Shown here: positions 1-64,000 of the stretch, one piece after another | How positions within the stretch are numbered: position 1 is the stretch's first letter | How the letters are laid out: each line of letters opens with the position of its first letter | Assembly (NCBI GenBank): GCA_038998335.1 | Contig: JAVZHQ010000001.1 | Location: 576,001-640,000 of the forward strand | Source of the DNA: Candidatus Aenigmatarchaeota archaeon | Lineage (GTDB): Archaea; Aenigmatarchaeota; Aenigmatarchaeia; CG10238-14; SCSR01 | Length of the DNA: 64,000 nucleotides | Reading direction: 5' to 3' | Notes under the pieces: generated by a model | Database searches by the model: none | What the model was told of the DNA's origin: nothing | The model's input: the letters and a program-made list of their open reading frames with translations, nothing else | Program-made: the position numbers and the translations under genes

Positions 1-3000
1 TCACCTAACACAGAAAGAATTGTTGTATGGAAAACTTGGGTCCCAGACGATGCACGCGGAACCTATACAGCTCTTTTTACTATTCAGACGCAAGATAAAA
101 CAGTAACAATACAAAGGAATTTTGAGGTTTATACTTTTCCTATTGTTATTTATCAAGCATCACCAGATTGGATCATAGCCAGAAGGACAGGTGTAAAATA
201 CAGAACTGTTTCTATTTGTAATTATGGTGATTATAACCTTACTGTTAATATTACGGAAATTAATTCCATGCAAGGAGGCACCACAGTTACTGCTTATCCT
301 ACCGCAAATATTACTACTTCTACTAGAGTAGAATGGTGGCTAAAAAGCATACCAACATCCAGATGTTTTATATACAATTTGACTTACACAAATCCGGGGG
401 ATATAGATCCTGGCCTCGAAGAATTCATTGTTATGGTCACTTATATCAATCCTTCTACTAACCTAGTTGAAACCTTAACAGACACCTTTTCAACAATTCA
501 AATTGATGCCAGAGATAAACCACAACTTAATGTAAGATTGTTTCCAACTCTTGTAAACGCTAACAATACTCTGGTCTCATTAGTCATTAGCAACAATGGA
601 AGAACTATTGGTATGGCTGTTTCACAAATAAGACTTTATATACCAGCAGGATTTATACCCTATCAATTCTCTTTAACTCCTGATACAGGATATCCAATCG
701 GATCTGCTGAAGAAGGTTGGGTTGTAACATGGTCGCCTTACTCAACAAACAGCTATCTTTATTCTATAGGCGTTGGGGGATCGGCAAGTTTAACCTTTAG
801 ACTTAACGTCTCTGACATTAGAAATTTTTCACCTGGAGGTAAAATTTTTACTGTCACGATATCTGGTTATCCGACTACTATTGATTCAAATACTTTAAGG
901 ATGCTTCTCTTTCCTACCGCAAAGTTTGTAGTGGAAAGAGAAGGTCCGCTTTTAAAAACAATAAGATATTACAATACTACACCAGCAGATGAACTGTTAG
1001 ATTTTCCAACTTTTTTTGTTTGTGGTAATTTTACAACAAAGTTACAAGTTTTTAATAAAGGAAACTTGCCAGCTAATAATTTCAACATAACTGAAAATAA
1101 GAATAATGTGAGTGTAACTCATCCTAACGATTTGCAATTTTCTTCTTTTGCTCCAACACCAAGTTATTACCTTCAATCTCGACTAATAAACTGGGATGGT
1201 AGCATAAATTTCATAGCTACAGGCAAAGATAATGCGAAAAACTATTCTTATTTAATTTCTGTTCCTTACCAGACAAATGGAACTTTTACTTTCTTTGCTC
1301 AACCAAAGAATGGAACTTTTACTTTCTTTGACGAAAATTACACAATTTTTATAGCATGCGGTGCTTCTTTAAGTGTTAGCGAACCAACAACAAAAAAAGG
1401 AGAAATAACTAACCCAACAATTTATGCTGGTGATATTTTCAACATTTCTTCAACAATTTATAACGATGGGCCAGGAAATGCAAGCAATGTTATAGTCGAA
1501 ATCAACTATACAAACACAACTCCCATTTCAGGCTTAGAAAATCTTGTAATTAAAAACTTTACCCAAGAAATTAGCAACTTAACTTACTTCGAAACAATTG
1601 GCCCAAAACAATCTAAAGTTGCTCATGTTGATTATACTTACATCGTTAATACAAGCGGTGTATCTCCAGGAACAATAAGGTTTTGCATAAAAGCAAACGC
1701 AACAGAAAATTCTAGTGAAGTTATAGCATGTAAAGATGTAACTCTAAATGCACCACCAGCAGTAATTGAAATGGAAAACCCGCTAATAATTTCTGATGAA
1801 ACCGGAACTTCAATCGGTTCTTGGGGTTTCAACTTCACTTTTAACATAAGCATTAGAGTTAGCAATTCAGATAATGATGTAGCTGTTTGTGCTTACTTTA
1901 GCAAAACTGGCACTGAACCTTGGAAGTTAGTTAGTTGCGATAGCTATCCTGCTCCAGGCTCATCTACAGGGCAATGGAGAAATTTCACTTTTAAGTTTGA
2001 TGCTGGTTGTGAAGATATAGGTTCGCCCGTATTTGTAAAATTCAATGCAACAAACAATGCAGGAACAACAAATTCAACCTCAACAACTTTTGCAATAACA
2101 AAAGATCAAGTGATATTTGAGGATATAATTGGAAATAACACAGAAACAAGAAGAGGAAAAACAACAACCTTACTTGCATTAAGAGTTAGGGATGCTAACG
2201 GAACTTTAATTACGAACTTACCAATAACTTTTTATGTAACGTTAGATGGCTCTATTTACGATTCTGGAACAACCAATTTAACTAATGCTTCTGCTTATGC
2301 AAACTATTACTTCCAAGCAAGATGCTCGCCAAAATATCAAGTAGGTTATCAAAGATGGAAAGTTATTTTAAGTAACGATGCATGCTACCAAGACAATTCA
2401 ACAGAAAGCTACTTTAATCTATCAGTACTAGTTACAGGAGATATTATTCTCAATTTTGTAAGACCAGATGGTCTGACAAACTATACACAAGAGCAAGAAG
2501 TTCCATTCTTGGGAGCAACTACTGATGATTGTGGAGATGCATTAACAACAACAGTAAGATATTTTGCAAATAAAAGTGAGCAAAGCTTTGAATGCTCTCC
2601 GGTAAGCCAAGTAGGAGCTAACGCTTACACTTGCGACTGGCAAACTTATATTTCTACACCTATGGGTTGGTATAATGCTACTATGATTGCAAACAGAACT
2701 TACCATTATTCAAACAGTACTGCAAATCTCGGCTTTCCAGGTTTATTCTATTTGTTCCCAGTAAAAAAACTTGAGAATCCTTCAGCTATGCCAACAACAG
2801 AAGGTTGGGGTTATAGAAACTGGAATTTCTCTGTAATAGCAAGCTCAGGAGATTCAGAAAATGTTTTGAATGTTAGCTTGTACATGGCAAAATCCTGGCC
2901 TCCTACAACAAAGTGTGATGCTCCAACTTGCCTAAACCAAACTCCAACAGAATGTTTTAATTGTATAGGAGAAACAAAGTTCTGGTATCGCAACTTTTCA

Positions 3001-6000
3001 GCTAACGAGCAAGGAACTTGGTATTATCAGTTTAAAATGGACGGAAAAGAAACTGAACAAGTTTTATCTGTTAACGTAGAAAAAGATGATAGTTTGATAG
3101 AATATGCAGAAGGAAACAATTCTTTTGCTAAGTATCAGCCTGCTCAAGCTGCAAAGCTTGTTGTAAGAGTTTTTGACTTGGATGCTAATACTTACAACTT
3201 GAATCCTCCTGCAAGCGTTAACTTCAGAATAAAGTATAACGGAGTTTACGATAGAATTGTAGGAAGCAACACAACCAATTCTTCAGGCTATGCAGAATTT
3301 TATTTCATTCCTGATTGCAGCTTTAACGGTGGAAACCAGTATTGGTATGCTGAAATAAATTCAAGCGAACCAAACTACAAGCCAAACGTTTCGCAAGAAT
3401 TCAACATAAGCTTAGATGTTTCAGGTTGTGTACCGCAAGTAAAAGTTTCTGCATCTTATAACCCAAGAGAAGTTTTCCTCTATCGCAACTTTACTGTTAA
3501 CGCAAGCATAACAACAATCGGCCCAGAAGGAAGTCAAGCAAATAGCGTTTATGTTAACATAAGCTTGCCTTCAGGCTGGCAAGTTGACGAAATAACAAAA
3601 AGCTTAGGAAGCATACAAGTAGGAGAAGTGAAAACAGTTTGGTGGCATGTTAACGCTACAAGCTATGGTTTAGCTAACGTAACGATTTTTGCAAACTCAA
3701 GTAATGCTGGAAGCGATTCTTTAACTTCCAACAACTTTATAGTTTACAAGCTCAAAGAAGCTTCTCTTCCCTTAGAGTCATTGCCTGTTGAATTGCAAGG
3801 AAATGAAGAAAAAATATTTTCATGGCAGTGTGAAGCAGGAGAATACAGAATTGCCAACTTAACAATAGCTTCAGCAAACTTAACCTCTCAACCAAAAGAA
3901 GTTTTGCTGAGAGTTTTTGTTTATAATGGAAACGAATGGATTGATGTATTGCACAACTATAAAATTAACTTGACTTCAGAAAGAAAAGATTTTGTTCCTA
4001 TATTGCAGAATCAAATAAACGTTAACGAAACTGGCTATTGCAGAGTTAAAATAAGCAATTTAGGAAGCAATCCAATCAACCTAACTAGCTTAACTCTTTC
4101 AGCTTACTCCAACGAAACTGTTCAAATTCAGGATATTGAAGTTAAAGTTAAAGAGCAAACCACTACTGGAATAGAATCAAGCGAAGAATTTTTCAACGTT
4201 ACTGTAAGAATTGCAAACTCAAACTCTAACAGTTATTCAGGAAATCTTTGGCTCAACATTACAAACAGCTCAAGCTATTTAGTTTACTCTTCTTCTCAAC
4301 CTGTTAACATTCCACCTAATAGCATAGCTCTAATTAACTTTACAAACATACCAACTTCTAATTGGTTAGAAGATGATTACAACTTGAAAGCTTACCTAAG
4401 CTACAATTCTAAATCAACAGAAAGAGCAGAGCAACTTATATTCAAAAATATTATTGTTTCGAGCAAAACAAGCAGATGGATTTGCAACTCTTCAACCGAG
4501 CAATACAACGTTACAATAGTTCATCCTTTTGCTGATAGCGTAGAATATAACGTAAGCTTGGAAGTTCCTCCTGGCTGGAGCTTTAGCCCAAGCTATCAAA
4601 CAATAACTACAAACTCTCCTGGAAATTATACTCTAAGCTTTAACTTAACTTCAAGCAATGCTGCTAGCGAAATTGTAATTATTAACGCAACCGTTAATTA
4701 TACCTATCCTGGAATCCAAAAATCAAAAAAAGCAAGCTTTAGTGTAGAGGAAAGCAATTCTATAGCAATTCTAGAAGTGATAAGGGAAACTCCAAAAATA
4801 ATAGGAAAAGATACTGTCTTTGATTCTCAGCTAACCGTTCATAACAAAGGATGCGCTCCAACAAGCGGAACAACAGTAGTTAAAGAAGTTTTGTCAACAG
4901 GTTGGACTCCTGCAAATCCGGGAATAAAAACAAACGAGTACGGCCAAGACGTTCAACTAATTTCAAGCTCAGTTGATTTGATAAATAATGTAATAATATG
5001 GCAGCTTGGTTCGATAGGAGTAAACAAGTATGCAGTTCTAACTTATCAAGTTAAGTCTCCTCCAAGCCTAAGCCAGCAAGGAAGCTTAAGGTATAACGTA
5101 AGCTGGGAAGGTAAAAGCTTACAAGAAGAAAAGGCTTATTTCATTCAAACTTTCAATTATACAGAAGAACCTCACCTAGAATTTGATTTAGAAGTTTTGC
5201 AGCAAGCCGATTATCCATGGCCAGAACCAAGGTCAGCTCAGTTAAACAAAAACTACAACTATAGCTTAAAAGTAACCAATATTGGAGATAGCTTAGCAAG
5301 CAATTGGAATGTAAGCATAAAAATACCAGAAAGCTGCGAAGTCAAGCAAGTTTATAATTCAGGATTTTGGAATGAAACTTCTAGAAAAATAACATGGCAG
5401 CTTCCTGATTTGGCTGTTTATTCAAGCGTAAGACTTAACTTCACTTTAAACTGCTCTTCTGTAGGCAAACAAGTTTTTATAGCAGAAGGAATAAAAGATA
5501 CGAGAGAAGAAACAAGCTTTGTTAATGATACAAACATAAACTGCTTTGGTTCAAGCTGCTCGTTAACTCAAGCTTACAGCTTCACTAAACCAAGCAATGC
5601 AAGATATGAAAAACTGAAGGAAGCAAACTTTTTGATAAGTTATGAATGGAAAGGACAGAACGTAACTATCGGACAAGCTTCTGTTAGTTTTGCTGATGAT
5701 TTGCTTAATTACAAAATTGCTTGGCAGAATTATTCCTTAGGTTCTTCTAACGGAAAGGTTTGGGGCAATTATAGCATAGACGAAAACGAGCAAGAAAATT
5801 ACATTCTAGCAAGCAGGAACATAGCAATAAACGCTTATGCAGATGCAACTTATGAGCCGAAAGCCAATTTAACAGTTGAAAAAATTGTCTACACTTGGAA
5901 AACTGGAAGGCTTTTCGAAGAAAATCAAGAGCTATTCGCAAAAATTAAAGTCTATACTTACACTCCTTTGCTTGAAAACTCAACCTTATACATAAACGGA

Positions 6001-9000
6001 GATAAGACAAGAACCATAGGAGGTTGGGGAGAGCAATTCAACTTTAGCGTGATGGTAAGAGATAGGTTTGGTCGTGACGTTACAGTTTATGCATGGCACA
6101 GAAAAGGAATTGCTGATTATTCGCTAATAGGAAGCTGGATTTGCTATTCTTGCTTAGAATGGACTCAAGTCAATTTCAGCTATGATTATGTTGGTTCAGA
6201 CATAGGAAGCTGGGACTTCAAGTTTAACGCAAGTAATGCAGATGGTACAAGCGAATTGCCAGGTTATGGCTATACCGTAGAGGCTGATGAAATAAACGTT
6301 TACAACATTACTCCAAGCTGGAATTCCATAGTTAACAGAAGCCAGCTAACAAACTTTGTTTTGCAAGTTTGGGATCGCGACAATCAAAGCTATCCTGGTT
6401 ATTTGTTACCTGGACAAGCAGATGAGGGAAGAGGAAAAATATTTATTTCTAAGTTTGGTAGCCCAGAAACTTTTGATTCATCGCCAGCAATATCAGCAAA
6501 CGAAACAGGTCATTTAATAAGAAGCATGCAAAATTCTTCTGATAGTTGGTGCAAGGTTAGCGATTACTATCTAGGACAAAACTATTGGAAAGGAGGAGTT
6601 AGCGGAGCAACAACTTATAAAGATAATATAACTCAAGTAATGCCTTTCTGGTTAATGGGTGATTTGTCTAACAGCTACTTAACTCAGCCCTTAGGTGAGC
6701 AAAACTTTACTCGAGGCCAAACAATAAATTTCAACGGAGTAATAAAAGATGATTGCAACGATGTAAAAAGCGATGCTGCTAAGTTTGGAGCTGAGTATAG
6801 AATTTCACACGGAGAAACAACTTACGTTATTGTTTCTGATTTAACCTCAGCAAGCTGGCAGGTTCCTCAAGACGCTCCTCTTGGTTGGTATAATGTAACG
6901 ATGATAGCTTTTGCTGAAGGAAGTGAAGCTGGAAAATACTGGAACGGAACTTTCTTCAAAGAAAATGCATTCTTCATAGCAACAGTTCCAAAACTTGATA
7001 ACCCAGAAGTCCAGCCTTTAGTGGGAAGCTGGGAAATTAAGCCTTTCAACTTTTCAGTTTTTGTTACTAGTGAAGATGGAGAAACAGTTTTAATAAAACT
7101 CTGGCTTAAAAATTCAAGTATTGATTGGTACGTAGAAAACTTAACTTATTGCATTAATTGCAACAATTACTTCTTCCTAACTCAAAAGAATTTCACTTGC
7201 GAAAATATTGGCGAGTGGCAAGCAAAGTTTAACGCAAGCTCTTCAACAAGCTTTACAAACGAAACTCAAATAATCAATTTTAACGTTACCAAATCAGCAA
7301 TTTCAATAAATTATGCCGAAGGAAATAACACGATAGTAAACAGAAGCGATTCTGCGTTAAGAAATTCTGTTAAGCTTGCTGTTCAAATTTGGAATTTGGT
7401 CTTGAACAATTACACAACTGTTATTCCAAACGATAACGTTAAGTTCTGGGTTCAAACTGGTTTAGATTGGAAGGAAGAATTTGAAACAAGCAATGAAACG
7501 CACTATTATTTAGATTTCAACCCAAGCTGTGAATACTTGCCAGGAATAAGAAAATGGAAAGTTAACTCAAGTCATGCATGCTATGCTGACAACAGCTCAG
7601 AGGAATTTTATGTCACAATAATTGCTAATTTAACAAACAACTTAGAAAAACCTGACGGAAGCGTTAACTATACTGCTGGGAGTTTGATAGATTTAAACGG
7701 AACGATAATAGATGATTGCTTGCAAGCAGTAGTAGGAGCTAACGTTAGGTTTAAGCTTCAATCAGGCTCTAATGTTTATTACTGCCCAAGCTCAGGCTAC
7801 GTAACTAACGCTACAGGTAATTTCTACAATTGCACTTGGGATTCTTCTGGGAAGCCAGGAGGATGGTACAACGTTACGATGGAATCTTTCAAAGATTATC
7901 ATGTAAACGGAATTGTTACAAGAGAGAATGCTTTCTTCTTGATTACTCCAGTTGAGCTTATTTCTCCACAAGTAAGTCCGAGCATAGGAGGATGGGGCGA
8001 ACTCCACAACTTTTCTGTGATAGTAAATCATTATGCTAACGTTAACGTTTGCTTGTTAGAAAGAACTCCTACAAGCGAATGGAGCGTTACTGAATGCAAG
8101 TTTATAGAAAACCCAAGTAATAAACTTGTGAATTTCACAAAAACTTATTCTTGTGAAGATTTGCAAGCAAGCAGCTTGTGGTACTTTGCTTTTAATGCTA
8201 GTGAACCAGGAGTTCCAGAAACTTATTCAAACACTTCTCAGCTAAGCCACACTTTAGAAAAGAATGATATTGCTTTCATTTACTTTGAAGGGAATGAAAC
8301 TCAAGTTAACAGAAACGGGAGTGCTACAACTAAGTTTGTTCTTTATGTTAACGATACTGACAGAAACTTGCCAGCTTATACTTTGCTTGCAGGCTCTCCA
8401 AAGCCTGTTGTTGGCTTTAGAATTCACAACGGCACAGCTTACCTAACAGACGGAACAAACACAACAAATTCTTCTGGTTACGTTAGCTATTACTTCAATC
8501 CTTCTTGCAGCTATGAGGTTGGAAAAAGAAATTGGTATGCTTTTACTTCAGGTGATTCTTGCTATAAAGATGCAAGCTCTTCAGTTTTTAACGTAACGAT
8601 AATTGGAGATTTAGTTCCAAACATCACTTACCCAAGCGGAGAAACTTACTACAGAACTCAATCTCTTTATGTAAACGTTTCAGGTGATGTAAGAGATGAA
8701 TGCAACTTAAATTACATAAGCAATGCTTTAGTTAACTTCACACTTTACTGGGCAGCAAACCCAAGCGTTCAATACCATTGCGAAGAAATTGGAAATTATG
8801 GAAACGGAACTTACAACTGCACTTTTGACGCAACAAGCTACGATGAAGGTTGGTATCATGTAAGAATGAACGCTTCAAACGTAGAATATTACAATAATGG
8901 AAGTGATTATAAAGAGTACAGGTTTAAGATAGTTCAAGTTTGGCAGCCTCCTGTTCTAGAAGATGAAACTGTTTTGCCTGAGCAGGATTGGGGATGGGGT

Positions 9001-12000
9001 GAAAACTTCACTTTTAAGGTTAACGTTAGCGATGAAAATGCAGATGATGTTAACGTAAGCTTATGGCTCTCTCCAGACAATCAAACTTGGTTCTATGTTG
9101 GTTCTCAAATGTGTTATGATTGTGGAATAAAAACTGAGCTTACTTTCTATTACAAAGGGTTTAAATGTAGCGATATGCCTCAGTATTACTTCAAGTTCAA
9201 CGCAAGTGATGTTCATAATTCTACTGATAGACCAGGAAAAAGCTTTACTTTAACAAAGGATGATGTTGTTATAGAATATTCTGGCCTTTCAGAAGGTAAC
9301 AACTCTTGGGTTGACAGAAATTCTGGTTCGGTTTTGCTAAAAGTAAGAATTTATGATTTGGATAACAAAAGCTACGTTCCTTCAAACGTTCAAGGAAAAG
9401 TTTATGTTACAAAAGATCAGATTAACTATGACTCTGGTTGGTTAGGCTTTACAGATTCTCAAGGATATTTGGGAGTATACTTTGCTCCAGACTGTGATTA
9501 TTTAGTAGGAATGCAATACTGGAAAGCTGGAACTTACCAAGATTCTTGCTATAAGGATGCTAATTCAACCTTGCTTTTGACAACAAACATTAGAGGTTGG
9601 TTAAACAATAGCATAACTGAGCCAAATGGAGAAGCTTACCTTTCAAACGAAAACGTAACGATAAGAGGAAATGTTAGTGATGAATGTGGTTTAACAATAA
9701 ACGATGCTTCAGTAACCTTCAGAATTTTCCACACAGGCTACAATGCTTTTTCAACAGTTTGCGAAGAAGTTTTGAACGAGGGAAATAGTTATTATAATTG
9801 CACTTGGAACGTTTCAAGCAATCCTTCAGGCTGGTATAACGTTGAGATGAATTCCTCAAGAGATTATTATAATAATGGAACAAAAATTAAAGATCAAGTT
9901 TTCTTCCATCAAGTTAACCCTGTTTTAACAAGTGAATTTGTTTCTCCGCAGCAAGCACCTTGGGGTTCAACCTTTGTTTTCAAGGTAAACGTTACTGATG
10001 ATGACGATATAGTTAACGTAAGCCTATGGATAAGAAAGCTGCCGACAGGAGAATTTTATCTTGCAAACTCAACTCTTTGCTCAGATTGCATAAATAGACA
10101 AGTTGAATTGAGTAAAAGGTATACAGCTGGTACTGATATCGGAGATTATGAATGGTTTATAAACGCAAGTGATTTACATTCCGGCTATGTAGAAACTTCT
10201 GTAAAAACTTTCAACGTTACTAAAAGAAACACTTATTGGATTTATTCTCAAGGAAACAACTCTTGGGTTAGCAGAATAGGAAGCAACACAACAATACTAG
10301 AAGCAAGGTTGTTCGATGCCTTTACGAACAGCTATTTGGATAAAGGTTCTGATGCTCTTTACATAAACGTTACAAAAGATGGAACTTGGGGAAAATGGTC
10401 TAACTCTTCAAGCTTAGGTTATTTAACCATAGCTTTTGATCCAGATTGCAGTTATTCTGTTGGAGAACAAAAATGGAAAGCTGTTTTTAGTGGTGATGCT
10501 TACTATTATGGAAGTGAAAGTCAGAACTTCACTGTTTATATTTATTCAGAATTTTACGCTCAAGTTCTCCAGCCAAACGGGGAAGTTTATGCAGAAGGAG
10601 AAAACATTCAAATAGTTGGAAAGTTAAGAGACGAATGTTTAAATAATATTCCAGGAGCAGCAACAATATTCAGAATTTATCCAGGAGATTATTCTTGTAA
10701 TCCTGAGCCAGCTAACGATTTGGGAAACGGAAATTATAGCTGCACTTTTGGAACAACTGGACTGCTTGGATGGTATGACATAAGCATGAACTCTAGCAAA
10801 AACTATTTCAACGATACCTATACTTTAAAACAAAACGCTTTTCAAGTAAGAAGAAAGCCAAGCATTACAAGCTACCAAGTTTCACCACAACAAGAAGGAT
10901 GGGGTTATAACTTTACTGTAAGCGCTTATCTTTTGGATGCTGATTCAGGAGATACTTTGCAAATTAGCTTGTGGAAATCTTATGACGGAACAAATTGGAT
11001 TCATGTTAGTTCGCAAGTTAAGGATGATTGCACTTCTGGTTGTGATATAACGTTTAATCCAGAGTTTACTTGCTCAGATTATCTTTCAGGACCAACTATT
11101 TATCTTAAGCTTAACGTTAGCGATTCTTACGGACTTAAAAATGAAACTTCTTCCTTTACAGTAACTCTTGAGAAAGATGATGTAAGCTTTTACACGATAC
11201 AAGCTCCTTCTTCTGTTGATAGGGAAGGAGGAGTAGGAGTTTTTGTTGTTAGAGTTAACGACACAGACAAAAATGCTTGGGTTGATAACTCGCAAGAAAT
11301 TGTTAAAGGATATTTCTGGTTTACAAAAGAACCTTCTACTCCAACTTGGGACTCTGGATTGCTTACAACAGTTAACTCTTCTGGTTACATGCAAGTAAGC
11401 TTTGATCCTAATTGTAGCTATGCAGCAAGCTACCAATACTGGAAAGTCGGAATTTTAGATAACAATTGTTATGCAGATATAAACTCAACAGAATCAGGTT
11501 TTACCATAAAAGGTCAACTCAAAAGCAATTTGTACTTGCCTGAAAGGTTCTCTCAATTTAACGTTTCAGACTTGATAAACATAAGATGGAACGTTTATTC
11601 TGATTGCTATGGTATAAGCGAGGCTTATGATTCTGGAAATATAACAGGAGTTAGCAATATCTTAAACTTATACAACTTTGGAAATTCTTCTTCTTGTACA
11701 GATATAAACGAAATTTTCGAAGGAAACTACAACTGCACTTGGGATTCTACTTCCCAACCAGAAGGAAACTGGACGATTAACATTCAAGTCTCAAAAGCAA
11801 ACTATAACTCAAACTCTACAAATTATACAAATTGGTTCTGGCTTGAAAACTTAGCCCCAGAAATTCTTGAAATAAAAGTTTCTCCTGAGCAAGCAGGCTG
11901 GGGTTCAGTTTTCAACTACTCAGTTTACGTTAAGGATGAAGAAAACGATGAAGTAACTTGTTTGCTTTATGTGAACACAACAGGAAATTTTGTTTTTAAA

Positions 12001-15000
12001 GGATTAAATTCAACTTCAACTCCTGGCTTATGTAACGTTATAGTTAATGATTTCACTTGCCAAGACCAAAGCAACGCAAGCTTTTACTTTATAGTTAATG
12101 ATACTTTCAACAAAGTAAACACTTCTGAAATTCTTGGAATAACTCAAGGACCAAACATAACTAAGAATAGCTTAAGCATAAGTTTAATTCAGGGAAATAA
12201 TGCAAAGGTTAACAGGTCAGATAGCAGCATAGGAAGTACAACTAGATTTATCTTGTTCGTTAACGATACAACAAGAAATTCTGCTCCTTTGGAAAACACA
12301 AACGGGAGTATTTTAATAACTTACGATTACTCTAACTTCTATTCTTACTTTGTTCAAACAAACTCTTCTGGCTACTTAAACTTTGATTTTAACCCAGGTT
12401 GTGAGTACCAAACTGGAAAGCAGTATTGGATAGCATTTATAGGAGATGCTTGCTATGAAACAAGGTTTACAAATTCTACTCCTTCAGAGAATTACACTGT
12501 AGAAATCTATGGCGACTTAAACTTGGAAATAATCTCGCCAAAAGGAGAAAAGTACTTGAGAAGTAGTTATCCTGACGGACAAAATGTTAATCTAACTGCA
12601 AGAGTTACTACAGATTGCTCTTTAGAAGGAGGAGTAAGCGATGCCTTAGTTAACTTCACTTTAACTCAAGGACTTACCAACAAATATTGCTCAGATATAG
12701 AAAATCTGGGAGAAGGCTATTTCCACTGCATGCTCAACACAAGTGAATTTGCAGCAAAAGGCTGGAATGTTACTTTTAACGCAAGTAGGAATTATTATAA
12801 CCCATCTTCCCTAACAGATATTTTCCAAATTTGGCAGAAAGGATTCTGGGTCGAAACAAAACCAGTTTTAACAACAGATTTCAGCTATGCTTCTTACAAC
12901 TCTACAGGCCATGTAGGAGATGGAGGATGGGGAGAAACTTGGATTTTCAAGGTTAACGTTACCGATGAAGATGAAGACACTTTAAAAGTTAGCCTTTACA
13001 TAAACAGAAGCGATAATGGCGAGTGGGCACAACCAGTAATGGGAGAAGGAAACACAACTAACTCAACAGTAAAAGGAATAAATGTTACAGTAACTTTTGT
13101 TGTAAAACTACCCTCTCCTGTAGCCTTAGGTGGAAGCTCACCAATAGGGCCACATGCCTTCAAGTTTAACGTTAGTGAAAAGGAAGATATATTCGGTAAT
13201 GCAACAATAGACTTTCCACAAAACATAAACGAAACTGGTAACGGAACTTTTGTTTATCAAAAGGATGATGTTATTCTTGAGCATATAGCCGGAAACAATA
13301 CTGTAGTAAACAGAACTGGCAATCAAATTCAAGCTTTAACAGTAAGAGTTTACGATGCTGATAGAGGAGTTTATCCAACTTTCACAAGCACTGGAGCAAG
13401 GATTTGGGTAACTACTGACTTAGCTTCAAATTATGTAGAAATTCCCGGAACTACTTCGGTTCAAAACAGTTACATAAACACTTCAGCAACACAATTTGAT
13501 CCGGATTGTAGGTTTAAGATTGGGCCACAAAAATGGAAAGCTGGGATAACTAGCGATAATATCCATTACAAAGAAACAAATTCGAGCGAGTTTTTCATAA
13601 ACATAACTACTGTTAGTCTATCATTTAAGTATATCTCTCCAAAAAATGGAAAGCTTTTCGTTAAATCTCCTGTGCCAGCAGATTCCATTTTGCTTGTAGG
13701 AAATGTTAGCGATGATTGTGGAGGAGTAAACCAATCAACAGCAAACTTTTACTTGTATAGAGGAGAAACGATAAAAGACTGCTCTTTAATAGGAACGATA
13801 GTAGACTATAATAATGGAACTTATGGTTGCTTGATTTCAAACTCAACCCTATATTCAGACCCTGAGCTAGATTATGGTTATTGGAATGTTAGTTTTAACG
13901 CAAGCAAGAGCTATTATAACTCTTCAAAAGAAGAGTTTGAGCAGAACGCTTTGTACATAGCCTCAAGACCAAAGTTAACAACAGGCTCTGCTTATGTTTC
14001 TACAGGCAATTACACAAGTGGATGGGGAGATTTATGGTTCTTTGAGGTTGACGTTGAAGATGAAGATTATCTTGGAGAACAAGGAAGTTTGGTTAACGTG
14101 AGCTTTTGGGTTAACTTGACAGGAGAATGGGAATATGTTGGTTCTCAAGTTTGCTCACCACCATGCACAGGAATAGGGATAAACGCTCTAAAATTTGAAA
14201 AAAGCTTTTCTTGTGAAAATATGGGAACGAGATTTTTCAAGTTCAACGCAACAGACAACTTTTATTCAACAGATAAAAGATTTAGAGCAGAAAGCTCAAC
14301 TCAAAGTTTCACTCTTTCTCCCGACCTAGCCTCCTTAACAATCGAACAAGGCGACGGCTCAAGCGTTAACAGAGTGGGAATAGAAACTTCTGTTTTAAAG
14401 GCAAGCATAACAGACTGGTCAAAAGGTGGAACAACAGTAACCGAACAAGGAATAAGCGGGAGAATTTACATAACAAAAAACAGAACGACTTTTGATTCTT
14501 TCATTCCTTTAACTACTGGTTCTGACGGTTTATTCACTTATGACTTTGATCCTGATTGCAGCTTTTACACTGGAAGACAATGGTGGAAAGTTGAGCTAAC
14601 AGATTCTTGCTATTCTTCTGCTTCTTCTCAAAACGCAACGGTTTATGTTTATGGTCAACTTTACAGCAACTTAGTACATCCTCCTTATGGTTGGGTAAAC
14701 GGAACAGGAACTCTAATACCAATCACACTTGACGTAAAAAGTGATTGCTCTGGATATATAGATGAAGAAAGTCCAGGCGTTCCAAATTCAACAGAAGGAA
14801 TAAGCTATCCTATAAGAATTAGAAGGCCTGACGATAGCACTATTGAAAACTGCTATCCATGGCAGGATTGGGGAAATGGAACTTATAATTGTACTTTTGA
14901 CACAATTTATCATCCTCCAGGATATTATGATATAATTCTAAGTAGCGCTAAGGAGTACTTTATACCAAACACAACTTACTATCATGATTGGTTTGAGTTG

Positions 15001-18000
15001 ATAAACGCTCCACCAAGCTATCAAAATCCACAAGTAAACCCAAGCAAAGGAGGATGGGGTTCTAAGTATAACTTTAGCATAGAAGTTAAGGATACAGACT
15101 TAGACTCGGTTAATTGTAGCTTGTTTGTTTCAACAGACGATGGTTTAACTTGGCGTTATGTAAATTCAACGATAATTTCTGGAAGTAGCGAGTGGCAGAG
15201 TTGCAGCTTTACTGTTGAACCTTATGGTTGTAACTCAACCTATTATGATGTAGGCAATGATAATTGGTTTAGGTTTAACTTGACAGATGAAGTAGGACAA
15301 ACTGTTACAGTAACTTTGCCAGGTCCAGAAATAACAAAAGATAACATAACAATAATTTATGTTTATGGAAATAACACAAACATAACAAGAGCTTCTGGTT
15401 TCTTACCTCTAAAAGTTTATGTTTTTGACTTAACAAGAAACAAGCCTGTAGGATCTTATGGCTCTGCCCAAGCAAGAATAAGCTTTAACGTTACTACAGA
15501 TGGAACAAACTATATAGTTGTAGGTTCGAATCAAACCTATGCCTCATTGCCTGGAAACGTTACTTTTAACTTTGACCCAGATTGCAGGTTTGATGTTGGT
15601 TATCAAGAATGGTTTGCCTTTTACAACTCTACCATAGGAGCTGGTGGAGAATGCTATTACTATAACGAAAGTGAAAGGTTTAGTATAGGAATTGTTGGCC
15701 AACTAGTAAATTATGTTGTTTCTCCAAACTCAACTAAGAATAGGTTTGTTAGAGAAGAAGAAAACATAACTTTCAGGGGAAATGTAACAACTGATTGTCC
15801 AGCAAAAGACGGTTTAATAACCAATGCTAATGTAACTTTTGAAGCAACTCATGTTGGAACTGGAGGAAAATATTATTGCGATGAACCTTTAGTAAATGAA
15901 GGTAATGGATATTATAGCTGCTTGTTCATAAATAACGCAAGCAAGCCAACAAGAAACTACAAGCTTAACATGAGCTCTTCTAACGTAAGCTGGTTTAATC
16001 CAACTTGGACAGAAGTTACTGGTTTATGTACGCCAACGCCTTGCGCTTTCTTTGTTGTAACAAAACCAAGCTTATCAAGCCCAAGCTTTTCTTATACTCA
16101 AGACGGAGGTTGGGGAGAATCCTGGCAGTTTAGCGTCACTTTAAGCGATCCTGACTTAGATGTAAACACTGTTAGATTATGGGTTAGAAATATAACTCCT
16201 GCTCCTTCAGCATGTCCAGAAGCTTCTGCTTGGCCAGACTTTTACTTGAAAGGAAGTCAAAGTGTTTCTCAAGGTAATGTTATATTTAACTATCCTTCAC
16301 CAGCATTTAGCTCAGCCTGTGCAGGGGTAAGCTTTGAATTCTTCTTCAACACAAGCGATGGCGAAAGATCAGCAAACACAAGCCTGCTTACCTTTACTGT
16401 ACAAAAAGATGATGTAAACATAACCTTAGTAGAAGGGAATAATGCTTTGCTTAACAGAAGCTTAGCTCCTTCTCAAGAAAACGTTACTTTTAGCATAAGA
16501 ATTTACGATACTGATAGAAATGTTTTGTTGGGAGTTGGTACACCTGGAACGATAAAGTTTTACGTTACCACAGATCCGAACAATCCAAACAGTTTTGTTG
16601 TAGAAGAAACCATACCACAAGTTGGAGCAGGAGGTTTTGTAAATCACACTTTTCCAAAAGCAGAAACAAGATGCAATTATGGAATTGGCCCCTTAAGATG
16701 GAGAGCAGAGTTTGGTTCAACTAGCACAATATACAAAGCAACAAACTCTACTTCAACTTATGGCGATGATTTCTACATAACCTTAATAACCTATCCTCTT
16801 CAAGTCAGCGTTATTGCACCAAACAATCAAAGCTTTAGAAGAAATGTAGATTTGATAACTTATGTTGGTAATGTTAGCGATGATTGTGGAGGAGTAAAAG
16901 GGGCAAGCGTTGAATTTAGAGCTTATCCAGAAGAAATCAATCCATCTTCAACTTGTTTGCCTTCTGAAGTTACAGATCATGAGAACGGAACTTACTCTTG
17001 CTCAAGAATGCCTTCAGAAGATTGGCAGATGACTTATCATAATTTAAGAATAAACGCTTCGAAGCAGTACTATGAACCTTCTGAAATTTTTGAAAAGCAG
17101 GATTCTTTTGTTATAGTAACAAATCCCACTATAACAATTTTGCCGCCAACAAGCAAATGTAGAGCTCCTGAATGCTTAGGCAGCGATAACAACTTTGGAT
17201 GGGGCGAACTTTGGAACTTTTCAGCAATAGTTCAAGATTTGGATCAAGGTGCATACTCTTTTGAAAGACTGAACATAAGCTTATGGATAGATTTTGGCTC
17301 AGGCTATCAGCTTATTAACTCAACTATTTGTGCAGCACCAACTTGCCTATCACCAAGACTTATAACTTTCCTACAAACTTTTGATTGTGGAAAAATAGGA
17401 AGTTGGAATTATAAGATAAACGTTTCTGATTATTGGGGTTATAAGAATGAAAGTTCTGGAGGAATAACAATTAATCCGAATAGCGTAGAAGTTGAGTATG
17501 TCTCAAGTCCAACAAAAATCGACCGAGAAATCGGAGCAACACAAGGAACTTTTGTTCTTAGGATAAAAGATTTGGATAAAGATGAATACTTACCTTCTGG
17601 AAGAAACGCTTCGTTCTTCTTCACGAAAGATGGCTCAACTTTTATTGTTAAAAATGATGTAAAAACAAACTCTTCTGGTTATATAAACATAACTTTAGAC
17701 CCAGATTGCTCTTACTCTGTAGGAATACAAAAGTGGGACGGAGGAATTTCAGGAGATTATTGCTATTATAGCGAGAACTATACTCAAAGGATAGGAGGAC
17801 CTTATGCTCCTCCCGAGTATAATATAAGCGGACAAATAAAAGTTAACATTTTACAACCTTATTATCAGCAAATCTTTAACGTTACTCAGCAAATCTTGAT
17901 AAGGTTTAACACAACTTCTGATTGCCCAGAAGAAGGTTTAATAGCGAACGCAACATATCCTTTAGCTCAAATCGAGTTAAGATCACCTTATGGTGAATGG

Positions 18001-21000
18001 GAAACTTGCTTGCCTTTAAACAATGAATATGATGGTTGGTATAATTGTACTTGGGACTCGACTAATAAAAAAGAAGGTTATTGGAGTATAAACTTGACTG
18101 CAAGCAAGCTTCCAGATTATAACTTAAACGAAACGATGTTTGAAAACTGGTTCTGGCTTGAAAACATTTATAGTGTTGCTGAAAACGCAAGCGTTTCACC
18201 AAGCGAAGCAGGTTGGTCAAGAGTTTTTAATTATTCGATTGAAGTTTATGATCAAGAAGGGGATACAATAAACTGCTCTTTATTCGTTAGTAAAGATAAC
18301 AAGCAAACCTGGGAGTATAAAGGAAGTTATATAATTCAAGGAACTCCTGGAATTCCTACACAAGGAACTTGTTGGGTTGCTTTGCATGATTTTTCATGCG
18401 AAGATATAGATAAACCAGAAGGTCAAGAGTGGATTGTAAGTAAGGCAAAATGGTTTAAGTGGAAGATTGAAAATGGAGAACCTAGCAATACTTATAATAC
18501 TTCAGAGTTTCAAGGGCCAAACATAACTGAATCTCAAGTTTTAATTAGTTATATAGTTGGTGATAATAGCTATGTTAATAGAAGTTCTGGAATAAATCAA
18601 GTTGTAAGATTAGCTGTAAACGTTTTTGATTTGGAAAACTTAAGCTGTGCTTCTAACGTAAACGTAAGCTTCTGGGTTACTCATGACAATTCTAATTATC
18701 AGCTCGATATAGTAAACCAAACTGATAGTTACGGAAATGCAAGCTATTACTTTAACCCAGATTGTTCTTACTCAACAGGAAAACAATACTGGATAGCTGG
18801 AGTAACTGATTCTTGCTATATGAATACAAATGCTTCAAGCAATTTCACGGTTTATGTTATAGGAGATTTGATTCCAATTATACTTTCACCGAAAGGAGAG
18901 AAGTACTTAAGAAGTAATTATGAAGACGGTCAGCTTGTTCCTTTCAAAACTTTTGTAAAAGATGAGTGCGGCTTAGCTATAGTTAATGCTCAAGTTAATT
19001 TCAGTGGAATAAAAGATTCAGAAGTTAAGTGGTGTTCTCAAGTTACAAACCTTGGTGATGGCAATTATACTTGCGAACTTAACACGAGCAACTTTAAAGC
19101 ACAAGGTTGGAATTCTAGTGTAAACGTTTCTGCAAACTTTTACAATTCAAACTCTTCTTTAGAAATTTTTGTTATCTGGCAGAAAGGATTCTGGGTTGAA
19201 ACTAAACCAATACTAACAACAGATTGGTGGTATGAAAGCAGAGATTATCTTGGGAATTTGGGAGACGGAAGCTGGGGAGAAACCTGGTACTTTAGAGTTA
19301 ATGCTAGCGATGAAGATTATGACATTTTGGAAGTTAAACTTTGGGTAAACTCAAGTCAAGTTGGAGGTGACTGGGCCCAACCATTACCAGTATACATGAC
19401 AAACTCAAGCGTTCAAGGGAAAAATGTAACAGTTATTTTTATCATACCAGGATGGCCAAGCCATTCAAACCCAGGTCTAGGCTTTCATGTATTCAAGTTT
19501 AACGTTAGCGAAGTAAAAGATATCTATAACAATGCAACAAAAGATTTTGTTAATAACACTTATGAAATAGGAAATGGAAACTTTACAATAACAAAAGATG
19601 ATTTGCTTCTAATACATGTTGAAGGAAATAACACTTCTGTTCATAGACCAGGAAACAATTACCAAACTTTAAGTGTAAAAGTTTTCGATAGAGATAAAGG
19701 AAGTGATGTAACAAGTGGAATTTTAAGCACAAACGTAAGAATATGGGTAACTAACGATCTAGCTTCCAACTTTACTTCAATTCCTTCAACCTTCTCTTCA
19801 GGTTATATAAACACTTCTGCCTTACAATTCGATCCTGATTGCAGCTTTAGAGTTGGACCACAAAAGTGGAAGGCTGGTGTGCTTTATACAGATGCTTACA
19901 AGGCAACAAACTCTTCTGACTTCTTTATAAACATAACAACAGATCCTTTGAAGGTTGAACTTTTACAACCGTTAGATGCAAAACTTTACTTGAAAGGAAT
20001 AGAAGATGTTCCTGTTAAAGTTAAAGTTACAGATGAATGTGGAGGAGTAAGCGAAGCAAACGTTACAATAATTTCTCAGCAGCTAGGAGCCTATCCTCCA
20101 AACAAGGATTGTGTTGAAGATCAAAGTCCAAAAGGTCAAATATTTTACGAAGGAAGTGGAATTTATAACTGCACCTTCAGAGCAGACACAACTGCACAAG
20201 AAGAACCGGCATGGCTTTATGGTTATACTAATGTTTCAGTCCAAGCTTTCAAAGCTTACTATAACTCTAGTGAAGTAAATTTCACGATAAACTCTTACTA
20301 TTTAGCATCCAAACCAGAAATTACTCTGAAATCCCTCTACACAGATTATGGAACAAGTGGGTGGGGAGAAAACTGGCATTTCCCAGTTGACATAGAAGAT
20401 AAAGATTATAATGCTCAGCTTGGGTCAACTATAAACGTATACTTCTGGCTAAACTTGACAGGAAGCTGGCAGCTTTTTGCAAGCAAAACTTGTGTTCCTG
20501 CAACCGGAAACTGCACAAACTTAGAGTTCTATCCTGTTAACTTTACTTGCAACAGAACTTATAGCGATATAGGAGTGAAAGGTTACAAGGTAAATGCAAG
20601 CGATAATTTTGGTTATAAAGATGAGAAAGAAGCAACCTTTACCATAACTCAAGATCAGGCTGACATAGCTGACGTTAAATACTCAAAATCAATTATCGCA
20701 AGAGAGTTTAGCGACTCTGCATGGTTTGCTGCCTTGTTTGTTGACACGATAAGAGGGTTAGAAATAACTTATGAAAATGTTAGTGGAAGAATTTACATAA
20801 CAACCGACAACTCAAACTATTTGTTCAATTCAAGCTTATTATCTCAACCAAACGGTTACTTGAACTATACTTTTGATCCTAATTGTAGCTTTTCAGTTGG
20901 AATACAAAAATGGAAGATTAACTTAGAAGATTCTTGCTATTATACTGCAACTTCAGGAGATCAAGAGTTTACTGTAGTTGGACAACTAAAGAATTTCTTG

Positions 21001-24000
21001 GTAGAGCCTTCTTATGGCTCAATAATAGAAATAGAAGTAGGAAAAACTGCTAACATAACTTCAAGTATAAAGGGAGAATGCGGAGAAAATGTTGAAGGGG
21101 CAAGCGTAACTCACGAAGCAAGATGGCCAGACTCAACTTTTGAAAATATTGTTCCAGTGGAAGAATTGGGCTCAGGCTTGTACAATTCAACATGGAACTT
21201 AACTTTCAAGAAAGGAGGTTATTATGGCTTTAGAATTAACTCAAGTAAAGAATATTACTATCCAAACTCGAGCTTGTTTGCTGATTGGGTTTACTTGAAC
21301 AACACTCCACCTCTCTATTCAAACCCAAGAGTTTCTCCTGGAACAGAAGGTTGGGGTTCCTACTTTAACTTTAGTATAGAAATTAACGATGCTCAGCAAG
21401 ATAATGTTACTTGTACTCTATTTACTTCAACAGATAATCAGCAAACTTGGGTTGAAAGAGGAAGTACAATAGTTTATGGTGGTATAGGCTTATGTAGCAT
21501 AAACGTTACTTTTGAGTGTAGCGATATAGGAGAAGATAATTGGTTTAAGTGGCAGTTAGATGATGGGACAAACGTTTTTAACATTTCAGCTGTTCAAGGA
21601 CCAAACATCACAGCAGATGATGTAATAATCTATTATATTTATGGAAATGAAACAAAAGTAAATAGAAGCGATAGTTCTATTGGTAATATTCAACTTTTAG
21701 TAGTTGGAGTTAACGATACTGACAGAAAAGTTCCAGCTAATGCTACAGTAACATTTTACGTAACAAAGGACGGTAACACTTTCTTGTACGAAAGTAATAT
21801 AACAAATTCAAGTGGAATAGCAACTTACTACTTTAACCCAGATTGTAACTATAACCCTGGCTTACAAAAATGGTATGCAGCAGTAACAGATTACTGCTAT
21901 TCTTACCAAAGAACTCAAAACTACAGTATAGAAATTTATGCAGATTTTGTTTATTCCCCATCAGCTTACAGACAAGGCTTTACTACTGATAAAACAATTT
22001 TACGCTCAGAGCAAAACGTTACTCTTGATGCAGGAAACCCAAACATTGCTGAAGAAATGACAATAAGAGATGATTGTGGAGGAGAAATTGATGTTGATTG
22101 GATAAGCATGCAAGCAATTCATAACTTAACCGGAGAAACTTATAGCTGCACTGAAATAATTAATCCTGCAGTAGGAATTTACAGATGCGCAAGAAATACA
22201 AGCGATATGAAAGCAAGGTGGTACGATGTTTTGGTTAGCGTTTCAAAAGAATATTTCAACAATAAATCAGTAAGAAAAACGCAAGAATTCTTCGTAGAAA
22301 CTAAGCCTGAACTAAGGAATTTAACCGTAAAATCAACTCAAGGAGGAGAAACAGGAGGATGGGGCGAGAGATTCTACTTTAACGTTACTGTTACTGATGA
22401 AGATTATGATTTTGTTAATGTTACTCTTTATGTGAGAAGGGTTGGCTCAACTTACTGGATACTAGCAAACAAAACAGACTTGGATTCACCAGTAATAAAC
22501 AGAACAATAACTTTAAGCTGGGTAAGAGAAACATGCGATGCAAGCCATTCAGACCCATATCCTCATGCTTGGGAGTTTAAGTTTAACGCAAGCGACGATC
22601 CAAACTATCCATTGCCTTACGAGGATATGTATGAAAGTACAATAGAGCCAGCAAACTTCTACTTGGAAAAAGACGATGTAAGCTTGCAGCTAATGAGTGG
22701 AAATAACGTTGAAGTTTGGAGGAACGGAACTGATTCAAAATTGCTAAGCTTAAAAGTAATAGATACAGACTTAAACAATTTGCCAGTAGGTTCAGGAGTT
22801 AACGGAAGCTTCTGGGTAACAACTAATGGGTTAATTTTTGCAGGACAAAAGATTTCTGAAACTGATGAATACGGAAACTTAACTTACAACTTCCCGCAAG
22901 ACTTGCCTTCTGGCCAAAACAAGTGTGATTTCAAGACAGGAATACAAAAATGGTTTGCAGGCGTTTATAACGATGCTTGCTATAAGGATAAAAACAGCAC
23001 AAACTATACTATAACAATAAAATCTTTGCTTTTGCCTTTAATTTACTATCCTTCAGGGCAAGGTTTCCTTAGAGGAGATAATGTTCCAGTTCAAGGTTTC
23101 TTAACAGATGAATGCAGCTATGTGGAAAATGCGACTGTAGTCTTTACCTTTATTCCTCAAGCTGGTTCGCCTTATCAGTGCACAATAACTGATAATAATG
23201 GTTGGATAGAAGGTGAAGGTTGGTATAATTGTACTAAGAATACTGCAGGAAAACCAAAAGGTTGGTACAACCTTAGCATGAGCACTAGTAAAACTTATTA
23301 TGCAAGCAATTCAACCCTCAAACCTTTTGCCTTCTTCTTAGGAGATAAGCCAGTTTTGAGCAACCCAAGGGTTGACCATTACACTGGAGGTTGGGGTGAG
23401 CAGTATACTTTTACTGTTACTTTCACTGATGCTGACTTGAACATAAACAACGTAAGCTTGTGGAAGAGTTATGATAATGTTACTTGGTACTTAGTTGAGA
23501 TGAAGCAAGTCCAAGGAATAGGAATAGACGTAAGCTTTACTCACAGGTTTACTTGCGAAGATTATGCAAAGCAAGCGCCTTACTTCTACTTCAAGTTTAA
23601 CACTACTGATCCCTTTGGCTTTACAGACGAAACAGCTTCAAGAAACATGACCTTGGAAAGAGATAACGTTACTTTAACCTTAAGCTTAGCAAGCAACTCA
23701 AGCGTGAGAAGAATAGGAGATAACTTTGCTTACTTAGAGTTTAGGATTTATGATACAGATTATCAAAACTATCCAAGCAATGCTAACGGAACTATTTGGG
23801 TGACAAAAGATGGCCTAAACTTTTCTGTTGCTTATGAGTGCACTTCCTCTCAAGGGTACTGCTCTGCTTTGCACAATCCAGATTGCGACTCTTCTGTTGG
23901 TTTACAATACTGGAAAGGAGGAATAGTAGAGAAAGATGGTTTTAGCTGCTACCAAGTTATCAATTCTTCAGTTTTCAACTTTACTGTTTACGGTCAGCTT

Positions 24001-27000
24001 AATATTTCAATAATTTCACCTGAACAAGGAAAAATATTGAACAGAGGAAAAACTCACAGCTTTAACGCAAGCGTTAAGAATGACTGTGGAGAAGAAGTAA
24101 ACGATGCAAGTATTAACTGGTACAACTCTTCCTGGCACTCCTTAGCTTCTGGTTATAATACAAGCTGGCTTGTTCCTATAACATACAAGCTTGGGCCTGA
24201 AACTATTTATTCAAACGTTTCAAGGCAATACTACGACGGAAACTACAACTTCAGCTCAGTCTACATTTATGGTTGGAGCGAAATAGACTCAATTTCTCCT
24301 GCCAATTCTTCAAGCTATGCTGCTGGCACACCAATAACAATAACTTGTCATGTGAGAGATTCTAATACTTCGCAACCAATACCAAACTATACTGTCAGCT
24401 TTTTGAAGAACGGAGAATCTTTGGAAAACGCAAGTACAGATTCACAAGGATATGCAAGCATAGTTTGGTACACTAACTTGGAAGGGGCAGGATGGTACAA
24501 CTTAACTTGCTTTATTGAAAGCAACTCAACTTTATACTATAATGCTACTTTAGCACAAATGGAAACTTGGATAAGGCTCAGCAGACCTTTACAAATTGAT
24601 CAAATAATTCCTCAATATCCTTGGGTTTATAGAAACGATTCTTTCACTCCTTACCAAACAAACATAAGCGTTCATGTTAGGGATGCTCAAATAGGGCATG
24701 CTAGCAACGCAAACATTAGCTTCTACAACTCAACTCATTTCTTATTCAGTTGCTTAACAAACTCAACAGGATGGTGCGAGCTAATTGACTTTAACCCACC
24801 AGACGATTACACTCCTTCACCTTATTGGATATACATAAACGCAACAAGGCCAGGAAATGAAGATTCTCTCACTAATTCAACTTCAATAACAGTTAAAGGA
24901 ATTTTATTTGTTAACATTACTTCACCACTAAACGAAAGTCTTCATCCAAAATCAGAAGCTATAGATTTAAGCGCAACTGTAATAAGTGAAAATGGAGAAA
25001 ACTCTTCTGTTCTTAACCCGACAGTTAAATGGTACAACGAAACTGCATTGCTTGCTGTAGGCTTAGAAGTAACTCTGCCTCAGCCAATAGTTGCTCAGCA
25101 AAGAACAGGACCTCATCAGCTTATGGCAATTGCAAGCAAAAGTTATTATGAAGATGGAAAATCAAACGTTAGTATAATAATAACTGGTTTAGCAGATGTT
25201 GTTTGGATTTCGCCAATAGGAATAACTCCCTATCCAGAAGAATTCTATCCAACTTGTTTGGTAAAAGATCATGAATCTGGAGCAGGAATTTCTGATTATG
25301 AGGTCAACTTTTCTTACAAGTGGGAACCTTCCTCTGAATTTATATTTAACGGAAGTTATACAACTAATTCTTCTGGTTATGCAAGTTATGTTTTTATTCC
25401 AACACAAAAAGGAAACATTACTTTTAATTGTTCTATAGGACCAAACGCTACTCAGTACTATTCACCAAACATAAAAGAAGCGATAGAAACGATTTGGGTA
25501 AAAGATATAAGCTTGCCAAAAATCTTTAACTTTTCTGTAATTCCAAACTCAAGCATAGAAGCAAACCTTAATCTTACTTACATAAACGCAACAATAATTG
25601 ACAATTATGCTGTAGAATCTGTCTGGGCAAACATTACTTTGCCGAATGGAAGCATAGTAATAGTTCCTATGAGCAATATAAGTGTGCCGGAAACAGGTTT
25701 TGGATTTTTCAGAGCAACTTATTCCGCAAGCTACCTTCCACCGATCGGAGGAGAGTATAACATAAGCGTTTATGCAAGAGATTATCCACCAGAATCTAAC
25801 GTTAATAGTACTTTTGTTGGTAACATAAGCGTTTGGGGGAAGATTTCTGGCTTGGTTGAGCAACTTCCTGCCAACATAGTAGCTTATAACATAACTCAAA
25901 CTCAAGGCTTTACTTTTGAAGTTTCTGTTAACTTTACTAACTTAGGACCAGCAACCGCTTATTCTGTTAACTTGACTCATGCAGAAGATCCTTTAGGTTC
26001 GCTAACTTATAATGAAAGCAGAAAAGAGTGTGGAACAGTTTATGCAGGACAAACCTGCTCTTGGGTTTTCAAAATAACTGTACCAGAAAAAACTTCTCCG
26101 CAGCTAATAAGAGCTTATACTATAGCTACATGGCAAAACCCTGATAAAACTGTTGAGCAAAAACTGAATGAAACATCAATAACAGTTTCTTCAAATCCTG
26201 TAATAGAGATTATTCCAAAGAGCATAAACAAAACAACTCCTCACGACTTGACAACTTATATTGGTAATATAACAACTTATGCCTCTGGAAATGATGAAGT
26301 AAGAGATGTTTCAATAAGCACAGTTGGAGGAAACCTTGCTTTTGATTGTCCACTTTGTGTTTTATCTATAATTCCAAACTCTTATGGCTTGCTTCCAGCA
26401 GGCGAAAGTTTTGTCTCAGATATAACGATAACAGTACCTGCAGGTCAAGCACCAGGAATTTACTGGACAAAAGTAAGAGCAAGCTCTAGTAATGCAGGCT
26501 ATGATGAAATGCTTCTCAACTTAACAATACCAATAAATACTTCTTGGATAAGAAGCCCAGAAAGCTTCGGTTATGTTTTACTTCCCTTAAACACAAGCGG
26601 AACCATAGGGAATATAACCGTAACAAACATAGGAAATGTAAAAATACCTTTCGAGATTCTTAAGTCTGGAAATGGAAGTATTTTTGTTACTGCTTATCCT
26701 TCAGGAGCAAAAGGAACAACTGCCTTTGACTTAGAAAAACAAGTTTCAAGAAACGTTAGTGTTGACTATTCAGTTCCTTGGAATGCTTATCAAGCAATTT
26801 ACACTGTAAACATAGTTATAAGAAACGTTACTTTTGCAAACCCACCTGAAAGAATAACAACAATAATACTTAACGTTACTGATGTCCCACCAACAATAAC
26901 TGACATAATAGTTGAGCCAAGAGTTTTTGAAATAGGTTTTGAAAACGTTACTATACAAGCAAAGATTACTGATAATTTTGCAGTGGATAAAGCATGGGTT

Positions 27001-30000
27001 AACATTACTTTACCAAACGGCTCAAGCTTTGTTCAGTTTATGGATTCCTTTGCTGGTTCAATCTACAACACAACTTATTCAAGCTTACAAGAAGGAATTC
27101 ATTTAATTAGAATATGTGCAAACGACACTCGCTCTTTAGAAGGATGCACTTCGCCAATAGAAGTTGAGGGTTCGGCAACTACAAGACTAGAAATAATTCC
27201 AAACATTACTCACATTTTAGCAAACGATATAACAATAGAGTATGGACAAAGCTTTGCCGTTAACATAACTTTGAATAATACTGGCGGCTCAAGAGCTTTT
27301 GATTCTAATTTAACCATAGATTCTGGTTTTATTTCAAGCGAACCAAGCTTCTTTGATTTTGGAACTATCTTGAAATGGAAATCAAAGTCAAACATAACTT
27401 TAATAAGCATACCGAACGGGACTGAAACAGGAATCTATTACATAAACTTGACAGCAAAATGGAAGAACTTGAACGAAACTTATAACTCAAGCTTTGCTCA
27501 AATTCTTGTAAACGTTACTCCAAACCCAAAGCTTAAAGTTATAGAAGAAAACATAACAAAAATAATTCCTCCAGGAGCAAAGGATAGTGTAAACATTACT
27601 CTCAAATCAATAGGAAATAAAAACGTTACAAATGTTGAAATAAACTGCACAAGAGGAATAGTTTGTCAAGACTTTAACGTTTCCTTTGAACCCAAAAACT
27701 TCACTTCAATACCGATTGGTGAAACAAGGCAAGTTAATGTAAGCTTTGAAGTTCCTCCAAACTACTTAGCAGGAACTCATAACGGAACAATAGAAATAAG
27801 ATGGGATTCTGAGTTTTACTTAGAGCTTCCTGTTTTCATAACAGTTCCTGTAAACATAACTTGGGAGCATAACCCGAAAGTTTTAAGCTCTTATGTTTTG
27901 CAAGATGATAAAGGATACTTTGGAAGCATAGATATAATAAACACAGGAAACTCAGAAATAGAGCTTGAGCTTATAAAAACAGGTGAAATAGCTCCTTATC
28001 TTAACTTGAGTGAAACAAGAATAGTTTTGCCTTACAACGGAATAAAAACAATTCATATAACCTATTCTTCACCTGACATTCAATTTGACAAAAACTACAC
28101 AGGAAAGATAATAAGCAACATAACAGGAAGTTTGAGAGAAAACGCAACAGAAAAGACAAGAGAGACTTTTGTAAGCATGTTTGTTTCTGTTTACAAGGTT
28201 AAGATAATAAGTCCAACAAGCTCTAATCCTATAATTGGAGTTGTTAATGGAAACGAAATTCTAGCAAAAGTTAACGTTACTGCAAACTCAAGCTTTGTTA
28301 CTCAAAACGTAAGCTTTAACGTTTCTATCTTTGATTATGAAAGAAAGGCAGAAGCTTTTGTTAGCTCTGCTTATTACAACTCAACTGAAAAGCTATGGTT
28401 TGTTAGGTTTATAGCTCCTGATTTAGAGGAAGCAAGAGTTTATAACTTAAACATAACCGCAAGCTACAATGGAACAAGGTATTTAGTGAGAAGTGATGTA
28501 GAAAATGATTCAATAGTTTATCGCGACACTCAAGCTCCTTTAATAGAGCTAATTACTCCTGTAAGAATACCTGCAAACTCTACAGTTAGAGTTTTGGTTA
28601 ACGTTACAGAAAGCGGAGGAATCAAGAATGTAAGCGGAGAAATAACTTATCCTGACAACACAACCCAAAACATAAGCTTTACTTTAATCTCAAGAATCAA
28701 GGATAATTACTTGTTTGAGTATAACTTGACAAACACTTCAAGCCTAGGAAATTACACAATATCAGCTTTTGTTTGTGACTTAAGCGAAAATTGCAACTCT
28801 GCTTCAAAATCTTTTGAAATCTATCCTGTTGCTATATTTTCAGGCTATGCTAAGGACTTGGAACAAATTTCTGAACCTGCCTTAAGAGTTAACTTCAAGT
28901 TTTACGATCAAGGAAGTGAAACAATAAGGTTTGACTTTAACTCAAACGCAACCGATGGCTATTACAACGAAACTATAGATATGAAAACTTATGATTTGAA
29001 AATAAGCTTGCTTGAACCTACTTTTAGCCATCAAATTCTTTTGTACAACTTGACCATAGCTACAGATTATTTCAACCCAATAGTTTTTGGTAATGTTCCT
29101 AACGTGAGAACAACGAGCTCAGCAGTAAAAGGAGTTTATCTTAACACTGTCTTAAGACCAGCTTACTTTATACTTAAAATCAACTTTTCTGATTGTGTTT
29201 TAGGTTTATGTAACGTTCCTATTCATGACCCAAACAAGCTTGGAATTTATAAGTATGGTGGAAACTGGACACCAAAAGTTTCTACTGCCCAAAACACTAA
29301 TTGGGTGAGAATTACTAACAGAGAAATGGACAACTCAGATAAGTCAGTAAACTTAACTGATTACACTGTTACAGTAAACTTAAGTGATATAAGAGGAGTT
29401 TATATTCTTGCAGAATTTATTTGTGGGAATGGAGAATGCGAATCTGAAGCAGGAGAAAGCACTAGTAATTGCCCAATAGATTGCCCAGCAATACCTCCTG
29501 CTCCTCAAGTTCCGATTTACATTCCACCTACAATTCCACCAATAGTAGGAGGACCTGGTGGACCAGGAGGACCTGGAGCAGGTCCTGCTGCTCCTCCTGT
29601 AGCCTTAGTTCCCTTGGAAGTAAAAACTACTTTGATAGAAACAACTCTTACTCCTGGTGAAGAAAAAGTATTTTCTATTGACGTGACTAACAACTTAGAC
29701 ACAGCTACAAACGTAAGAATTACTGTAGAAGGTCCTGTCTTTCAACTTTTAACAGTTCAGAAGCCTACGTTTACTGTCGCTCCTAAATCTACTGAAGTTA
29801 CTGCTGTAAGAGCTTATGCTCCTCCAAGAATTGCACCAGGAATTTACACTGGCGATCTAGTGGTTACTGCAGGGAATATTGTTCATAGGACTCCTGTAAC
29901 CATAGTTGTGCAACAAGTTCCTGAACCTTTGCTTGACGTGAGCGTAAAAATACTTTCAAAAGCAATCAACCCAGGAACAAACCTTACTTTTGAGGTTAAG

Positions 30001-31467
30001 CTTATAAACATGGGCCCAACTGCTAAGGTTGAAGATATAACAGTAACTTACACTGTTAAGCCACTAAACGAAGATAGAATAATAGCAACTTCAAAAGAAA
30101 CTCTTGCAGTAGAGACAGAAAAAACTTATGTGAGAAGTTTGGAAATTCCTTCTGACACACCAGAAGGAAGGTATGTCTTAGAAGTTAACGCAAGCTATTG
30201 GTATGGTATAAAGTATGCTATTTCAACAGATAGCTTTGAAGTAACAGTTCTTCCTCTACCAATCTTTATACTCAGAAGTGTATTCATGCATTGGCTAACT
30301 TATGTTATTCTTTTTGTTGTGGTTCCTCTGTTGATAATAGGAATTAAATGGTACGGTGCTTACAGAGCAGCGAAAGCAGCAAAAGCAAGGTATATTGCAC
30401 CAGTAGAATTTAAGAAACTGCCTCAGGCAAGTCCTAACTCCATAGAAGTTGGAAAAATTGCCGAAACTGATGTCAAAGCTTACCTAGATATTTCTCAGTT
30501 GTTAATGCATTCTATAGCAGCTGGTGGCACCGGCTCAGGCAAAAGTGTCTCTGCAATGGTTTGTGCTGAAGAATTACTGAAAAGAAAAGTTCCTGTAATA
30601 GTCTTTGATCCTACTGCTCAATGGACAGGATTTATGAAACCTTGCAGGTTCAAAGAAATGCTTGACCTCTATCCAAAGTTCGGTCTTAAGCCAACAGATG
30701 CAAGAAGCTTCAAAACTAACATAATAGTTGTAGAAGACCCAGAAATGCCCATAGACATAAAGAAGTACATGAACCCGGGAGAGATTACTGTTTTTGTTAT
30801 GAATAGGCTGCCTCCTGAGCAGTTAGACAAGTTTGTTAGAAGAAGCATTCAGGCAATATTTGACATGAGACCTCCAGAATCAAAGCAAATTAAATTGTTA
30901 CTTGTTTATGACGAGGTTCATAGATTATTACCAAAGTATGGAGGAAAGGGAGGTTATGTAGCAATAGAAAGAGCTTGCAGAGAGTTTAGAAAGTGGGGAA
31001 TTGGAGTTTTCTTAATCTCGCAAGTATTACAAGATTTCAAGGGAGCCATAAGAGCTAACATAGCAAACGAGATTCAGCTAAGAACAAAGTACGAAGGAGA
31101 TATAGGAAGAGTAAGGTCAAAGTATGGCATAGATTATGCTTCTAGAGTAACGAAGCTAACAGTTGGTACAGGAATGGTACAGAATCCTGAGTACAATTAT
31201 GGTAAGCCATGGTTCGTTAGCTTTAGGCCTTTGTTGCATTCGCCTTTTGCTTTGACCGATGAGGAGCTTAACCTTTACATGAAGCTTACGAAGAAGATTG
31301 AAGAGTTGGAGAAGAGAATTGAGAAGCTAAAGGCGAAGAAGGTTGACACTTACGATGTTGAAATTGAGCTGAACATAGCTAAGGATAAAGTTAAGACTGC
31401 AGCTTTCAAGATGGCCGAAACTTATCTTGAGTCTGTTGAAAAGAGAATAGAAAAAATGGGTGGATAA
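1..31467 (+). CDS. Giant (>=10,488 aa, 5'-truncated) repetitive surface protein with single TM helix and C-terminal HerA/VirB4/FtsK-family P-loop ATPase
   Basis: Frame +1 has no stop from base 1 (SPNTERIVVWKTW...) through the track's ATG at 268 to TAA at 31465-31467, so the true start is upstream of the window. The body is beta-rich with abundant N-x-S/T sequons. Pro/Gly linker ~29485-29610; TM WLTYVILFVVVPLLIIGIKW ~30292-30351; Walker A GGTGSGKS 30523-30546; VIVFDP; Walker B LLLVYDEVH ~30895-30921; REFRKWGIGVFLISQ motif. Confidence 0.93.
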   Translation, partial: SPNTERIVVWKTWVPDDARGTYTALFTIQTQDKTVTIQRNFEVYTFPIVIYQASPDWIIARRTGVKYRTVSICNYGDYNLTVNITEINSMQGGTTVTAYPTANITTSTRVEWWLKSIPTSRCFIYNLTYTNPGDIDPGLEEFIVMVTYINPSTNLVETLTDTFSTIQIDARDKPQLNVRLFPTLVNANNTLVSLVISNNGRTIGMAVSQIRLYIPAGFIPYQFSLTPDTGYPIGSAEEGWVVTWSPYSTNSYLYSIGVGGSASLTFRLNVSDIRNFSPGGKIFTVTISGYPTTIDSNTLRMLLFPTAKFVVEREGPLLKTIRYYNTTPADELLDFPTFFVCGNFTTKLQVFNKGNLPANNFNITENKNNVSVTHPNDLQFSSFAPTPSYYLQSRLINWDGSINFIATGKDNAKNYSYLISVPYQTNGTFTFFAQPKNGTFTFFDENYTIFIACGASLSVSEPTTKKGEITNPTIYAGDIFNISSTIYNDGPGNASNVIVEINYTNTTPISGLENLVIKNFTQEISNLTYFETIGPKQSKVAHVDYTYIVNTSGVSPGTIRFCIKANATENSSEVIACKDVTLNAPPAVIEMENPLIISDETGTSIGSWGFNFTFNISIRVSNSDNDVAVCAYFSKTGTEPWKLVSCDSYPAPGSSTGQWRNFTFKFDAGCEDIGSPVFVKFNATNNAGTTNSTSTTFAITKDQVIFEDIIGNNTETRRGKTTTLLALRVRDANGTLITNLPITFYVTLDGSIYDSGTTNLTNASAYANYYFQARCSPKYQVGYQRWKVILSNDACYQDNSTESYFNLSVLVTGDIILNFVRPDGLTNYTQEQEVPFLGATTDDCGDALTTTVRYFANKSEQSFECSPVSQVGANAYTCDWQTYISTPMGWYNATMIANRTYHYSNSTANLGFPGLFYLFPVKKLENPSAMPTTEGWGYRNWNFSVIASSGDSENVLNVSLYMAKSWPPTTKCDAPTCLNQTPTECFNCIGETKFWYRNFSANEQGTWYYQFKMDGKETEQVLSVNVEKDDSLIEYAEGNNSFAKYQPAQAAKLVVRVFDLDANTYNLNPPASVNFRIKYNGVYDRIVGSNTTNSSGYAEFYFIPDCSFNGGNQYWYAEINSSEPNYKPNVSQEFNISLDVSGCVPQVKVSASYNPREVFLYRNFTVNASITTIGPEGSQANSVYVNISLPSGWQVDEITKSLGSIQVGEVKTVWWHVNATSYGLANVTIFANSSNAGSDSLTSNNFIVYKLKEASLPLESLPVELQGNEEKIFSWQCEAGEYRIANLTIASANLTSQPKEVLLRVFVYNGNEWIDVLHNYKINLTSERKDFVPILQNQINVNETGYCRVKISNLGSNPINLTSLTLSAYSNETVQIQDIEVKVKEQTTTGIESSEEFFNVTVRIANSNSNSYSGNLWLNITNSSSYLVYSSSQPVNIPPNSIALINFTNIPTSNWLEDDYNLKAYLSYNSKSTERAEQLIFKNIIVSSKTSRWICNSSTEQYNVTIVHPFADSVEYNVSLEVPPGWSFSPSYQTITTNSPGNYTLSFNLTSSNAASEIVIINATVNYTYPGIQKSKKASFSVEESNSIAILEVIRETPKIIGKDTVFDSQLTVHNKGCAPTSGTTVVKEVLSTGWTPANPGIKTNEYGQDVQLISSSVDLINNVIIWQLGSIGVNKYAVLTYQVKSPPSLSQQGSLRYNVSWEGKSLQEEKAYFIQTFNYTEEPHLEFDLEVLQQADYPWPEPRSAQLNKNYNYSLKVTNIGDSLASNWNVSIKIPESCEVKQVYNSGFWNETSRKITWQLPDLAVYSSVRLNFTLNCSSVGKQVFIAEGIKDTREETSFVNDTNINCFGSSCSLTQAYSFTKPSNARYEKLKEANFLISYEWKGQNVTIGQASVSFADDLLNYKIAWQNYSLGSSNGKVWGNYSIDENEQENYILASRNIAINAYADATYEPKANLTVEKIVYTWKTGRLFEENQELFAKIKVYTYTPLLENSTLYINGDKTRTIGGWGEQFNFSVMVRDRFGRDVTVYAWHRKGIADYSLIGSWICYSCLEWTQVNFSYDYVGSDIGSWDFKFNASNADGTSELPGYGYTVEADEINVYNITPSWNSIVNRSQLTNFVLQVWDRDNQSYPGYLLPGQADEGRGKIFISKFGSPETFDSSPAISANETGHLIRSMQNSSDSWCKVSDYYLGQNYWKGGVSGATTYKDNITQVMPFWLMGDLSNSYLTQPLGEQNFTRGQTINFNGVIKDDCNDVKSDAAKFGAEYRISHGETTYVIVSDLTSASWQVPQDAPLGWYNVTMIAFAEGSEAGKYWNGTFFKENAFFIATVPKLDNPEVQPLVGSWEIKPFNFSVFVTSEDGETVLIKLWLKNSSIDWYVENLTYCINCNNYFFLTQKNFTCENIGEWQAKFNASSSTSFTNETQIINFNVTKSAISINYAEGNNTIVNRSDSALRNSVKLAVQIWNLVLNNYTTVIPNDNVKFWVQTGLDWKEEFETSNETHYYLDFNPSCEYLPGIRKWKVNSSHACYADNSSEEFYVTIIANLTNNLEKPDGSVNYTAGSLIDLNGTIIDDCLQAVVGANVRFKLQSGSNVYYCPSSGYVTNATGNFYNCTWDSSGKPGGWYNVTMESFKDYHVNGIVTRENAFFLITPVELISPQVSPSIGGWGELHNFSVIVNHYANVNVCLLERTPTSEWSVTECKFIENPSNKLVNFTKTYSCEDLQASSLWYFAFNASEPGVPETYSNTSQLSHTLEKNDIAFIYFEGNETQVNRNGSATTKFVLYVNDTDRNLPAYTLLAGSPKPVVGFRIHNGTAYLTDGTNTTNSSGYVSYYFNPSCSYEVGKRNWYAFTSGDSCYKDASSSVFNVTIIGDLVPNITYPSGETYYRTQSLYVNVSGDVRDECNLNYISNALVNFTLYWAANPSVQYHCEEIGNYGNGTYNCTFDATSYDEGWYHVRMNASNVEYYNNGSDYKEYRFKIVQVWQPPVLEDETVLPEQDWGWGENFTFKVNVSDENADDVNVSLWLSPDNQTWFYVGSQMCYDCGIKTELTFYYKGFKCSDMPQYYFKFNASDVHNSTDRPGKSFTLTKDDVVIEYSGLSEGNNSWVDRNSGSVLLKVRIYDLDNKSYVPSNVQGKVYVTKDQINYDSGWLGFTDSQGYLGVYFAPDCDYLVGMQYWKAGTYQDSCYKDANSTLLLTTNIRGWLNNSITEPNGEAYLSNENVTIRGNVSDECGLTINDASVTFRIFHTGYNAFSTVCEEVLNEGNSYYNCTWNVSSNPSGWYNVEMNSSRDYYNNGTKIKDQVFFHQVNPVLTSEFVSPQQAPWGSTFVFKVNVTDDDDIVNVSLWIRKLPTGEFYLANSTLCSDCINRQVELSKRYTAGTDIGDYEWFINASDLHSGYVETSVKTFNVTKRNTYWIYSQGNNSWVSRIGSNTTILEARLFDAFTNSYLDKGSDALYINVTKDGTWGKWSNSSSLGYLTIAFDPDCSYSVGEQKWKAVFSGDAYYYGSESQNFTVYIYSEFYAQVLQPNGEVYAEGENIQIVGKLRDECLNNIPGAATIFRIYPGDYSCNPEPANDLGNGNYSCTFGTTGLLGWYDISMNSSKNYFNDTYTLKQNAFQVRRKPSITSYQVSPQQEGWGYNFTVSAYLLDADSGDTLQISLWKSYDGTNWIHVSSQVKDDCTSGCDITFNPEFTCSDYLSGPTIYLKLNVSDSYGLKNETSSFTVTLEKDDVSFYTIQAPSSVDREGGVGVFVVRVNDTDKNAWVDNSQEIVKGYFWFTKEPSTPTWDSGLLTTVNSSGYMQVSFDPNCSYAASYQYWKVGILDNNCYADINSTESGFTIKGQLKSNLYLPERFSQFNVSDLINIRWNVYSDCYGISEAYDSGNITGVSNILNLYNFGNSSSCTDINEIFEGNYNCTWDSTSQPEGNWTINIQVSKANYNSNSTNYTNWFWLENLAPEILEIKVSPEQAGWGSVFNYSVYVKDEENDEVTCLLYVNTTGNFVFKGLNSTSTPGLCNVIVNDFTCQDQSNASFYFIVNDTFNKVNTSEILGITQGPNITKNSLSISLIQGNNAKVNRSDSSIGSTTRFILFVNDTTRNSAPLENTNGSILITYDYSNFYSYFVQTNSSGYLNFDFNPGCEYQTGKQYWIAFIGDACYETRFTNSTPSENYTVEIYGDLNLEIISPKGEKYLRSSYPDGQNVNLTARVTTDCSLEGGVSDALVNFTLTQGLTNKYCSDIENLGEGYFHCMLNTSEFAAKGWNVTFNASRNYYNPSSLTDIFQIWQKGFWVETKPVLTTDFSYASYNSTGHVGDGGWGETWIFKVNVTDEDEDTLKVSLYINRSDNGEWAQPVMGEGNTTNSTVKGINVTVTFVVKLPSPVALGGSSPIGPHAFKFNVSEKEDIFGNATIDFPQNINETGNGTFVYQKDDVILEHIAGNNTVVNRTGNQIQALTVRVYDADRGVYPTFTSTGARIWVTTDLASNYVEIPGTTSVQNSYINTSATQFDPDCRFKIGPQKWKAGITSDNIHYKETNSSEFFINITTVSLSFKYISPKNGKLFVKSPVPADSILLVGNVSDDCGGVNQSTANFYLYRGETIKDCSLIGTIVDYNNGTYGCLISNSTLYSDPELDYGYWNVSFNASKSYYNSSKEEFEQNALYIASRPKLTTGSAYVSTGNYTSGWGDLWFFEVDVEDEDYLGEQGSLVNVSFWVNLTGEWEYVGSQVCSPPCTGIGINALKFEKSFSCENMGTRFFKFNATDNFYSTDKRFRAESSTQSFTLSPDLASLTIEQGDGSSVNRVGIETSVLKASITDWSKGGTTVTEQGISGRIYITKNRTTFDSFIPLTTGSDGLFTYDFDPDCSFYTGRQWWKVELTDSCYSSASSQNATVYVYGQLYSNLVHPPYGWVNGTGTLIPITLDVKSDCSGYIDEESPGVPNSTEGISYPIRIRRPDDSTIENCYPWQDWGNGTYNCTFDTIYHPPGYYDIILSSAKEYFIPNTTYYHDWFELINAPPSYQNPQVNPSKGGWGSKYNFSIEVKDTDLDSVNCSLFVSTDDGLTWRYVNSTIISGSSEWQSCSFTVEPYGCNSTYYDVGNDNWFRFNLTDEVGQTVTVTLPGPEITKDNITIIYVYGNNTNITRASGFLPLKVYVFDLTRNKPVGSYGSAQARISFNVTTDGTNYIVVGSNQTYASLPGNVTFNFDPDCRFDVGYQEWFAFYNSTIGAGGECYYYNESERFSIGIVGQLVNYVVSPNSTKNRFVREEENITFRGNVTTDCPAKDGLITNANVTFEATHVGTGGKYYCDEPLVNEGNGYYSCLFINNASKPTRNYKLNMSSSNVSWFNPTWTEVTGLCTPTPCAFFVVTKPSLSSPSFSYTQDGGWGESWQFSVTLSDPDLDVNTVRLWVRNITPAPSACPEASAWPDFYLKGSQSVSQGNVIFNYPSPAFSSACAGVSFEFFFNTSDGERSANTSLLTFTVQKDDVNITLVEGNNALLNRSLAPSQENVTFSIRIYDTDRNVLLGVGTPGTIKFYVTTDPNNPNSFVVEETIPQVGAGGFVNHTFPKAETRCNYGIGPLRWRAEFGSTSTIYKATNSTSTYGDDFYITLITYPLQVSVIAPNNQSFRRNVDLITYVGNVSDDCGGVKGASVEFRAYPEEINPSSTCLPSEVTDHENGTYSCSRMPSEDWQMTYHNLRINASKQYYEPSEIFEKQDSFVIVTNPTITILPPTSKCRAPECLGSDNNFGWGELWNFSAIVQDLDQGAYSFERLNISLWIDFGSGYQLINSTICAAPTCLSPRLITFLQTFDCGKIGSWNYKINVSDYWGYKNESSGGITINPNSVEVEYVSSPTKIDREIGATQGTFVLRIKDLDKDEYLPSGRNASFFFTKDGSTFIVKNDVKTNSSGYINITLDPDCSYSVGIQKWDGGISGDYCYYSENYTQRIGGPYAPPEYNISGQIKVNILQPYYQQIFNVTQQILIRFNTTSDCPEEGLIANATYPLAQIELRSPYGEWETCLPLNNEYDGWYNCTWDSTNKKEGYWSINLTASKLPDYNLNETMFENWFWLENIYSVAENASVSPSEAGWSRVFNYSIEVYDQEGDTINCSLFVSKDNKQTWEYKGSYIIQGTPGIPTQGTCWVALHDFSCEDIDKPEGQEWIVSKAKWFKWKIENGEPSNTYNTSEFQGPNITESQVLISYIVGDNSYVNRSSGINQVVRLAVNVFDLENLSCASNVNVSFWVTHDNSNYQLDIVNQTDSYGNASYYFNPDCSYSTGKQYWIAGVTDSCYMNTNASSNFTVYVIGDLIPIILSPKGEKYLRSNYEDGQLVPFKTFVKDECGLAIVNAQVNFSGIKDSEVKWCSQVTNLGDGNYTCELNTSNFKAQGWNSSVNVSANFYNSNSSLEIFVIWQKGFWVETKPILTTDWWYESRDYLGNLGDGSWGETWYFRVNASDEDYDILEVKLWVNSSQVGGDWAQPLPVYMTNSSVQGKNVTVIFIIPGWPSHSNPGLGFHVFKFNVSEVKDIYNNATKDFVNNTYEIGNGNFTITKDDLLLIHVEGNNTSVHRPGNNYQTLSVKVFDRDKGSDVTSGILSTNVRIWVTNDLASNFTSIPSTFSSGYINTSALQFDPDCSFRVGPQKWKAGVLYTDAYKATNSSDFFINITTDPLKVELLQPLDAKLYLKGIEDVPVKVKVTDECGGVSEANVTIISQQLGAYPPNKDCVEDQSPKGQIFYEGSGIYNCTFRADTTAQEEPAWLYGYTNVSVQAFKAYYNSSEVNFTINSYYLASKPEITLKSLYTDYGTSGWGENWHFPVDIEDKDYNAQLGSTINVYFWLNLTGSWQLFASKTCVPATGNCTNLEFYPVNFTCNRTYSDIGVKGYKVNASDNFGYKDEKEATFTITQDQADIADVKYSKSIIAREFSDSAWFAALFVDTIRGLEITYENVSGRIYITTDNSNYLFNSSLLSQPNGYLNYTFDPNCSFSVGIQKWKINLEDSCYYTATSGDQEFTVVGQLKNFLVEPSYGSIIEIEVGKTANITSSIKGECGENVEGASVTHEARWPDSTFENIVPVEELGSGLYNSTWNLTFKKGGYYGFRINSSKEYYYPNSSLFADWVYLNNTPPLYSNPRVSPGTEGWGSYFNFSIEINDAQQDNVTCTLFTSTDNQQTWVERGSTIVYGGIGLCSINVTFECSDIGEDNWFKWQLDDGTNVFNISAVQGPNITADDVIIYYIYGNETKVNRSDSSIGNIQLLVVGVNDTDRKVPANATVTFYVTKDGNTFLYESNITNSSGIATYYFNPDCNYNPGLQKWYAAVTDYCYSYQRTQNYSIEIYADFVYSPSAYRQGFTTDKTILRSEQNVTLDAGNPNIAEEMTIRDDCGGEIDVDWISMQAIHNLTGETYSCTEIINPAVGIYRCARNTSDMKARWYDVLVSVSKEYFNNKSVRKTQEFFVETKPELRNLTVKSTQGGETGGWGERFYFNVTVTDEDYDFVNVTLYVRRVGSTYWILANKTDLDSPVINRTITLSWVRETCDASHSDPYPHAWEFKFNASDDPNYPLPYEDMYESTIEPANFYLEKDDVSLQLMSGNNVEVWRNGTDSKLLSLKVIDTDLNNLPVGSGVNGSFWVTTNGLIFAGQKISETDEYGNLTYNFPQDLPSGQNKCDFKTGIQKWFAGVYNDACYKDKNSTNYTITIKSLLLPLIYYPSGQGFLRGDNVPVQGFLTDECSYVENATVVFTFIPQAGSPYQCTITDNNGWIEGEGWYNCTKNTAGKPKGWYNLSMSTSKTYYASNSTLKPFAFFLGDKPVLSNPRVDHYTGGWGEQYTFTVTFTDADLNINNVSLWKSYDNVTWYLVEMKQVQGIGIDVSFTHRFTCEDYAKQAPYFYFKFNTTDPFGFTDETASRNMTLERDNVTLTLSLASNSSVRRIGDNFAYLEFRIYDTDYQNYPSNANGTIWVTKDGLNFSVAYECTSSQGYCSALHNPDCDSSVGLQYWKGGIVEKDGFSCYQVINSSVFNFTVYGQLNISIISPEQGKILNRGKTHSFNASVKNDCGEEVNDASINWYNSSWHSLASGYNTSWLVPITYKLGPETIYSNVSRQYYDGNYNFSSVYIYGWSEIDSISPANSSSYAAGTPITITCHVRDSNTSQPIPNYTVSFLKNGESLENASTDSQGYASIVWYTNLEGAGWYNLTCFIESNSTLYYNATLAQMETWIRLSRPLQIDQIIPQYPWVYRNDSFTPYQTNISVHVRDAQIGHASNANISFYNSTHFLFSCLTNSTGWCELIDFNPPDDYTPSPYWIYINATRPGNEDSLTNSTSITVKGILFVNITSPLNESLHPKSEAIDLSATVISENGENSSVLNPTVKWYNETALLAVGLEVTLPQPIVAQQRTGPHQLMAIASKSYYEDGKSNVSIIITGLADVVWISPIGITPYPEEFYPTCLVKDHESGAGISDYEVNFSYKWEPSSEFIFNGSYTTNSSGYASYVFIPTQKGNITFNCSIGPNATQYYSPNIKEAIETIWVKDISLPKIFNFSVIPNSSIEANLNLTYINATIIDNYAVESVWANITLPNGSIVIVPMSNISVPETGFGFFRATYSASYLPPIGGEYNISVYARDYPPESNVNSTFVGNISVWGKISGLVEQLPANIVAYNITQTQGFTFEVSVNFTNLGPATAYSVNLTHAEDPLGSLTYNESRKECGTVYAGQTCSWVFKITVPEKTSPQLIRAYTIATWQNPDKTVEQKLNETSITVSSNPVIEIIPKSINKTTPHDLTTYIGNITTYASGNDEVRDVSISTVGGNLAFDCPLCVLSIIPNSYGLLPAGESFVSDITITVPAGQAPGIYWTKVRASSSNAGYDEMLLNLTIPINTSWIRSPESFGYVLLPLNTSGTIGNITVTNIGNVKIPFEILKSGNGSIFVTAYPSGAKGTTAFDLEKQVSRNVSVDYSVPWNAYQAIYTVNIVIRNVTFANPPERITTIILNVTDVPPTITDIIVEPRVFEIGFENVTIQAKITDNFAVDKAWVNITLPNGSSFVQFMDSFAGSIYNTTYSSLQEGIHLIRICANDTRSLEGCTSPIEVEGSATTRLEIIPNITHILANDITIEYGQSFAVNITLNNTGGSRAFDSNLTIDSGFISSEPSFFDFGTILKWKSKSNITLISIPNGTETGIYYINLTAKWKNLNETYNSSFAQILVNVTPNPKLKVIEENITKIIPPGAKDSVNITLKSIGNKNVTNVEINCTRGIVCQDFNVSFEPKNFTSIPIGETRQVNVSFEVPPNYLAGTHNGTIEIRWDSEFYLELPVFITVPVNITWEHNPKVLSSYVLQDDKGYFGSIDIINTGNSEIELELIKTGEIAPYLNLSETRIVLPYNGIKTIHITYSSPDIQFDKNYTGKIISNITGSLRENATEKTRETFVSMFVSVYKVKIISPTSSNPIIGVVNGNEILAKVNVTANSSFVTQNVSFNVSIFDYERKAEAFVSSAYYNSTEKLWFVRFIAPDLEEARVYNLNITASYNGTRYLVRSDVENDSIVYRDTQAPLIELITPVRIPANSTVRVLVNVTESGGIKNVSGEITYPDNTTQNISFTLISRIKDNYLFEYNLTNTSSLGNYTISAFVCDLSENCNSASKSFEIYPVAIFSGYAKDLEQISEPALRVNFKFYDQGSETIRFDFNSNATDGYYNETIDMKTYDLKISLLEPTFSHQILLYNLTIATDYFNPIVFGNVPNVRTTSSAVKGVYLNTVLRPAYFILKINFSDCVLGLCNVPIHDPNKLGIYKYGGNWTPKVSTAQNTNWVRITNREMDNSDKSVNLTDYTVTVNLSDIRGVYILAEFICGNGECESEAGESTSNCPIDCPAIPPAPQVPIYIPPTIPPIVGGPGGPGGPGAGPAAPPVALVPLEVKTTLIETTLTPGEEKVFSIDVTNNLDTATNVRITVEGPVFQLLTVQKPTFTVAPKSTEVTAVRAYAPPRIAPGIYTGDLVVTAGNIVHRTPVTIVVQQVPEPLLDVSVKILSKAINPGTNLTFEVKLINMGPTAKVEDITVTYTVKPLNEDRIIATSKETLAVETEKTYVRSLEIPSDTPEGRYVLEVNASYWYGIKYAISTDSFEVTVLPLPIFILRSVFMHWLTYVILFVVVPLLIIGIKWYGAYRAAKAAKARYIAPVEFKKLPQASPNSIEVGKIAETDVKAYLDISQLLMHSIAAGGTGSGKSVSAMVCAEELLKRKVPVIVFDPTAQWTGFMKPCRFKEMLDLYPKFGLKPTDARSFKTNIIVVEDPEMPIDIKKYMNPGEITVFVMNRLPPEQLDKFVRRSIQAIFDMRPPESKQIKLLLVYDEVHRLLPKYGGKGGYVAIERACREFRKWGIGVFLISQVLQDFKGAIRANIANEIQLRTKYEGDIGRVRSKYGIDYASRVTKLTVGTGMVQNPEYNYGKPWFVSFRPLLHSPFALTDEELNLYMKLTKKIEELEKRIEKLKAKKVDTYDVEIELNIAKDKVKTAAFKMAETYLESVEKRIEKMGG
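5965..24270 (+). repeat. Tandem array of 18 diverged ~1.0-1.1 kb coding repeats (~330-370 aa) in the giant protein; two more copies, one partial, at ~1790-3430
   Basis: GWG-type motif recurs at ~6020, 7025, 7990, 8990, 9960, 10895, 11895, 12925, 14020, 15050, 16105, 17195, 18210, 19270, 20360, 21350, 22355 and 23390, and also at ~1815 and ~2800. Copies typically carry KDD..GNN, TNSSGY..F.PDC.Y.VG.Q.W, D(D/E)CG and GNG.YNC.W motifs. Confidence 0.9.
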
Positions 31468-33168
31468 ATGGCAAAGAAAAAAACCAAGAAAGTAAAAAGA
31501 GAGAAAGGTAAGAAGTTGGAGAAAACTGAAAAGAAAGTTGAGAGAAAAGAAAAATTTGAAAGAGAAAAAATTGAGAAGATTCAGGAAGAAAAAGCTGAGC
31601 TTGAAAGTATGCTGGGCTTTTTGGAAGATCAGTACAGAAAGGCAGAAATAAGCGAGAAAAGTTACTTGGAAACAAAGCTAAAATACCTTGAAAAACTTGA
31701 GAAGATAAACAAATTTTTAGAGAGGATGGGAGTTAGAGCTGAAGTTAAGCCAAGGGAAGAAAAGGTTGAGGTTAAAACTGAAGAAGTTGAAAAAGAAGTT
31801 GAAGTTCCGAAAGAGGAAAAGAAAGAGGAGAAAACTGAAGTTAAAACTTTTGAAACAATAGAACCTAAGGCAAGGCTTGGGTTTTTGAGTAAAATTTTTG
31901 GGAGAAAGAAAGAACAAAAAGTAGCTAAAAGTGAAGAAGAAACGAAAGCTGAAGAAGCTAAGCTTGAAGTAGCGATGTCTCCTCCAGTTTCTCCTCCTGC
32001 AGAAGAACCTAAAGCTATGGAAACTCCAATAAAGGAAGTTAGGGAAGAAACAAGTGAAAAAATCTTAAAGAAAATTGAAGCAGAGCAGTTTATGGTTGAA
32101 ATAGAGAAGTTGAAAGTTATGATAGAAACTATGAGAGAAAGTTTGAGAGTTACTGATGAAAGTATAAGAACGATATCTGAAAGTATAGGCGAGCTGAGAA
32201 GCATGATTTTAACTGCTGACACAAGCATAAGAGAGACTGCAATAAAACTTGAGAAAATAGAGGATGAAGTTTCTGAGGTTAAGCCACAAGAAATTTCTAA
32301 GAAGTTTAGGGAAGTTTTAGGTGTAATAGATAAACACCAGCTTGCTCTGGAGAAACTTGAGAGAAAAACAGAAGATTTAGGAACAAAGATAAACGCGGTT
32401 TATGAAATGCTGAAAGGAATTGGAAGTTTGGAAAACATAGGAAGAATTAACAAGGAAATTCAGAAAAAAGTTGAAGATATAAACGAAGCAGTGAAGTATA
32501 TAGAAAGAATTGGAGTAAAGACTGAGAAAATATTTGTTGATTTGGGTAAAGGCTTGGAAGATTTAACTCTTTATAAGGTTAAGCAAGAAGATGTTGAGGA
32601 AAGCTTGAAGGAAATAATCAAATCTTTAGATGCTTTGAACGTTAAGTTTGAAGGTTATGTTAGCAAAAGGGATTTGGAGGAAATTAAGGAAGACATTCTT
32701 GTTATGAAAAAGCAGATAGAAGAAATAAACAAAGTCTTGCCAATAGTTCAGGTTAAGCTTCCCGAAAGTATAATTGAACTGAGAAGAAATAGAGAAGATA
32801 TTCTTTTGCTTTTGAGCTCTTTGGAAGAAAAGATGAGAGAAGGGAAGATAAGTAAAGAGGAATATGAAAGCGTGAAGAGAATAAATGAAAAAAAGTTGAA
32901 AGAAATAGAAGAGCTTTTGAAAAAAGAGTGGAAAAGAGTGGAAAAAATCATTAGGGTTGCTGAAAAAGAAAAACCAGAAGTAAAGTCTGAAGAGAAAAGA
33001 AGCGAAGAAGCTGGAGAAGAAACTCCTAAGGAAACTCCAAAAGAAGAAGTTGAGAAAGAAAGCAAAGTTGAGGGAAAAACTGAAACAAAAGTTGAGGGAA
33101 AGGAAGTTAAAGCGAAGGAAGAGGCAACCAAAAAGTTAAGAAAGGAAAAAGTTAAGGAAAAAACCTAG
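31468..33168 (+). CDS. Cytoplasmic long coiled-coil, Glu/Lys-rich protein (566 aa), probably co-transcribed with the giant gene
   Basis: ATG directly follows the giant gene's TAA, with GGTGG just upstream. Heptad-rich centre, charged low-complexity ends, no signal peptide or TM. Confidence 0.85.
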   Translation: MAKKKTKKVKREKGKKLEKTEKKVERKEKFEREKIEKIQEEKAELESMLGFLEDQYRKAEISEKSYLETKLKYLEKLEKINKFLERMGVRAEVKPREEKVEVKTEEVEKEVEVPKEEKKEEKTEVKTFETIEPKARLGFLSKIFGRKKEQKVAKSEEETKAEEAKLEVAMSPPVSPPAEEPKAMETPIKEVREETSEKILKKIEAEQFMVEIEKLKVMIETMRESLRVTDESIRTISESIGELRSMILTADTSIRETAIKLEKIEDEVSEVKPQEISKKFREVLGVIDKHQLALEKLERKTEDLGTKINAVYEMLKGIGSLENIGRINKEIQKKVEDINEAVKYIERIGVKTEKIFVDLGKGLEDLTLYKVKQEDVEESLKEIIKSLDALNVKFEGYVSKRDLEEIKEDILVMKKQIEEINKVLPIVQVKLPESIIELRRNREDILLLLSSLEEKMREGKISKEEYESVKRINEKKLKEIEELLKKEWKRVEKIIRVAEKEKPEVKSEEKRSEEAGEETPKETPKEEVEKESKVEGKTETKVEGKEVKAKEEATKKLRKEKVKEKT

Positions 33169-33797
33169 GCAACTTCTAGCTTTATTTTCTCGCTAATCAA
33201 ATCCAAAATTTTTCTTATATCATCGCTTTTGAAAAGCAAAACAATTTTTTGTTTAATTCTTTCTTCTGGAATTTCAAACTCTGATAAAAAAACTAGAGTA
33301 TAGATTTCTTCTTTATAAACTTGACCAAGCTCGAATTCCTCTATTGCTCTAAAAGGGTTAACAGAAAGAAAAGGTTCTGACAAAACATACTTTGTGTTGA
33401 ACAATTTTTGGAGAATGTTTATGAAATATCCTGAAAGGATGTTTGCAAGCTCTTTTAAAACAGGCAAGTTTTCGTCGCTCAAATCCTTAAAATAACCTTT
33501 CTCTTTTTTAAGGAAAATGTCGGCCATTCTTAATATATCCTTAAGGGAAGAAGAAAGCAAAATCACCCCATTTACAGTGTTCTTAAGCTTGATGAAGAAT
33601 ATCGTAGTTGAAATTTTTTCTGGGTTTAAAAGTTTTGGAACTTCGTTCAAAAGTAAAACCTTTAAAAAGGAGGAAGAAACTTTAACTTCCTTGTTTATCA
33701 TTTCCTTTAAAGCTTTTGCCGTAACTTCTGAACAGGATAGCCACATCTTTTTCAAAAGTTTTGATTCGATTTTTGGGAGAGATATTTTCTTTGTCAT
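33165..33797 (-). CDS. cheC: CheC-family phosphatase-like protein
   Basis: CheC-like layout (AKALKEMINKEV; GVILL; LRMADIFL) with LKELANILSGYFINIL carrying an E-x-x-N motif; directly downstream of a receiver gene. Confidence 0.75.
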   Translation of the reverse strand: MTKKISLPKIESKLLKKMWLSCSEVTAKALKEMINKEVKVSSSFLKVLLLNEVPKLLNPEKISTTIFFIKLKNTVNGVILLSSSLKDILRMADIFLKKEKGYFKDLSDENLPVLKELANILSGYFINILQKLFNTKYVLSEPFLSVNPFRAIEEFELGQVYKEEIYTLVFLSEFEIPEERIKQKIVLLFKSDDIRKILDLISEKIKLEVA

Positions 33798-33807
33798 CTT
33801 ACCATTT

Positions 33808-34179
33808 CTAATCTCCCAAAATTTTTTTTACCCTTCTCACCAAATCCTCGTTGTCAAAAGGTTTTGTTATAAAATCCAAAACATTCAATTTTTCCATTTC
33901 TTCCATCCCAACTTCCGAAAGTCTAACAACTGTAAGAAAAGCTATTTTTAAGTTTTTTGTTTTCGGGTTTTCCCTTATTTTTTTTGTCGTTTCTTTCCCG
34001 GTCATTCCCGGCATCATCATATCCATAAGAATCAAGTCTGGCTTAACCTTTTCCAGTTTTTCTAGGCATTCTTTTCCACTATAAGCAGGAATTACCTCAT
34101 ATCCTTCTCTTTCAAAAATCGCTTTCACAAGCTCGACCAAATTTTCCTCGTCATCAACTATCATTATCTTCTTCTTCAC
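33808..34179 (-). CDS. Stand-alone response regulator receiver (CheY-like)
   Basis: IMIVDDE, DLILMDMMMPGMTG (phospho-acceptor Asp), FLT, FITKPF; GTG start with GGAGG upstream. Confidence 0.95.
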   Translation of the reverse strand: MKKKIMIVDDEENLVELVKAIFEREGYEVIPAYSGKECLEKLEKVKPDLILMDMMMPGMTGKETTKKIRENPKTKNLKIAFLTVVRLSEVGMEEMEKLNVLDFITKPFDNEDLVRRVKKILGD

Positions 34180-34185
34180 TTCAAA

Positions 34186-34190
34186 CCTCC
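34186..34190 (-). promoter_or_regulatory. Shine-Dalgarno GGAGG for the receiver gene
   Basis: Minus strand reads GGAGGtttgaaGTG; spacing is 6 nt. Confidence 0.7.
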
Positions 34191-34229
34191 TTAAATATTT
34201 ATTTTTTTCTCTGATTAATATTTATTTGA

Positions 34230-34913
34230 ATGGTGAGCGAAAAAGTTAATTTGGGTTTTTGCCCTGTAGAAGTTGGTATAGGAAGTCATATGGTTATGCT
34301 CTACGAAGAAGAAGGAGAACTTTTAGACGCTTTATCAAAATTTTTCGTCACAGGATTAAAAAATAATGAATTCTGTATTTTTCTCTATCCTAGAGAGGAA
34401 TTAGCTAAAAAGATAGAAGAAAAAATTGGCTTAGAAAAATCTTTAAAAGAGAAAAGAATGCATTTCATTTACTACAAAAATTTCTACTTTAAAGGTAATC
34501 GTTTTAGCAAAAAAAATGCATACATTTTGATTAAAAATGCATTGGATGAAATTATTGTTAAAGGTCTAAAGCTCCTGAGAGGAGCTTCTGAGATGTCATG
34601 GGTGATTAATACTAACCTTTTTAAAAAAGTTGTGAATTTTGAAAACGAAATAACAGAAAAATTTTCAGATTCTAAGGTTTTGTTCGTATGTGCGTATCCA
34701 GTAAGAAGCCTTTCGACTCCTGACCTGATAGATATAATTCAATCTCATATGATGTTAATCTATAAGAAGGGAAGAAAGTGGTGTGTTTCTGAAACTGTAG
34801 AAAGAAAAATCTTAAAAGGCAAGATAGAAGACTTAGAAAAGTTTTATAAAATTGCAATAAAGAGAGAGTTAGAGCTAAAGAAACTTAAAGAAAAAATTAA
34901 AAAAGCTGGTTGA
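34230..34913 (+). CDS. MEDS (DcmR-type sensory) domain protein with C-terminal coiled-coil tail
   Basis: GSHMVMLYE..F..GLKNNEFC, LRGASEMSW, FE..I, FVCAYP, DIIQSH match the MEDS pattern. Confidence 0.8.
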   Translation: MVSEKVNLGFCPVEVGIGSHMVMLYEEEGELLDALSKFFVTGLKNNEFCIFLYPREELAKKIEEKIGLEKSLKEKRMHFIYYKNFYFKGNRFSKKNAYILIKNALDEIIVKGLKLLRGASEMSWVINTNLFKKVVNFENEITEKFSDSKVLFVCAYPVRSLSTPDLIDIIQSHMMLIYKKGRKWCVSETVERKILKGKIEDLEKFYKIAIKRELELKKLKEKIKKAG

Positions 34914-34949
34914 TGCTTGGTATTTATTTAAGGAAGTTAAACTTAAATT

Positions 34950-35330
34950 ATGAGCTTGTACGAAGATGCTAAGAGAATAATTCTTGACCTTTTTGGTCCA
35001 AAGTTTCTAAATGTTCTAGATAGCTTTGAGGATCCAAAAAAGTATCCGATGGAATTCTTGGAAGAGCTTAAGTATTTTTTAGAAAAAGCCATAGGCAAAG
35101 AAGCTGCAGAAGAATATGTCAAACCCCTTTACGAAAAGTATGGAAAAACTAGAAAGATTAAGAAAATTGCAAAAGAATCTACTTCTTCAAAAGGTCTTTC
35201 ATTATTTTTCTGTGGTGGAAAAATCCCACTGCTAATAGAATGTAGCTCAAATCCCACCACAAATCTATTAAATTACTGCTTGCATAAGTTTCTAGAAACT
35301 TCATGTAGTAGATATCCGCTATGCTCATAG
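34950..35330 (+). CDS. Small helical hypothetical protein; only the first ~70-75 aa look protein-like
   Basis: ATG after an AT-rich spacer and an amphipathic helical N-terminal part. The last 152 bp overlap the convergent membrane protein gene. Confidence 0.55.
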   Translation: MSLYEDAKRIILDLFGPKFLNVLDSFEDPKKYPMEFLEELKYFLEKAIGKEAAEEYVKPLYEKYGKTRKIKKIAKESTSSKGLSLFFCGGKIPLLIECSSNPTTNLLNYCLHKFLETSCSRYPLCS

Positions 35331-35937
35331 AAATTATTCCCAAAATTATTAAGAAATATGCTCTAAAAATTTTTGTTTCGAAGAGATTTACCACTGCAAA
35401 TGTTGAAGAAATTATCAGTACTATATCACAAACAACATAGCCAACACTGAAAATTTTCTCTGATAGTAGAACCTCTGGGTTAAAAACATCTTCTTTGATC
35501 AAATAAAAAGTAAAAACAAGTACAAGAATCGAAAAGAAAAGCAGAAAAAGTAGCTTAGGTTTTCTAATTTTTGTTGAAGAAATTTTTCGAACATACCATA
35601 AACCTAATAAGAAAAGGGGATAACCAACTAGCCAAAAAACATCAGCTATTGTACCAACAGGCGACTTGATTCCAAAAATTATTTCATAAATTCCCCAAGT
35701 AGTTTCACCTAAAAACCAAAAGAATGTCCCAAGGGTTAAAAACAAGAATGCCTTGCCTTGAAGGCTAGCACTACCGTAAAACTTGTAAGAATAGAGTCCA
35801 AAAACAAAAGCTAAAAACGAGAGAAAAATTGGTATAATATCAGAAATTATAAAGAAGTTTTCTCCTAAAGGCTGATAAACATAGAGAAAGAGAATGAACA
35901 AGAATAACAAACCAAAAACTAAGTAAACTTTTCCCAT
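35179..35937 (-). CDS. Polytopic (about 7-8 TM) membrane protein resembling stand-alone membrane sensor domains
   Basis: Multiple hydrophobic helices; W.LGE..W..YE and IADVFWLVGY / LIDLWWDLSY motifs; starts 1 bp after the kinase stop. Confidence 0.8.
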   Translation of the reverse strand: MGKVYLVFGLLFLFILFLYVYQPLGENFFIISDIIPIFLSFLAFVFGLYSYKFYGSASLQGKAFLFLTLGTFFWFLGETTWGIYEIIFGIKSPVGTIADVFWLVGYPLFLLGLWYVRKISSTKIRKPKLLFLLFFSILVLVFTFYLIKEDVFNPEVLLSEKIFSVGYVVCDIVLIISSTFAVVNLFETKIFRAYFLIILGIISMSIADIYYMKFLETYASSNLIDLWWDLSYILLAVGFFHHRKIMKDLLKK

Positions 35938-35938
35938 A

Positions 35939-37627
35939 CTATTTATTTGTCTTCTTTTCCTTATATTTTAAAGGTAGCGTAAAGTAAAAAGTAGTTCCTT
36001 TTCCTACCTCACTATCAAACCATATTCTACCTCCTAAAAGCTCTACAAGCTCTTTACATATAGAAAGACCTAAGCCACTTCCTTTAGCTTTTCTTGTGTA
36101 AGGTGAAGAAACCTGAAAGAATCTTGTGAAAATTTTATTGAAATGTTCTTTTGGTATACCTATACCAGTATCCGAAACACTAAACTTTATTTCATCGCCT
36201 TCTTTCTCAGCTTTAATCGTTATTCCACCTTTTTCTGTGTATTTTATTGAATTACTAACTAGGTTCAACAATATTCTTTTCAGCTTTTCCCTGTCAGTCA
36301 GTACATTTGATATTCCTTTTTCAACTTCAACATTTAGGTATAGGCTCTTTTCTTTAGCAAGTTCAATCATTTCATTTTTCACGTCATTCAAAATCTCATT
36401 TATGTTTACTTCTTCAACAAAAACTTTTATCGTTCCTAAATCTATTCTTGATAAATCTAAAATATCTGTAATAAGAGCGCTTAACCTTTTAATTTCATCT
36501 TCAATGATTTTAAGGTATCTTAAACGCTTCTCTTTGTCTTTGATTATCTCTTCATCCTTCAAGAGCTGAGCAAACCCTGAAATTGCAGTCATGGGAGTTT
36601 TGAGCTCGTGAGCAGCTATTGAAATAAACCTGTCTTTTTCCACATCTAGCTTCTTGAGTTCCATATAACTTTTTTTCAATTTTTTCTGAGCTTCGAGAAG
36701 CTTTTTGTTCGTTTCGTTCAAATCTTCCATCATATTCATTAGAGCAATCTTAGTTTCTGTCAATTCTTTTACCTTCTCGTTCAGTTCTTTCGTTCTTTCT
36801 CTTACAGTCTTTTCTAATTCTTTTTGGTGAGACTCGATCTTTCTTTTAAACTCTAGAAGTTTCTTTGACATCTCGTTAAAATGTAAAGCTAACTTTCCAA
36901 GTTCATCCTTACTTTTTACTTCTATCGTTAACCCAAACTCACCTTCAGCTATTCTGGTTGTAGCTTCCTCAAACTTACTTATTGGGTCTAAAATGCTTTT
37001 AGCCACCAAGAAAGAATAAACCAAACTTGAAGTTGTTAAAAGAGCGATTACCATAATTGATATCAAAATATTTAGAAAGTGAAAGTTTTCTAATTCTTCT
37101 GACGCTTCTAGAGTTTTCTTTTCTACTTCTTTCGAGAGCAAATCCAGTTTTGATAAGATTGCATTTTCTAGTAAAGAATCTATTCTATTCTTCTTAATGT
37201 TTAGAGTTTCTGTATCTTCTGGGTTGCTTTTGTAGTAATTTATTAGATTGTCTGTCAGCAGAAAATAAGAGCTGAAAGAACTTTTCAGCTCTTCTAGCAT
37301 TTCATTTTTTTCCATAAACTTACTTTCGAGAAGAAAAATCTGGTTTTCAGTTTTATTCATTAAATTTTTCATAGATTGAAGATAAACTTCACTGTTTGTG
37401 AAAAGATACTCGTCCAAATTTAACCTGTAAGTTAGGGATAAAATTTTCAAGTAATCTATCGAACTTAAAAGAAACTCATATTCATGAATTACTAGGTTTG
37501 TAGTTTGATGAGCTTTTTGAACTAAAAAATTATTTACAGAAGTTAAAACTAAAACCGACAGGATAAAAATTAGTGAGAATAAAATTAACTTCCTTCTTAT
37601 GGTTAAGTATGGTTTTATTCTAACCAT
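35939..37627 (-). CDS. Membrane sensor histidine kinase (TM, extracellular helical sensor, TM, HAMP, coiled coil, HisKA, HATPase)
   Basis: HAMP (PISKF..DELGKLALHFNEM); H-box AAHELKTPMT; N-box NLVSNSIKYT; G1 DTGIGIP; G2 GSGLGLSIC. Confidence 0.96.
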   Translation of the reverse strand: MVRIKPYLTIRRKLILFSLIFILSVLVLTSVNNFLVQKAHQTTNLVIHEYEFLLSSIDYLKILSLTYRLNLDEYLFTNSEVYLQSMKNLMNKTENQIFLLESKFMEKNEMLEELKSSFSSYFLLTDNLINYYKSNPEDTETLNIKKNRIDSLLENAILSKLDLLSKEVEKKTLEASEELENFHFLNILISIMVIALLTTSSLVYSFLVAKSILDPISKFEEATTRIAEGEFGLTIEVKSKDELGKLALHFNEMSKKLLEFKRKIESHQKELEKTVRERTKELNEKVKELTETKIALMNMMEDLNETNKKLLEAQKKLKKSYMELKKLDVEKDRFISIAAHELKTPMTAISGFAQLLKDEEIIKDKEKRLRYLKIIEDEIKRLSALITDILDLSRIDLGTIKVFVEEVNINEILNDVKNEMIELAKEKSLYLNVEVEKGISNVLTDREKLKRILLNLVSNSIKYTEKGGITIKAEKEGDEIKFSVSDTGIGIPKEHFNKIFTRFFQVSSPYTRKAKGSGLGLSICKELVELLGGRIWFDSEVGKGTTFYFTLPLKYKEKKTNK

Positions 37628-39195
37628 ACTCCATAGAACTCCTCGTCAGAACCCTGAACAGGGCAATAATTAAACCCTTTAACTTTTTTGCTCATAACAT
37701 GAAAGTCTAGGGGAGAAACTCCAAAGATGTTTGGAGCATCTTCAACTATTATTTCCTGTGCTTTAAAGTATAATTCTCTTCTTTTTTCTTTGTCCAAAGT
37801 TCCTAAAGCTTCTTCCAGTATTTTATCTACTTCAGAATTTTTATAATGCCCTGGGTTTGTCCACTCGCCAGCAGTTGAAGAGTGATAAGCTGACCACAAA
37901 TAGTTGTTTGGGTCTGGATAAGCTGAACTAGAATAAAGTGGAAACATATCTGGCGAGGTTTTTGGGTCTTTAAATGAATTCACAGCATCGGCCCAACTCA
38001 TAGGAATTATGTTTACAGTTATGTTTAACTCAGCAAGTTGTTTTTTTAGCAGCAAACCAACTGCTTTTTCTTCTTCCAAACCAGCAACATAAACATAATC
38101 CAAAGAAAAACCGCCATTTGGCCAAGGAGATTTTGCTAATTCTTCCCTTGCCTTAGTCATGTTTAACCTGTAAACGTTTAGATTTTCGTTTACCCACTCG
38201 CTTGGTGGCAAAGGCCCTTTAAGTAATTTTGCTCTTCCAACCCACAATTTTTCCAGAGCATCGTAATCAAAAGCATAAGATATTGCTTTTCTTACATGCT
38301 TGTTAGAAGTTGGTCCATACTGATTGTTCATTTTTATTTCAAAAGTATGGATTGCTGGTTCTTCCACTAATAAGAATCCATAAGCATCTCTCAAAAGAAC
38401 TTGATCTTCAGGAGAAACCCAATCAATTATGTGGACCTCTTCCTTAACCAAAGCGTTAATTCTTTCAGAAGACTCTTTTATAACTTTTCTTGTAAATCCT
38501 TTTAGTCTTTTTTCAGACCATCCTTTCCAGTAGTTTTCAAAAGCCTCAAACTCATAGACTTGACCAGGAATGAAATTTTTAATGGTAAACGGGCCAGAAC
38601 CTGCTTCATGGGAAGCAAGCCAACTCTGACCAAAATCTTCGCCCTTATGCTCCTCAACAATTTTTGGATTAACTATAAACAACCAAGGTATAATATCAAG
38701 AAAAGGTGCAAAAGGCTTAAGAAGCTTAATCCTAACTGTGTAGTTGTCAGGAGTTTCTATACCACTTTCGTTCACTATTCCTTTAAACATGTAAGCAGGA
38801 CCTTTACCTATTTTTAAAAGTCTTTCCAAAGAATACTTTACAGCGTAAGAGGTTACTGGCGAGCCGTCATGAAAATAGGCATCTTTTCTTAAGTGAAAAA
38901 TCCAAGTTGTCCCGTTGTCTAAAACTTCATGACTTTCTGCAAGCCAAGGAATAACTCTTGGTGGGTTGTCAACATGCCTGTATAGATTATCGTAAAGATT
39001 TTTTAATGTACTACTTATTGCTTCATCAAACCCAACAGCAGGGTCTATGGTGTACAAGTCAACAGCAGAACCTATGAAAAGAATTTTCTCTTCTGTTCTT
39101 TTTTCCTCAACTCTTTCCTCGTGCCTAAAAGTAAAAAATGCAAGTAAAACGATTGTTACAACTATTAAAACTAACACTAATGCTAACTTCTTCAT
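37615..39195 (-). CDS. ABC-type family 5 (DppA/OppA-like) solute-binding protein, N-terminally anchored
   Basis: IDPA, LYDNL, PWLAES, FHLRKDAYFHDGSPVT, GSGPF, VRKAISYAFD motifs; N-terminal hydrophobic helix. Confidence 0.93.
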   Translation of the reverse strand: MKKLALVLVLIVVTIVLLAFFTFRHEERVEEKRTEEKILFIGSAVDLYTIDPAVGFDEAISSTLKNLYDNLYRHVDNPPRVIPWLAESHEVLDNGTTWIFHLRKDAYFHDGSPVTSYAVKYSLERLLKIGKGPAYMFKGIVNESGIETPDNYTVRIKLLKPFAPFLDIIPWLFIVNPKIVEEHKGEDFGQSWLASHEAGSGPFTIKNFIPGQVYEFEAFENYWKGWSEKRLKGFTRKVIKESSERINALVKEEVHIIDWVSPEDQVLLRDAYGFLLVEEPAIHTFEIKMNNQYGPTSNKHVRKAISYAFDYDALEKLWVGRAKLLKGPLPPSEWVNENLNVYRLNMTKAREELAKSPWPNGGFSLDYVYVAGLEEEKAVGLLLKKQLAELNITVNIIPMSWADAVNSFKDPKTSPDMFPLYSSSAYPDPNNYLWSAYHSSTAGEWTNPGHYKNSEVDKILEEALGTLDKEKRRELYFKAQEIIVEDAPNIFGVSPLDFHVMSKKVKGFNYCPVQGSDEEFYGVWLE

Positions 39196-40481
39196 TCTTT
39201 CACTCTAAGTTTTTCCTCCAGCTCTTTTATTCTTTTTTTCAGTTCAACCATTTTCAACTCTCTCCCAACTGCAAACTTTTTGAATTTCTCAAGCTCTTTT
39301 ATTTTTTCCTGAAGATTTTTGTTCAGCTCTTCCAGCTTTTCCTCATAACTTTTTCTTTCTGTTATATCTCTTACAACACTTACCCATCCGATTCTATTTC
39401 CCTTTTCATCTTTTAACGGGAAAACTGAATGCTCGGTCGGAAAAATTTCTCCATTTTTCCTTTTCATCCTAAACTCGAAGTTTGTTAAACTTCCTTTCTT
39501 TTCTATTGTCTGGTACAAAACTTTTTGGAATTCTAGCAAGGTTTCTTTGCTTACATGTAAAAACTCTGTTGTCTTACCTATCATCTCTTCCTTTTTATAA
39601 CCAAAGATTTTACTAGCAGCTGGATTGCAATCAATAATAGTTGGTGGTTTTTTACTGCCAAGAATGAATACGGCACAATCCAAGCTTAAGAAAATTTTTT
39701 CTAAGAGTTCTTTAGATTTCCTAATTTCTTCTTCTACTTTCTTTCTAAAAGTTATGTCTCGAATTATTACCATATCGCCTACTATTTTTCCTTTCTCTTT
39801 TATGGGAACTGCGTTAATTTCACCTATGAGTATTTCTCCGTTTTTCTTTATCACTTCAACATCGTAAGGTTTAATCTCAAACCCAGCCATTCTCTTGAGA
39901 AAGTTCTTGTAAGTTATCAAGATACTTTTTTTGGTTAAAACTCCTGCTTCAGTAAACTTTTTTCCTATCAAGTCCTCTTTTTTATAACCCAAAAGCTCTT
40001 CAACTTTTTTATTTATTTCTATAAACCTTCCTTTTCTGTCAAGAATAACAATAGGGTCAACAGCAAGTTCAAAAAGATCTCTGTACTTTTCCTCAGATTT
40101 CTTAATTTCTTCTTCCATCTCTTTTTTCTCAGTCAAATCACTTATCACAACTAATTTTCCGATGAGCTTTCCTTCAGAAAAATAAGGCACAGAATAACCT
40201 TCAAAAAACCTTCCGTCCTTGGTTTCTATTGAACCTTCCACCCTTTCTTTTGAAATTAAAACCTTTTTAATTAAATCTTCAAACTTGTCAGGATTTTTTA
40301 CTTTTTTAGAAGCAACCTTGAGAAAATCTTTAAGATTTCCAGATTTAAGCACTTCTTCCTCAATCCTAAACATCTCTAAAAACTTTTTGTTGTGGTGAAT
40401 TATTTTTCCTTCTGAATCAACAAAGACTACAGCCTCGTTAAGCAGATTACACATTTCATTTAAAAACTCTTTTTCAACCAT
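39192..40481 (-). CDS. Cytoplasmic triple-PAS protein with C-terminal coiled coil and no enzymatic output domain
   Basis: Three PAS/PAC units ending SDLTEKK, RDITFRK and RDITERK; N.....LGY..E..IGK motifs; tail VGRELKMVELKKRI; ATGA overlap with the SBP gene. Confidence 0.92.
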   Translation of the reverse strand: MVEKEFLNEMCNLLNEAVVFVDSEGKIIHHNKKFLEMFRIEEEVLKSGNLKDFLKVASKKVKNPDKFEDLIKKVLISKERVEGSIETKDGRFFEGYSVPYFSEGKLIGKLVVISDLTEKKEMEEEIKKSEEKYRDLFELAVDPIVILDRKGRFIEINKKVEELLGYKKEDLIGKKFTEAGVLTKKSILITYKNFLKRMAGFEIKPYDVEVIKKNGEILIGEINAVPIKEKGKIVGDMVIIRDITFRKKVEEEIRKSKELLEKIFLSLDCAVFILGSKKPPTIIDCNPAASKIFGYKKEEMIGKTTEFLHVSKETLLEFQKVLYQTIEKKGSLTNFEFRMKRKNGEIFPTEHSVFPLKDEKGNRIGWVSVVRDITERKSYEEKLEELNKNLQEKIKELEKFKKFAVGRELKMVELKKRIKELEEKLRVKE

Positions 40482-40562
40482 CCTCTCTAATATAAGTTTA
40501 AGAATTTTCTGTGTTTATTTTTAATCCTTAACTAAAAATAATTCGTTTTCCAATAATTAATT

Positions 40563-43500
40563 ATGGAAAAAAGGATTTTTTACGCTCTTCTATTAGCTTT
40601 ACCCTTAATTTTTTCTATCCTTTATTTTTCTGGTTTTCTTAAATTGACAGGCTTTTTTGTTGGTTTTGGCCAGCCTGCAAGTGAATTCAAATGGTGGAAC
40701 ATTTCCTGGCATTATAGGGTAAGACTAGAAGTTAACACTTCTTCTTTTGAAAGAAAAAACTGGCCGGTAGAGTATAAAATAAACTTTACTGACTTGCTTC
40801 CCTATGGAAGTTTTGACGAGAACTCCACAAGAGTAATCGAATACAGCCAGGAAGGAGAGCTTTTAGGCGAGGTTCCAAGCCAGTTTGAAAAAGATGATGA
40901 TTTTAACTCAGAAAATAACGCTTTAGGTACTTTAGTCTTTTTCTTGAACGGTAGCAATCCAGCAAACACAAAAAGAATATTCTTTGTCTATTATGATATT
41001 TTGGAAAACGGACCAAAAGAAAAAAGAGAATACCCTTCAAGCATAAGCTATTTTTGGGATGGTGAAGAGCTTAACGTTAACGCTTCTGGTCTTTCCTACT
41101 GGATAGACACTTTAAGAGGAGAAAACACTTCTGGTTTATATAGAGTAAGGGGAATCGCTTCTCAGCAGGATATTTGGTCTATTCCAGACGAAACAAAAAG
41201 AACAATAGAGTATTCTCAATACTCAAATGGGAGCAATAACCTTAGCTTTGATTTCAAACACAACATGAGCCTAAAATTTTCAGGTCCAGTTAGGCTAGTT
41301 TTTGAGCAGAAAGGTTATGAAACCCTTTGGAATTCTGAAGAAAGAACAAACGAGGGTTTTATGATAAAAAGGTATTACTTTTACGATTTTGGTCTAGATG
41401 AAGAAAAATGGATAAAGATTGAAACTATTTTCAAAAATTTAGCATCTTACGAAATAGAAAGAAACTCAACTTTTGCAGGAGCCTTAGGCTTAGATGCATC
41501 AAGGGCTTTTGGCTCAAGCTGGCAGTCTGCTTTTGGGAATACAAGCTATCCTGGATGGTGGTATGCTTCTGATTTTTATAGTAGCTTCCACACAGGAATA
41601 ATTCATTTTAACAGAAGCGTAGAGAATTTCTTTATTCAAAACAGTAGTTCAAAGGATAGAATTGGAATAGAGCTTAATTTAACTTCCATTCCTCCAGGAA
41701 GCTCTATTTCAACAATAGCAATTCTTCACTTTAACGATACTTCAGGAGACTATACTCAAGTTAGAGAATTGAGAAACAAAATAGAAAATCCAGAGATAAT
41801 TATCCAATTCCTTCCAGAAGCTTGGTATGTTGAAATTATTCCTTCAACCAACTTTTCAATCTACAACAGGAATGAAAGCATTTTAATAAAAGCAAACATT
41901 TCTTTAGGCGACCCTTACAACTTAACAAAATTTATTAACGCTACTCTTGACATGGGAACTTCTTCTGAAGCTGACGACCAAACTATAATTTTATACGATG
42001 ATGGAAGCCATGAAGATGAAGTAGCTAACGATAAAGTTTTTACTAACTCTTTTGTTTTACCAAACAACGCACAAGTAGGAATATGGACGATTAACTTTAC
42101 TGCTTACTCAGAAGATCTTAAGTTCCTCAACTCAACTCTTTTAAGCTTTAACGTTACTGATGTTTTAAACGTAAGTGTAGTAGTCTTGAACAAAAAACCT
42201 ATGGTAAATTCTTTGGTAGTAGCAAACGTTTACGTGAAAAATTACAGACAAGATTCTTGGATTGCGGGAGCAGAAATAAACTGCACCTATGACTCTTCTG
42301 AAGTTTTAAACAAAACAGATTACAATAACGGAACTTATTCAGTTAACTTTACTGCTCCTTCAGAAGAAGGAGTTTATTATTTATTTTGCAACGCAACAAA
42401 AAACGGAAACTTTGGTAATAATTCAGATAGCTTTACAACAGAACCAGGAAAAACAAACTTGACAATAACAGCTGAACCTTCAAACCCAATTGTTTATAAC
42501 ATAACTTTATACCGAAACCAAAGCTTTGCTATTCTCGCAAACGCAACAAACTACGGAAATGGAACTGCTTATTCTACAAACATAAGCTTAGAGCTTCTTA
42601 ATGGCTGGACTGCAAACTCAACTCTTGAAGAATGCGGAGATATAGAAAAGCAAACTTTTTGTTTAAAATCTTTTAACATTACTGTTCCTAATGCTACGCC
42701 TCCTGGAGATTATTATATAAACGTTAGCGTTGCATGGAGAAACCCTGACACTACAATTTCTATCAACAAAACTGAAGTAAAGGTTACTGTTGCTTCAAAT
42801 CCTTTGATTAATATTAGCGAAGAAAAAGTTTCTGGTGAAGCAGGAGATGGAATTTGGAACTTGATTGGCAACTTTACTATTCTTTCAATAGGAAATGATA
42901 AACTAGAAAACATAAGTTTTAGTTGTTATTTTGGTAGAGTGTGTAGTGATTTTGAAGTTGAGTTTATTCCAAGTAATGTTTCTGTTATTCCTGCTGGTTC
43001 TAATTATAGTGTAGCTATTAATGTTTCAGTACCCCTAGGATATCCTAATGGAACCTATACTGGAATTGTAAATGTTTCTTCTGAGAATGATGGGTTTGAT
43101 AGTTTTGAAATAGAAATAAATATTCCGCCTAAAACTACTGTTAACGTTTCAACAAGCATAGCAAACTACACAGCAAAAAATATAACTCAAAAAGATAATG
43201 AAACGTTTTCTTTTGAAACTAGTGCAACAAACATAGGAAAAACAAGCGCAAGAAGCTTAAACTTAAGCTTGGAACTGCCAACAAGCTGGAAAGCAAACTT
43301 AACTTTTGAAAGCTGCAACAATTTAACAAAAGACGAATCCTGCTTAAAATCTTTTAGCATTACTGTTCCTAATGCTACGCCTCCTGGAGATTATTATATA
43401 AACGTTACTGCAAACTGGACTAACTTGGACAATTCTATAGGAACAAACAAAACATCGTTAAGAGTTACTGTTGCTTCCCATCCTTTGATTAATGTAAGTG

Positions 43501-46427
43501 AAGAAATAATTTATGGAATTGTGCCAGACGCTACTGAGCAAACCGTTGGTAACTTTACTATCCTTTCGATAGGAAATGATAAGTTGGAAAATGTAAGTTT
43601 TAGTTGTTATTCTGGAATAGTATGCAGTGATTTTTTTGTTGAGTTCATTCCAAGCAATGTTTCTAGTATTCCAGCTGGTTCTAATTATAGTGTGGCTATA
43701 AATGTTTCTGTACCTTTAGGATATGCTACTGGAACTTATACTGGAATTGTAAATGCTTCTTCTGGAAATGATGGGTTCGATAGTTTTGAAGTAGAAATTT
43801 TCGTTCCGATAAACAGAACTTGGACTATATTCCCAGAGTATTGTCAAAGAGCAGAAACTCCTGAGTATGGAGTAGCTTGCGAAGTAAACGTTTCGAACCT
43901 TGGAAACACTTACATAAACTTTAGTGTTTATCCTGAAGAAGGAAATTACACAAAAGTAAATGAAACTTATTTCTCTATAGAAAGACAAAGCTGGCATGTT
44001 TTCTCTATAACTTATAATGTTACTGGAGTTCCCATGGGAATTTACAACTCTACTTTTATAATAGACGCTATAGAAGAAGCAAACCCTGATAATAAAACTT
44101 TAACTGTTACGCTACTTCCTTACGTTGAGCCAATAATAAACATAAGCATAATTCCAAACACTACTGAGCAATTCTCTCCCATAGAAATTTTTGCAAACAT
44201 TACTGATAAATCAAACACAGGAATTGCCTGGGCAAGAGTTAACATTACTCAGCCTAATGCTACTCTACAAACTTTTGAAATGGAAAAAATTTATGAAAGC
44301 GGAAACCTTTCAACTTGGTATTTAAAGTATGAGGCTGAAAATACGAGCTTGCAAGGAAGGTATAATATTACTGTTTTTGCAAGGGATAATGTTGGCAATA
44401 CAGGAGAGAAAAACTCTTCTTTCATAATATTTGCAAAGTTAAGCATTTCAGTTTCAACGCTTTCAGAAAAGTATTACCAAGGTGATACTGGTTCAATATA
44501 TTATTCTGTGAGAGATGCTAGCAATCAACCTTTAGCAAAAGTTAACGTAACTTTCAGGATAGAAGATTCAAACAAAAATCTAACGTTTAAAGCAAGCTAT
44601 TTAACTAACGAAGACGGAATGATTTATCCTTTGCCAAGCTTTACTCTTCCTTCTGATTCTCCTTTAGGAGTTTATACTCTAATTTCAGACTCAGAATATG
44701 TTGATGAAGAATCAGGAACTGTTTCCAGAGTTCAAAGGAATAGTAGCTTCCAAGTTCTTTCAAGAACAGTCACTGTTACTGGTTTGTTTGCTGATGTAGA
44801 AACTGCTGTTGTTTGGTATCCTGAAAACATAATGAAGTTCGGGATTCTTGTTTATAATGGCGAAGGCAAACCTGTTGACCCTACTTCGATGAATTTAACA
44901 GTTTATGATCCTGCAGGCAACTTATACTTTTCTTCTTCTCTTTCACAAATGTCTAGACAAGCTACAGGCTTTTACACTTACAGCTATGCCATGCCTGCTA
45001 ATACTCCTAGCGGAATGTACTTAGCAGTCTTGAACGCAACTCAAAACGAGTTTCAAACAATGAAGCTTAAGGCTTTTAGAGTAGCAAGAGGTGGACCTTA
45101 TGACTTGTGGCTAGAGCTTTTTGAACATGAAGTGATGCAAGGCGATTACTTAGATTTTGCAGTAACTATTGAAAATAAAGGCGAAGTTTCACAAGATGTT
45201 TATCTTGAATGGTGGGTTTCTTCTGAGAATAAAACTTACTATTCAAGCTCTGGTTGGGTTTATACCCCTGCTCATTCAAACCAAACAGTAACTCAGCAAG
45301 CTTATATTTTCACTTCACAGCCAGTTGGAACTTACGAGCTAAACGTAAAGATGACTTACGATACTGTTCAACCTCCTTTAATAGTAAGCGAAACTTTTAT
45401 CGTTACAGTTAAAGAGCTAATCCTGCCAAACATAACTTATCCTAACATAACTTATCCTATATACATTCCATCTTATCCTGTAGTAACTCCTGCTCCTGTA
45501 GCAATACCAACACCCACAGCAGTTTTGCCCGCAAGTATTTCTATAATAAACTATAATAGCAACATAAGCCTAGTAAGGGGAACTAAAAAGACTGAAAGCG
45601 TTACTGTAAAAAACACAGGAATAGCTGATTTAGCAAACGTAACTGTTTTTCTTGTAGGAATTCCAACAACTTGGTTTACTGTTGTCCCAGACTTTGTTAG
45701 TGTTTTACCACCAGAAAACTCTTCAGTATTCTTAATCAACTTTGACGTTCCGAAAAATGCTTTGCCAGGAGAGTACAGAGTAATATTAACTGCAGTTTCT
45801 GGAGTGGTAAGCGATCAAAAAACAATAACCATAACAGTTTACGAATCCTTAGAAGAGCTGCTTAAGGCTGAGATAGAAAAGCTGAAGGAAGATGTAAAAG
45901 CTCTAGAAAGAGAAATAAGTATAGCAGAAAAAGAAGGAAAAAATGTTAGTAGCGTTTTGGTTTATCTTGAAGAAATAAAAACACAAATAGATCAAGCAGA
46001 AATAAACCTTGCGAACAACAGAACAGAAGAAGCAATTGAAAATATAGCAACAGCAAAAGGTTTGATAGAAAAAGCTAGAGAAATACTCCTTAGGTTAAAA
46101 CCTCCTGTTGTTGAAGTTTTTGTCTTGCCTTACTGGCTCATCTTGCTAATAGCTGTAATAATAGCTTGCCTAATAATAGCGATAATCTTGATAAGAAAGA
46201 AAGGGATGCCGAGCATAAGGATTAAACCTGCTTTGCCTGCCTTGCCCAAAAAAGTTGAAAAAGTTGAGGCTAAGGAAGAACTTGTAAGAGAAAAAGAAAA
46301 GCTCTTGAGAACTCTAGAAATTCTTGAAAAGGAAAGAAAAGAAGGGATAATAAGCCTTGCTTCCTATACTGAAATGAAAAAGAGTATAGAGGAAAGACTA
46401 CAAAAAATAGAGAAAAAGCTCAAGTAG
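40563..46427 (+). CDS. Large (1954 aa) surface glycoprotein: N-terminal hydrophobic segment, DUF2341-like start, many Ig-like domains, helical bundle, C-terminal TM and cytoplasmic tail
   Basis: Signal/TM at the N-terminus; WWNISWHYRVRLEV motif; LYDDGSHEDEVANDKVFT; many sequons; Pro-rich linker; TM YWLILLIAVIIACLIIAIILI followed by RKK. Confidence 0.9.
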   Translation: MEKRIFYALLLALPLIFSILYFSGFLKLTGFFVGFGQPASEFKWWNISWHYRVRLEVNTSSFERKNWPVEYKINFTDLLPYGSFDENSTRVIEYSQEGELLGEVPSQFEKDDDFNSENNALGTLVFFLNGSNPANTKRIFFVYYDILENGPKEKREYPSSISYFWDGEELNVNASGLSYWIDTLRGENTSGLYRVRGIASQQDIWSIPDETKRTIEYSQYSNGSNNLSFDFKHNMSLKFSGPVRLVFEQKGYETLWNSEERTNEGFMIKRYYFYDFGLDEEKWIKIETIFKNLASYEIERNSTFAGALGLDASRAFGSSWQSAFGNTSYPGWWYASDFYSSFHTGIIHFNRSVENFFIQNSSSKDRIGIELNLTSIPPGSSISTIAILHFNDTSGDYTQVRELRNKIENPEIIIQFLPEAWYVEIIPSTNFSIYNRNESILIKANISLGDPYNLTKFINATLDMGTSSEADDQTIILYDDGSHEDEVANDKVFTNSFVLPNNAQVGIWTINFTAYSEDLKFLNSTLLSFNVTDVLNVSVVVLNKKPMVNSLVVANVYVKNYRQDSWIAGAEINCTYDSSEVLNKTDYNNGTYSVNFTAPSEEGVYYLFCNATKNGNFGNNSDSFTTEPGKTNLTITAEPSNPIVYNITLYRNQSFAILANATNYGNGTAYSTNISLELLNGWTANSTLEECGDIEKQTFCLKSFNITVPNATPPGDYYINVSVAWRNPDTTISINKTEVKVTVASNPLINISEEKVSGEAGDGIWNLIGNFTILSIGNDKLENISFSCYFGRVCSDFEVEFIPSNVSVIPAGSNYSVAINVSVPLGYPNGTYTGIVNVSSENDGFDSFEIEINIPPKTTVNVSTSIANYTAKNITQKDNETFSFETSATNIGKTSARSLNLSLELPTSWKANLTFESCNNLTKDESCLKSFSITVPNATPPGDYYINVTANWTNLDNSIGTNKTSLRVTVASHPLINVSEEIIYGIVPDATEQTVGNFTILSIGNDKLENVSFSCYSGIVCSDFFVEFIPSNVSSIPAGSNYSVAINVSVPLGYATGTYTGIVNASSGNDGFDSFEVEIFVPINRTWTIFPEYCQRAETPEYGVACEVNVSNLGNTYINFSVYPEEGNYTKVNETYFSIERQSWHVFSITYNVTGVPMGIYNSTFIIDAIEEANPDNKTLTVTLLPYVEPIINISIIPNTTEQFSPIEIFANITDKSNTGIAWARVNITQPNATLQTFEMEKIYESGNLSTWYLKYEAENTSLQGRYNITVFARDNVGNTGEKNSSFIIFAKLSISVSTLSEKYYQGDTGSIYYSVRDASNQPLAKVNVTFRIEDSNKNLTFKASYLTNEDGMIYPLPSFTLPSDSPLGVYTLISDSEYVDEESGTVSRVQRNSSFQVLSRTVTVTGLFADVETAVVWYPENIMKFGILVYNGEGKPVDPTSMNLTVYDPAGNLYFSSSLSQMSRQATGFYTYSYAMPANTPSGMYLAVLNATQNEFQTMKLKAFRVARGGPYDLWLELFEHEVMQGDYLDFAVTIENKGEVSQDVYLEWWVSSENKTYYSSSGWVYTPAHSNQTVTQQAYIFTSQPVGTYELNVKMTYDTVQPPLIVSETFIVTVKELILPNITYPNITYPIYIPSYPVVTPAPVAIPTPTAVLPASISIINYNSNISLVRGTKKTESVTVKNTGIADLANVTVFLVGIPTTWFTVVPDFVSVLPPENSSVFLINFDVPKNALPGEYRVILTAVSGVVSDQKTITITVYESLEELLKAEIEKLKEDVKALEREISIAEKEGKNVSSVLVYLEEIKTQIDQAEINLANNRTEEAIENIATAKGLIEKAREILLRLKPPVVEVFVLPYWLILLIAVIIACLIIAIILIRKKGMPSIRIKPALPALPKKVEKVEAKEELVREKEKLLRTLEILEKERKEGIISLASYTEMKKSIEERLQKIEKKLK
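42450..43830 (+). repeat. Tandem duplication of a 227-aa (681 bp offset) two-domain module within the 1954-aa gene
   Basis: Identical 50-bp stretch at 42677-42726 and 43358-43407. Protein repeats ITVPNATPPGDYYINV, GNFTILSIGNDKLEN and IPAGSNYSVAINVSVPLGY. Confidence 0.92.
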
Positions 46428-48714
46428 GTTCCTTTTCAACTCTTTCTATCAAATCATTAAAAGCTTGAATAGGGCTTTCTTTTCTCCTTCTTATTTCCAT
46501 CTTTATGTCCGAAAGCAAGTTTTTAATCCTTTCTCTTTCTTTAACTCTTTTCTTTGTTTTTTTAAGTACAAAAGCAAGAGAAACACAAAAAACAGCAAAA
46601 ATCGAAAGGTAGATTAAATCAGATTTTGTTAAAGGTAGCTCAGGTAAGCTGAAAGCAGCAGAAGGCATGCTTATGCTTTGAGTTGCATTTTCGCTTACGA
46701 TCGTTAAACCAAAAACTTCTTCCTTAGAAAAATCTTCTGAAAAGATTTTGAAAGTTAGGCTTAAAGTTTCTTCTTTTGCATCGCTTGGAATAGTAAAAAT
46801 AACTGGTAAGTCAAGCTTTTCTCCTACTTCAATTTTATCTACTCTTTCCTGAACCTTAAAGTAGCTTTCTGGTAAACCTGTTATGCTTATAGATAAGTTT
46901 AGAATTTGTGTTTGACCTGTGTTTATTAAAGAGAAAATTATTGTTCTGTTTTCTCCTTTTAAAATTCTTATAGTGTCTGGAACTACCAAAGAAACTTCTC
47001 TTTTTTTAACAACTTGGAAAGCTAAGGATTTGTTTGAGCTTATGTAGGAACCTTTCTCAGCACTTATTAGAACTTTATAAGTTCCTTCACTTTCTGGAGC
47101 AAAAAACTCAAAGTAAAATATTCCAGAAGAATCAGAATAAGTTGAAACGTTAAGCCCAAAATCTGAGCTAGCTTTTATTAAAGCGTTTGGAACTAAGCTA
47201 TTAGTTTCATCTTTAACCAAACCCCTAACCTTAACGATTTCTTTTAGTGTGTAAGAGCTTTTTTCAAAGGAAAAGTCTAAAACTAAGGATTTTCTTGTTC
47301 CTATCGCATAAGCTGATAAGCTTTTTGTTTCTATCGTAACTAAATTACTCACTGCATCTATAGTTGCAACTTCTTTTTTCCATTCTGAGTTGCAAAACTT
47401 GTTCGAAGGGTTAAAATCACTACACTTATAAACAACTAAATCTTTCTCGTTAGAAACTTTTCTTTCGTCATATCTCATTGAAATTTTAGCACTTGAATAA
47501 GGAAGCTTAAACTCAAAGACAAAAAGTCCTGCAACTCTTATTCCCTCAACATCACTATCAAAGAAATAATACTTTATAGGATCTTCAAAACTGCTGATAG
47601 TTACGTTATAAAGATAAAGAGTTGCCTGAGGAAAGCTTATTTGCAAATTATAATTCCCAGGAACTAAAAAACCAGAATAAGAGCCTGAAGAATCGGTAAC
47701 AAACTTTCTTTCTTGTCCATCTTTAAAAAACTTTATTTCAGTAGAGATTCCTTGATTGTTAAGGTCAGCAATTTTTCCAGAAGCTTGGAAAACATAAGCT
47801 ATTGTTTTTTTCTGTGCTACAGAATAATTTTTATAGTTCATAGTAACTAATAAATCATACTCTCCCGGACTTAGCTCAGGAGCTTGAAATTCTAGTTTAA
47901 AAGCACTTCCTGAAGAGTATAAGTTTATCTTATCTTTTTCTATTTCTTCTGAACCTACTTTAATCGATAAATAATCTTTCGTTAATAAAACTGGCTCACC
48001 TCTTTCTAAAGCAGAAATTGTTAGGCTGATCGTATCTCCTGCTTTAACTTCTTTCTTATCTAAGGATAAACTTAGCTCTAAGGGTTGTTTAACTTCAAAA
48101 GTTTTTCCAAGCTTTATTTGTTTGATTTCATAGCCTTGAACAGAAACATTAGCTAAAACTTCAAGGTTGTAGGTTCCTAAAGCTTTAGGAACCTCTAAAA
48201 GCAAGGTGTAGAAAGGAGAAGAATAGTACCAACCTTTCAAGTTTATTGGCTTGGTAGAAAAGCTAACTTGATTCTCGCTTAAAGGCGAACCATCTTTTTT
48301 AACCGAAAGAACAAGGGTTGCTATTTCATCTCCCAAATAACCCTGGCTTAAAGACTCTATTTTTGCCTCAAGATTAGAGACATAAAAATTGTAAAGGCTT
48401 GAGAATTCTCCAGAAGAATTTTTGCAAGTTAGGTTAAGAGTGTAGAGAGAGGGTTTCGGAGCTATTTCAAAAAAATAACTTGGAATTTCTGCTTTGAAAA
48501 GATTTTCCTTTGTGAAAGTAAAATCCATTTTTACAGGTTCTTCTATTCTTCCTGAAACCTGCGAAGCATCACTACAGTTAACTAAAATTTCAATTTTTTC
48601 ACATTCGTTATATAAACAAAAAACATTCTCTGGATTGAGCTTTACTTCAAAGGCATAAGCTTTGCTTAGAATAAAGAAGAAAGCTAAAGCTGAAATTAGG
48701 AAGAGCTTTTTCAT
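46420..48714 (-). CDS. Secreted, C-terminally anchored multi-Ig-domain protein (~764 aa) with a PGF-pre-PGF-like module
   Basis: ATG at 48714 overlaps the MinD stop (ATGA) and gives a clean signal peptide MKKLFLISALAFFFILSKAYA; C-terminal TM IYLSIFAVFCVSLAFVL followed by a basic tail. Confidence 0.87.
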   Translation of the reverse strand: MKKLFLISALAFFFILSKAYAFEVKLNPENVFCLYNECEKIEILVNCSDASQVSGRIEEPVKMDFTFTKENLFKAEIPSYFFEIAPKPSLYTLNLTCKNSSGEFSSLYNFYVSNLEAKIESLSQGYLGDEIATLVLSVKKDGSPLSENQVSFSTKPINLKGWYYSSPFYTLLLEVPKALGTYNLEVLANVSVQGYEIKQIKLGKTFEVKQPLELSLSLDKKEVKAGDTISLTISALERGEPVLLTKDYLSIKVGSEEIEKDKINLYSSGSAFKLEFQAPELSPGEYDLLVTMNYKNYSVAQKKTIAYVFQASGKIADLNNQGISTEIKFFKDGQERKFVTDSSGSYSGFLVPGNYNLQISFPQATLYLYNVTISSFEDPIKYYFFDSDVEGIRVAGLFVFEFKLPYSSAKISMRYDERKVSNEKDLVVYKCSDFNPSNKFCNSEWKKEVATIDAVSNLVTIETKSLSAYAIGTRKSLVLDFSFEKSSYTLKEIVKVRGLVKDETNSLVPNALIKASSDFGLNVSTYSDSSGIFYFEFFAPESEGTYKVLISAEKGSYISSNKSLAFQVVKKREVSLVVPDTIRILKGENRTIIFSLINTGQTQILNLSISITGLPESYFKVQERVDKIEVGEKLDLPVIFTIPSDAKEETLSLTFKIFSEDFSKEEVFGLTIVSENATQSISMPSAAFSLPELPLTKSDLIYLSIFAVFCVSLAFVLKKTKKRVKERERIKNLLSDIKMEIRRRKESPIQAFNDLIERVEKEPT

Positions 48715-49658
48715 CTTCTTAACCCCCAAAAAATGCTTTTAACTCTTTCTGAAAACGAGGAAGAATACCTAAAACCTAGAAGCTTTGCAGCTATTTTCTT
48801 GAATTCTAGTGAAGATTTAGAGTAAGGGTTAAGGAAAAAAGCTGGAAACTGCTTGTGAATGCTTTTCCTTATCGTTTTATCCTCTGGTACAACTCCAAGA
48901 ACAGGCAATTCACAAGCGCTTTCGATTTCCTTATAGTTTAGCTGCTCCTTCTCTTTTCTATACCGATTGACTATTATTCCTAAAGGTTTAGCACCAACTT
49001 CCTTACAAATCTCTATTGTTTTTATGGCATCTATAACAGAAGGAAGCTCGGGCAAAGTTACTACTATCACTTCCTTACAAGCTTTTATTACTTCAACGCT
49101 ATTCGAATCCAAACCAGGAGGAGAATCCACTAATACAATAGAATTTTCAAAAAAGTTTGAGCTCAAGACTTTTGAAAGATTGGAAATTTTTGTCTCTTCA
49201 AGGGAAAGAGAGGCAGGAATTATTCTTAAACCTGAAGGATGGATGTAAACTGCGCTGAGTATATCTGCATTATCGTTTAAAACATCGTTAAGCGTTGTAG
49301 AGAAATAGTACATGCCAAGTTGCAAACCTAAGCCAGACATTTTTACGTCAGAGTCCAAAGCTATAACATCTTTTCCAAAACTCATTAGGGCGCAAGCCAA
49401 GTTTATTGTAACTACAGTTTTGCCTACTCCTCCTTTTCCAGAAATTATCCCTATTGCTTTTGAGCTTTTTTCTTGCTTTAGAGTGTAAACGTTTGATTTC
49501 CCAACAACAAAAAGGTTGAGCTTACCTTGCTGCCTTAAGCTTTCTAGGTAGCCTGAAGCTTTGTCTTTGCTTATTCCTAGAGAATTTGCTACTTGCGTTA
49601 CTGACATCAAACTTGAACTTAATAAAGATAGAATTCTTCTTTCGATATTCTCTTCCAC
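48711..49658 (-). CDS. minD: MinD/ParA-family ATPase with N-terminal winged helix-turn-helix
   Basis: N-terminal ILSLL..MSVTQVANSLGISKDKASGYLESLRQQGKL (HTH); deviant Walker A SGKGGVGKT; DSPPGL; GIIVNR; amphipathic C-terminus. Confidence 0.88.
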   Translation of the reverse strand: MEENIERRILSLLSSSLMSVTQVANSLGISKDKASGYLESLRQQGKLNLFVVGKSNVYTLKQEKSSKAIGIISGKGGVGKTVVTINLACALMSFGKDVIALDSDVKMSGLGLQLGMYYFSTTLNDVLNDNADILSAVYIHPSGLRIIPASLSLEETKISNLSKVLSSNFFENSIVLVDSPPGLDSNSVEVIKACKEVIVVTLPELPSVIDAIKTIEICKEVGAKPLGIIVNRYRKEKEQLNYKEIESACELPVLGVVPEDKTIRKSIHKQFPAFFLNPYSKSSLEFKKIAAKLLGFRYSSSFSERVKSIFWGLRR

Positions 49659-49732
49659 AATTATAATTTGTTTTTTTGCAATATTATTTCTTTCACATGT
49701 CAGCCATATAGCAAGAAAAAATCTTCATATAG

Positions 49733-50470
49733 CTAAAGGTTAAGGACAACGCTAAGCTTGTCTGTTAAGAGGTGAAGATACTTAAGCAAACCTTCCTCCT
49801 TTTCTAAATAAAATGAGTTTGAGTAATAGTAGTTTCCATCCTCGCTAACTATTTCCAATTTAATCTCATGTGGGAACCAAACTTGGTAGCTAAAGGGAAT
49901 AACAACTTCTGTGTTCTTGTTTTCCTTGATTTCAAGCTTCTTTTGCTCAAAAACCCATCCTGGTAAGAAGTTGCTAGGAATAACGAAAACTTTTAGCGAT
50001 TTGTTAGCTTTAACTTCAAACCTTATGTAATTATCGTAAACCCTGAAGTTCTTTACTTGAAAAATGTTTTCAGGTTTTTTCTGGTTTTCCAAGGTTATGT
50101 TTAAATATTTTTCAAGCATTTCGTTCGCGTAGTAGACCCTTAACCTTAAAGTTAGATTTTCTGTTTTTGGAGAATAGTAAAATAGTTCAAAATTTTTCGC
50201 TTCACCTGGCATTAAGGTTTCCTCTTTGCTCCAGCCAGTAAAAAGAATTTCACTAGAGTTTAAAACGTCAAGCCTGGCTCTTGCTTTGTAGGCAACGCTT
50301 CCTGTGTTAAAAAATTCTAGGTTGAGCTTTAAAATTCCGTCCTTAGCTTCAGAAAAAATTGCGGTAAAATTTCCTTTGAGTTCAGGCTTAATCCCAACTT
50401 TTAAAATAGATGCTGAGCTTAGGAAGAAAAATAAAAGAAAAACGACTAAGAGTAAAATAAGCGATTTCAT
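49733..50470 (-). CDS. Secreted two-Ig-domain protein (245 aa)
   Basis: Signal peptide; FFNTGSVAYKARARLDV..TLMPGE motif shared with two neighbours. Confidence 0.8.
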   Translation of the reverse strand: MKSLILLLVVFLLFFFLSSASILKVGIKPELKGNFTAIFSEAKDGILKLNLEFFNTGSVAYKARARLDVLNSSEILFTGWSKEETLMPGEAKNFELFYYSPKTENLTLRLRVYYANEMLEKYLNITLENQKKPENIFQVKNFRVYDNYIRFEVKANKSLKVFVIPSNFLPGWVFEQKKLEIKENKNTEVVIPFSYQVWFPHEIKLEIVSEDGNYYYSNSFYLEKEEGLLKYLHLLTDKLSVVLNL

Positions 50471-50473
50471 TTT

Positions 50474-50974
50474 TCACACCAAGCTTTCAAGAAAACTTAA
50501 GTTTGGCTTCCTAACTATAACATCTATCTGCCCTGAATAATTCCCTATTCTTGAAACTTTTGAAGTGTTAAGAAAAACTACTATCGTTTCAGACTGGTTT
50601 GAGTAGAGAATAAAATTGTCTTTGCTAAAGCTAACAAAAGGTTTGATCTCGCCGTAAACTTTAAAATAAACTCTTACTCTACTTTTTTCAAAGTTTGAGA
50701 TAACAACTTGCCTTCTTCCGTAACCTGATAAAGGAATTATCCCAAAGTTAAGGTTCCATGGATCTGCAACTAAACCTACTGTTATGTTTTTTTCCTCAAA
50801 AGGAATTATCTCTACTCTTAAAGGATAGCTTGTTACTTCAAAAGTGAAGAAAAAGTTTGAAGATTTTTGAAAGCTCATGTTTTCTACTAAGCTTTTTGGT
50901 TCAGAGTACCCTGGAAATAAAGCCATAAGCACTGCTAGAAAAATTAAAAACAAGATAAAAATTTTACTCTTCAT
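50474..50974 (-). CDS. Small secreted single beta-sandwich protein (~166 aa)
   Basis: ATG at 50974 gives a signal or anchor MKSKIFILFLIFLAVLMALFP; LNFGIIP and terminal GNYSGQIDVIV strand. Confidence 0.78.
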   Translation of the reverse strand: MKSKIFILFLIFLAVLMALFPGYSEPKSLVENMSFQKSSNFFFTFEVTSYPLRVEIIPFEEKNITVGLVADPWNLNFGIIPLSGYGRRQVVISNFEKSRVRVYFKVYGEIKPFVSFSKDNFILYSNQSETIVVFLNTSKVSRIGNYSGQIDVIVRKPNLSFLESLV

Positions 50975-51911
50975 GCCAAAACCTGTAAGCAATTATTATG
51001 ATAATAATTATTGCTGCAATAAGTATTAAAAGCCAGAATGGAAACTCGAAAGGTTTTTCAGGTTTAACTAAAGCTAAGGTAGGAAGAATTTTTATCGTTG
51101 AGTTTTTCTCCACGCTACCTGAAAGATAATTAACTCTTGCGTAAATTTTGTATTCTCCTTCTTTTATTCCATCTAAAGGTAAAAAAGCAGCCAAAACCTT
51201 TTTCTCCTTAGGCTTAACCTTTTCTTGGGAAGAAGATAAAGTTTTAACTAAGTTTCCTTGAGAATCAAAAATTTTTATTTCTTCTGCTCTTGCTGAAATC
51301 GTTACTGTTCCTGTGTTGAGAAAATGTATTAATAGCTGCAAGCTATTTCCTGAGTAGCTTCCTGTTGTTATGTCTAAAATTTTGCCTTCTCTTATAGCAG
51401 TGCCAGGAATTTTAAAAAGGATAATAACAGGAGTTATGGTTGCTATTCCTATTCCTACTTGACCAAAAGAAGATTGTGGCAAGCTAGGTTTAGGAGCTAT
51501 TTCAACCAGATGATAGCCAGGTTCTGCGTTTTCTGGAACGTTTAGCAAAAAGTTTATTTCTCTCCAACCTTTTATTGCTCCGCCAAAAGTTGGTAGTTCG
51601 CCGGAAGGCTTAAGCTCAACAGGATTTGAAAAAGTTTGAACCCATGAAGAAGTTTGTTCTTCAGAATAGTTAAAAATATAGCTTTGATAACTTGGTGTGT
51701 TAAAAAAATCTATTAAAGGTTGGGAAGGTTGAAGGTAAACTACTATGGTTTCGTCTGAGGGAGAAACTATAAAAAAACTTACTGGTTTTGATGAGCCTTT
51801 TTGAAGCTCTCCTAAATCGATAAAAGAAGGTGAAACTCCTACTGAAAAATCTTTTGCGTAAGCTGAAGATAAAAGGATTAGGCAAAAGATTGAAACCATA
51901 AGTTTTTTCAT
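50964..51911 (-). CDS. Secreted, C-terminally anchored two-domain protein reminiscent of DUF916/DUF3324 (WxL-interacting) or pilus-chaperone-like proteins
   Basis: Signal peptide ..SSAYA, then FSVGVSPSFIDLGEL; LNVPENAEPGYH; HFLNTGTV; C-terminal TM FWLLILIAAIIIIIIIAY. The family resemblance is by eye only. Confidence 0.75.
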   Translation of the reverse strand: MKKLMVSIFCLILLSSAYAKDFSVGVSPSFIDLGELQKGSSKPVSFFIVSPSDETIVVYLQPSQPLIDFFNTPSYQSYIFNYSEEQTSSWVQTFSNPVELKPSGELPTFGGAIKGWREINFLLNVPENAEPGYHLVEIAPKPSLPQSSFGQVGIGIATITPVIILFKIPGTAIREGKILDITTGSYSGNSLQLLIHFLNTGTVTISARAEEIKIFDSQGNLVKTLSSSQEKVKPKEKKVLAAFLPLDGIKEGEYKIYARVNYLSGSVEKNSTIKILPTLALVKPEKPFEFPFWLLILIAAIIIIIIIAYRFWHEE

Positions 51912-51959
51912 ATTATTAATTTGAAGTTTCAAAATTTTATTCTTAAAAAATTATCTTTA

Positions 51960-51984
51960 ATATTTAACAATAATGTTTAAATAT
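51960..51984. promoter_or_regulatory. Back-to-back TATA-like boxes (ATATTTAA-N9-TTAAATAT) in a divergent intergenic region
   Basis: 8-bp inverted repeat at 51960-51967 and 51977-51984. TTTAAATA (51976-51983) ends 23 bp before the ATG at 52007, consistent with a leaderless archaeal transcript. Confidence 0.45.
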
Positions 51985-52006
51985 CAAGGTAAACAAAATT
52001 TTATAT

Positions 52007-52882
52007 ATGAAGTTTGGAAAAATAGCTTTTTTGATTGGTTTAATAAGCATGCTAGGAGCAGCTTTTTTAGTAAGCTTAACAAAACCAGCTTTTTCAGCAA
52101 CCTCAAACCAAACAAACGTTACTGTAGAAGTAAAAGGAGTTTGCCAGATAACAGTTGCACCAACAAACCATACCTGGTTTAGCGTTACTCCAGGCTCAGA
52201 AGGAGGAGTAAAAACATTAAACATAAGAAATAGTGGTTCAAAAAACCTTACAAATATTTATGGCTATGTTGACACACTCACAGTAGAAACCACTAACCCA
52301 ATTCCTACAGGTGACCCTTCAAGATATGCTTCCGGTGGAGTTCTTGTTTTAAACGCAGGAAGTGGCTTTTATTATGTAGGAAGGTTGGAGTGGAATGTGA
52401 GTAAACCAGCAGGAGCAGGTAATACTAATTGTGATGCAACATGGTCAACTTGGGGTTGGTACAGAAACGCTACTGTAGGAAATTATCTTTGGTGCATGGT
52501 TAACGGAAGCGACGGAACTTGTAATGCAAGTAATGCAAAAATCTATATAGAATCTGATGTTGACACAGGTGACCCAAGTACAAGAGACCCAGATAAAGGT
52601 GGCAACGTTGAAAGCCAAGCTCCAGATTGGGCAATATTTGGTTTTAGTGATGGACCTTTGGCTGGGCACTGTGTAGCCTTATACAAAGACTGCACAAAAA
52701 TATACATATATAAATATGATCCAACCTTTGGCGACTGCGATATGGAAAGTTTCATAAGAACAGAAGCCTTGACACCAAGCTCAGAGTTTTCAGTTAGCTT
52801 AGACGTTTGGGTACCAAAGGGAATTCCAGCAGGATGGTTAGCTTCTAATTGGCTAACTATTGAAGGAAGCTGCCCACCATAA
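52007..52882 (+). CDS. Secreted, unanchored, disulfide-containing 291-aa protein; candidate major filament subunit
   Basis: Signal peptide ending AFS-A; N-terminal strand NQTNVTVEVKGVCQITVAP; LNIRNSGSKNL; terminal LDVWVPKGIPAG..NWLTIEG; 8 Cys; no TM anchor. Confidence 0.85.
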   Translation: MKFGKIAFLIGLISMLGAAFLVSLTKPAFSATSNQTNVTVEVKGVCQITVAPTNHTWFSVTPGSEGGVKTLNIRNSGSKNLTNIYGYVDTLTVETTNPIPTGDPSRYASGGVLVLNAGSGFYYVGRLEWNVSKPAGAGNTNCDATWSTWGWYRNATVGNYLWCMVNGSDGTCNASNAKIYIESDVDTGDPSTRDPDKGGNVESQAPDWAIFGFSDGPLAGHCVALYKDCTKIYIYKYDPTFGDCDMESFIRTEALTPSSEFSVSLDVWVPKGIPAGWLASNWLTIEGSCPP

Positions 52883-52935
52883 ACCTAAGTAAAAACCCAG
52901 AAAAACTTGGCTTCTTTTTAGGTTTCATTCTTTTG
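52881..52935 (+). terminator. Possible terminator after the 291-aa gene
   Basis: AAACCTAA (52881-52888) and TTAGGTTT (52918-52925) form an inverted repeat, with T-rich tracts (TTCTTTTT, TTCTTTT). Confidence 0.35.
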
Positions 52936-52966
52936 AAATTTATTGTTAAAATTACAATTTGATATT

Positions 52967-54226
52967 ATGAAAAAGTTTCTTTACCTCTTTATCATCTCAA
53001 TTGTAGCAATTCTTATTTTTAACTTCATTTCTAACTTTTTTTCTTTAAGAATTACAGGCTTTGTTGGAGCTAACTTTTCCGTTAACATTTCAGAAGTTTT
53101 GAAAGGAGAGCTTTTGATTAGCTATAAAGAGGAGTTAAACTGGGGTGAGTTTCAAAACATAACAGTAGATTTTTTAAACACAGGAAGCGTTCCTTTTCAA
53201 GAAAAAATTGAAGTTAGAATATATTACAACTACGGAGGAAAGCTTCAACCTTTAGCCTATTATTATGATTCCATAGTAACTTTAAAGCCAGGTGAAAGAA
53301 GAAGTTATAGAGTTAACTATCTTCCGCCTACCATAGGAACCTATTATATAAAAGTAAGGGTTCCTTATGACGGAAAAACTGTAGAAACATGGAAAGCTTT
53401 TATAGTAATTTATATTCCTCCTCCACCTCCTGTTCAAATAATCACCCTGCCTCCTGAAGTTCCTGCTCCACCTGTTGAAGTAGTTGAAACTGGAAAGCCT
53501 GGAATGGAAATAGATTACCCAGAAAAAATAACTATAGCTCAAGGAGAGTCGAAACTTTTTAGTGTTATAGTTAAAAATACAGGACAAGTTTCTTTAAGGA
53601 ACATGAGGCTAGCTATTTCCCTTCCTAGCTCTTTTAGCATAGAGGTGAACCCGAAAGAAATCTTTAAAGTTATACCGAACGAAACAGCAGTTTTTCTTGT
53701 CTATTTAACAATTCCGAACCAAACTTTACCTGGAATCTATCCTTTGGATTTTGAAGTGATAACCGACAAGATAAAAGAAGGGAGAAGAATAAGCGTAGAA
53801 GTTGTTTCTGGTTTACCAGATATAGAAAAAGAAGTAAAGGAAACGATCCAATACTACGAGTACTTAATCTCAGAAATCCAGAATCAAATAGATGCTGCTT
53901 TTTTGAAAGGAATTGACGTAAGCAAAGCCCAAGAAAGCTTGGATAAAGCAAAAATAGCCTTAGAAGAAGCAAAAACCTATTATAACCTAGGAAAATACTT
54001 AGACGCTAAGAAAAAGCTAGATGAAGTAAAAGATCACTTACAGGAAACAGTTTTCCAGCTTTCCTTAGCTTTAATTCCTGTTTATTATCCTGCTTTTCCT
54101 TTCTTACCTCTTATTCTTCTTCTGATAATAATCCTAGCAATAATTCTAGCACTGATTCTTTCTAGAAGAAGAAAGAAAAAGGAAGAGCTTAAGAGACCAA
54201 AGCTTTTGAGAGGAATAGAAACTTAA
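52967..54226 (+). CDS. Membrane protein (~419 aa): N-terminal hydrophobic segment, Ig domain, Pro linker, NEW3/CARDB-like domain, helical bundle, C-terminal TM
   Basis: ATG at 52967; FLNTGSV..LKPGE; PPPPVQIITLPPEVPAPP; VKNTG; GIDVSKAQESL; TM followed by RRRKKK. Confidence 0.85.
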   Translation: MKKFLYLFIISIVAILIFNFISNFFSLRITGFVGANFSVNISEVLKGELLISYKEELNWGEFQNITVDFLNTGSVPFQEKIEVRIYYNYGGKLQPLAYYYDSIVTLKPGERRSYRVNYLPPTIGTYYIKVRVPYDGKTVETWKAFIVIYIPPPPPVQIITLPPEVPAPPVEVVETGKPGMEIDYPEKITIAQGESKLFSVIVKNTGQVSLRNMRLAISLPSSFSIEVNPKEIFKVIPNETAVFLVYLTIPNQTLPGIYPLDFEVITDKIKEGRRISVEVVSGLPDIEKEVKETIQYYEYLISEIQNQIDAAFLKGIDVSKAQESLDKAKIALEEAKTYYNLGKYLDAKKKLDEVKDHLQETVFQLSLALIPVYYPAFPFLPLILLLIIILAIILALILSRRRKKKEELKRPKLLRGIET

Positions 54227-54249
54227 GTTAAAAAATCAATAAAAAAATT

Positions 54250-54504
54250 ATGGGACTTTTTTCACCTTTTGTCTACACAAACAAGCAAGGAAAAAAGTTT
54301 TGGCTTCATGTTAGAGAAAAAGGGAAACAAAAAATCTATTATTTTTCAAAAGACCCTACAGGAGCTTTAAGGGATTTACCAAAAGGTTATGAAGTTGTAG
54401 AAAACGAAATAACAGGAATGCCTTTTCTAAAGAAAAAGGAAGCAAAGGGCTTTCTCTCAGTTTTTAAACCAAAAAAAGAAGAAAAACAAGAGCAACAAGC
54501 TTAA
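54250..54504 (+). CDS. Small basic hypothetical protein (84 aa)
   Basis: YTNKQGKKFWLH..IYYFSK..DLPKGYEVVEN..TGMPFLKKK looks like a compact conserved domain; the ORF fills the intergenic space. Confidence 0.8.
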   Translation: MGLFSPFVYTNKQGKKFWLHVREKGKQKIYYFSKDPTGALRDLPKGYEVVENEITGMPFLKKKEAKGFLSVFKPKKEEKQEQQA

Positions 54505-54529
54505 ATAGTTTACTGTTCATCAGTATTTC

Positions 54530-55006
54530 ATGAAATTTAGCAACCATTCAGTAGTAACACTTCAAATACTCTTAAAAATAATTATAGTTAACATAATAGT
54601 CTTGCTATCACTTGTTTCTGTGCATGAGTTTGGCCATTTAGTTATGGGCTTACTCACAGGCTGCTCAAGCGCAAGAATTGTTCTTTTTGACACAAGTAGA
54701 GAAGGCCCTTACACTGAGCTTTTTTGCAATTCTTCTAACCCTATAACTTATTCAGGAGGAATTTTATTTAGCTTAGCTTTTTCTTCGCTTTTCCTTTTTT
54801 TAAAAGAAGCTGAAGACAAAAAGCTTTTTTTTGTAGCTGTTGGTTTATCCTTAATGCTTTCTGGCCTTGACATAATAGCTTTAACTTCTACCTACTTTTC
54901 CTTTTATATTACGACAATTTTTGGTTTTTGTCTTACAATCTTTGGAGAGTACAACATAACTTTAAGCTACGCGAAAAAAGAAGAGCTTTTAAAGTACTAC
55001 CTTTGA
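54530..55006 (+). CDS. Small membrane-embedded HExxH metalloprotease-like protein (M50/site-2-protease-like)
   Basis: VHEFGH at the end of the first hydrophobic helix; 3 more TMs; SGLD as a possible third zinc ligand. Confidence 0.65.
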   Translation: MKFSNHSVVTLQILLKIIIVNIIVLLSLVSVHEFGHLVMGLLTGCSSARIVLFDTSREGPYTELFCNSSNPITYSGGILFSLAFSSLFLFLKEAEDKKLFFVAVGLSLMLSGLDIIALTSTYFSFYITTIFGFCLTIFGEYNITLSYAKKEELLKYYL

Positions 55007-55051
55007 AACTTAAGATTATTAATTTAGAATACAATTTTATATTGTGAGAAA

Positions 55052-55813
55052 TTGGCAAGGGTAATAGGGATAATTTCTGGAAAAGGAGGAGTTGGAAAAA
55101 CAACTTTAACCGCAAACTTAGGAGCTTCTTTAGCACATTTTTTCAAAAAAAACGTTACTGTTATAGATTGCAACATAACAACTTCCCACTTAAGCCTTTA
55201 CTTGGGAATTCACTTTTGTCCAACTAGCTTGAACAAAGTTTTAAGGAATGAAATCTCCATAGAAGAAGCGCTTTACAAGCATTACAGCGGAGCTAACATT
55301 GTTCCTGCCTCTTTATCCTGGAAAGATTTGGAGGGCGTGGATGTAATTCAGATTAAAGATAGTATAAAAAAGCTTTTTGACAAAACTGATATAATATTGC
55401 TCGATGCTGCTCCTGGCCTAGGAAGGGAAGCTTTGGCTGCTATAAAAGCTTGTGATGAAGTTATTTTTGTTACCATGCCTTACGTTCCTTGCGTTATGGA
55501 CATTATAAGATGCTTAGAAGTTGTAAACGAAATTGGAGTTAAGCCCTTAGGAATTGTTTTGAACATGGTTGGGAATGAAAGGTATGAGATGAAGAAAAAG
55601 GAAATAGAGCAGCTTACTGGTTTGCCAGTGATTGCTTCAATTCCTTCAGACAAAAATGTTTTGAAAAGCTTAGCTTTAAGGACTCCTGTTGTTCTTTTTA
55701 ACAAAAAATCAAAAGCAAGTAGAGAAATAATAAAACTTGCTGGCAATTTGATAGGAGAAAATTATAGAGAAGAAGGATTTTTCTCAAGAATTTTCAAAAA
55801 GCTTAGGTTATAA
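55052..55813 (+). CDS. minD: MinD-family ATPase with C-terminal amphipathic membrane-targeting helix
   Basis: TTG start; SGKGGVGKTT; IDCN; DAAPGLG; GIVLNMV; C-terminus EGFFSRIFKKLRL. Confidence 0.92.
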   Translation: MARVIGIISGKGGVGKTTLTANLGASLAHFFKKNVTVIDCNITTSHLSLYLGIHFCPTSLNKVLRNEISIEEALYKHYSGANIVPASLSWKDLEGVDVIQIKDSIKKLFDKTDIILLDAAPGLGREALAAIKACDEVIFVTMPYVPCVMDIIRCLEVVNEIGVKPLGIVLNMVGNERYEMKKKEIEQLTGLPVIASIPSDKNVLKSLALRTPVVLFNKKSKASREIIKLAGNLIGENYREEGFFSRIFKKLRL

Positions 55814-56437
55814 GAATTTGTAAATTAGGAAAGAGATTAATAAAATTAAAGCTATTGCTGAAGCTAAAATTGTAAATCTTAAGTCAAAGCTTGGTAAAGA
55901 GATTCTTGAACTTATTTTTTCTTCTTCACTTACTTGCTTGCTCTTTTCTTTTTGTTCAACTTCCCTTTTTTCTTGCTCTGAAGAAAAATGTTCAAGAATT
56001 TTTATCTTGAAAACAAAAGTTTTTTCTTGAGCAACTTTAATTCCTGAATCTAAGCTTTCTGCTCTTGTTTTTATTCTTATTTCATTCTCTCCTTTTGCAG
56101 AATCTAAGGCTTTGATCAAAACTTTTACAGGAAATGCTTTAACATCACCTACCGAAAGCTTAACGTATTCTCCTTCCTCATAAGGAGGACCAATTTTAGA
56201 AGCGTTTAACAAAAATTCTTTTGGCTCAACTATTACAACAAAACTTTCTTGTGAAAAAGGTTCAAGAGTAACTAAACAAGGAGAGTTTTCAAGATTCCAG
56301 AAAAGAAGAGTAAATTCTTTCGTTTCTCCTTTTACCATTTCTGCATAATTGCCTTTTTGCAAGCTTCCAAAGCTTAAAGCTTTAGCAGAAGGGATAAACA
56401 ATAAAAAAATTATTGCAATCAAAATTTTCTCTTTCAT
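55808..56437 (-). CDS. Secreted single-Ig-domain protein with C-terminal TM anchor (~209 aa)
   Basis: ATG at 56437, 1 bp after the upstream stop; signal peptide ..IPSAKA; charged linker; TM FTILASAIALILLISFLIY. Confidence 0.8.
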   Translation of the reverse strand: MKEKILIAIIFLLFIPSAKALSFGSLQKGNYAEMVKGETKEFTLLFWNLENSPCLVTLEPFSQESFVVIVEPKEFLLNASKIGPPYEEGEYVKLSVGDVKAFPVKVLIKALDSAKGENEIRIKTRAESLDSGIKVAQEKTFVFKIKILEHFSSEQEKREVEQKEKSKQVSEEEKISSRISLPSFDLRFTILASAIALILLISFLIYKFL

Positions 56438-56438
56438 T

Positions 56439-59189
56439 TCAATCACACAACGAAGAGCAATTTCCGCATATTGTTATGGTTCCTTTATAAATTCCTGCAT
56501 AAACGCTTGGTACAGAAAGCCAATAATAAAGTGTTAAGTTTGAGTTTGGTGGAAGAGCAGAATAAGCAAGTTTGTAATAATAGTCAAGAGGATAAACTGT
56601 GCTTGGGTTGTAAATATTGCTTGAATTGCTCCAGGTTAAATTGCCAACAGCTATAACAGAATTGTAAGTTGAATTTGTAAGGTCTGTTCCTTTAATCCAA
56701 ATGTTCGGACTGCATGCTCCTATGACTGTTATGTTGTATAAATTGTTTTCATTTCCAGGGGCAGGGTTGTTTTCTGCTGGAGTGTTTGGAATTAAAAAGC
56801 CAAAGTCTATAAAGTCCCAAGACAGAATCAAGCTTTCTATTTCTATTCCAGAAACAATAGTTATTGTTGAATTTTGGGTGTGGTTTTGCTGAACTTCTGT
56901 TAAAGAAGAATTAAAAAGTACGCCAATTTTCCAGACCGAACTAACATCACCGCTTGCATTAACAACCCAAGTTAGATTGCAGAATTCATTCTCATCTAAG
57001 GGATTTGTTGGACAAGCTTTCGTTGCTAAAGCAGAAGCTTCTTGAATAAAAAATGGTTTATCTCCTTGAGTTGTGCTTATTGGTGTATCTGGAAAAGGAG
57101 AAGAAGCGTTATATCTTACGGTTCCGTAAACGTTGCCACAACTTCCAGCTTTACAGTAAACTGTTGCGTTTATAATAAAGGTAGAATTCTGAGGAACGTT
57201 GTAGCTTAAAGGCGGTGATGAAAGCCAAGCTTCCAGATAAGGTGGTGAAGGAAATGGACATACTGTTAGGTTATTATAAATTATGCTGTAGGGTGAAGAA
57301 GTTCCTTTTCTATAGATAAACTCTACACAATCTTTTGACTGATACTTTGAATTTGGATAAACATTATCTCCTGTAACGTCTGTAGTAATCCAGACAGGAT
57401 TTCCCCAACTTCCAGAATTATTCCTGTAAATTATGTTCCATCCTCTATTATTAGTTGTATCGTTTTGCTGCCATAAAACAAGAGGATAACCTAAGGAATT
57501 GGTTGTTATGCTTGAATATTGAGCTTTGCTTGTATCTGTTATAGTATCAATTCTTTCTCCGGTCCAGGTTGAACCATAATCAGAGCTTGAGTTAAAGTAT
57601 ATTCTATTATCTGAAGAATAATAGGAAACGTAAACTTTGCTTCCGTTATAAGTTATGCTTGGTGTATAGAAAATCATAGCATCTGAAGAGATTAAATCTT
57701 TATAAGAAGACCAGCTAACTCCAGAATCAGAGGAATTTTTATAAGTGATATAATAATAAAAGTTACCTGTATCATAATACTTTTCCCTGACGACAACATG
57801 CATTCTATCGTTTGAGCTTCCGTTTCCGTCAACAGCAATAGAAGGCTCGTAATAATAAGAACCATACTGAAGTATTCTTCCTACATATGTTTCATAACCA
57901 TCAAATACAACTTTTATTGGACCCCATGTATTCCCAGCATCGCTCGAATTAAAAAACTCTATATCAGTTGCATCTTCATTATCCTGATAAACAACATAAA
58001 TTCTTTGCCCTTTTCTTTCAACGCTAACATATTCTCCTATTCCACTTGAATAAGGAACTTTTTCTTCAAAGCTTGCTCCGTTGTTTTCTGAGATATAAAT
58101 TACAACTCCCGAAGTTCCATTTCTATAACCTATTGTTATATTATTGCCATCACAAGAAATTGAAGGCAAGCCTTTTGAGCCAGTTGAATTAACTATTGTT
58201 CTATTAACTATCCAAGTTTTACCGTTATCTATGCTTCTAGCATAACTTATAGTATTAGCATCGTATTTCCAAACAACATGTATATAATTTTTTCCATCCC
58301 TACAAATTGCTCTTTGGTTCGGAGAAAAAGGAGTTGTAGTTGTTTGAAGATAGGATGTAGTTGTATAGCTGAAAGGATTTAAACAAGAACTTCCATTCCA
58401 GTTATTATTAGTGTCGTTGGCATAAACGCACCACCTTATAGTGCACCCAACAGTTGAGTTTATTAGTACACTAAAGTTACTCCATGCTTCAGTTCCAGAC
58501 AAGCTCATACCCGAAATATTTTGTAAGCTCCCTGTACAATTATCAAAGCTGAAAATGGCATAGCTTAACCCAACATCATCAGTCCATTTCAAAGAATGTT
58601 GTACTACAGTTCCTGCTATAGTTGAGTTTGTTGAATTAAGAGAATAAATTGGCGGTGAAATTTTAACAGTTATTGTTCTTATAGTAGAAGCATTCACTTC
58701 ATTTGCAGAATCATTAGCATACTGTCTCCAACCTATAACTTTCCCTTCACAAACTGCTGGAATAATTTGAGTTTCGTTGTGCCAAGTAGAGTTAACGTTG
58801 TTTCTTGCTGTAAAGGAAATGTTTACCCAAGTATCGCAATTAGCTCCAGAAGCATTCCAAGAAAACCAAGTATAGTTTATTCCTAAGCCCATTCCTGCTG
58901 CACCAACAACATCAGTCCAGTTAACACTAAACTTTACTGTCTCTCCAACCTTTGGGTTTGTACTATTTTCAGAAGGGGTAAACCATTGTGGAGCTTGATT
59001 CTCGCAGCCATTAGTTACTATTCCATCATCGTTGAACCAGCCAGGATTGCAAGTATAAGTGCAACTTCCTGTAGAAGAGCAAGTACAACTTCCTCCACTT
59101 CCTAAACAGCAATAATAAGCCAAAACACTTTTTATACTTAAAAAGAAAAGGCCTAAAAAAATAAACACGATGAAATACTTTTTTCTCAT
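56439..59189 (-). CDS. Secreted multidomain protein (~916 aa): Cys-rich N-terminus, two Ig-like domains, BNR/Asp-box (sialidase-like) beta-propeller, C-terminal pilin-like domain
   Basis: Signal peptide ..IKSVLA; Asp-boxes SIDNGKTW, SENNGASF, SSDAGNTW, SSDSGVSW and SSDYGSTW; C-terminal IDFGFLIP..WLSVPSVYAGIYKGTITI; no TM anchor. Confidence 0.88.
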   Translation of the reverse strand: MRKKYFIVFIFLGLFFLSIKSVLAYYCCLGSGGSCTCSSTGSCTYTCNPGWFNDDGIVTNGCENQAPQWFTPSENSTNPKVGETVKFSVNWTDVVGAAGMGLGINYTWFSWNASGANCDTWVNISFTARNNVNSTWHNETQIIPAVCEGKVIGWRQYANDSANEVNASTIRTITVKISPPIYSLNSTNSTIAGTVVQHSLKWTDDVGLSYAIFSFDNCTGSLQNISGMSLSGTEAWSNFSVLINSTVGCTIRWCVYANDTNNNWNGSSCLNPFSYTTTSYLQTTTTPFSPNQRAICRDGKNYIHVVWKYDANTISYARSIDNGKTWIVNRTIVNSTGSKGLPSISCDGNNITIGYRNGTSGVVIYISENNGASFEEKVPYSSGIGEYVSVERKGQRIYVVYQDNEDATDIEFFNSSDAGNTWGPIKVVFDGYETYVGRILQYGSYYYEPSIAVDGNGSSNDRMHVVVREKYYDTGNFYYYITYKNSSDSGVSWSSYKDLISSDAMIFYTPSITYNGSKVYVSYYSSDNRIYFNSSSDYGSTWTGERIDTITDTSKAQYSSITTNSLGYPLVLWQQNDTTNNRGWNIIYRNNSGSWGNPVWITTDVTGDNVYPNSKYQSKDCVEFIYRKGTSSPYSIIYNNLTVCPFPSPPYLEAWLSSPPLSYNVPQNSTFIINATVYCKAGSCGNVYGTVRYNASSPFPDTPISTTQGDKPFFIQEASALATKACPTNPLDENEFCNLTWVVNASGDVSSVWKIGVLFNSSLTEVQQNHTQNSTITIVSGIEIESLILSWDFIDFGFLIPNTPAENNPAPGNENNLYNITVIGACSPNIWIKGTDLTNSTYNSVIAVGNLTWSNSSNIYNPSTVYPLDYYYKLAYSALPPNSNLTLYYWLSVPSVYAGIYKGTITICGNCSSLCD

Positions 59190-59202
59190 ATCTATCACTT
59201 CT

Positions 59203-60279
59203 TTAAGTCGGACATGGTGTAGCAGAATAATAACAACAACTAGTTGAAGAGGCAGGAGCTGGCCGGCAAGTGTTTGAGCTTAAGTAAGAGTTTGGATAAG
59301 GAGAAGGACAGCTTACTGTACAAGATGTTAAAATGTAGCAATTTTCTGTTGTACAAAGGAGCCCCCAATTACTATAGTCGCAAGAGCAAGTCCCTCCAAC
59401 ATTGCAAGCTAAAGTATAACCAGAGGCATCTTCCCAGTAAAATTCTGAATTTTTCTCTTCACCAGGAGCAACGCTTCCTATGTGCTGCTTTAAAGTTATT
59501 GCTGAATTGTACTGCCCTTCGTCACTAACGTTCAACTCATAATCATAATCGCTTAGCCAATCAAGCCTTATCCTCCATAAAAGCAAATCCTTATAATTTC
59601 TTTTGTGAACTTCATACTTCTTTTCTTTTAAATAAGTTGAGTTGAAAATAGCGTTCAAACCATGCAAATCATAAACTTCAACTTCATTCAAAGTTGAATT
59701 TATAACGAAAGCATTATCTTCATAAGAATTGTTTATTTTTATCTCAGTAGTTTTCCACCAAAACCAAAGGTCATCGATAGCTTTTGAACCAGTATTATAG
59801 CCATAAAAGCTTACGCTAAGCTTTCTATCGTTATCTTTAAGGAAATACCTAACCTTAAAGTAAAACTTATAACCTCCTGGCGCATTATACTCCTTTGAAG
59901 TACCGTTAAGTTCAACCCATGTTGCCTCTTCGTTTGTTGCGTTAGTCCATGTTAATTCAAAAGAATCTGTGCAAATTCCTTCGAATTTAAAATTCCCTAC
60001 AGTTGCGTTTATGCAAATCCAATTTCTGCTCCACCAGTTTGGCAAGTCTTGAGTTATCTGAAGGCCTGAAGTTTTATTTACCCAGTAAACCTCTTGATCG
60101 TTCCAAATTTTAAAGGTTTGTGTTGTTGAATTGTACTCAAGAAAAGTAGAATTTCTTGGTTTACATTGAGCTTTAACCAAGGTAAAATTGCTTTCAACTA
60201 ATTTATCTTGTTTTATTTGGATTAAACTCAAAGCTAAAATAAAAACTAGTGCAAGTATTATTATTTTTAAAATTTTCAT
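59203..60279 (-). CDS. Secreted or N-anchored 358-aa protein with beta-rich body and Cys-rich C-terminal tail
   Basis: N-terminal hydrophobic helix; 11 Cys in the last ~70 aa; same strand as, and adjacent to, the Asp-box gene. Confidence 0.82.
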   Translation of the reverse strand: MKILKIIILALVFILALSLIQIKQDKLVESNFTLVKAQCKPRNSTFLEYNSTTQTFKIWNDQEVYWVNKTSGLQITQDLPNWWSRNWICINATVGNFKFEGICTDSFELTWTNATNEEATWVELNGTSKEYNAPGGYKFYFKVRYFLKDNDRKLSVSFYGYNTGSKAIDDLWFWWKTTEIKINNSYEDNAFVINSTLNEVEVYDLHGLNAIFNSTYLKEKKYEVHKRNYKDLLLWRIRLDWLSDYDYELNVSDEGQYNSAITLKQHIGSVAPGEEKNSEFYWEDASGYTLACNVGGTCSCDYSNWGLLCTTENCYILTSCTVSCPSPYPNSYLSSNTCRPAPASSTSCCYYSATPCPT

Positions 60280-60342
60280 CTACTATTATTTCTTGGTTTA
60301 AACTATAAATTTAATTCAAAAGAAAGAAAAAAAGCAAAAAAC

Positions 60343-60624
60343 CTACTTCTCAAAGAGAACTTCATAGGCAACAAAAAGTGTTCCTATCAAAGCTAGAATC
60401 CATCCTATTGCTGCGAATATTGTATCTAAACCAATAGTTCCAAAAGTTAAGTAGTTAAGAACTACTTGGGGGAAAACTCCTGCAAACAGGAAGAAAACTC
60501 CTGCAGTTGCCAGGAAACCAAAACCCTTTTCTGATTTTTTCGTAAACTTTGCGTACTCAGCTAAGGCTATTCCTAGAAGTAAAGCTATACCCCATTCAAT
60601 AAAGGTTGCTTCAAACAAAGCCAT
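60343..60624 (-). CDS. Small 3-TM membrane protein (93 aa)
   Basis: Three hydrophobic segments; AGGTGG SD-like site upstream; T-rich tract downstream on the minus strand. Confidence 0.8.
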   Translation of the reverse strand: MALFEATFIEWGIALLLGIALAEYAKFTKKSEKGFGFLATAGVFFLFAGVFPQVVLNYLTFGTIGLDTIFAAIGWILALIGTLFVAYEVLFEK

Positions 60625-60742
60625 TTTTCCACCTATTTTTCATTTCAAAGAAAAGAAATATAAATTCTTCTCTTACCTATTTAAACATTACTTTCAAAAA
60701 GTGGTAACATACTTTTATGCTTAAGGAAAAGAAAAATTAATT

Positions 60743-61294
60743 ATGAAATATCCGTTAGATAAGTCTTATCGCTTGCTTTCGCCAAGGCTTGTAATCTTGG
60801 TAACAACTAATAATTCGAAAGGTGGAGTTAACGCTGCACCGGTAAGCTTTTGCTCGCCCGTAAGTTTTACTCCTCCTATAGTTATGATTTCTTTAACTCC
60901 AGAGATAAGAACTCATAAAAACATTCAGGAAACAAGAGAGTTTGTGATAAACATTCTGTCAAAACAATACGTTGACCAAGTTTTAAGATGTGCTGCTCGT
61001 TATCCTAACGGAATAAACAAGCTTGAGGTTGTTGGCTTAAGAAAATTTTCCTCTGTTTTGGTTAAGCCAGCAAGAGTGAAAGAAGCCTTTGCTTGGCTTG
61101 AATGCAGGCTAATAGAAGAAAAAAAGCTTGGCGACCACTTTGCAATTTTTGGCGAAGTTTTAACTGCAGAGATAAAAGATGAGATAGTAAAAGAAGGTGA
61201 AATAGATTTTTCTAAGGTAAGTCCAATATTGCATTTGTTCAAAGAATACTTTGCTTTTGATTTTAAAATCGCAAAGCAAAAGAGGTATGATTGA
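60743..61294 (+). CDS. Flavin reductase-like FMN-binding protein
   Basis: YRLLSPRLVILVTT, NAAPVSF, T..NI..TREFVINI, WLECRL, GDH..FGEV. Confidence 0.92.
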   Translation: MKYPLDKSYRLLSPRLVILVTTNNSKGGVNAAPVSFCSPVSFTPPIVMISLTPEIRTHKNIQETREFVINILSKQYVDQVLRCAARYPNGINKLEVVGLRKFSSVLVKPARVKEAFAWLECRLIEEKKLGDHFAIFGEVLTAEIKDEIVKEGEIDFSKVSPILHLFKEYFAFDFKIAKQKRYD

Positions 61295-61467
61295 TGCTCT
61301 GCCCAACATGCTCAAATGAAACAAGAGAACTTGTTGCATGCGACAGATGTAAGAAAATAGGTTGCGTAAGATGTGTAGTTAAAAAAGGGAAAGAATGGCT
61401 TTGCGAGAAATGTAGAAAAGAAGAAAAGCAAGGACCAGAAAGCGCTTTAGCCTCTCTTTTTGGTTAA
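61294..61467 (+). CDS. 57-aa zinc-finger protein with four CxxC motifs (absent from the ORF track)
   Basis: TGATG stop/start overlap with the upstream gene; translates MLCPTCSNETRELVACDRCKKIGCVRCVVKKGKEWLCEKCRKEEKQGPESALASLFG. Confidence 0.85.
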   Translation: MLCPTCSNETRELVACDRCKKIGCVRCVVKKGKEWLCEKCRKEEKQGPESALASLFG

Positions 61468-62054
61468 AAAACTTTTACGACTTCACCTTCAGGCTCTTTT
61501 TCCTTGAAAGCTTCAACTCTAAACCTAAAAATTTTTGTTTTTTTATTCTTCCAGGTTTCTGGTGATAAACCAGCCTTTAAACAAAGCGATTCCAAAAATT
61601 TTTCTTTTTCTTGAATTATCTCCCAAACTTGAGGTAAGTAAAGAGCGCTAAAGCCTTCATACTCTATTATTAAACCATCCTTTCCTTCTTCTATTACCTT
61701 AAGGTATTCTTGCGAATCTTTTACTTTTATTAGCTCAGGTTTTGTTAGAACAGAAACTTCAAAAGTCACTTTTTTAAGCTCTTCTTTTTTCAAAGGTTCG
61801 AACCTAAAATCCTCAAAAGCAGCAGAAATTGAAGCTTTTTGAACTGCTTCATAAAGAGGAAAGTAAGGTAAAGGAAAACCTATACAACCTCGCAGCTCAT
61901 TTTCAGGATAAGTTTCTATGGTTACAAAAACTCCTCTTTTTTCCTTAAACTCTTTTTCTTTACTTTCTTCTATTTCTAACTTATTTTTCTCGAAGAACTT
62001 TTCCACACTTTTTCTTGCAAGCTTTACCAAAATCTTTCCTTTTTCAAGCTCCAT
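61464..62054 (-). CDS. AMMECR1-domain protein
   Basis: RGVFVTI, LRGCIG, AAFEDFRF, EVSVLT, DGLII, LPQVW, LCLKAGL. Confidence 0.95.
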   Translation of the reverse strand: MELEKGKILVKLARKSVEKFFEKNKLEIEESKEKEFKEKRGVFVTIETYPENELRGCIGFPLPYFPLYEAVQKASISAAFEDFRFEPLKKEELKKVTFEVSVLTKPELIKVKDSQEYLKVIEEGKDGLIIEYEGFSALYLPQVWEIIQEKEKFLESLCLKAGLSPETWKNKKTKIFRFRVEAFKEKEPEGEVVKVF

Positions 62055-62111
62055 AAGTTAAATAAAGAATTAAAAAAATAAAAAAGAAAAGAGTGAAAGA
62101 AGCGTTACTAG

Positions 62112-62201
62112 CTACCACTCTTCTTCTGGAATTTCCTCTTCCTCTTCTTCTTCCTCTTCTCCTTCTTCCTCTTCTTCTTCAGCCCATTCTTCTTCTGCCA
62201 T
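62112..62201 (-). CDS. 29-aa hyperacidic peptide MAEEEWAEEEEEEGEEEEEEEEEIPEEEW (absent from the ORF track)
   Basis: ATG to TAG in frame; AGGTGA SD upstream; TATA-like box upstream; T-rich tract downstream; mixed GAA/GAG codons. Confidence 0.7.
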   Translation of the reverse strand: MAEEEWAEEEEEEGEEEEEEEEEIPEEEW

Positions 62202-62239
62202 TCACTTTTCACCTACTCACTATAAAAGAATTTAACAAA

Positions 62240-62254
62240 TATTTATAGTTTTCT
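62240..62254 (-). promoter_or_regulatory. Putative archaeal BRE and TATA box for the acidic peptide gene
   Basis: Minus strand reads AGAAAAC-TATAAATA, about 38 bp upstream of the ATG at 62201. Confidence 0.5.
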
Positions 62255-62297
62255 GTTTAGCTTACAAATAATTTTTATTCAAAATAAATTATAATTT

Positions 62298-64000
62298 ATG
62301 GGGTTTGTTATAAAAAAAGAGAATTTATTCTTTCCTTCTAAAGAAATGAAAAAGATTGCTTGGATTAAGGACAAAAAAATTTATAAGCGAGCTGAAAAGA
62401 ATCCTGTAAAATTTTGGGAAAGCTTAGCAAAAGAACTTTTTTGGTTTGAAAAATGGAAAAAAACTTTTCAGCATAAAGCACCTTACTTCAAGTGGTTCTT
62501 AGGTGGGAAAATCAACATAACTTCTAACATTTTTGAAAAAAACTTGCTTGGTTGGGAAAAAATTAAAGACAAAGTTGCGTTGATTTGGGAACCAGAAACT
62601 TTGGAAGAGAGACCAAGAATTTTAACCTATAAAGAACTTTTTAAAGAAGTTTGTAAGTTTGCTAATGCTTTAAAAAAACTGGGGGTAAAAAAAGGAGATA
62701 TAGTTGGAATTTATTTGCCAATGGTTCCAGAAACAATAATTTCTATGCTTGCTTGTGCAAGAATTGGTGCAGTTCATACAGTAATATTTTCTGCTTTTTC
62801 TCCCGAAGCCTTAAGAATAAGATTGCAAATAACCGAAGCAAAAATTTTGATTACTGCTGACGGTTACTACAGAAGAGGAAAAATAATAAACCTAAAGCAA
62901 AGTGCTGACGAAGGAATAAAAGAAACTAAGGTTGAAAAGGTTATTGTTGTTAAAAGAGCAAAAAATGAAATTCCTTGGAATCCTGAAAAAGATGTTTGGC
63001 TTGAGGATTTGATTAAAGAAGCAAGCGATGAATGTGAACCAGAAAAAATGGACTCAGAAGATTTACTTTTTATCTTGTTTACTTCAGGAACCACTGGTAT
63101 CCCAAAAGGAATAATTCATACTTGTGGAGGCTATACAGTACAAGCTTATTGGACTGGAAAATGGATTTTTGACTTTCATGAAAAAGATATTTTATGGTGC
63201 ACTTCAGACTTTGGTTGGATTACAGGTCATACTTATACTTGCTATTCTCCCTTGCTTAACGGGATAACAACTTTGATTTTCGAAGGAGCTCCGGATTATC
63301 CTACTCCTGACAGATGGGCACAAATAATAGAAAAGTATAAAGTAACGATTTTTTACACAGCGCCAACTGCTATAAGAATGTTTGAGAAAATGGACGGAAG
63401 CGTTGCTCAAAAATATAAGTTTAAAACTCTTCGTTTATTAGGCTCAGTAGGCGAAACGATAGACGAATCAACATGGCTTTGGTACTTTAAAAATGTTGGA
63501 AAAGAAAAATGCCCGATAGTTGATACTTGGTGGCAAACAGAAACTGGAGGAATATTAATTTCTTCTTTACCAGGAATTGGTCCTTTTAAGCCTGGTTTTG
63601 TTGGTTTGCCTTTTCCGGGAGTAAAAGTTGAAATTCTTGACGAAAAAGGTAAAGTTTGTAAAAAAGGGAAGGAAGGAAATTTAGTAATTCTTTCGCCTTT
63701 TCCTCCTGGTATGTTAAGAGGAATTTATAAGGACGAAAAAAAGTATCTGGAAACTTACTGGAGCAAGTATGGAAGTAAAATTTATTTTACAAGCGATGGA
63801 GCTTTTAAAGATGAAAATGGTTTAATAAGAATTGTTGGAAGGGTTGACGATGTAATAAAAGTTGCTGGTCATAGGATTACAACAGGAGAAATAGAAAATG
63901 CCTTGAATTCTCATCCTAGTGTAGTTGAGTCTGCTGTTGTTGGATTACCTGATGAAATTAAAGGTGAAGTTCCTTTTGCTTTTGTTGTTCTTAAGCAAGG
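62298..64000 (+). CDS. acs: Acetyl-CoA synthetase (AMP-forming), 3'-truncated by the window edge
   Basis: Frame starts at ATG 62298 and contains KWFLGGKIN, MLACARIGAVH, FTSGTTGIPKG, DFGWITGHTY, LGSVGE, DTWWQTETGG and GRVDDVIKVAGHR. Confidence 0.95.
   Translation, partial: MGFVIKKENLFFPSKEMKKIAWIKDKKIYKRAEKNPVKFWESLAKELFWFEKWKKTFQHKAPYFKWFLGGKINITSNIFEKNLLGWEKIKDKVALIWEPETLEERPRILTYKELFKEVCKFANALKKLGVKKGDIVGIYLPMVPETIISMLACARIGAVHTVIFSAFSPEALRIRLQITEAKILITADGYYRRGKIINLKQSADEGIKETKVEKVIVVKRAKNEIPWNPEKDVWLEDLIKEASDECEPEKMDSEDLLFILFTSGTTGIPKGIIHTCGGYTVQAYWTGKWIFDFHEKDILWCTSDFGWITGHTYTCYSPLLNGITTLIFEGAPDYPTPDRWAQIIEKYKVTIFYTAPTAIRMFEKMDGSVAQKYKFKTLRLLGSVGETIDESTWLWYFKNVGKEKCPIVDTWWQTETGGILISSLPGIGPFKPGFVGLPFPGVKVEILDEKGKVCKKGKEGNLVILSPFPPGMLRGIYKDEKKYLETYWSKYGSKIYFTSDGAFKDENGLIRIVGRVDDVIKVAGHRITTGEIENALNSHPSVVESAVVGLPDEIKGEVPFAFVVLKQ

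Follow-up and report, generated by a model that had tools for sequence, protein, structure and literature searches.

The window analysed here, 64,000 nt in length (C1:576001-640000 of a 1.0-Mb Aenigmatarchaeota genome), raises the question of whether a set of surface-protein genes that takes up ~6% of the DNA of a small archaeal genome encodes one apparatus and, if so, of what kind. The first-pass annotation had read the whole locus as a single, undescribed surface-appendage system, and every element that it listed was found in its place (features below). The GC content of the window is near that of the genome, and no tRNA or Rfam match was obtained in it. In the 26-46 kb part, all 30 bins were covered by contigs from four hot-spring metagenome runs of three studies, in which the gene order was identical.

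1-31467, +, giant surface protein-ATPase fusion, frame open from window base 1
30280-30363, +, the giant's only internal TM helix (hydropathy scan and helix 2-27 of the tail model)
30364-31467, +, cytoplasmic HerA-clade P-loop ATPase with C-terminal helical tail
30523-30543, +, Walker A of the giant's ATPase
30910-30915, +, Walker B (DE) of the giant's ATPase
31468-33168, +, cc566, cytoplasmic coiled-coil partner, start abutting the giant's stop
33165-40481, both strands, accessory signalling cassette, made up of the next seven entries
33165-33797, -, CheX-like (weak match, 18 bits vs a cut-off of 27)
33808-34179, -, receiver
34230-34913, +, MEDS
35179-35937, -, polytopic membrane protein
35939-37627, -, HAMP-HisKA-HATPase histidine kinase
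37615-39195, -, SBP_bac_5
39192-40481, -, triple-PAS protein
40563-46427, +, big1954, 1,954-aa surface protein with C-terminal coiled-coil stalk and TM anchor
46420-48729, -, s769, secreted TM-anchored beta-sandwich protein (CarboxypepD_reg)
48711-49658, -, MinD315, MinD/ParA ATPase with N-terminal winged-helix domain (ParA E 3.6e-21)
49733-50470, -, s245, secreted beta-sandwich protein, kin of s322 and s427
50474-50992, -, s172, secreted single beta-sandwich
50964-51932, -, s322, signal peptide, two beta-sandwich domains and C-terminal TM anchor
52007-52882, +, s291, secreted PapD-like beta-sandwich with conserved N-terminal strand, candidate fibre subunit
52943-54226, +, s427, beta-sandwich domains (NEW3), coiled-coil stalk and TM anchor
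54250-54504, +, p84, small cytoplasmic protein
54530-55006, +, M50B-like HExxH intramembrane protease candidate (Peptidase_M50B 26.6 bits vs a cut-off of 26)
55052-55813, +, MinD253, MinD/ParA ATPase with C-terminal amphipathic tail (ParA E 9.8e-21)
55808-56446, -, s212, small TM-anchored secreted protein
56439-59198, -, BNR919, secreted, variable head (weak BNR_2 match) and conserved ~260-aa C-terminal module
59203-60279, -, s358, secreted, Cys-rich C-terminus
60343-60624, -, tm93, small membrane protein

The giant protein and its ATPase

The giant gene had been recognised as an ATPase fusion, to which it has to be added that it runs off the 5′ end of the window. It starts at an ATG at C1:573256, 2,745 bases upstream, and its full product of 11,403 aa comprises a signal anchor, at least 19 diverged Ig-like super-repeats of ~330 aa, one TM helix and a HerA-clade ATPase. 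The helix lies at aa 11,009-11,036, with ~11,000 aa of repeats N-terminal to it and the ATPase C-terminal, and the predicted topology is extracellular on its N-terminal side and cytoplasmic on its C-terminal side; N-X-S/T sequons number 507. The ATPase tail matches DUF87 (E 1.3e-11, 45.4 bits vs a cut-off of 23.2), and K81 of its Walker A and D204/E205 of its Walker B are invariant across 56 sequences. The tail model (pLDDT 88.3) found its best structural match in hexameric HerA (4d2i; E 7e-12, TMq 0.51), followed by Sir2-HerA and then by the coupling protein TcpA and FtsK. Among the giant-type loci compared the tails are 57-88% identical, and in 12 genomes they form the ends of open frames that are 8,909-14,236 aa long. 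The ATPase family as a whole has 367 representatives at E<=1e-30 among 1.84 billion searched; in nearly all of the 150 matches listed of these, the ATPase lies behind an N-terminal extension of ~60 to ~7,300 aa, and across the family such extensions range from ~60 to over 13,000 aa. We found no description of this fusion family in the literature searched, and databases name DUF87 only.

The coupling proposed between the giant and a coiled-coil gene is borne out by the ATG of cc566, which lies immediately 3′ of the giant's TAA and just 3′ of a GGTGGA motif, and by a homologue that immediately follows the fusion gene, in the same orientation, in 74 of 80 related loci. In locus L049, p84 is fused to the cc566 homologue. 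The two MinD ATPases and the HExxH membrane protease gene were likewise confirmed, and a third MinD-like gene lies just 5′ of the window.

With HerA (of HerA-NurA and of defence systems), TcpA/VirD4 and FtsK the giant's tail shares a RecA-like core with intact Walker A and B, and with the coupling proteins and FtsK also a TM segment N-terminal to the ATPase. It differs from HerA in having a TM helix in place of the N-terminal barrel, and in that the cluster lacks a NurA, Sir2 or nuclease partner. To our knowledge, no HerA, TcpA/VirD4 or FtsK motor combines one TM helix per chain with a variable ectodomain. Since the TM-anchored members of the superfamily (FtsK/SpoIIIE, TraB, VirD4/TcpA, EssC) transport macromolecules across membranes, the giant might form a membrane-anchored HerA/FtsK-type ring that pumps DNA or unfolded protein through the envelope where its ectodomain contacts a host, as do Ced, T4SS coupling proteins and EssC of the T7SS; this would be the 'uptake machine' of the first-pass annotation. 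HerA with DNA, TcpA and FtsK are indeed among the structural neighbours, HerA and the DNA-translocating ATPase CedD head the NCBIfam results, and the ATPase lies ~35 residues from the TM helix, so that a ring would face the membrane. However, those NCBIfam scores fall far below the curated cut-offs (37 bits vs 600-800), every exported protein here bears a Sec-type signal, a pore would be expected to have more than a single TM helix per subunit, and the cluster contains no conserved polytopic channel protein, nuclease or DNA-binding partner. We therefore regard a trans-envelope translocase as unlikely. A defence system or mobile element employing a HerA-type ATPase would be a far less probable explanation still: PADLOC HerA models give partial matches to the tail (best E 1.2e-14), but no Sir2, DUF4297, nuclease or integrase partner was found, an extracellular protein is the fusion partner of the ATPase, synteny is stable and chromosomal across the order, and the GC content is close to the genome's.

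Nanohaloarchaeota 'SPEARE' proteins are giant surface proteins of small-celled symbionts. As far as the available descriptions go, these and the giants of Omnitrophota resemble the present protein in exceeding 5,000-10,000 aa, in their repeated extracellular domains and in occurring in ultra-small, probably host-dependent cells. The accessible part of the report on Omnitrophota giant genes, in which archaeal proteins of >10,000 aa are few and mostly from Asgard, mentions neither HerA nor Aenigmatarchaeota (bioRxiv 10.1101/2023.11.21.568195).

Secreted proteins and the predicted s291 interface

About ten secreted or anchored beta-sandwich proteins sharing modules had been claimed. Sec-type N-termini were found on ten window proteins (big1954, s769, s245, s172, s322, s291, s427, s212, BNR919 and s358), whereas module sharing holds for a subset only. 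By BLAST, big1954 and the giant have a ~500-aa module in common and s427 matches both; by iterated profiles, s322, s245 and s427 form a related group, and further copies of the s172 domain were identified in the giant, big1954 and a paralogous ATPase fusion of the same genome. Neither approach related s291, s212, s358 or p84 to other cluster proteins. NEW3, CARDB and MG2 domains were found among the window proteins. The C-terminal module of BNR919 closes proteins of 640-1,236 aa in five other genomes, in all five of which an s212 homologue directly follows the BNR919-type gene.

The protein s291 (model pLDDT 90.7) has V/I/L at positions 38, 40 and 42 in 72 of 72 sequences and a hydrophobic residue at position 45 in 71 of them. 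When modelled as a trimer it gave a median ipSAE of 0.71 (0.78, 0.71, 0.64) vs 0.00 for the best of three controls, a score that is the model's own confidence and was obtained with three copies and a custom alignment, unlike the calibration, in which the mark was reached by 20 of 30 proteins with solved pair structures and one of 23 with solved single-chain structures. Since the job differed from the calibration, and since solved donor-strand fibres already exist, the pass could in part reflect pattern memory. The runs agreed in at least 94% of contacts, with a partner pLDDT of at least 87, and set residues 32-45 of one copy against residues 46-62, 109-113 and 265-289 of the next. What is predicted, and is new here, is a head-to-tail self-association via the conserved N-terminal strand, which makes s291 a candidate fibre subunit and provides the postulated appendage with a putative polymerising component. 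The fold of s291 gave generic matches of middling strength (Z 8.3-5.1), namely to PapD-like/ASH domains, pilus chaperones, TasA and CanA, and a Foldseek search returned no match at E<=0.001.

Conservation and extent of the gene set

Thirteen genomes representing five families of the order retain the core gene order, and among these cc566 was found near the giant gene in all 13, MinD in 12, big1954 in 10, s769, s322, M50 and s427 in nine each, and s245, s172, s291 and p84 in seven each, as against none for the neighbouring housekeeping genes. The locus had been taken as one system throughout; what the comparison supports is a conserved syntenic core. This core does not extend to s358 and tm93, which are absent from the 13 relatives compared, so that membership of tm93 in the cluster is doubtful, nor to the signalling cassette, which is present as described but is an accessory insertion outside the conserved set (MEDS and SBP in 0/13, CheX+RR+HK in 3/13). 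Phylogenetic profiling across 101 genomes of the order found s322 and s291 together in 39, s322 only in four, s291 only in six and neither in 52; for s322 and the ATPase family the figures were 37 with both, six with s322 only, 12 with the ATPase only and 46 with neither, all of which overstate the association because kin are not independent. With a core kept in synteny in five families and component genes that co-occur phyletically, the locus cannot be put down to chance proximity.

It could nevertheless be a surface-protein island rather than a machine, with genes kept together by shared regulation or block exchange and proteins acting independently, the ATPase tail and the coiled-coil and MinD proteins serving the giant alone and s291 being merely another secreted protein. 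This would fit the differences in module order and side between families (in genus g23 the small-protein module lies ~24 kb away on the giant's other side, or on other contigs), the 10 genomes with s322 or s291 but no ATPase family and the 10 with the reverse, the restriction of module sharing to some proteins, and the poor conservation of s358, tm93 and s212. On the other hand, about a dozen families recur near the giant in five families where the housekeeping flanks do not, and the same genome has a smaller paralogous cluster of the same logic, in which a 2,184-aa ATPase fusion is accompanied by secreted proteins, a coiled-coil protein and MinD. In addition, the BNR919-s212 pair is tightly adjacent, as are s291 and s322 in most genomes where both were matched. 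Independent action is thus a serious but clearly less probable alternative.

The stalk-plus-anchor layout of s427 and big1954, read from sequence, their presumed likeness to SlaB, the NEW3, CARDB and MG2 domains and the high sequon density might instead point to S-layer or envelope biogenesis, with these two as lattice and stalk proteins in the manner of SlaA/SlaB and the remainder as envelope accessories. However, s322, s291 and the ATPase family are all missing from about half of the order's 101 genomes, some of them assembled in 3-8 contigs at >90% completeness. This makes an essential wall unlikely, and an envelope role would leave both the ATPase fusion and the predicted s291 polymer unexplained. 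We consider this improbable.

Relation to known filaments and proposed function

Pfam scans of all window ORFs gave no family match to T2SSE/PilB, TadC, prepilin peptidase, sortase or usher, as had been noted before; T2SSE ATPases are present elsewhere in the genome, outside the window. Nor does the cluster correspond to the gene sets of type IV pili, the archaellum or Ced. To that extent the system is undescribed, although analogues of closely similar logic exist in donor-strand filaments and in the bacterial WxL/Elr pilus. Archaeal donor-strand filaments include threads (PMC9715654), TasA-like bundling pili (PMC9245690), cannulae (PMC12518558) and Tat-dependent bundling pili (PMC12337348), and the available accounts describe Sec- or Tat-exported beta-sandwich subunits joined by an N-terminal strand, with no type IV machinery. 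For threads, the assembly pathway is stated there as unknown (PMC9715654). The predicted s291 interface would follow this donor-strand pattern, which the bacterial WxL pilus shares with archaeal threads and TasA-like pili, but s291 has no sequence match to the archaeal subunits and its fold matches to them are weak (TasA Z 5.8, CanA Z 5.4, ex vivo cannula Z 5.1); nor do those accounts, as far as available, mention a neighbouring ATPase fusion or MinD.

The WxL/Elr pilus of Enterococcus, described in the accessible text as confined to Bacillota (bioRxiv 10.64898/2026.10.17.759780), is by the same account similar in its chaperone ElrE, which has the layout of s322 (signal peptide, two beta-sandwich domains, C-terminal TM anchor), in its large adhesins, whose heads vary while the attachment module is invariant, and in the absence of an usher. 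The present cluster differs in its archaeal host, in lacking WxL, DUF916 and DUF3324 matches as well as sortase, LPxTG motif and peptidoglycan, and in its ATPase, MinD and giant TM-anchored protein, none of which belongs to the Elr system as there described. Sequence gives the chaperone analogy no backing: only one of 56 s322 members matched WxLIP_HBD, at E 0.11, and a profile search of the PDB with s322 returned TM noise only. The s322 protein itself probably begins at residue 8 of its frame (51911).

The reading that we prefer, at a probability of roughly 0.45, is that the window encodes a conserved Aenigmatarchaeota cell-surface apparatus of three linked modules, used most likely for attachment. 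Its platform would be the heavily N-glycosylatable Ig-repeat giant, spanning the membrane once and ending in a seemingly catalytically intact HerA-clade ATPase, with the always-adjacent coiled-coil protein, p84 and the membrane-binding MinD-type ATPases as likely partners. Because its relatives are hexamers, the ATPase may be read as a ring-forming hub that bundles several giant chains, and the coiled-coil and MinD proteins could position this hub on the cell surface. If the ATPase is a motor, as first proposed, ATP turnover would presumably serve assembly or remodelling and not Sec export. For s291 one can envisage Sec export, cleavage of the signal peptide at A-x-A and head-to-tail polymerisation, the conserved N-terminal strand lying between the next subunit's first and last strands, with its membrane-anchored two-domain neighbour s322, by analogy, as candidate chaperone or anchor. 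The only link seen here between ATPase and fibre is genomic. BNR919-type proteins, in which a conserved tail follows a variable head and whose genes always precede that of TM-anchored s212, may serve as adhesive heads, and big1954, s427 and s769 may be further TM-anchored stalk proteins, whose anchors the M50-like intramembrane protease could cleave. The two-component/PAS cassette would be an accessory regulator, inserted in some lineages. The most likely purpose of such an assembly would be attachment to another cell or surface, and the cluster may be how small-genome archaea of a group thought to live on microbes grip their hosts.

The giant ATPase fusion and its setting

The genome is made up of 1,009,365 bases in 9 contigs with 33% GC. 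Every element that the first-pass annotation had listed in the window was found in its place by sequence reading and Pfam scans, and tRNA and Rfam scans of the window gave no matches. The features with which the argument starts are the following.

window 1-31467, plus strand: giant, a surface protein-ATPase fusion
window 30364-31467, plus strand: tail, the cytoplasmic ATPase end of the giant
window 31468-33168, plus strand: cc566, a coiled-coil protein
window 33165-40481: signalling cassette (CheX-like protein, receiver, MEDS protein, polytopic membrane protein, HAMP histidine kinase, SBP_bac_5 and triple-PAS proteins)

Window positions 26-46 kb were covered in 30 of 30 bins by contigs of four metagenome runs from three studies, with identical gene order. 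The runs holding the stretch are labelled hot springs metagenome; one is nearly identical to the window and may be its source, and in two others the longest listed pieces differ from it by about 2%. Apparent contig joints in the coverage data were dismissed as noise, having short sides (20-41 letters) and K/E-rich sequence.

The giant frame is open from window base 1 to 31467, with an ATG upstream at C1:573256 (C1 being the contig), and its product has 11,403 aa. A hydropathy scan detected two hydrophobic segments only, a signal anchor at aa 10-31 and a second segment at aa 11,009-11,036, and from this topology the last ~365 residues are predicted to be cytoplasmic. Between aa ~1,520 and 8,944 a unit of ~334 aa matches 18 more copies, and since the copies share 25-36% identity, the repeats are old and diverged and no artefact of assembly. 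Pfam gives weak Ig-like matches only (NEW3 at 1.3e-14, Big_1 at 8.6e-12, DUF11 and MG2). The 507 N-X-S/T sequons of the giant (4.45 per 100 aa) lend interest to a family-2-like glycosyltransferase ORF (410 aa, read as such from its sequence), which lies with a 704-aa secreted protein at C1:560119-564104, 9-13 kb upstream of the giant. Closer by, ~1.5-2.6 kb upstream of its start, the minus strand carries at C1:570640-571739 a third MinD-like gene (277 aa, GKGGVGKT) and, overlapping it just before the giant, a 119-aa coiled-coil-looking ORF. Given these two, the cluster may reach beyond the window's 5′ end.

As judged from its motifs, its DUF87 score and its predicted fold, the tail is a P-loop ATPase of the FtsK-HerA superfamily. 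Pfam scores it at 45.4 bits for DUF87 against a cut-off of 23.2 and matches HerA_C as well, and the sequence hits HerA chains in the PDB at E 2.3e-7. Across an alignment of 56 tails, Walker A residues G75, G78, G80 and K81 and Walker B residues D204 and E205 are invariant, and likewise R208 and the block R227-G233. The AlphaFold model (pLDDT 88.3, pTM 0.87) has hexameric HerA 4d2i as its top Foldseek match (E 7e-12, prob 1.00), followed by Sir2-HerA, DUF4297-HerA, the conjugation coupling protein TcpA (4.7e-9) and FtsK (2.3e-8). An assignment as HerA proper was rejected: with cut-offs of 800 and 970, NF040937 and NF040819 reach 37.3 and 24.3 bits, and a TM helix ~35 residues before the first core strand occupies the place of HerA's N-terminal barrel. 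The NurA, Mre11 and Rad50 families were absent from Pfam scans of the window.

The presence of TcpA and FtsK among the structural matches would be in keeping with a trans-envelope pump for DNA or protein. The curated CedD model NF053655, however, gives the tail 37 bits against a cut-off of 600, from the Walker A region alone, which speaks against such a pump as well as against the tail as a Ced ATPase, and we consider a pump distinctly unlikely. Likewise, PADLOC HerA models match the tail, as a defence or mobile element would lead one to expect, but these matches are partial only and we give that explanation almost no weight.

Distribution of the family and conservation of its neighbourhood

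Searching 1.84 billion representatives with the tail returned 1,073 proteins at E<=0.001, including 367 at E<=1e-30, and nearly all of the 150 matches listed have an N-terminal extension before the tail, of roughly 60 to 7,300 aa. Of 367 pattern hits in species-representative genomes, 326 encode a relative. A further, word-indexed search, restricted to lengths of 680-2,000 aa, gave 828 family members at E<=1e-20. Such names as the sources give to these are generic, in most cases 'DUF87 domain-containing protein', 'ATP-binding protein' or 'hypothetical protein', and their lineage labels are Aenigmatarchaeota, Woesearchaeota, Micrarchaeota, Nanoarchaeota and a few non-DPANN MAGs, the last of which may be misbinned. 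In the literature searched, neither a surface protein fused to a HerA/DUF87 ATPase nor this cluster was described; the 2004 FtsK-HerA survey may describe the family, and some prior mention of family or cluster may exist.

Within the order, the ATPase family is found at E<=1e-40 in 49 of 101 genomes. By reading of the table, 33 of these carry the giant type (at least 56% identity), and in 12 of the 33 the giant frame is uninterrupted, at 8,909-14,236 aa. A second type, a paralogue of ~2,200 aa (about 50-55% identity), is frequent too. In the window's genome such a gene lies at C1:15595-22149 (2,184 aa, tail 51% identical) and forms part of a paralogous mini-cluster (C1:6507-23843) where secreted proteins of 1,383, 663, 195, 217, 232 and 239 aa precede the fusion and a 303-aa coiled-coil protein and a 257-aa MinD follow it. 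Three short family members (P0064, P0102 and P0134) begin with an ectodomain of ~250 aa, cross the membrane by a TM helix and, behind the ATPase, carry a fused K/E-rich coiled coil of 330-490 aa. The possibility that this extension is a fused cc566, as in a Rosetta-stone test, was tried by BLASTP against P0064 and P0102 (best E 0.65 and 10), and because nothing was obtained, homology between cc566 and the fused coiled coils is not supported. The cc566 profile gave only coiled-coil noise in the PDB (best E 0.048), and Pfam has no match for the protein.

Neighbours were counted at 80 related loci with flanks of up to 10 kb, 68 of them with at least 3 kb and 47 with at least 8 kb downstream. A cc566 homologue lies directly downstream of the ATPase fusion, on the same strand, at 74 of the 80; the secreted or anchored protein big1954 is downstream at 45, and the remaining counts are 26 for MinD, 19 for s427 (also secreted or anchored), 16 for the M50-like membrane protease candidate and 7 for the secreted protein s291. 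In the window itself the cc566 ATG abuts the TAA of the giant, with GGTGGA just before it. When 10-80 kb around the giant gene were compared in 13 genomes of five families, the coiled-coil gene was present in 13, MinD in 12 and big1954 in 10; s769, s322, the M50-like gene and s427 in 9 each; s245, s172, s291 and p84 (a small cytoplasmic protein) in 7 each; the C-terminal module of BNR919 in 6; and s212 in 2. Near the giant gene in these 13 genomes, s358, the small membrane protein tm93 and the window's flanking metabolic genes were each found in none. Conservation of the gene neighbourhood, which the first-pass annotation had put forward as a check on its reading, is borne out for the core of the locus across five families. 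The arrangement varies: genus g23 has its small-protein module ~24 kb upstream of the giant gene, or else on other contigs. At one locus (L049:1169-3196) a cc566 homologue carries the p84 domain on its C-terminal part (p84 profile E 2e-31), a fusion by which these cytoplasmic proteins are linked.

The two MinD/ParA ATPases of the window, MinD315 and MinD253, both contain the deviant Walker A motif GKGGVGKT and score 76.2 and 74.7 bits for ParA against a cut-off of 27.1; their C-termini appear, on reading of the residues, to be amphipathic membrane tails. The M50-like protein has HEFGH and an LSGLD stretch, which may be the second metal-binding motif with its Asp, and scores marginally for Peptidase_M50B (26.6 bits, cut-off 26).

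The signalling cassette is distributed differently. No MEDS or SBP gene occurs near the giant gene in the 13 genomes, and CheX-like, receiver and kinase genes occur together in 3. At 5 of the 80 loci (L028, L032, L033, L040 and L045) the interval from the coiled-coil gene to big1954 holds a receiver gene, accompanied at four of them by a CheX-like gene and at four by a kinase gene. We read the cassette as an accessory regulator settled at one site in some lineages, and as no core part. Within it, the SBP_bac_5 gene shares 13 bases with the start of the HAMP histidine kinase (window 37615-37627), an arrangement that suggests a binding-protein-dependent sensor. A 126-aa ORF without family match (window 34950-35330, plus strand), which partly overlaps the polytopic membrane gene on the opposite strand, is probably no gene, or shorter than listed.

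Phyletic counts, which are descriptive only since the genomes are related and many are incomplete, place s322 in 43 and s291 in 45 of the 101 genomes, both in 39, s322 only in 4, s291 only in 6 and neither in 52. For s322 and the ATPase family the corresponding figures are 37 with both, 6 with s322 only, 12 with the ATPase only and 46 with neither. In the profiling that had been proposed earlier as a second check, the three families thus tend to occur together. About half of the order has none of the three, which makes the gene set accessory. In genus g6, of the same family, all 9 genomes lack s322, s291 and the ATPase family, several being ~90% complete in 3-10 contigs, and this genus offers a clean natural presence/absence contrast. 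The locus is, in sum, real, conserved and unusual.

Small secreted proteins and a predicted s291 fibre

Apart from NEW3 in s427, the small secreted proteins have no Pfam or NCBIfam match. Within a local set of 4,191 ORFs, profile iteration linked s322, s245 and s427, and found the s172 domain in the giant, in big1954 and in the paralogue; in the same set, s291, s212, s358 and p84 had no relatives among the other proteins. For s291, 93 homologues were collected, none of them named. Its model (pLDDT 90.7) is a PapD-like/ASH beta-sandwich with insertions, for which Foldseek found nothing in the PDB at E<=0.001. VIA-align gave Z values of 8.3-5.1, all within the tool's range for a common arrangement, to ASH domains, chaperone-usher chaperones and pilins, TasA, TLP-1b, WxLIP 9i1y and CanA. 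Among these alignments are the TasA fibre 8aur (Z 5.8, rmsd 3.7, 131 residues), TLP-1b (Z 5.4, 139 residues) and 9i1y (Z 5.8). Caf1M, FimC, SafB and YadV align at Z 6.9-5.8 over ~90 residues, a likeness within the span usual for beta-sandwiches.

Subunit N-termini look Sec-type by eye. In s291 a conserved A-x-A cleavage site is present, and just past it a hydrophobic alternation follows, with V, I or L at positions 38, 40 and 42 in 72 of 72 sequences and a hydrophobic residue at position 45 in 71 of 72. In the monomer model, residues 23-47 are non-strand by DSSP and the blocks at 21-40 have pLDDT 53-59. Predicted as three copies, mature s291 had a median ipSAE of 0.71 (single values 0.78, 0.71 and 0.64), whereas the highest value among three controls was 0.00. 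The prediction departs from its calibration (three copies, own alignment), and solved donor-strand fibres could lend memory to it; among calibration proteins solved as pairs 20 of 30 attained this mark, and among those solved as single chains 1 of 23 did. Contacts agree between runs to at least 94%, with partner pLDDT of at least 87. The interface is predicted between residues 32-45 of one copy and 46-62, 109-113 and 265-289 of the next, so that the N-terminal strand would insert next to both the first and the last strand of the adjoining copy, between the two, in the geometry of donor-strand complementation. In silico, s291 is accordingly predicted to join head-to-tail by an N-terminal donor strand. 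Since a search with the s291 profile brought up no domain of this kind in the giant, big1954, BNR919, s212 or s358, a tip adhesin with a pilin domain is not supported. Two copies of the s291 family are present in several relatives (G024, G089, G027, G049, G035 and G044); in G024 (L013:9973-12076) the two share a strand and are separated by ~340 bases, as expected of a major and a minor subunit.

In most genomes matching both, s322 adjoins s291, often divergently. The protein begins with a signal peptide, continues with two beta-sandwich domains and ends in a TM anchor; its TTG start (window 51911-51932) is probably too early, as the Atlas record and at least 90% of 56 homologues start at Met, residue 8. 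A language-model search placed WxLIP (DUF916/DUF3324) clusters among the nearest, where they make up 12 of 30 hits (score 0.95), but the structural TM is no higher than 0.43-0.47. Membership in WxLIP itself finds no support in the sequence: Pfam has no match, 1 of 56 family members reached WxLIP_HBD (at E 0.11), and 9i1y was not reached when the PDB was searched by profile.

In five other genomes, proteins of 640-1,236 aa terminate in the module formed by the last ~260 residues of BNR919, and in each case an s212 homologue lies directly 3′ of the BNR919-type gene. BNR919 is thus a variable head with a constant tail, paired with the small anchored s212. Dense Cys-rich stretches occur at the s358 C-terminus (window 59203-59400) and right past the signal peptide of BNR919 (59000-59198), and could form disulfide-linked contacts.

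Comparison with known systems and a possible surface apparatus

The earlier statement that the locus matches no type IV pilus, archaellum or Ced set is supported by the scans. Both the T2SSE (PilB/FlaI-type) ATPase and the TadC/FlaJ platform of the first two are absent from the window, T2SSE matches being placed elsewhere in the genome, and general Pfam and NCBIfam scans named no CedA-type polytopic membrane or pilin proteins there, in addition to the low CedD score. Pfam scans of the window contain no usher family either. From its gene content, the locus appears to be no type IV pilus, archaellum, Ced, chaperone-usher or sortase system. Among surface genes, the accessible part of the Aenigmarchaeota genome paper mentions only S-layer, archaellum and type IV pilus. 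That the locus is an envelope or S-layer cluster seems to us highly unlikely.

In its logic the locus most resembles donor-strand filaments: archaeal threads, TasA-like bundling pili (PMC9245690) and cannulae (PMC12518558), and the bacterial WxL/Elr pilus. The last is, according to the accessible part of its description, built without an usher by a chaperone that has two domains and a membrane anchor, and it is reported to be restricted to Bacillota (bioRxiv 10.64898/2026.10.17.759780). It has in common with s291 the N-terminal donor strand that joins subunits head-to-tail, in s291 in silico only. It differs in that its DUF916/DUF3324 chaperone is not matched by s322 and that s291, which is without Pfam match, does not show up as a WxL-domain pilin; its Atlas feature score to a WxL cluster is 0.78. 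An ATPase fusion with an obligatory coiled-coil partner and MinD was found in none of the compared donor-strand systems, as far as the accessible parts of their descriptions go, nor in the literature searched.

The first-pass annotation had seen one dedicated surface system. The conserved neighbourhood, the co-occurring parts and the predicted s291 fibre subunit speak for this in part, and the accessory signalling cassette has to be taken out of it; its motor, sensor and uptake parts are conjectural. A looser surface-protein island, in which the genes would stay together yet work independently, is in our view doubtful. We favour an integrated surface apparatus, with a probability of roughly 0.45. 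In such an apparatus the ATPase tails, as suggested by their relatives, would assemble into a ring on the membrane's inner side, and because of this ring several giant chains would emerge together. The platform might be organised and placed by cc566, p84 and the MinD proteins. Strand donation would string s291 into a thin fibre, s322 acting as its chaperone or anchor, and BNR919 and s212 would be head and foot; the M50-like protease may cut TM anchors, and the whole gene set would serve attachment.

It could also be that the locus represents a new class of archaeal surface organelle, widespread in DPANN, in which a membrane ring of HerA-type ATPases with giant tethers is an ATP-driven base, positioned by MinD and coiled-coil proteins, on which a chaperone-guided s291/s322 donor-strand fibre and modular adhesins are assembled. 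Such a proposal is speculative and, as a whole, unlikely. If true, it would provide the first known assembly machinery for archaeal donor-strand filaments, whose assembly pathway is given as unknown in the accessible part of the thread-filament paper (PMC9715654), and a structure by which cells grip hosts and possibly draw material from them.

An adhesin continuous with a cytoplasmic ATPase would be a new coupling of the cell interior to a surface tether, and s291 with its chaperone-like neighbour, as an archaeal counterpart, would widen the picture of usher-free, chaperone-guided assembly. Host attachment by DPANN is largely unknown for uncultured lineages such as Aenigmatarchaeota, and the locus offers concrete candidates for it.
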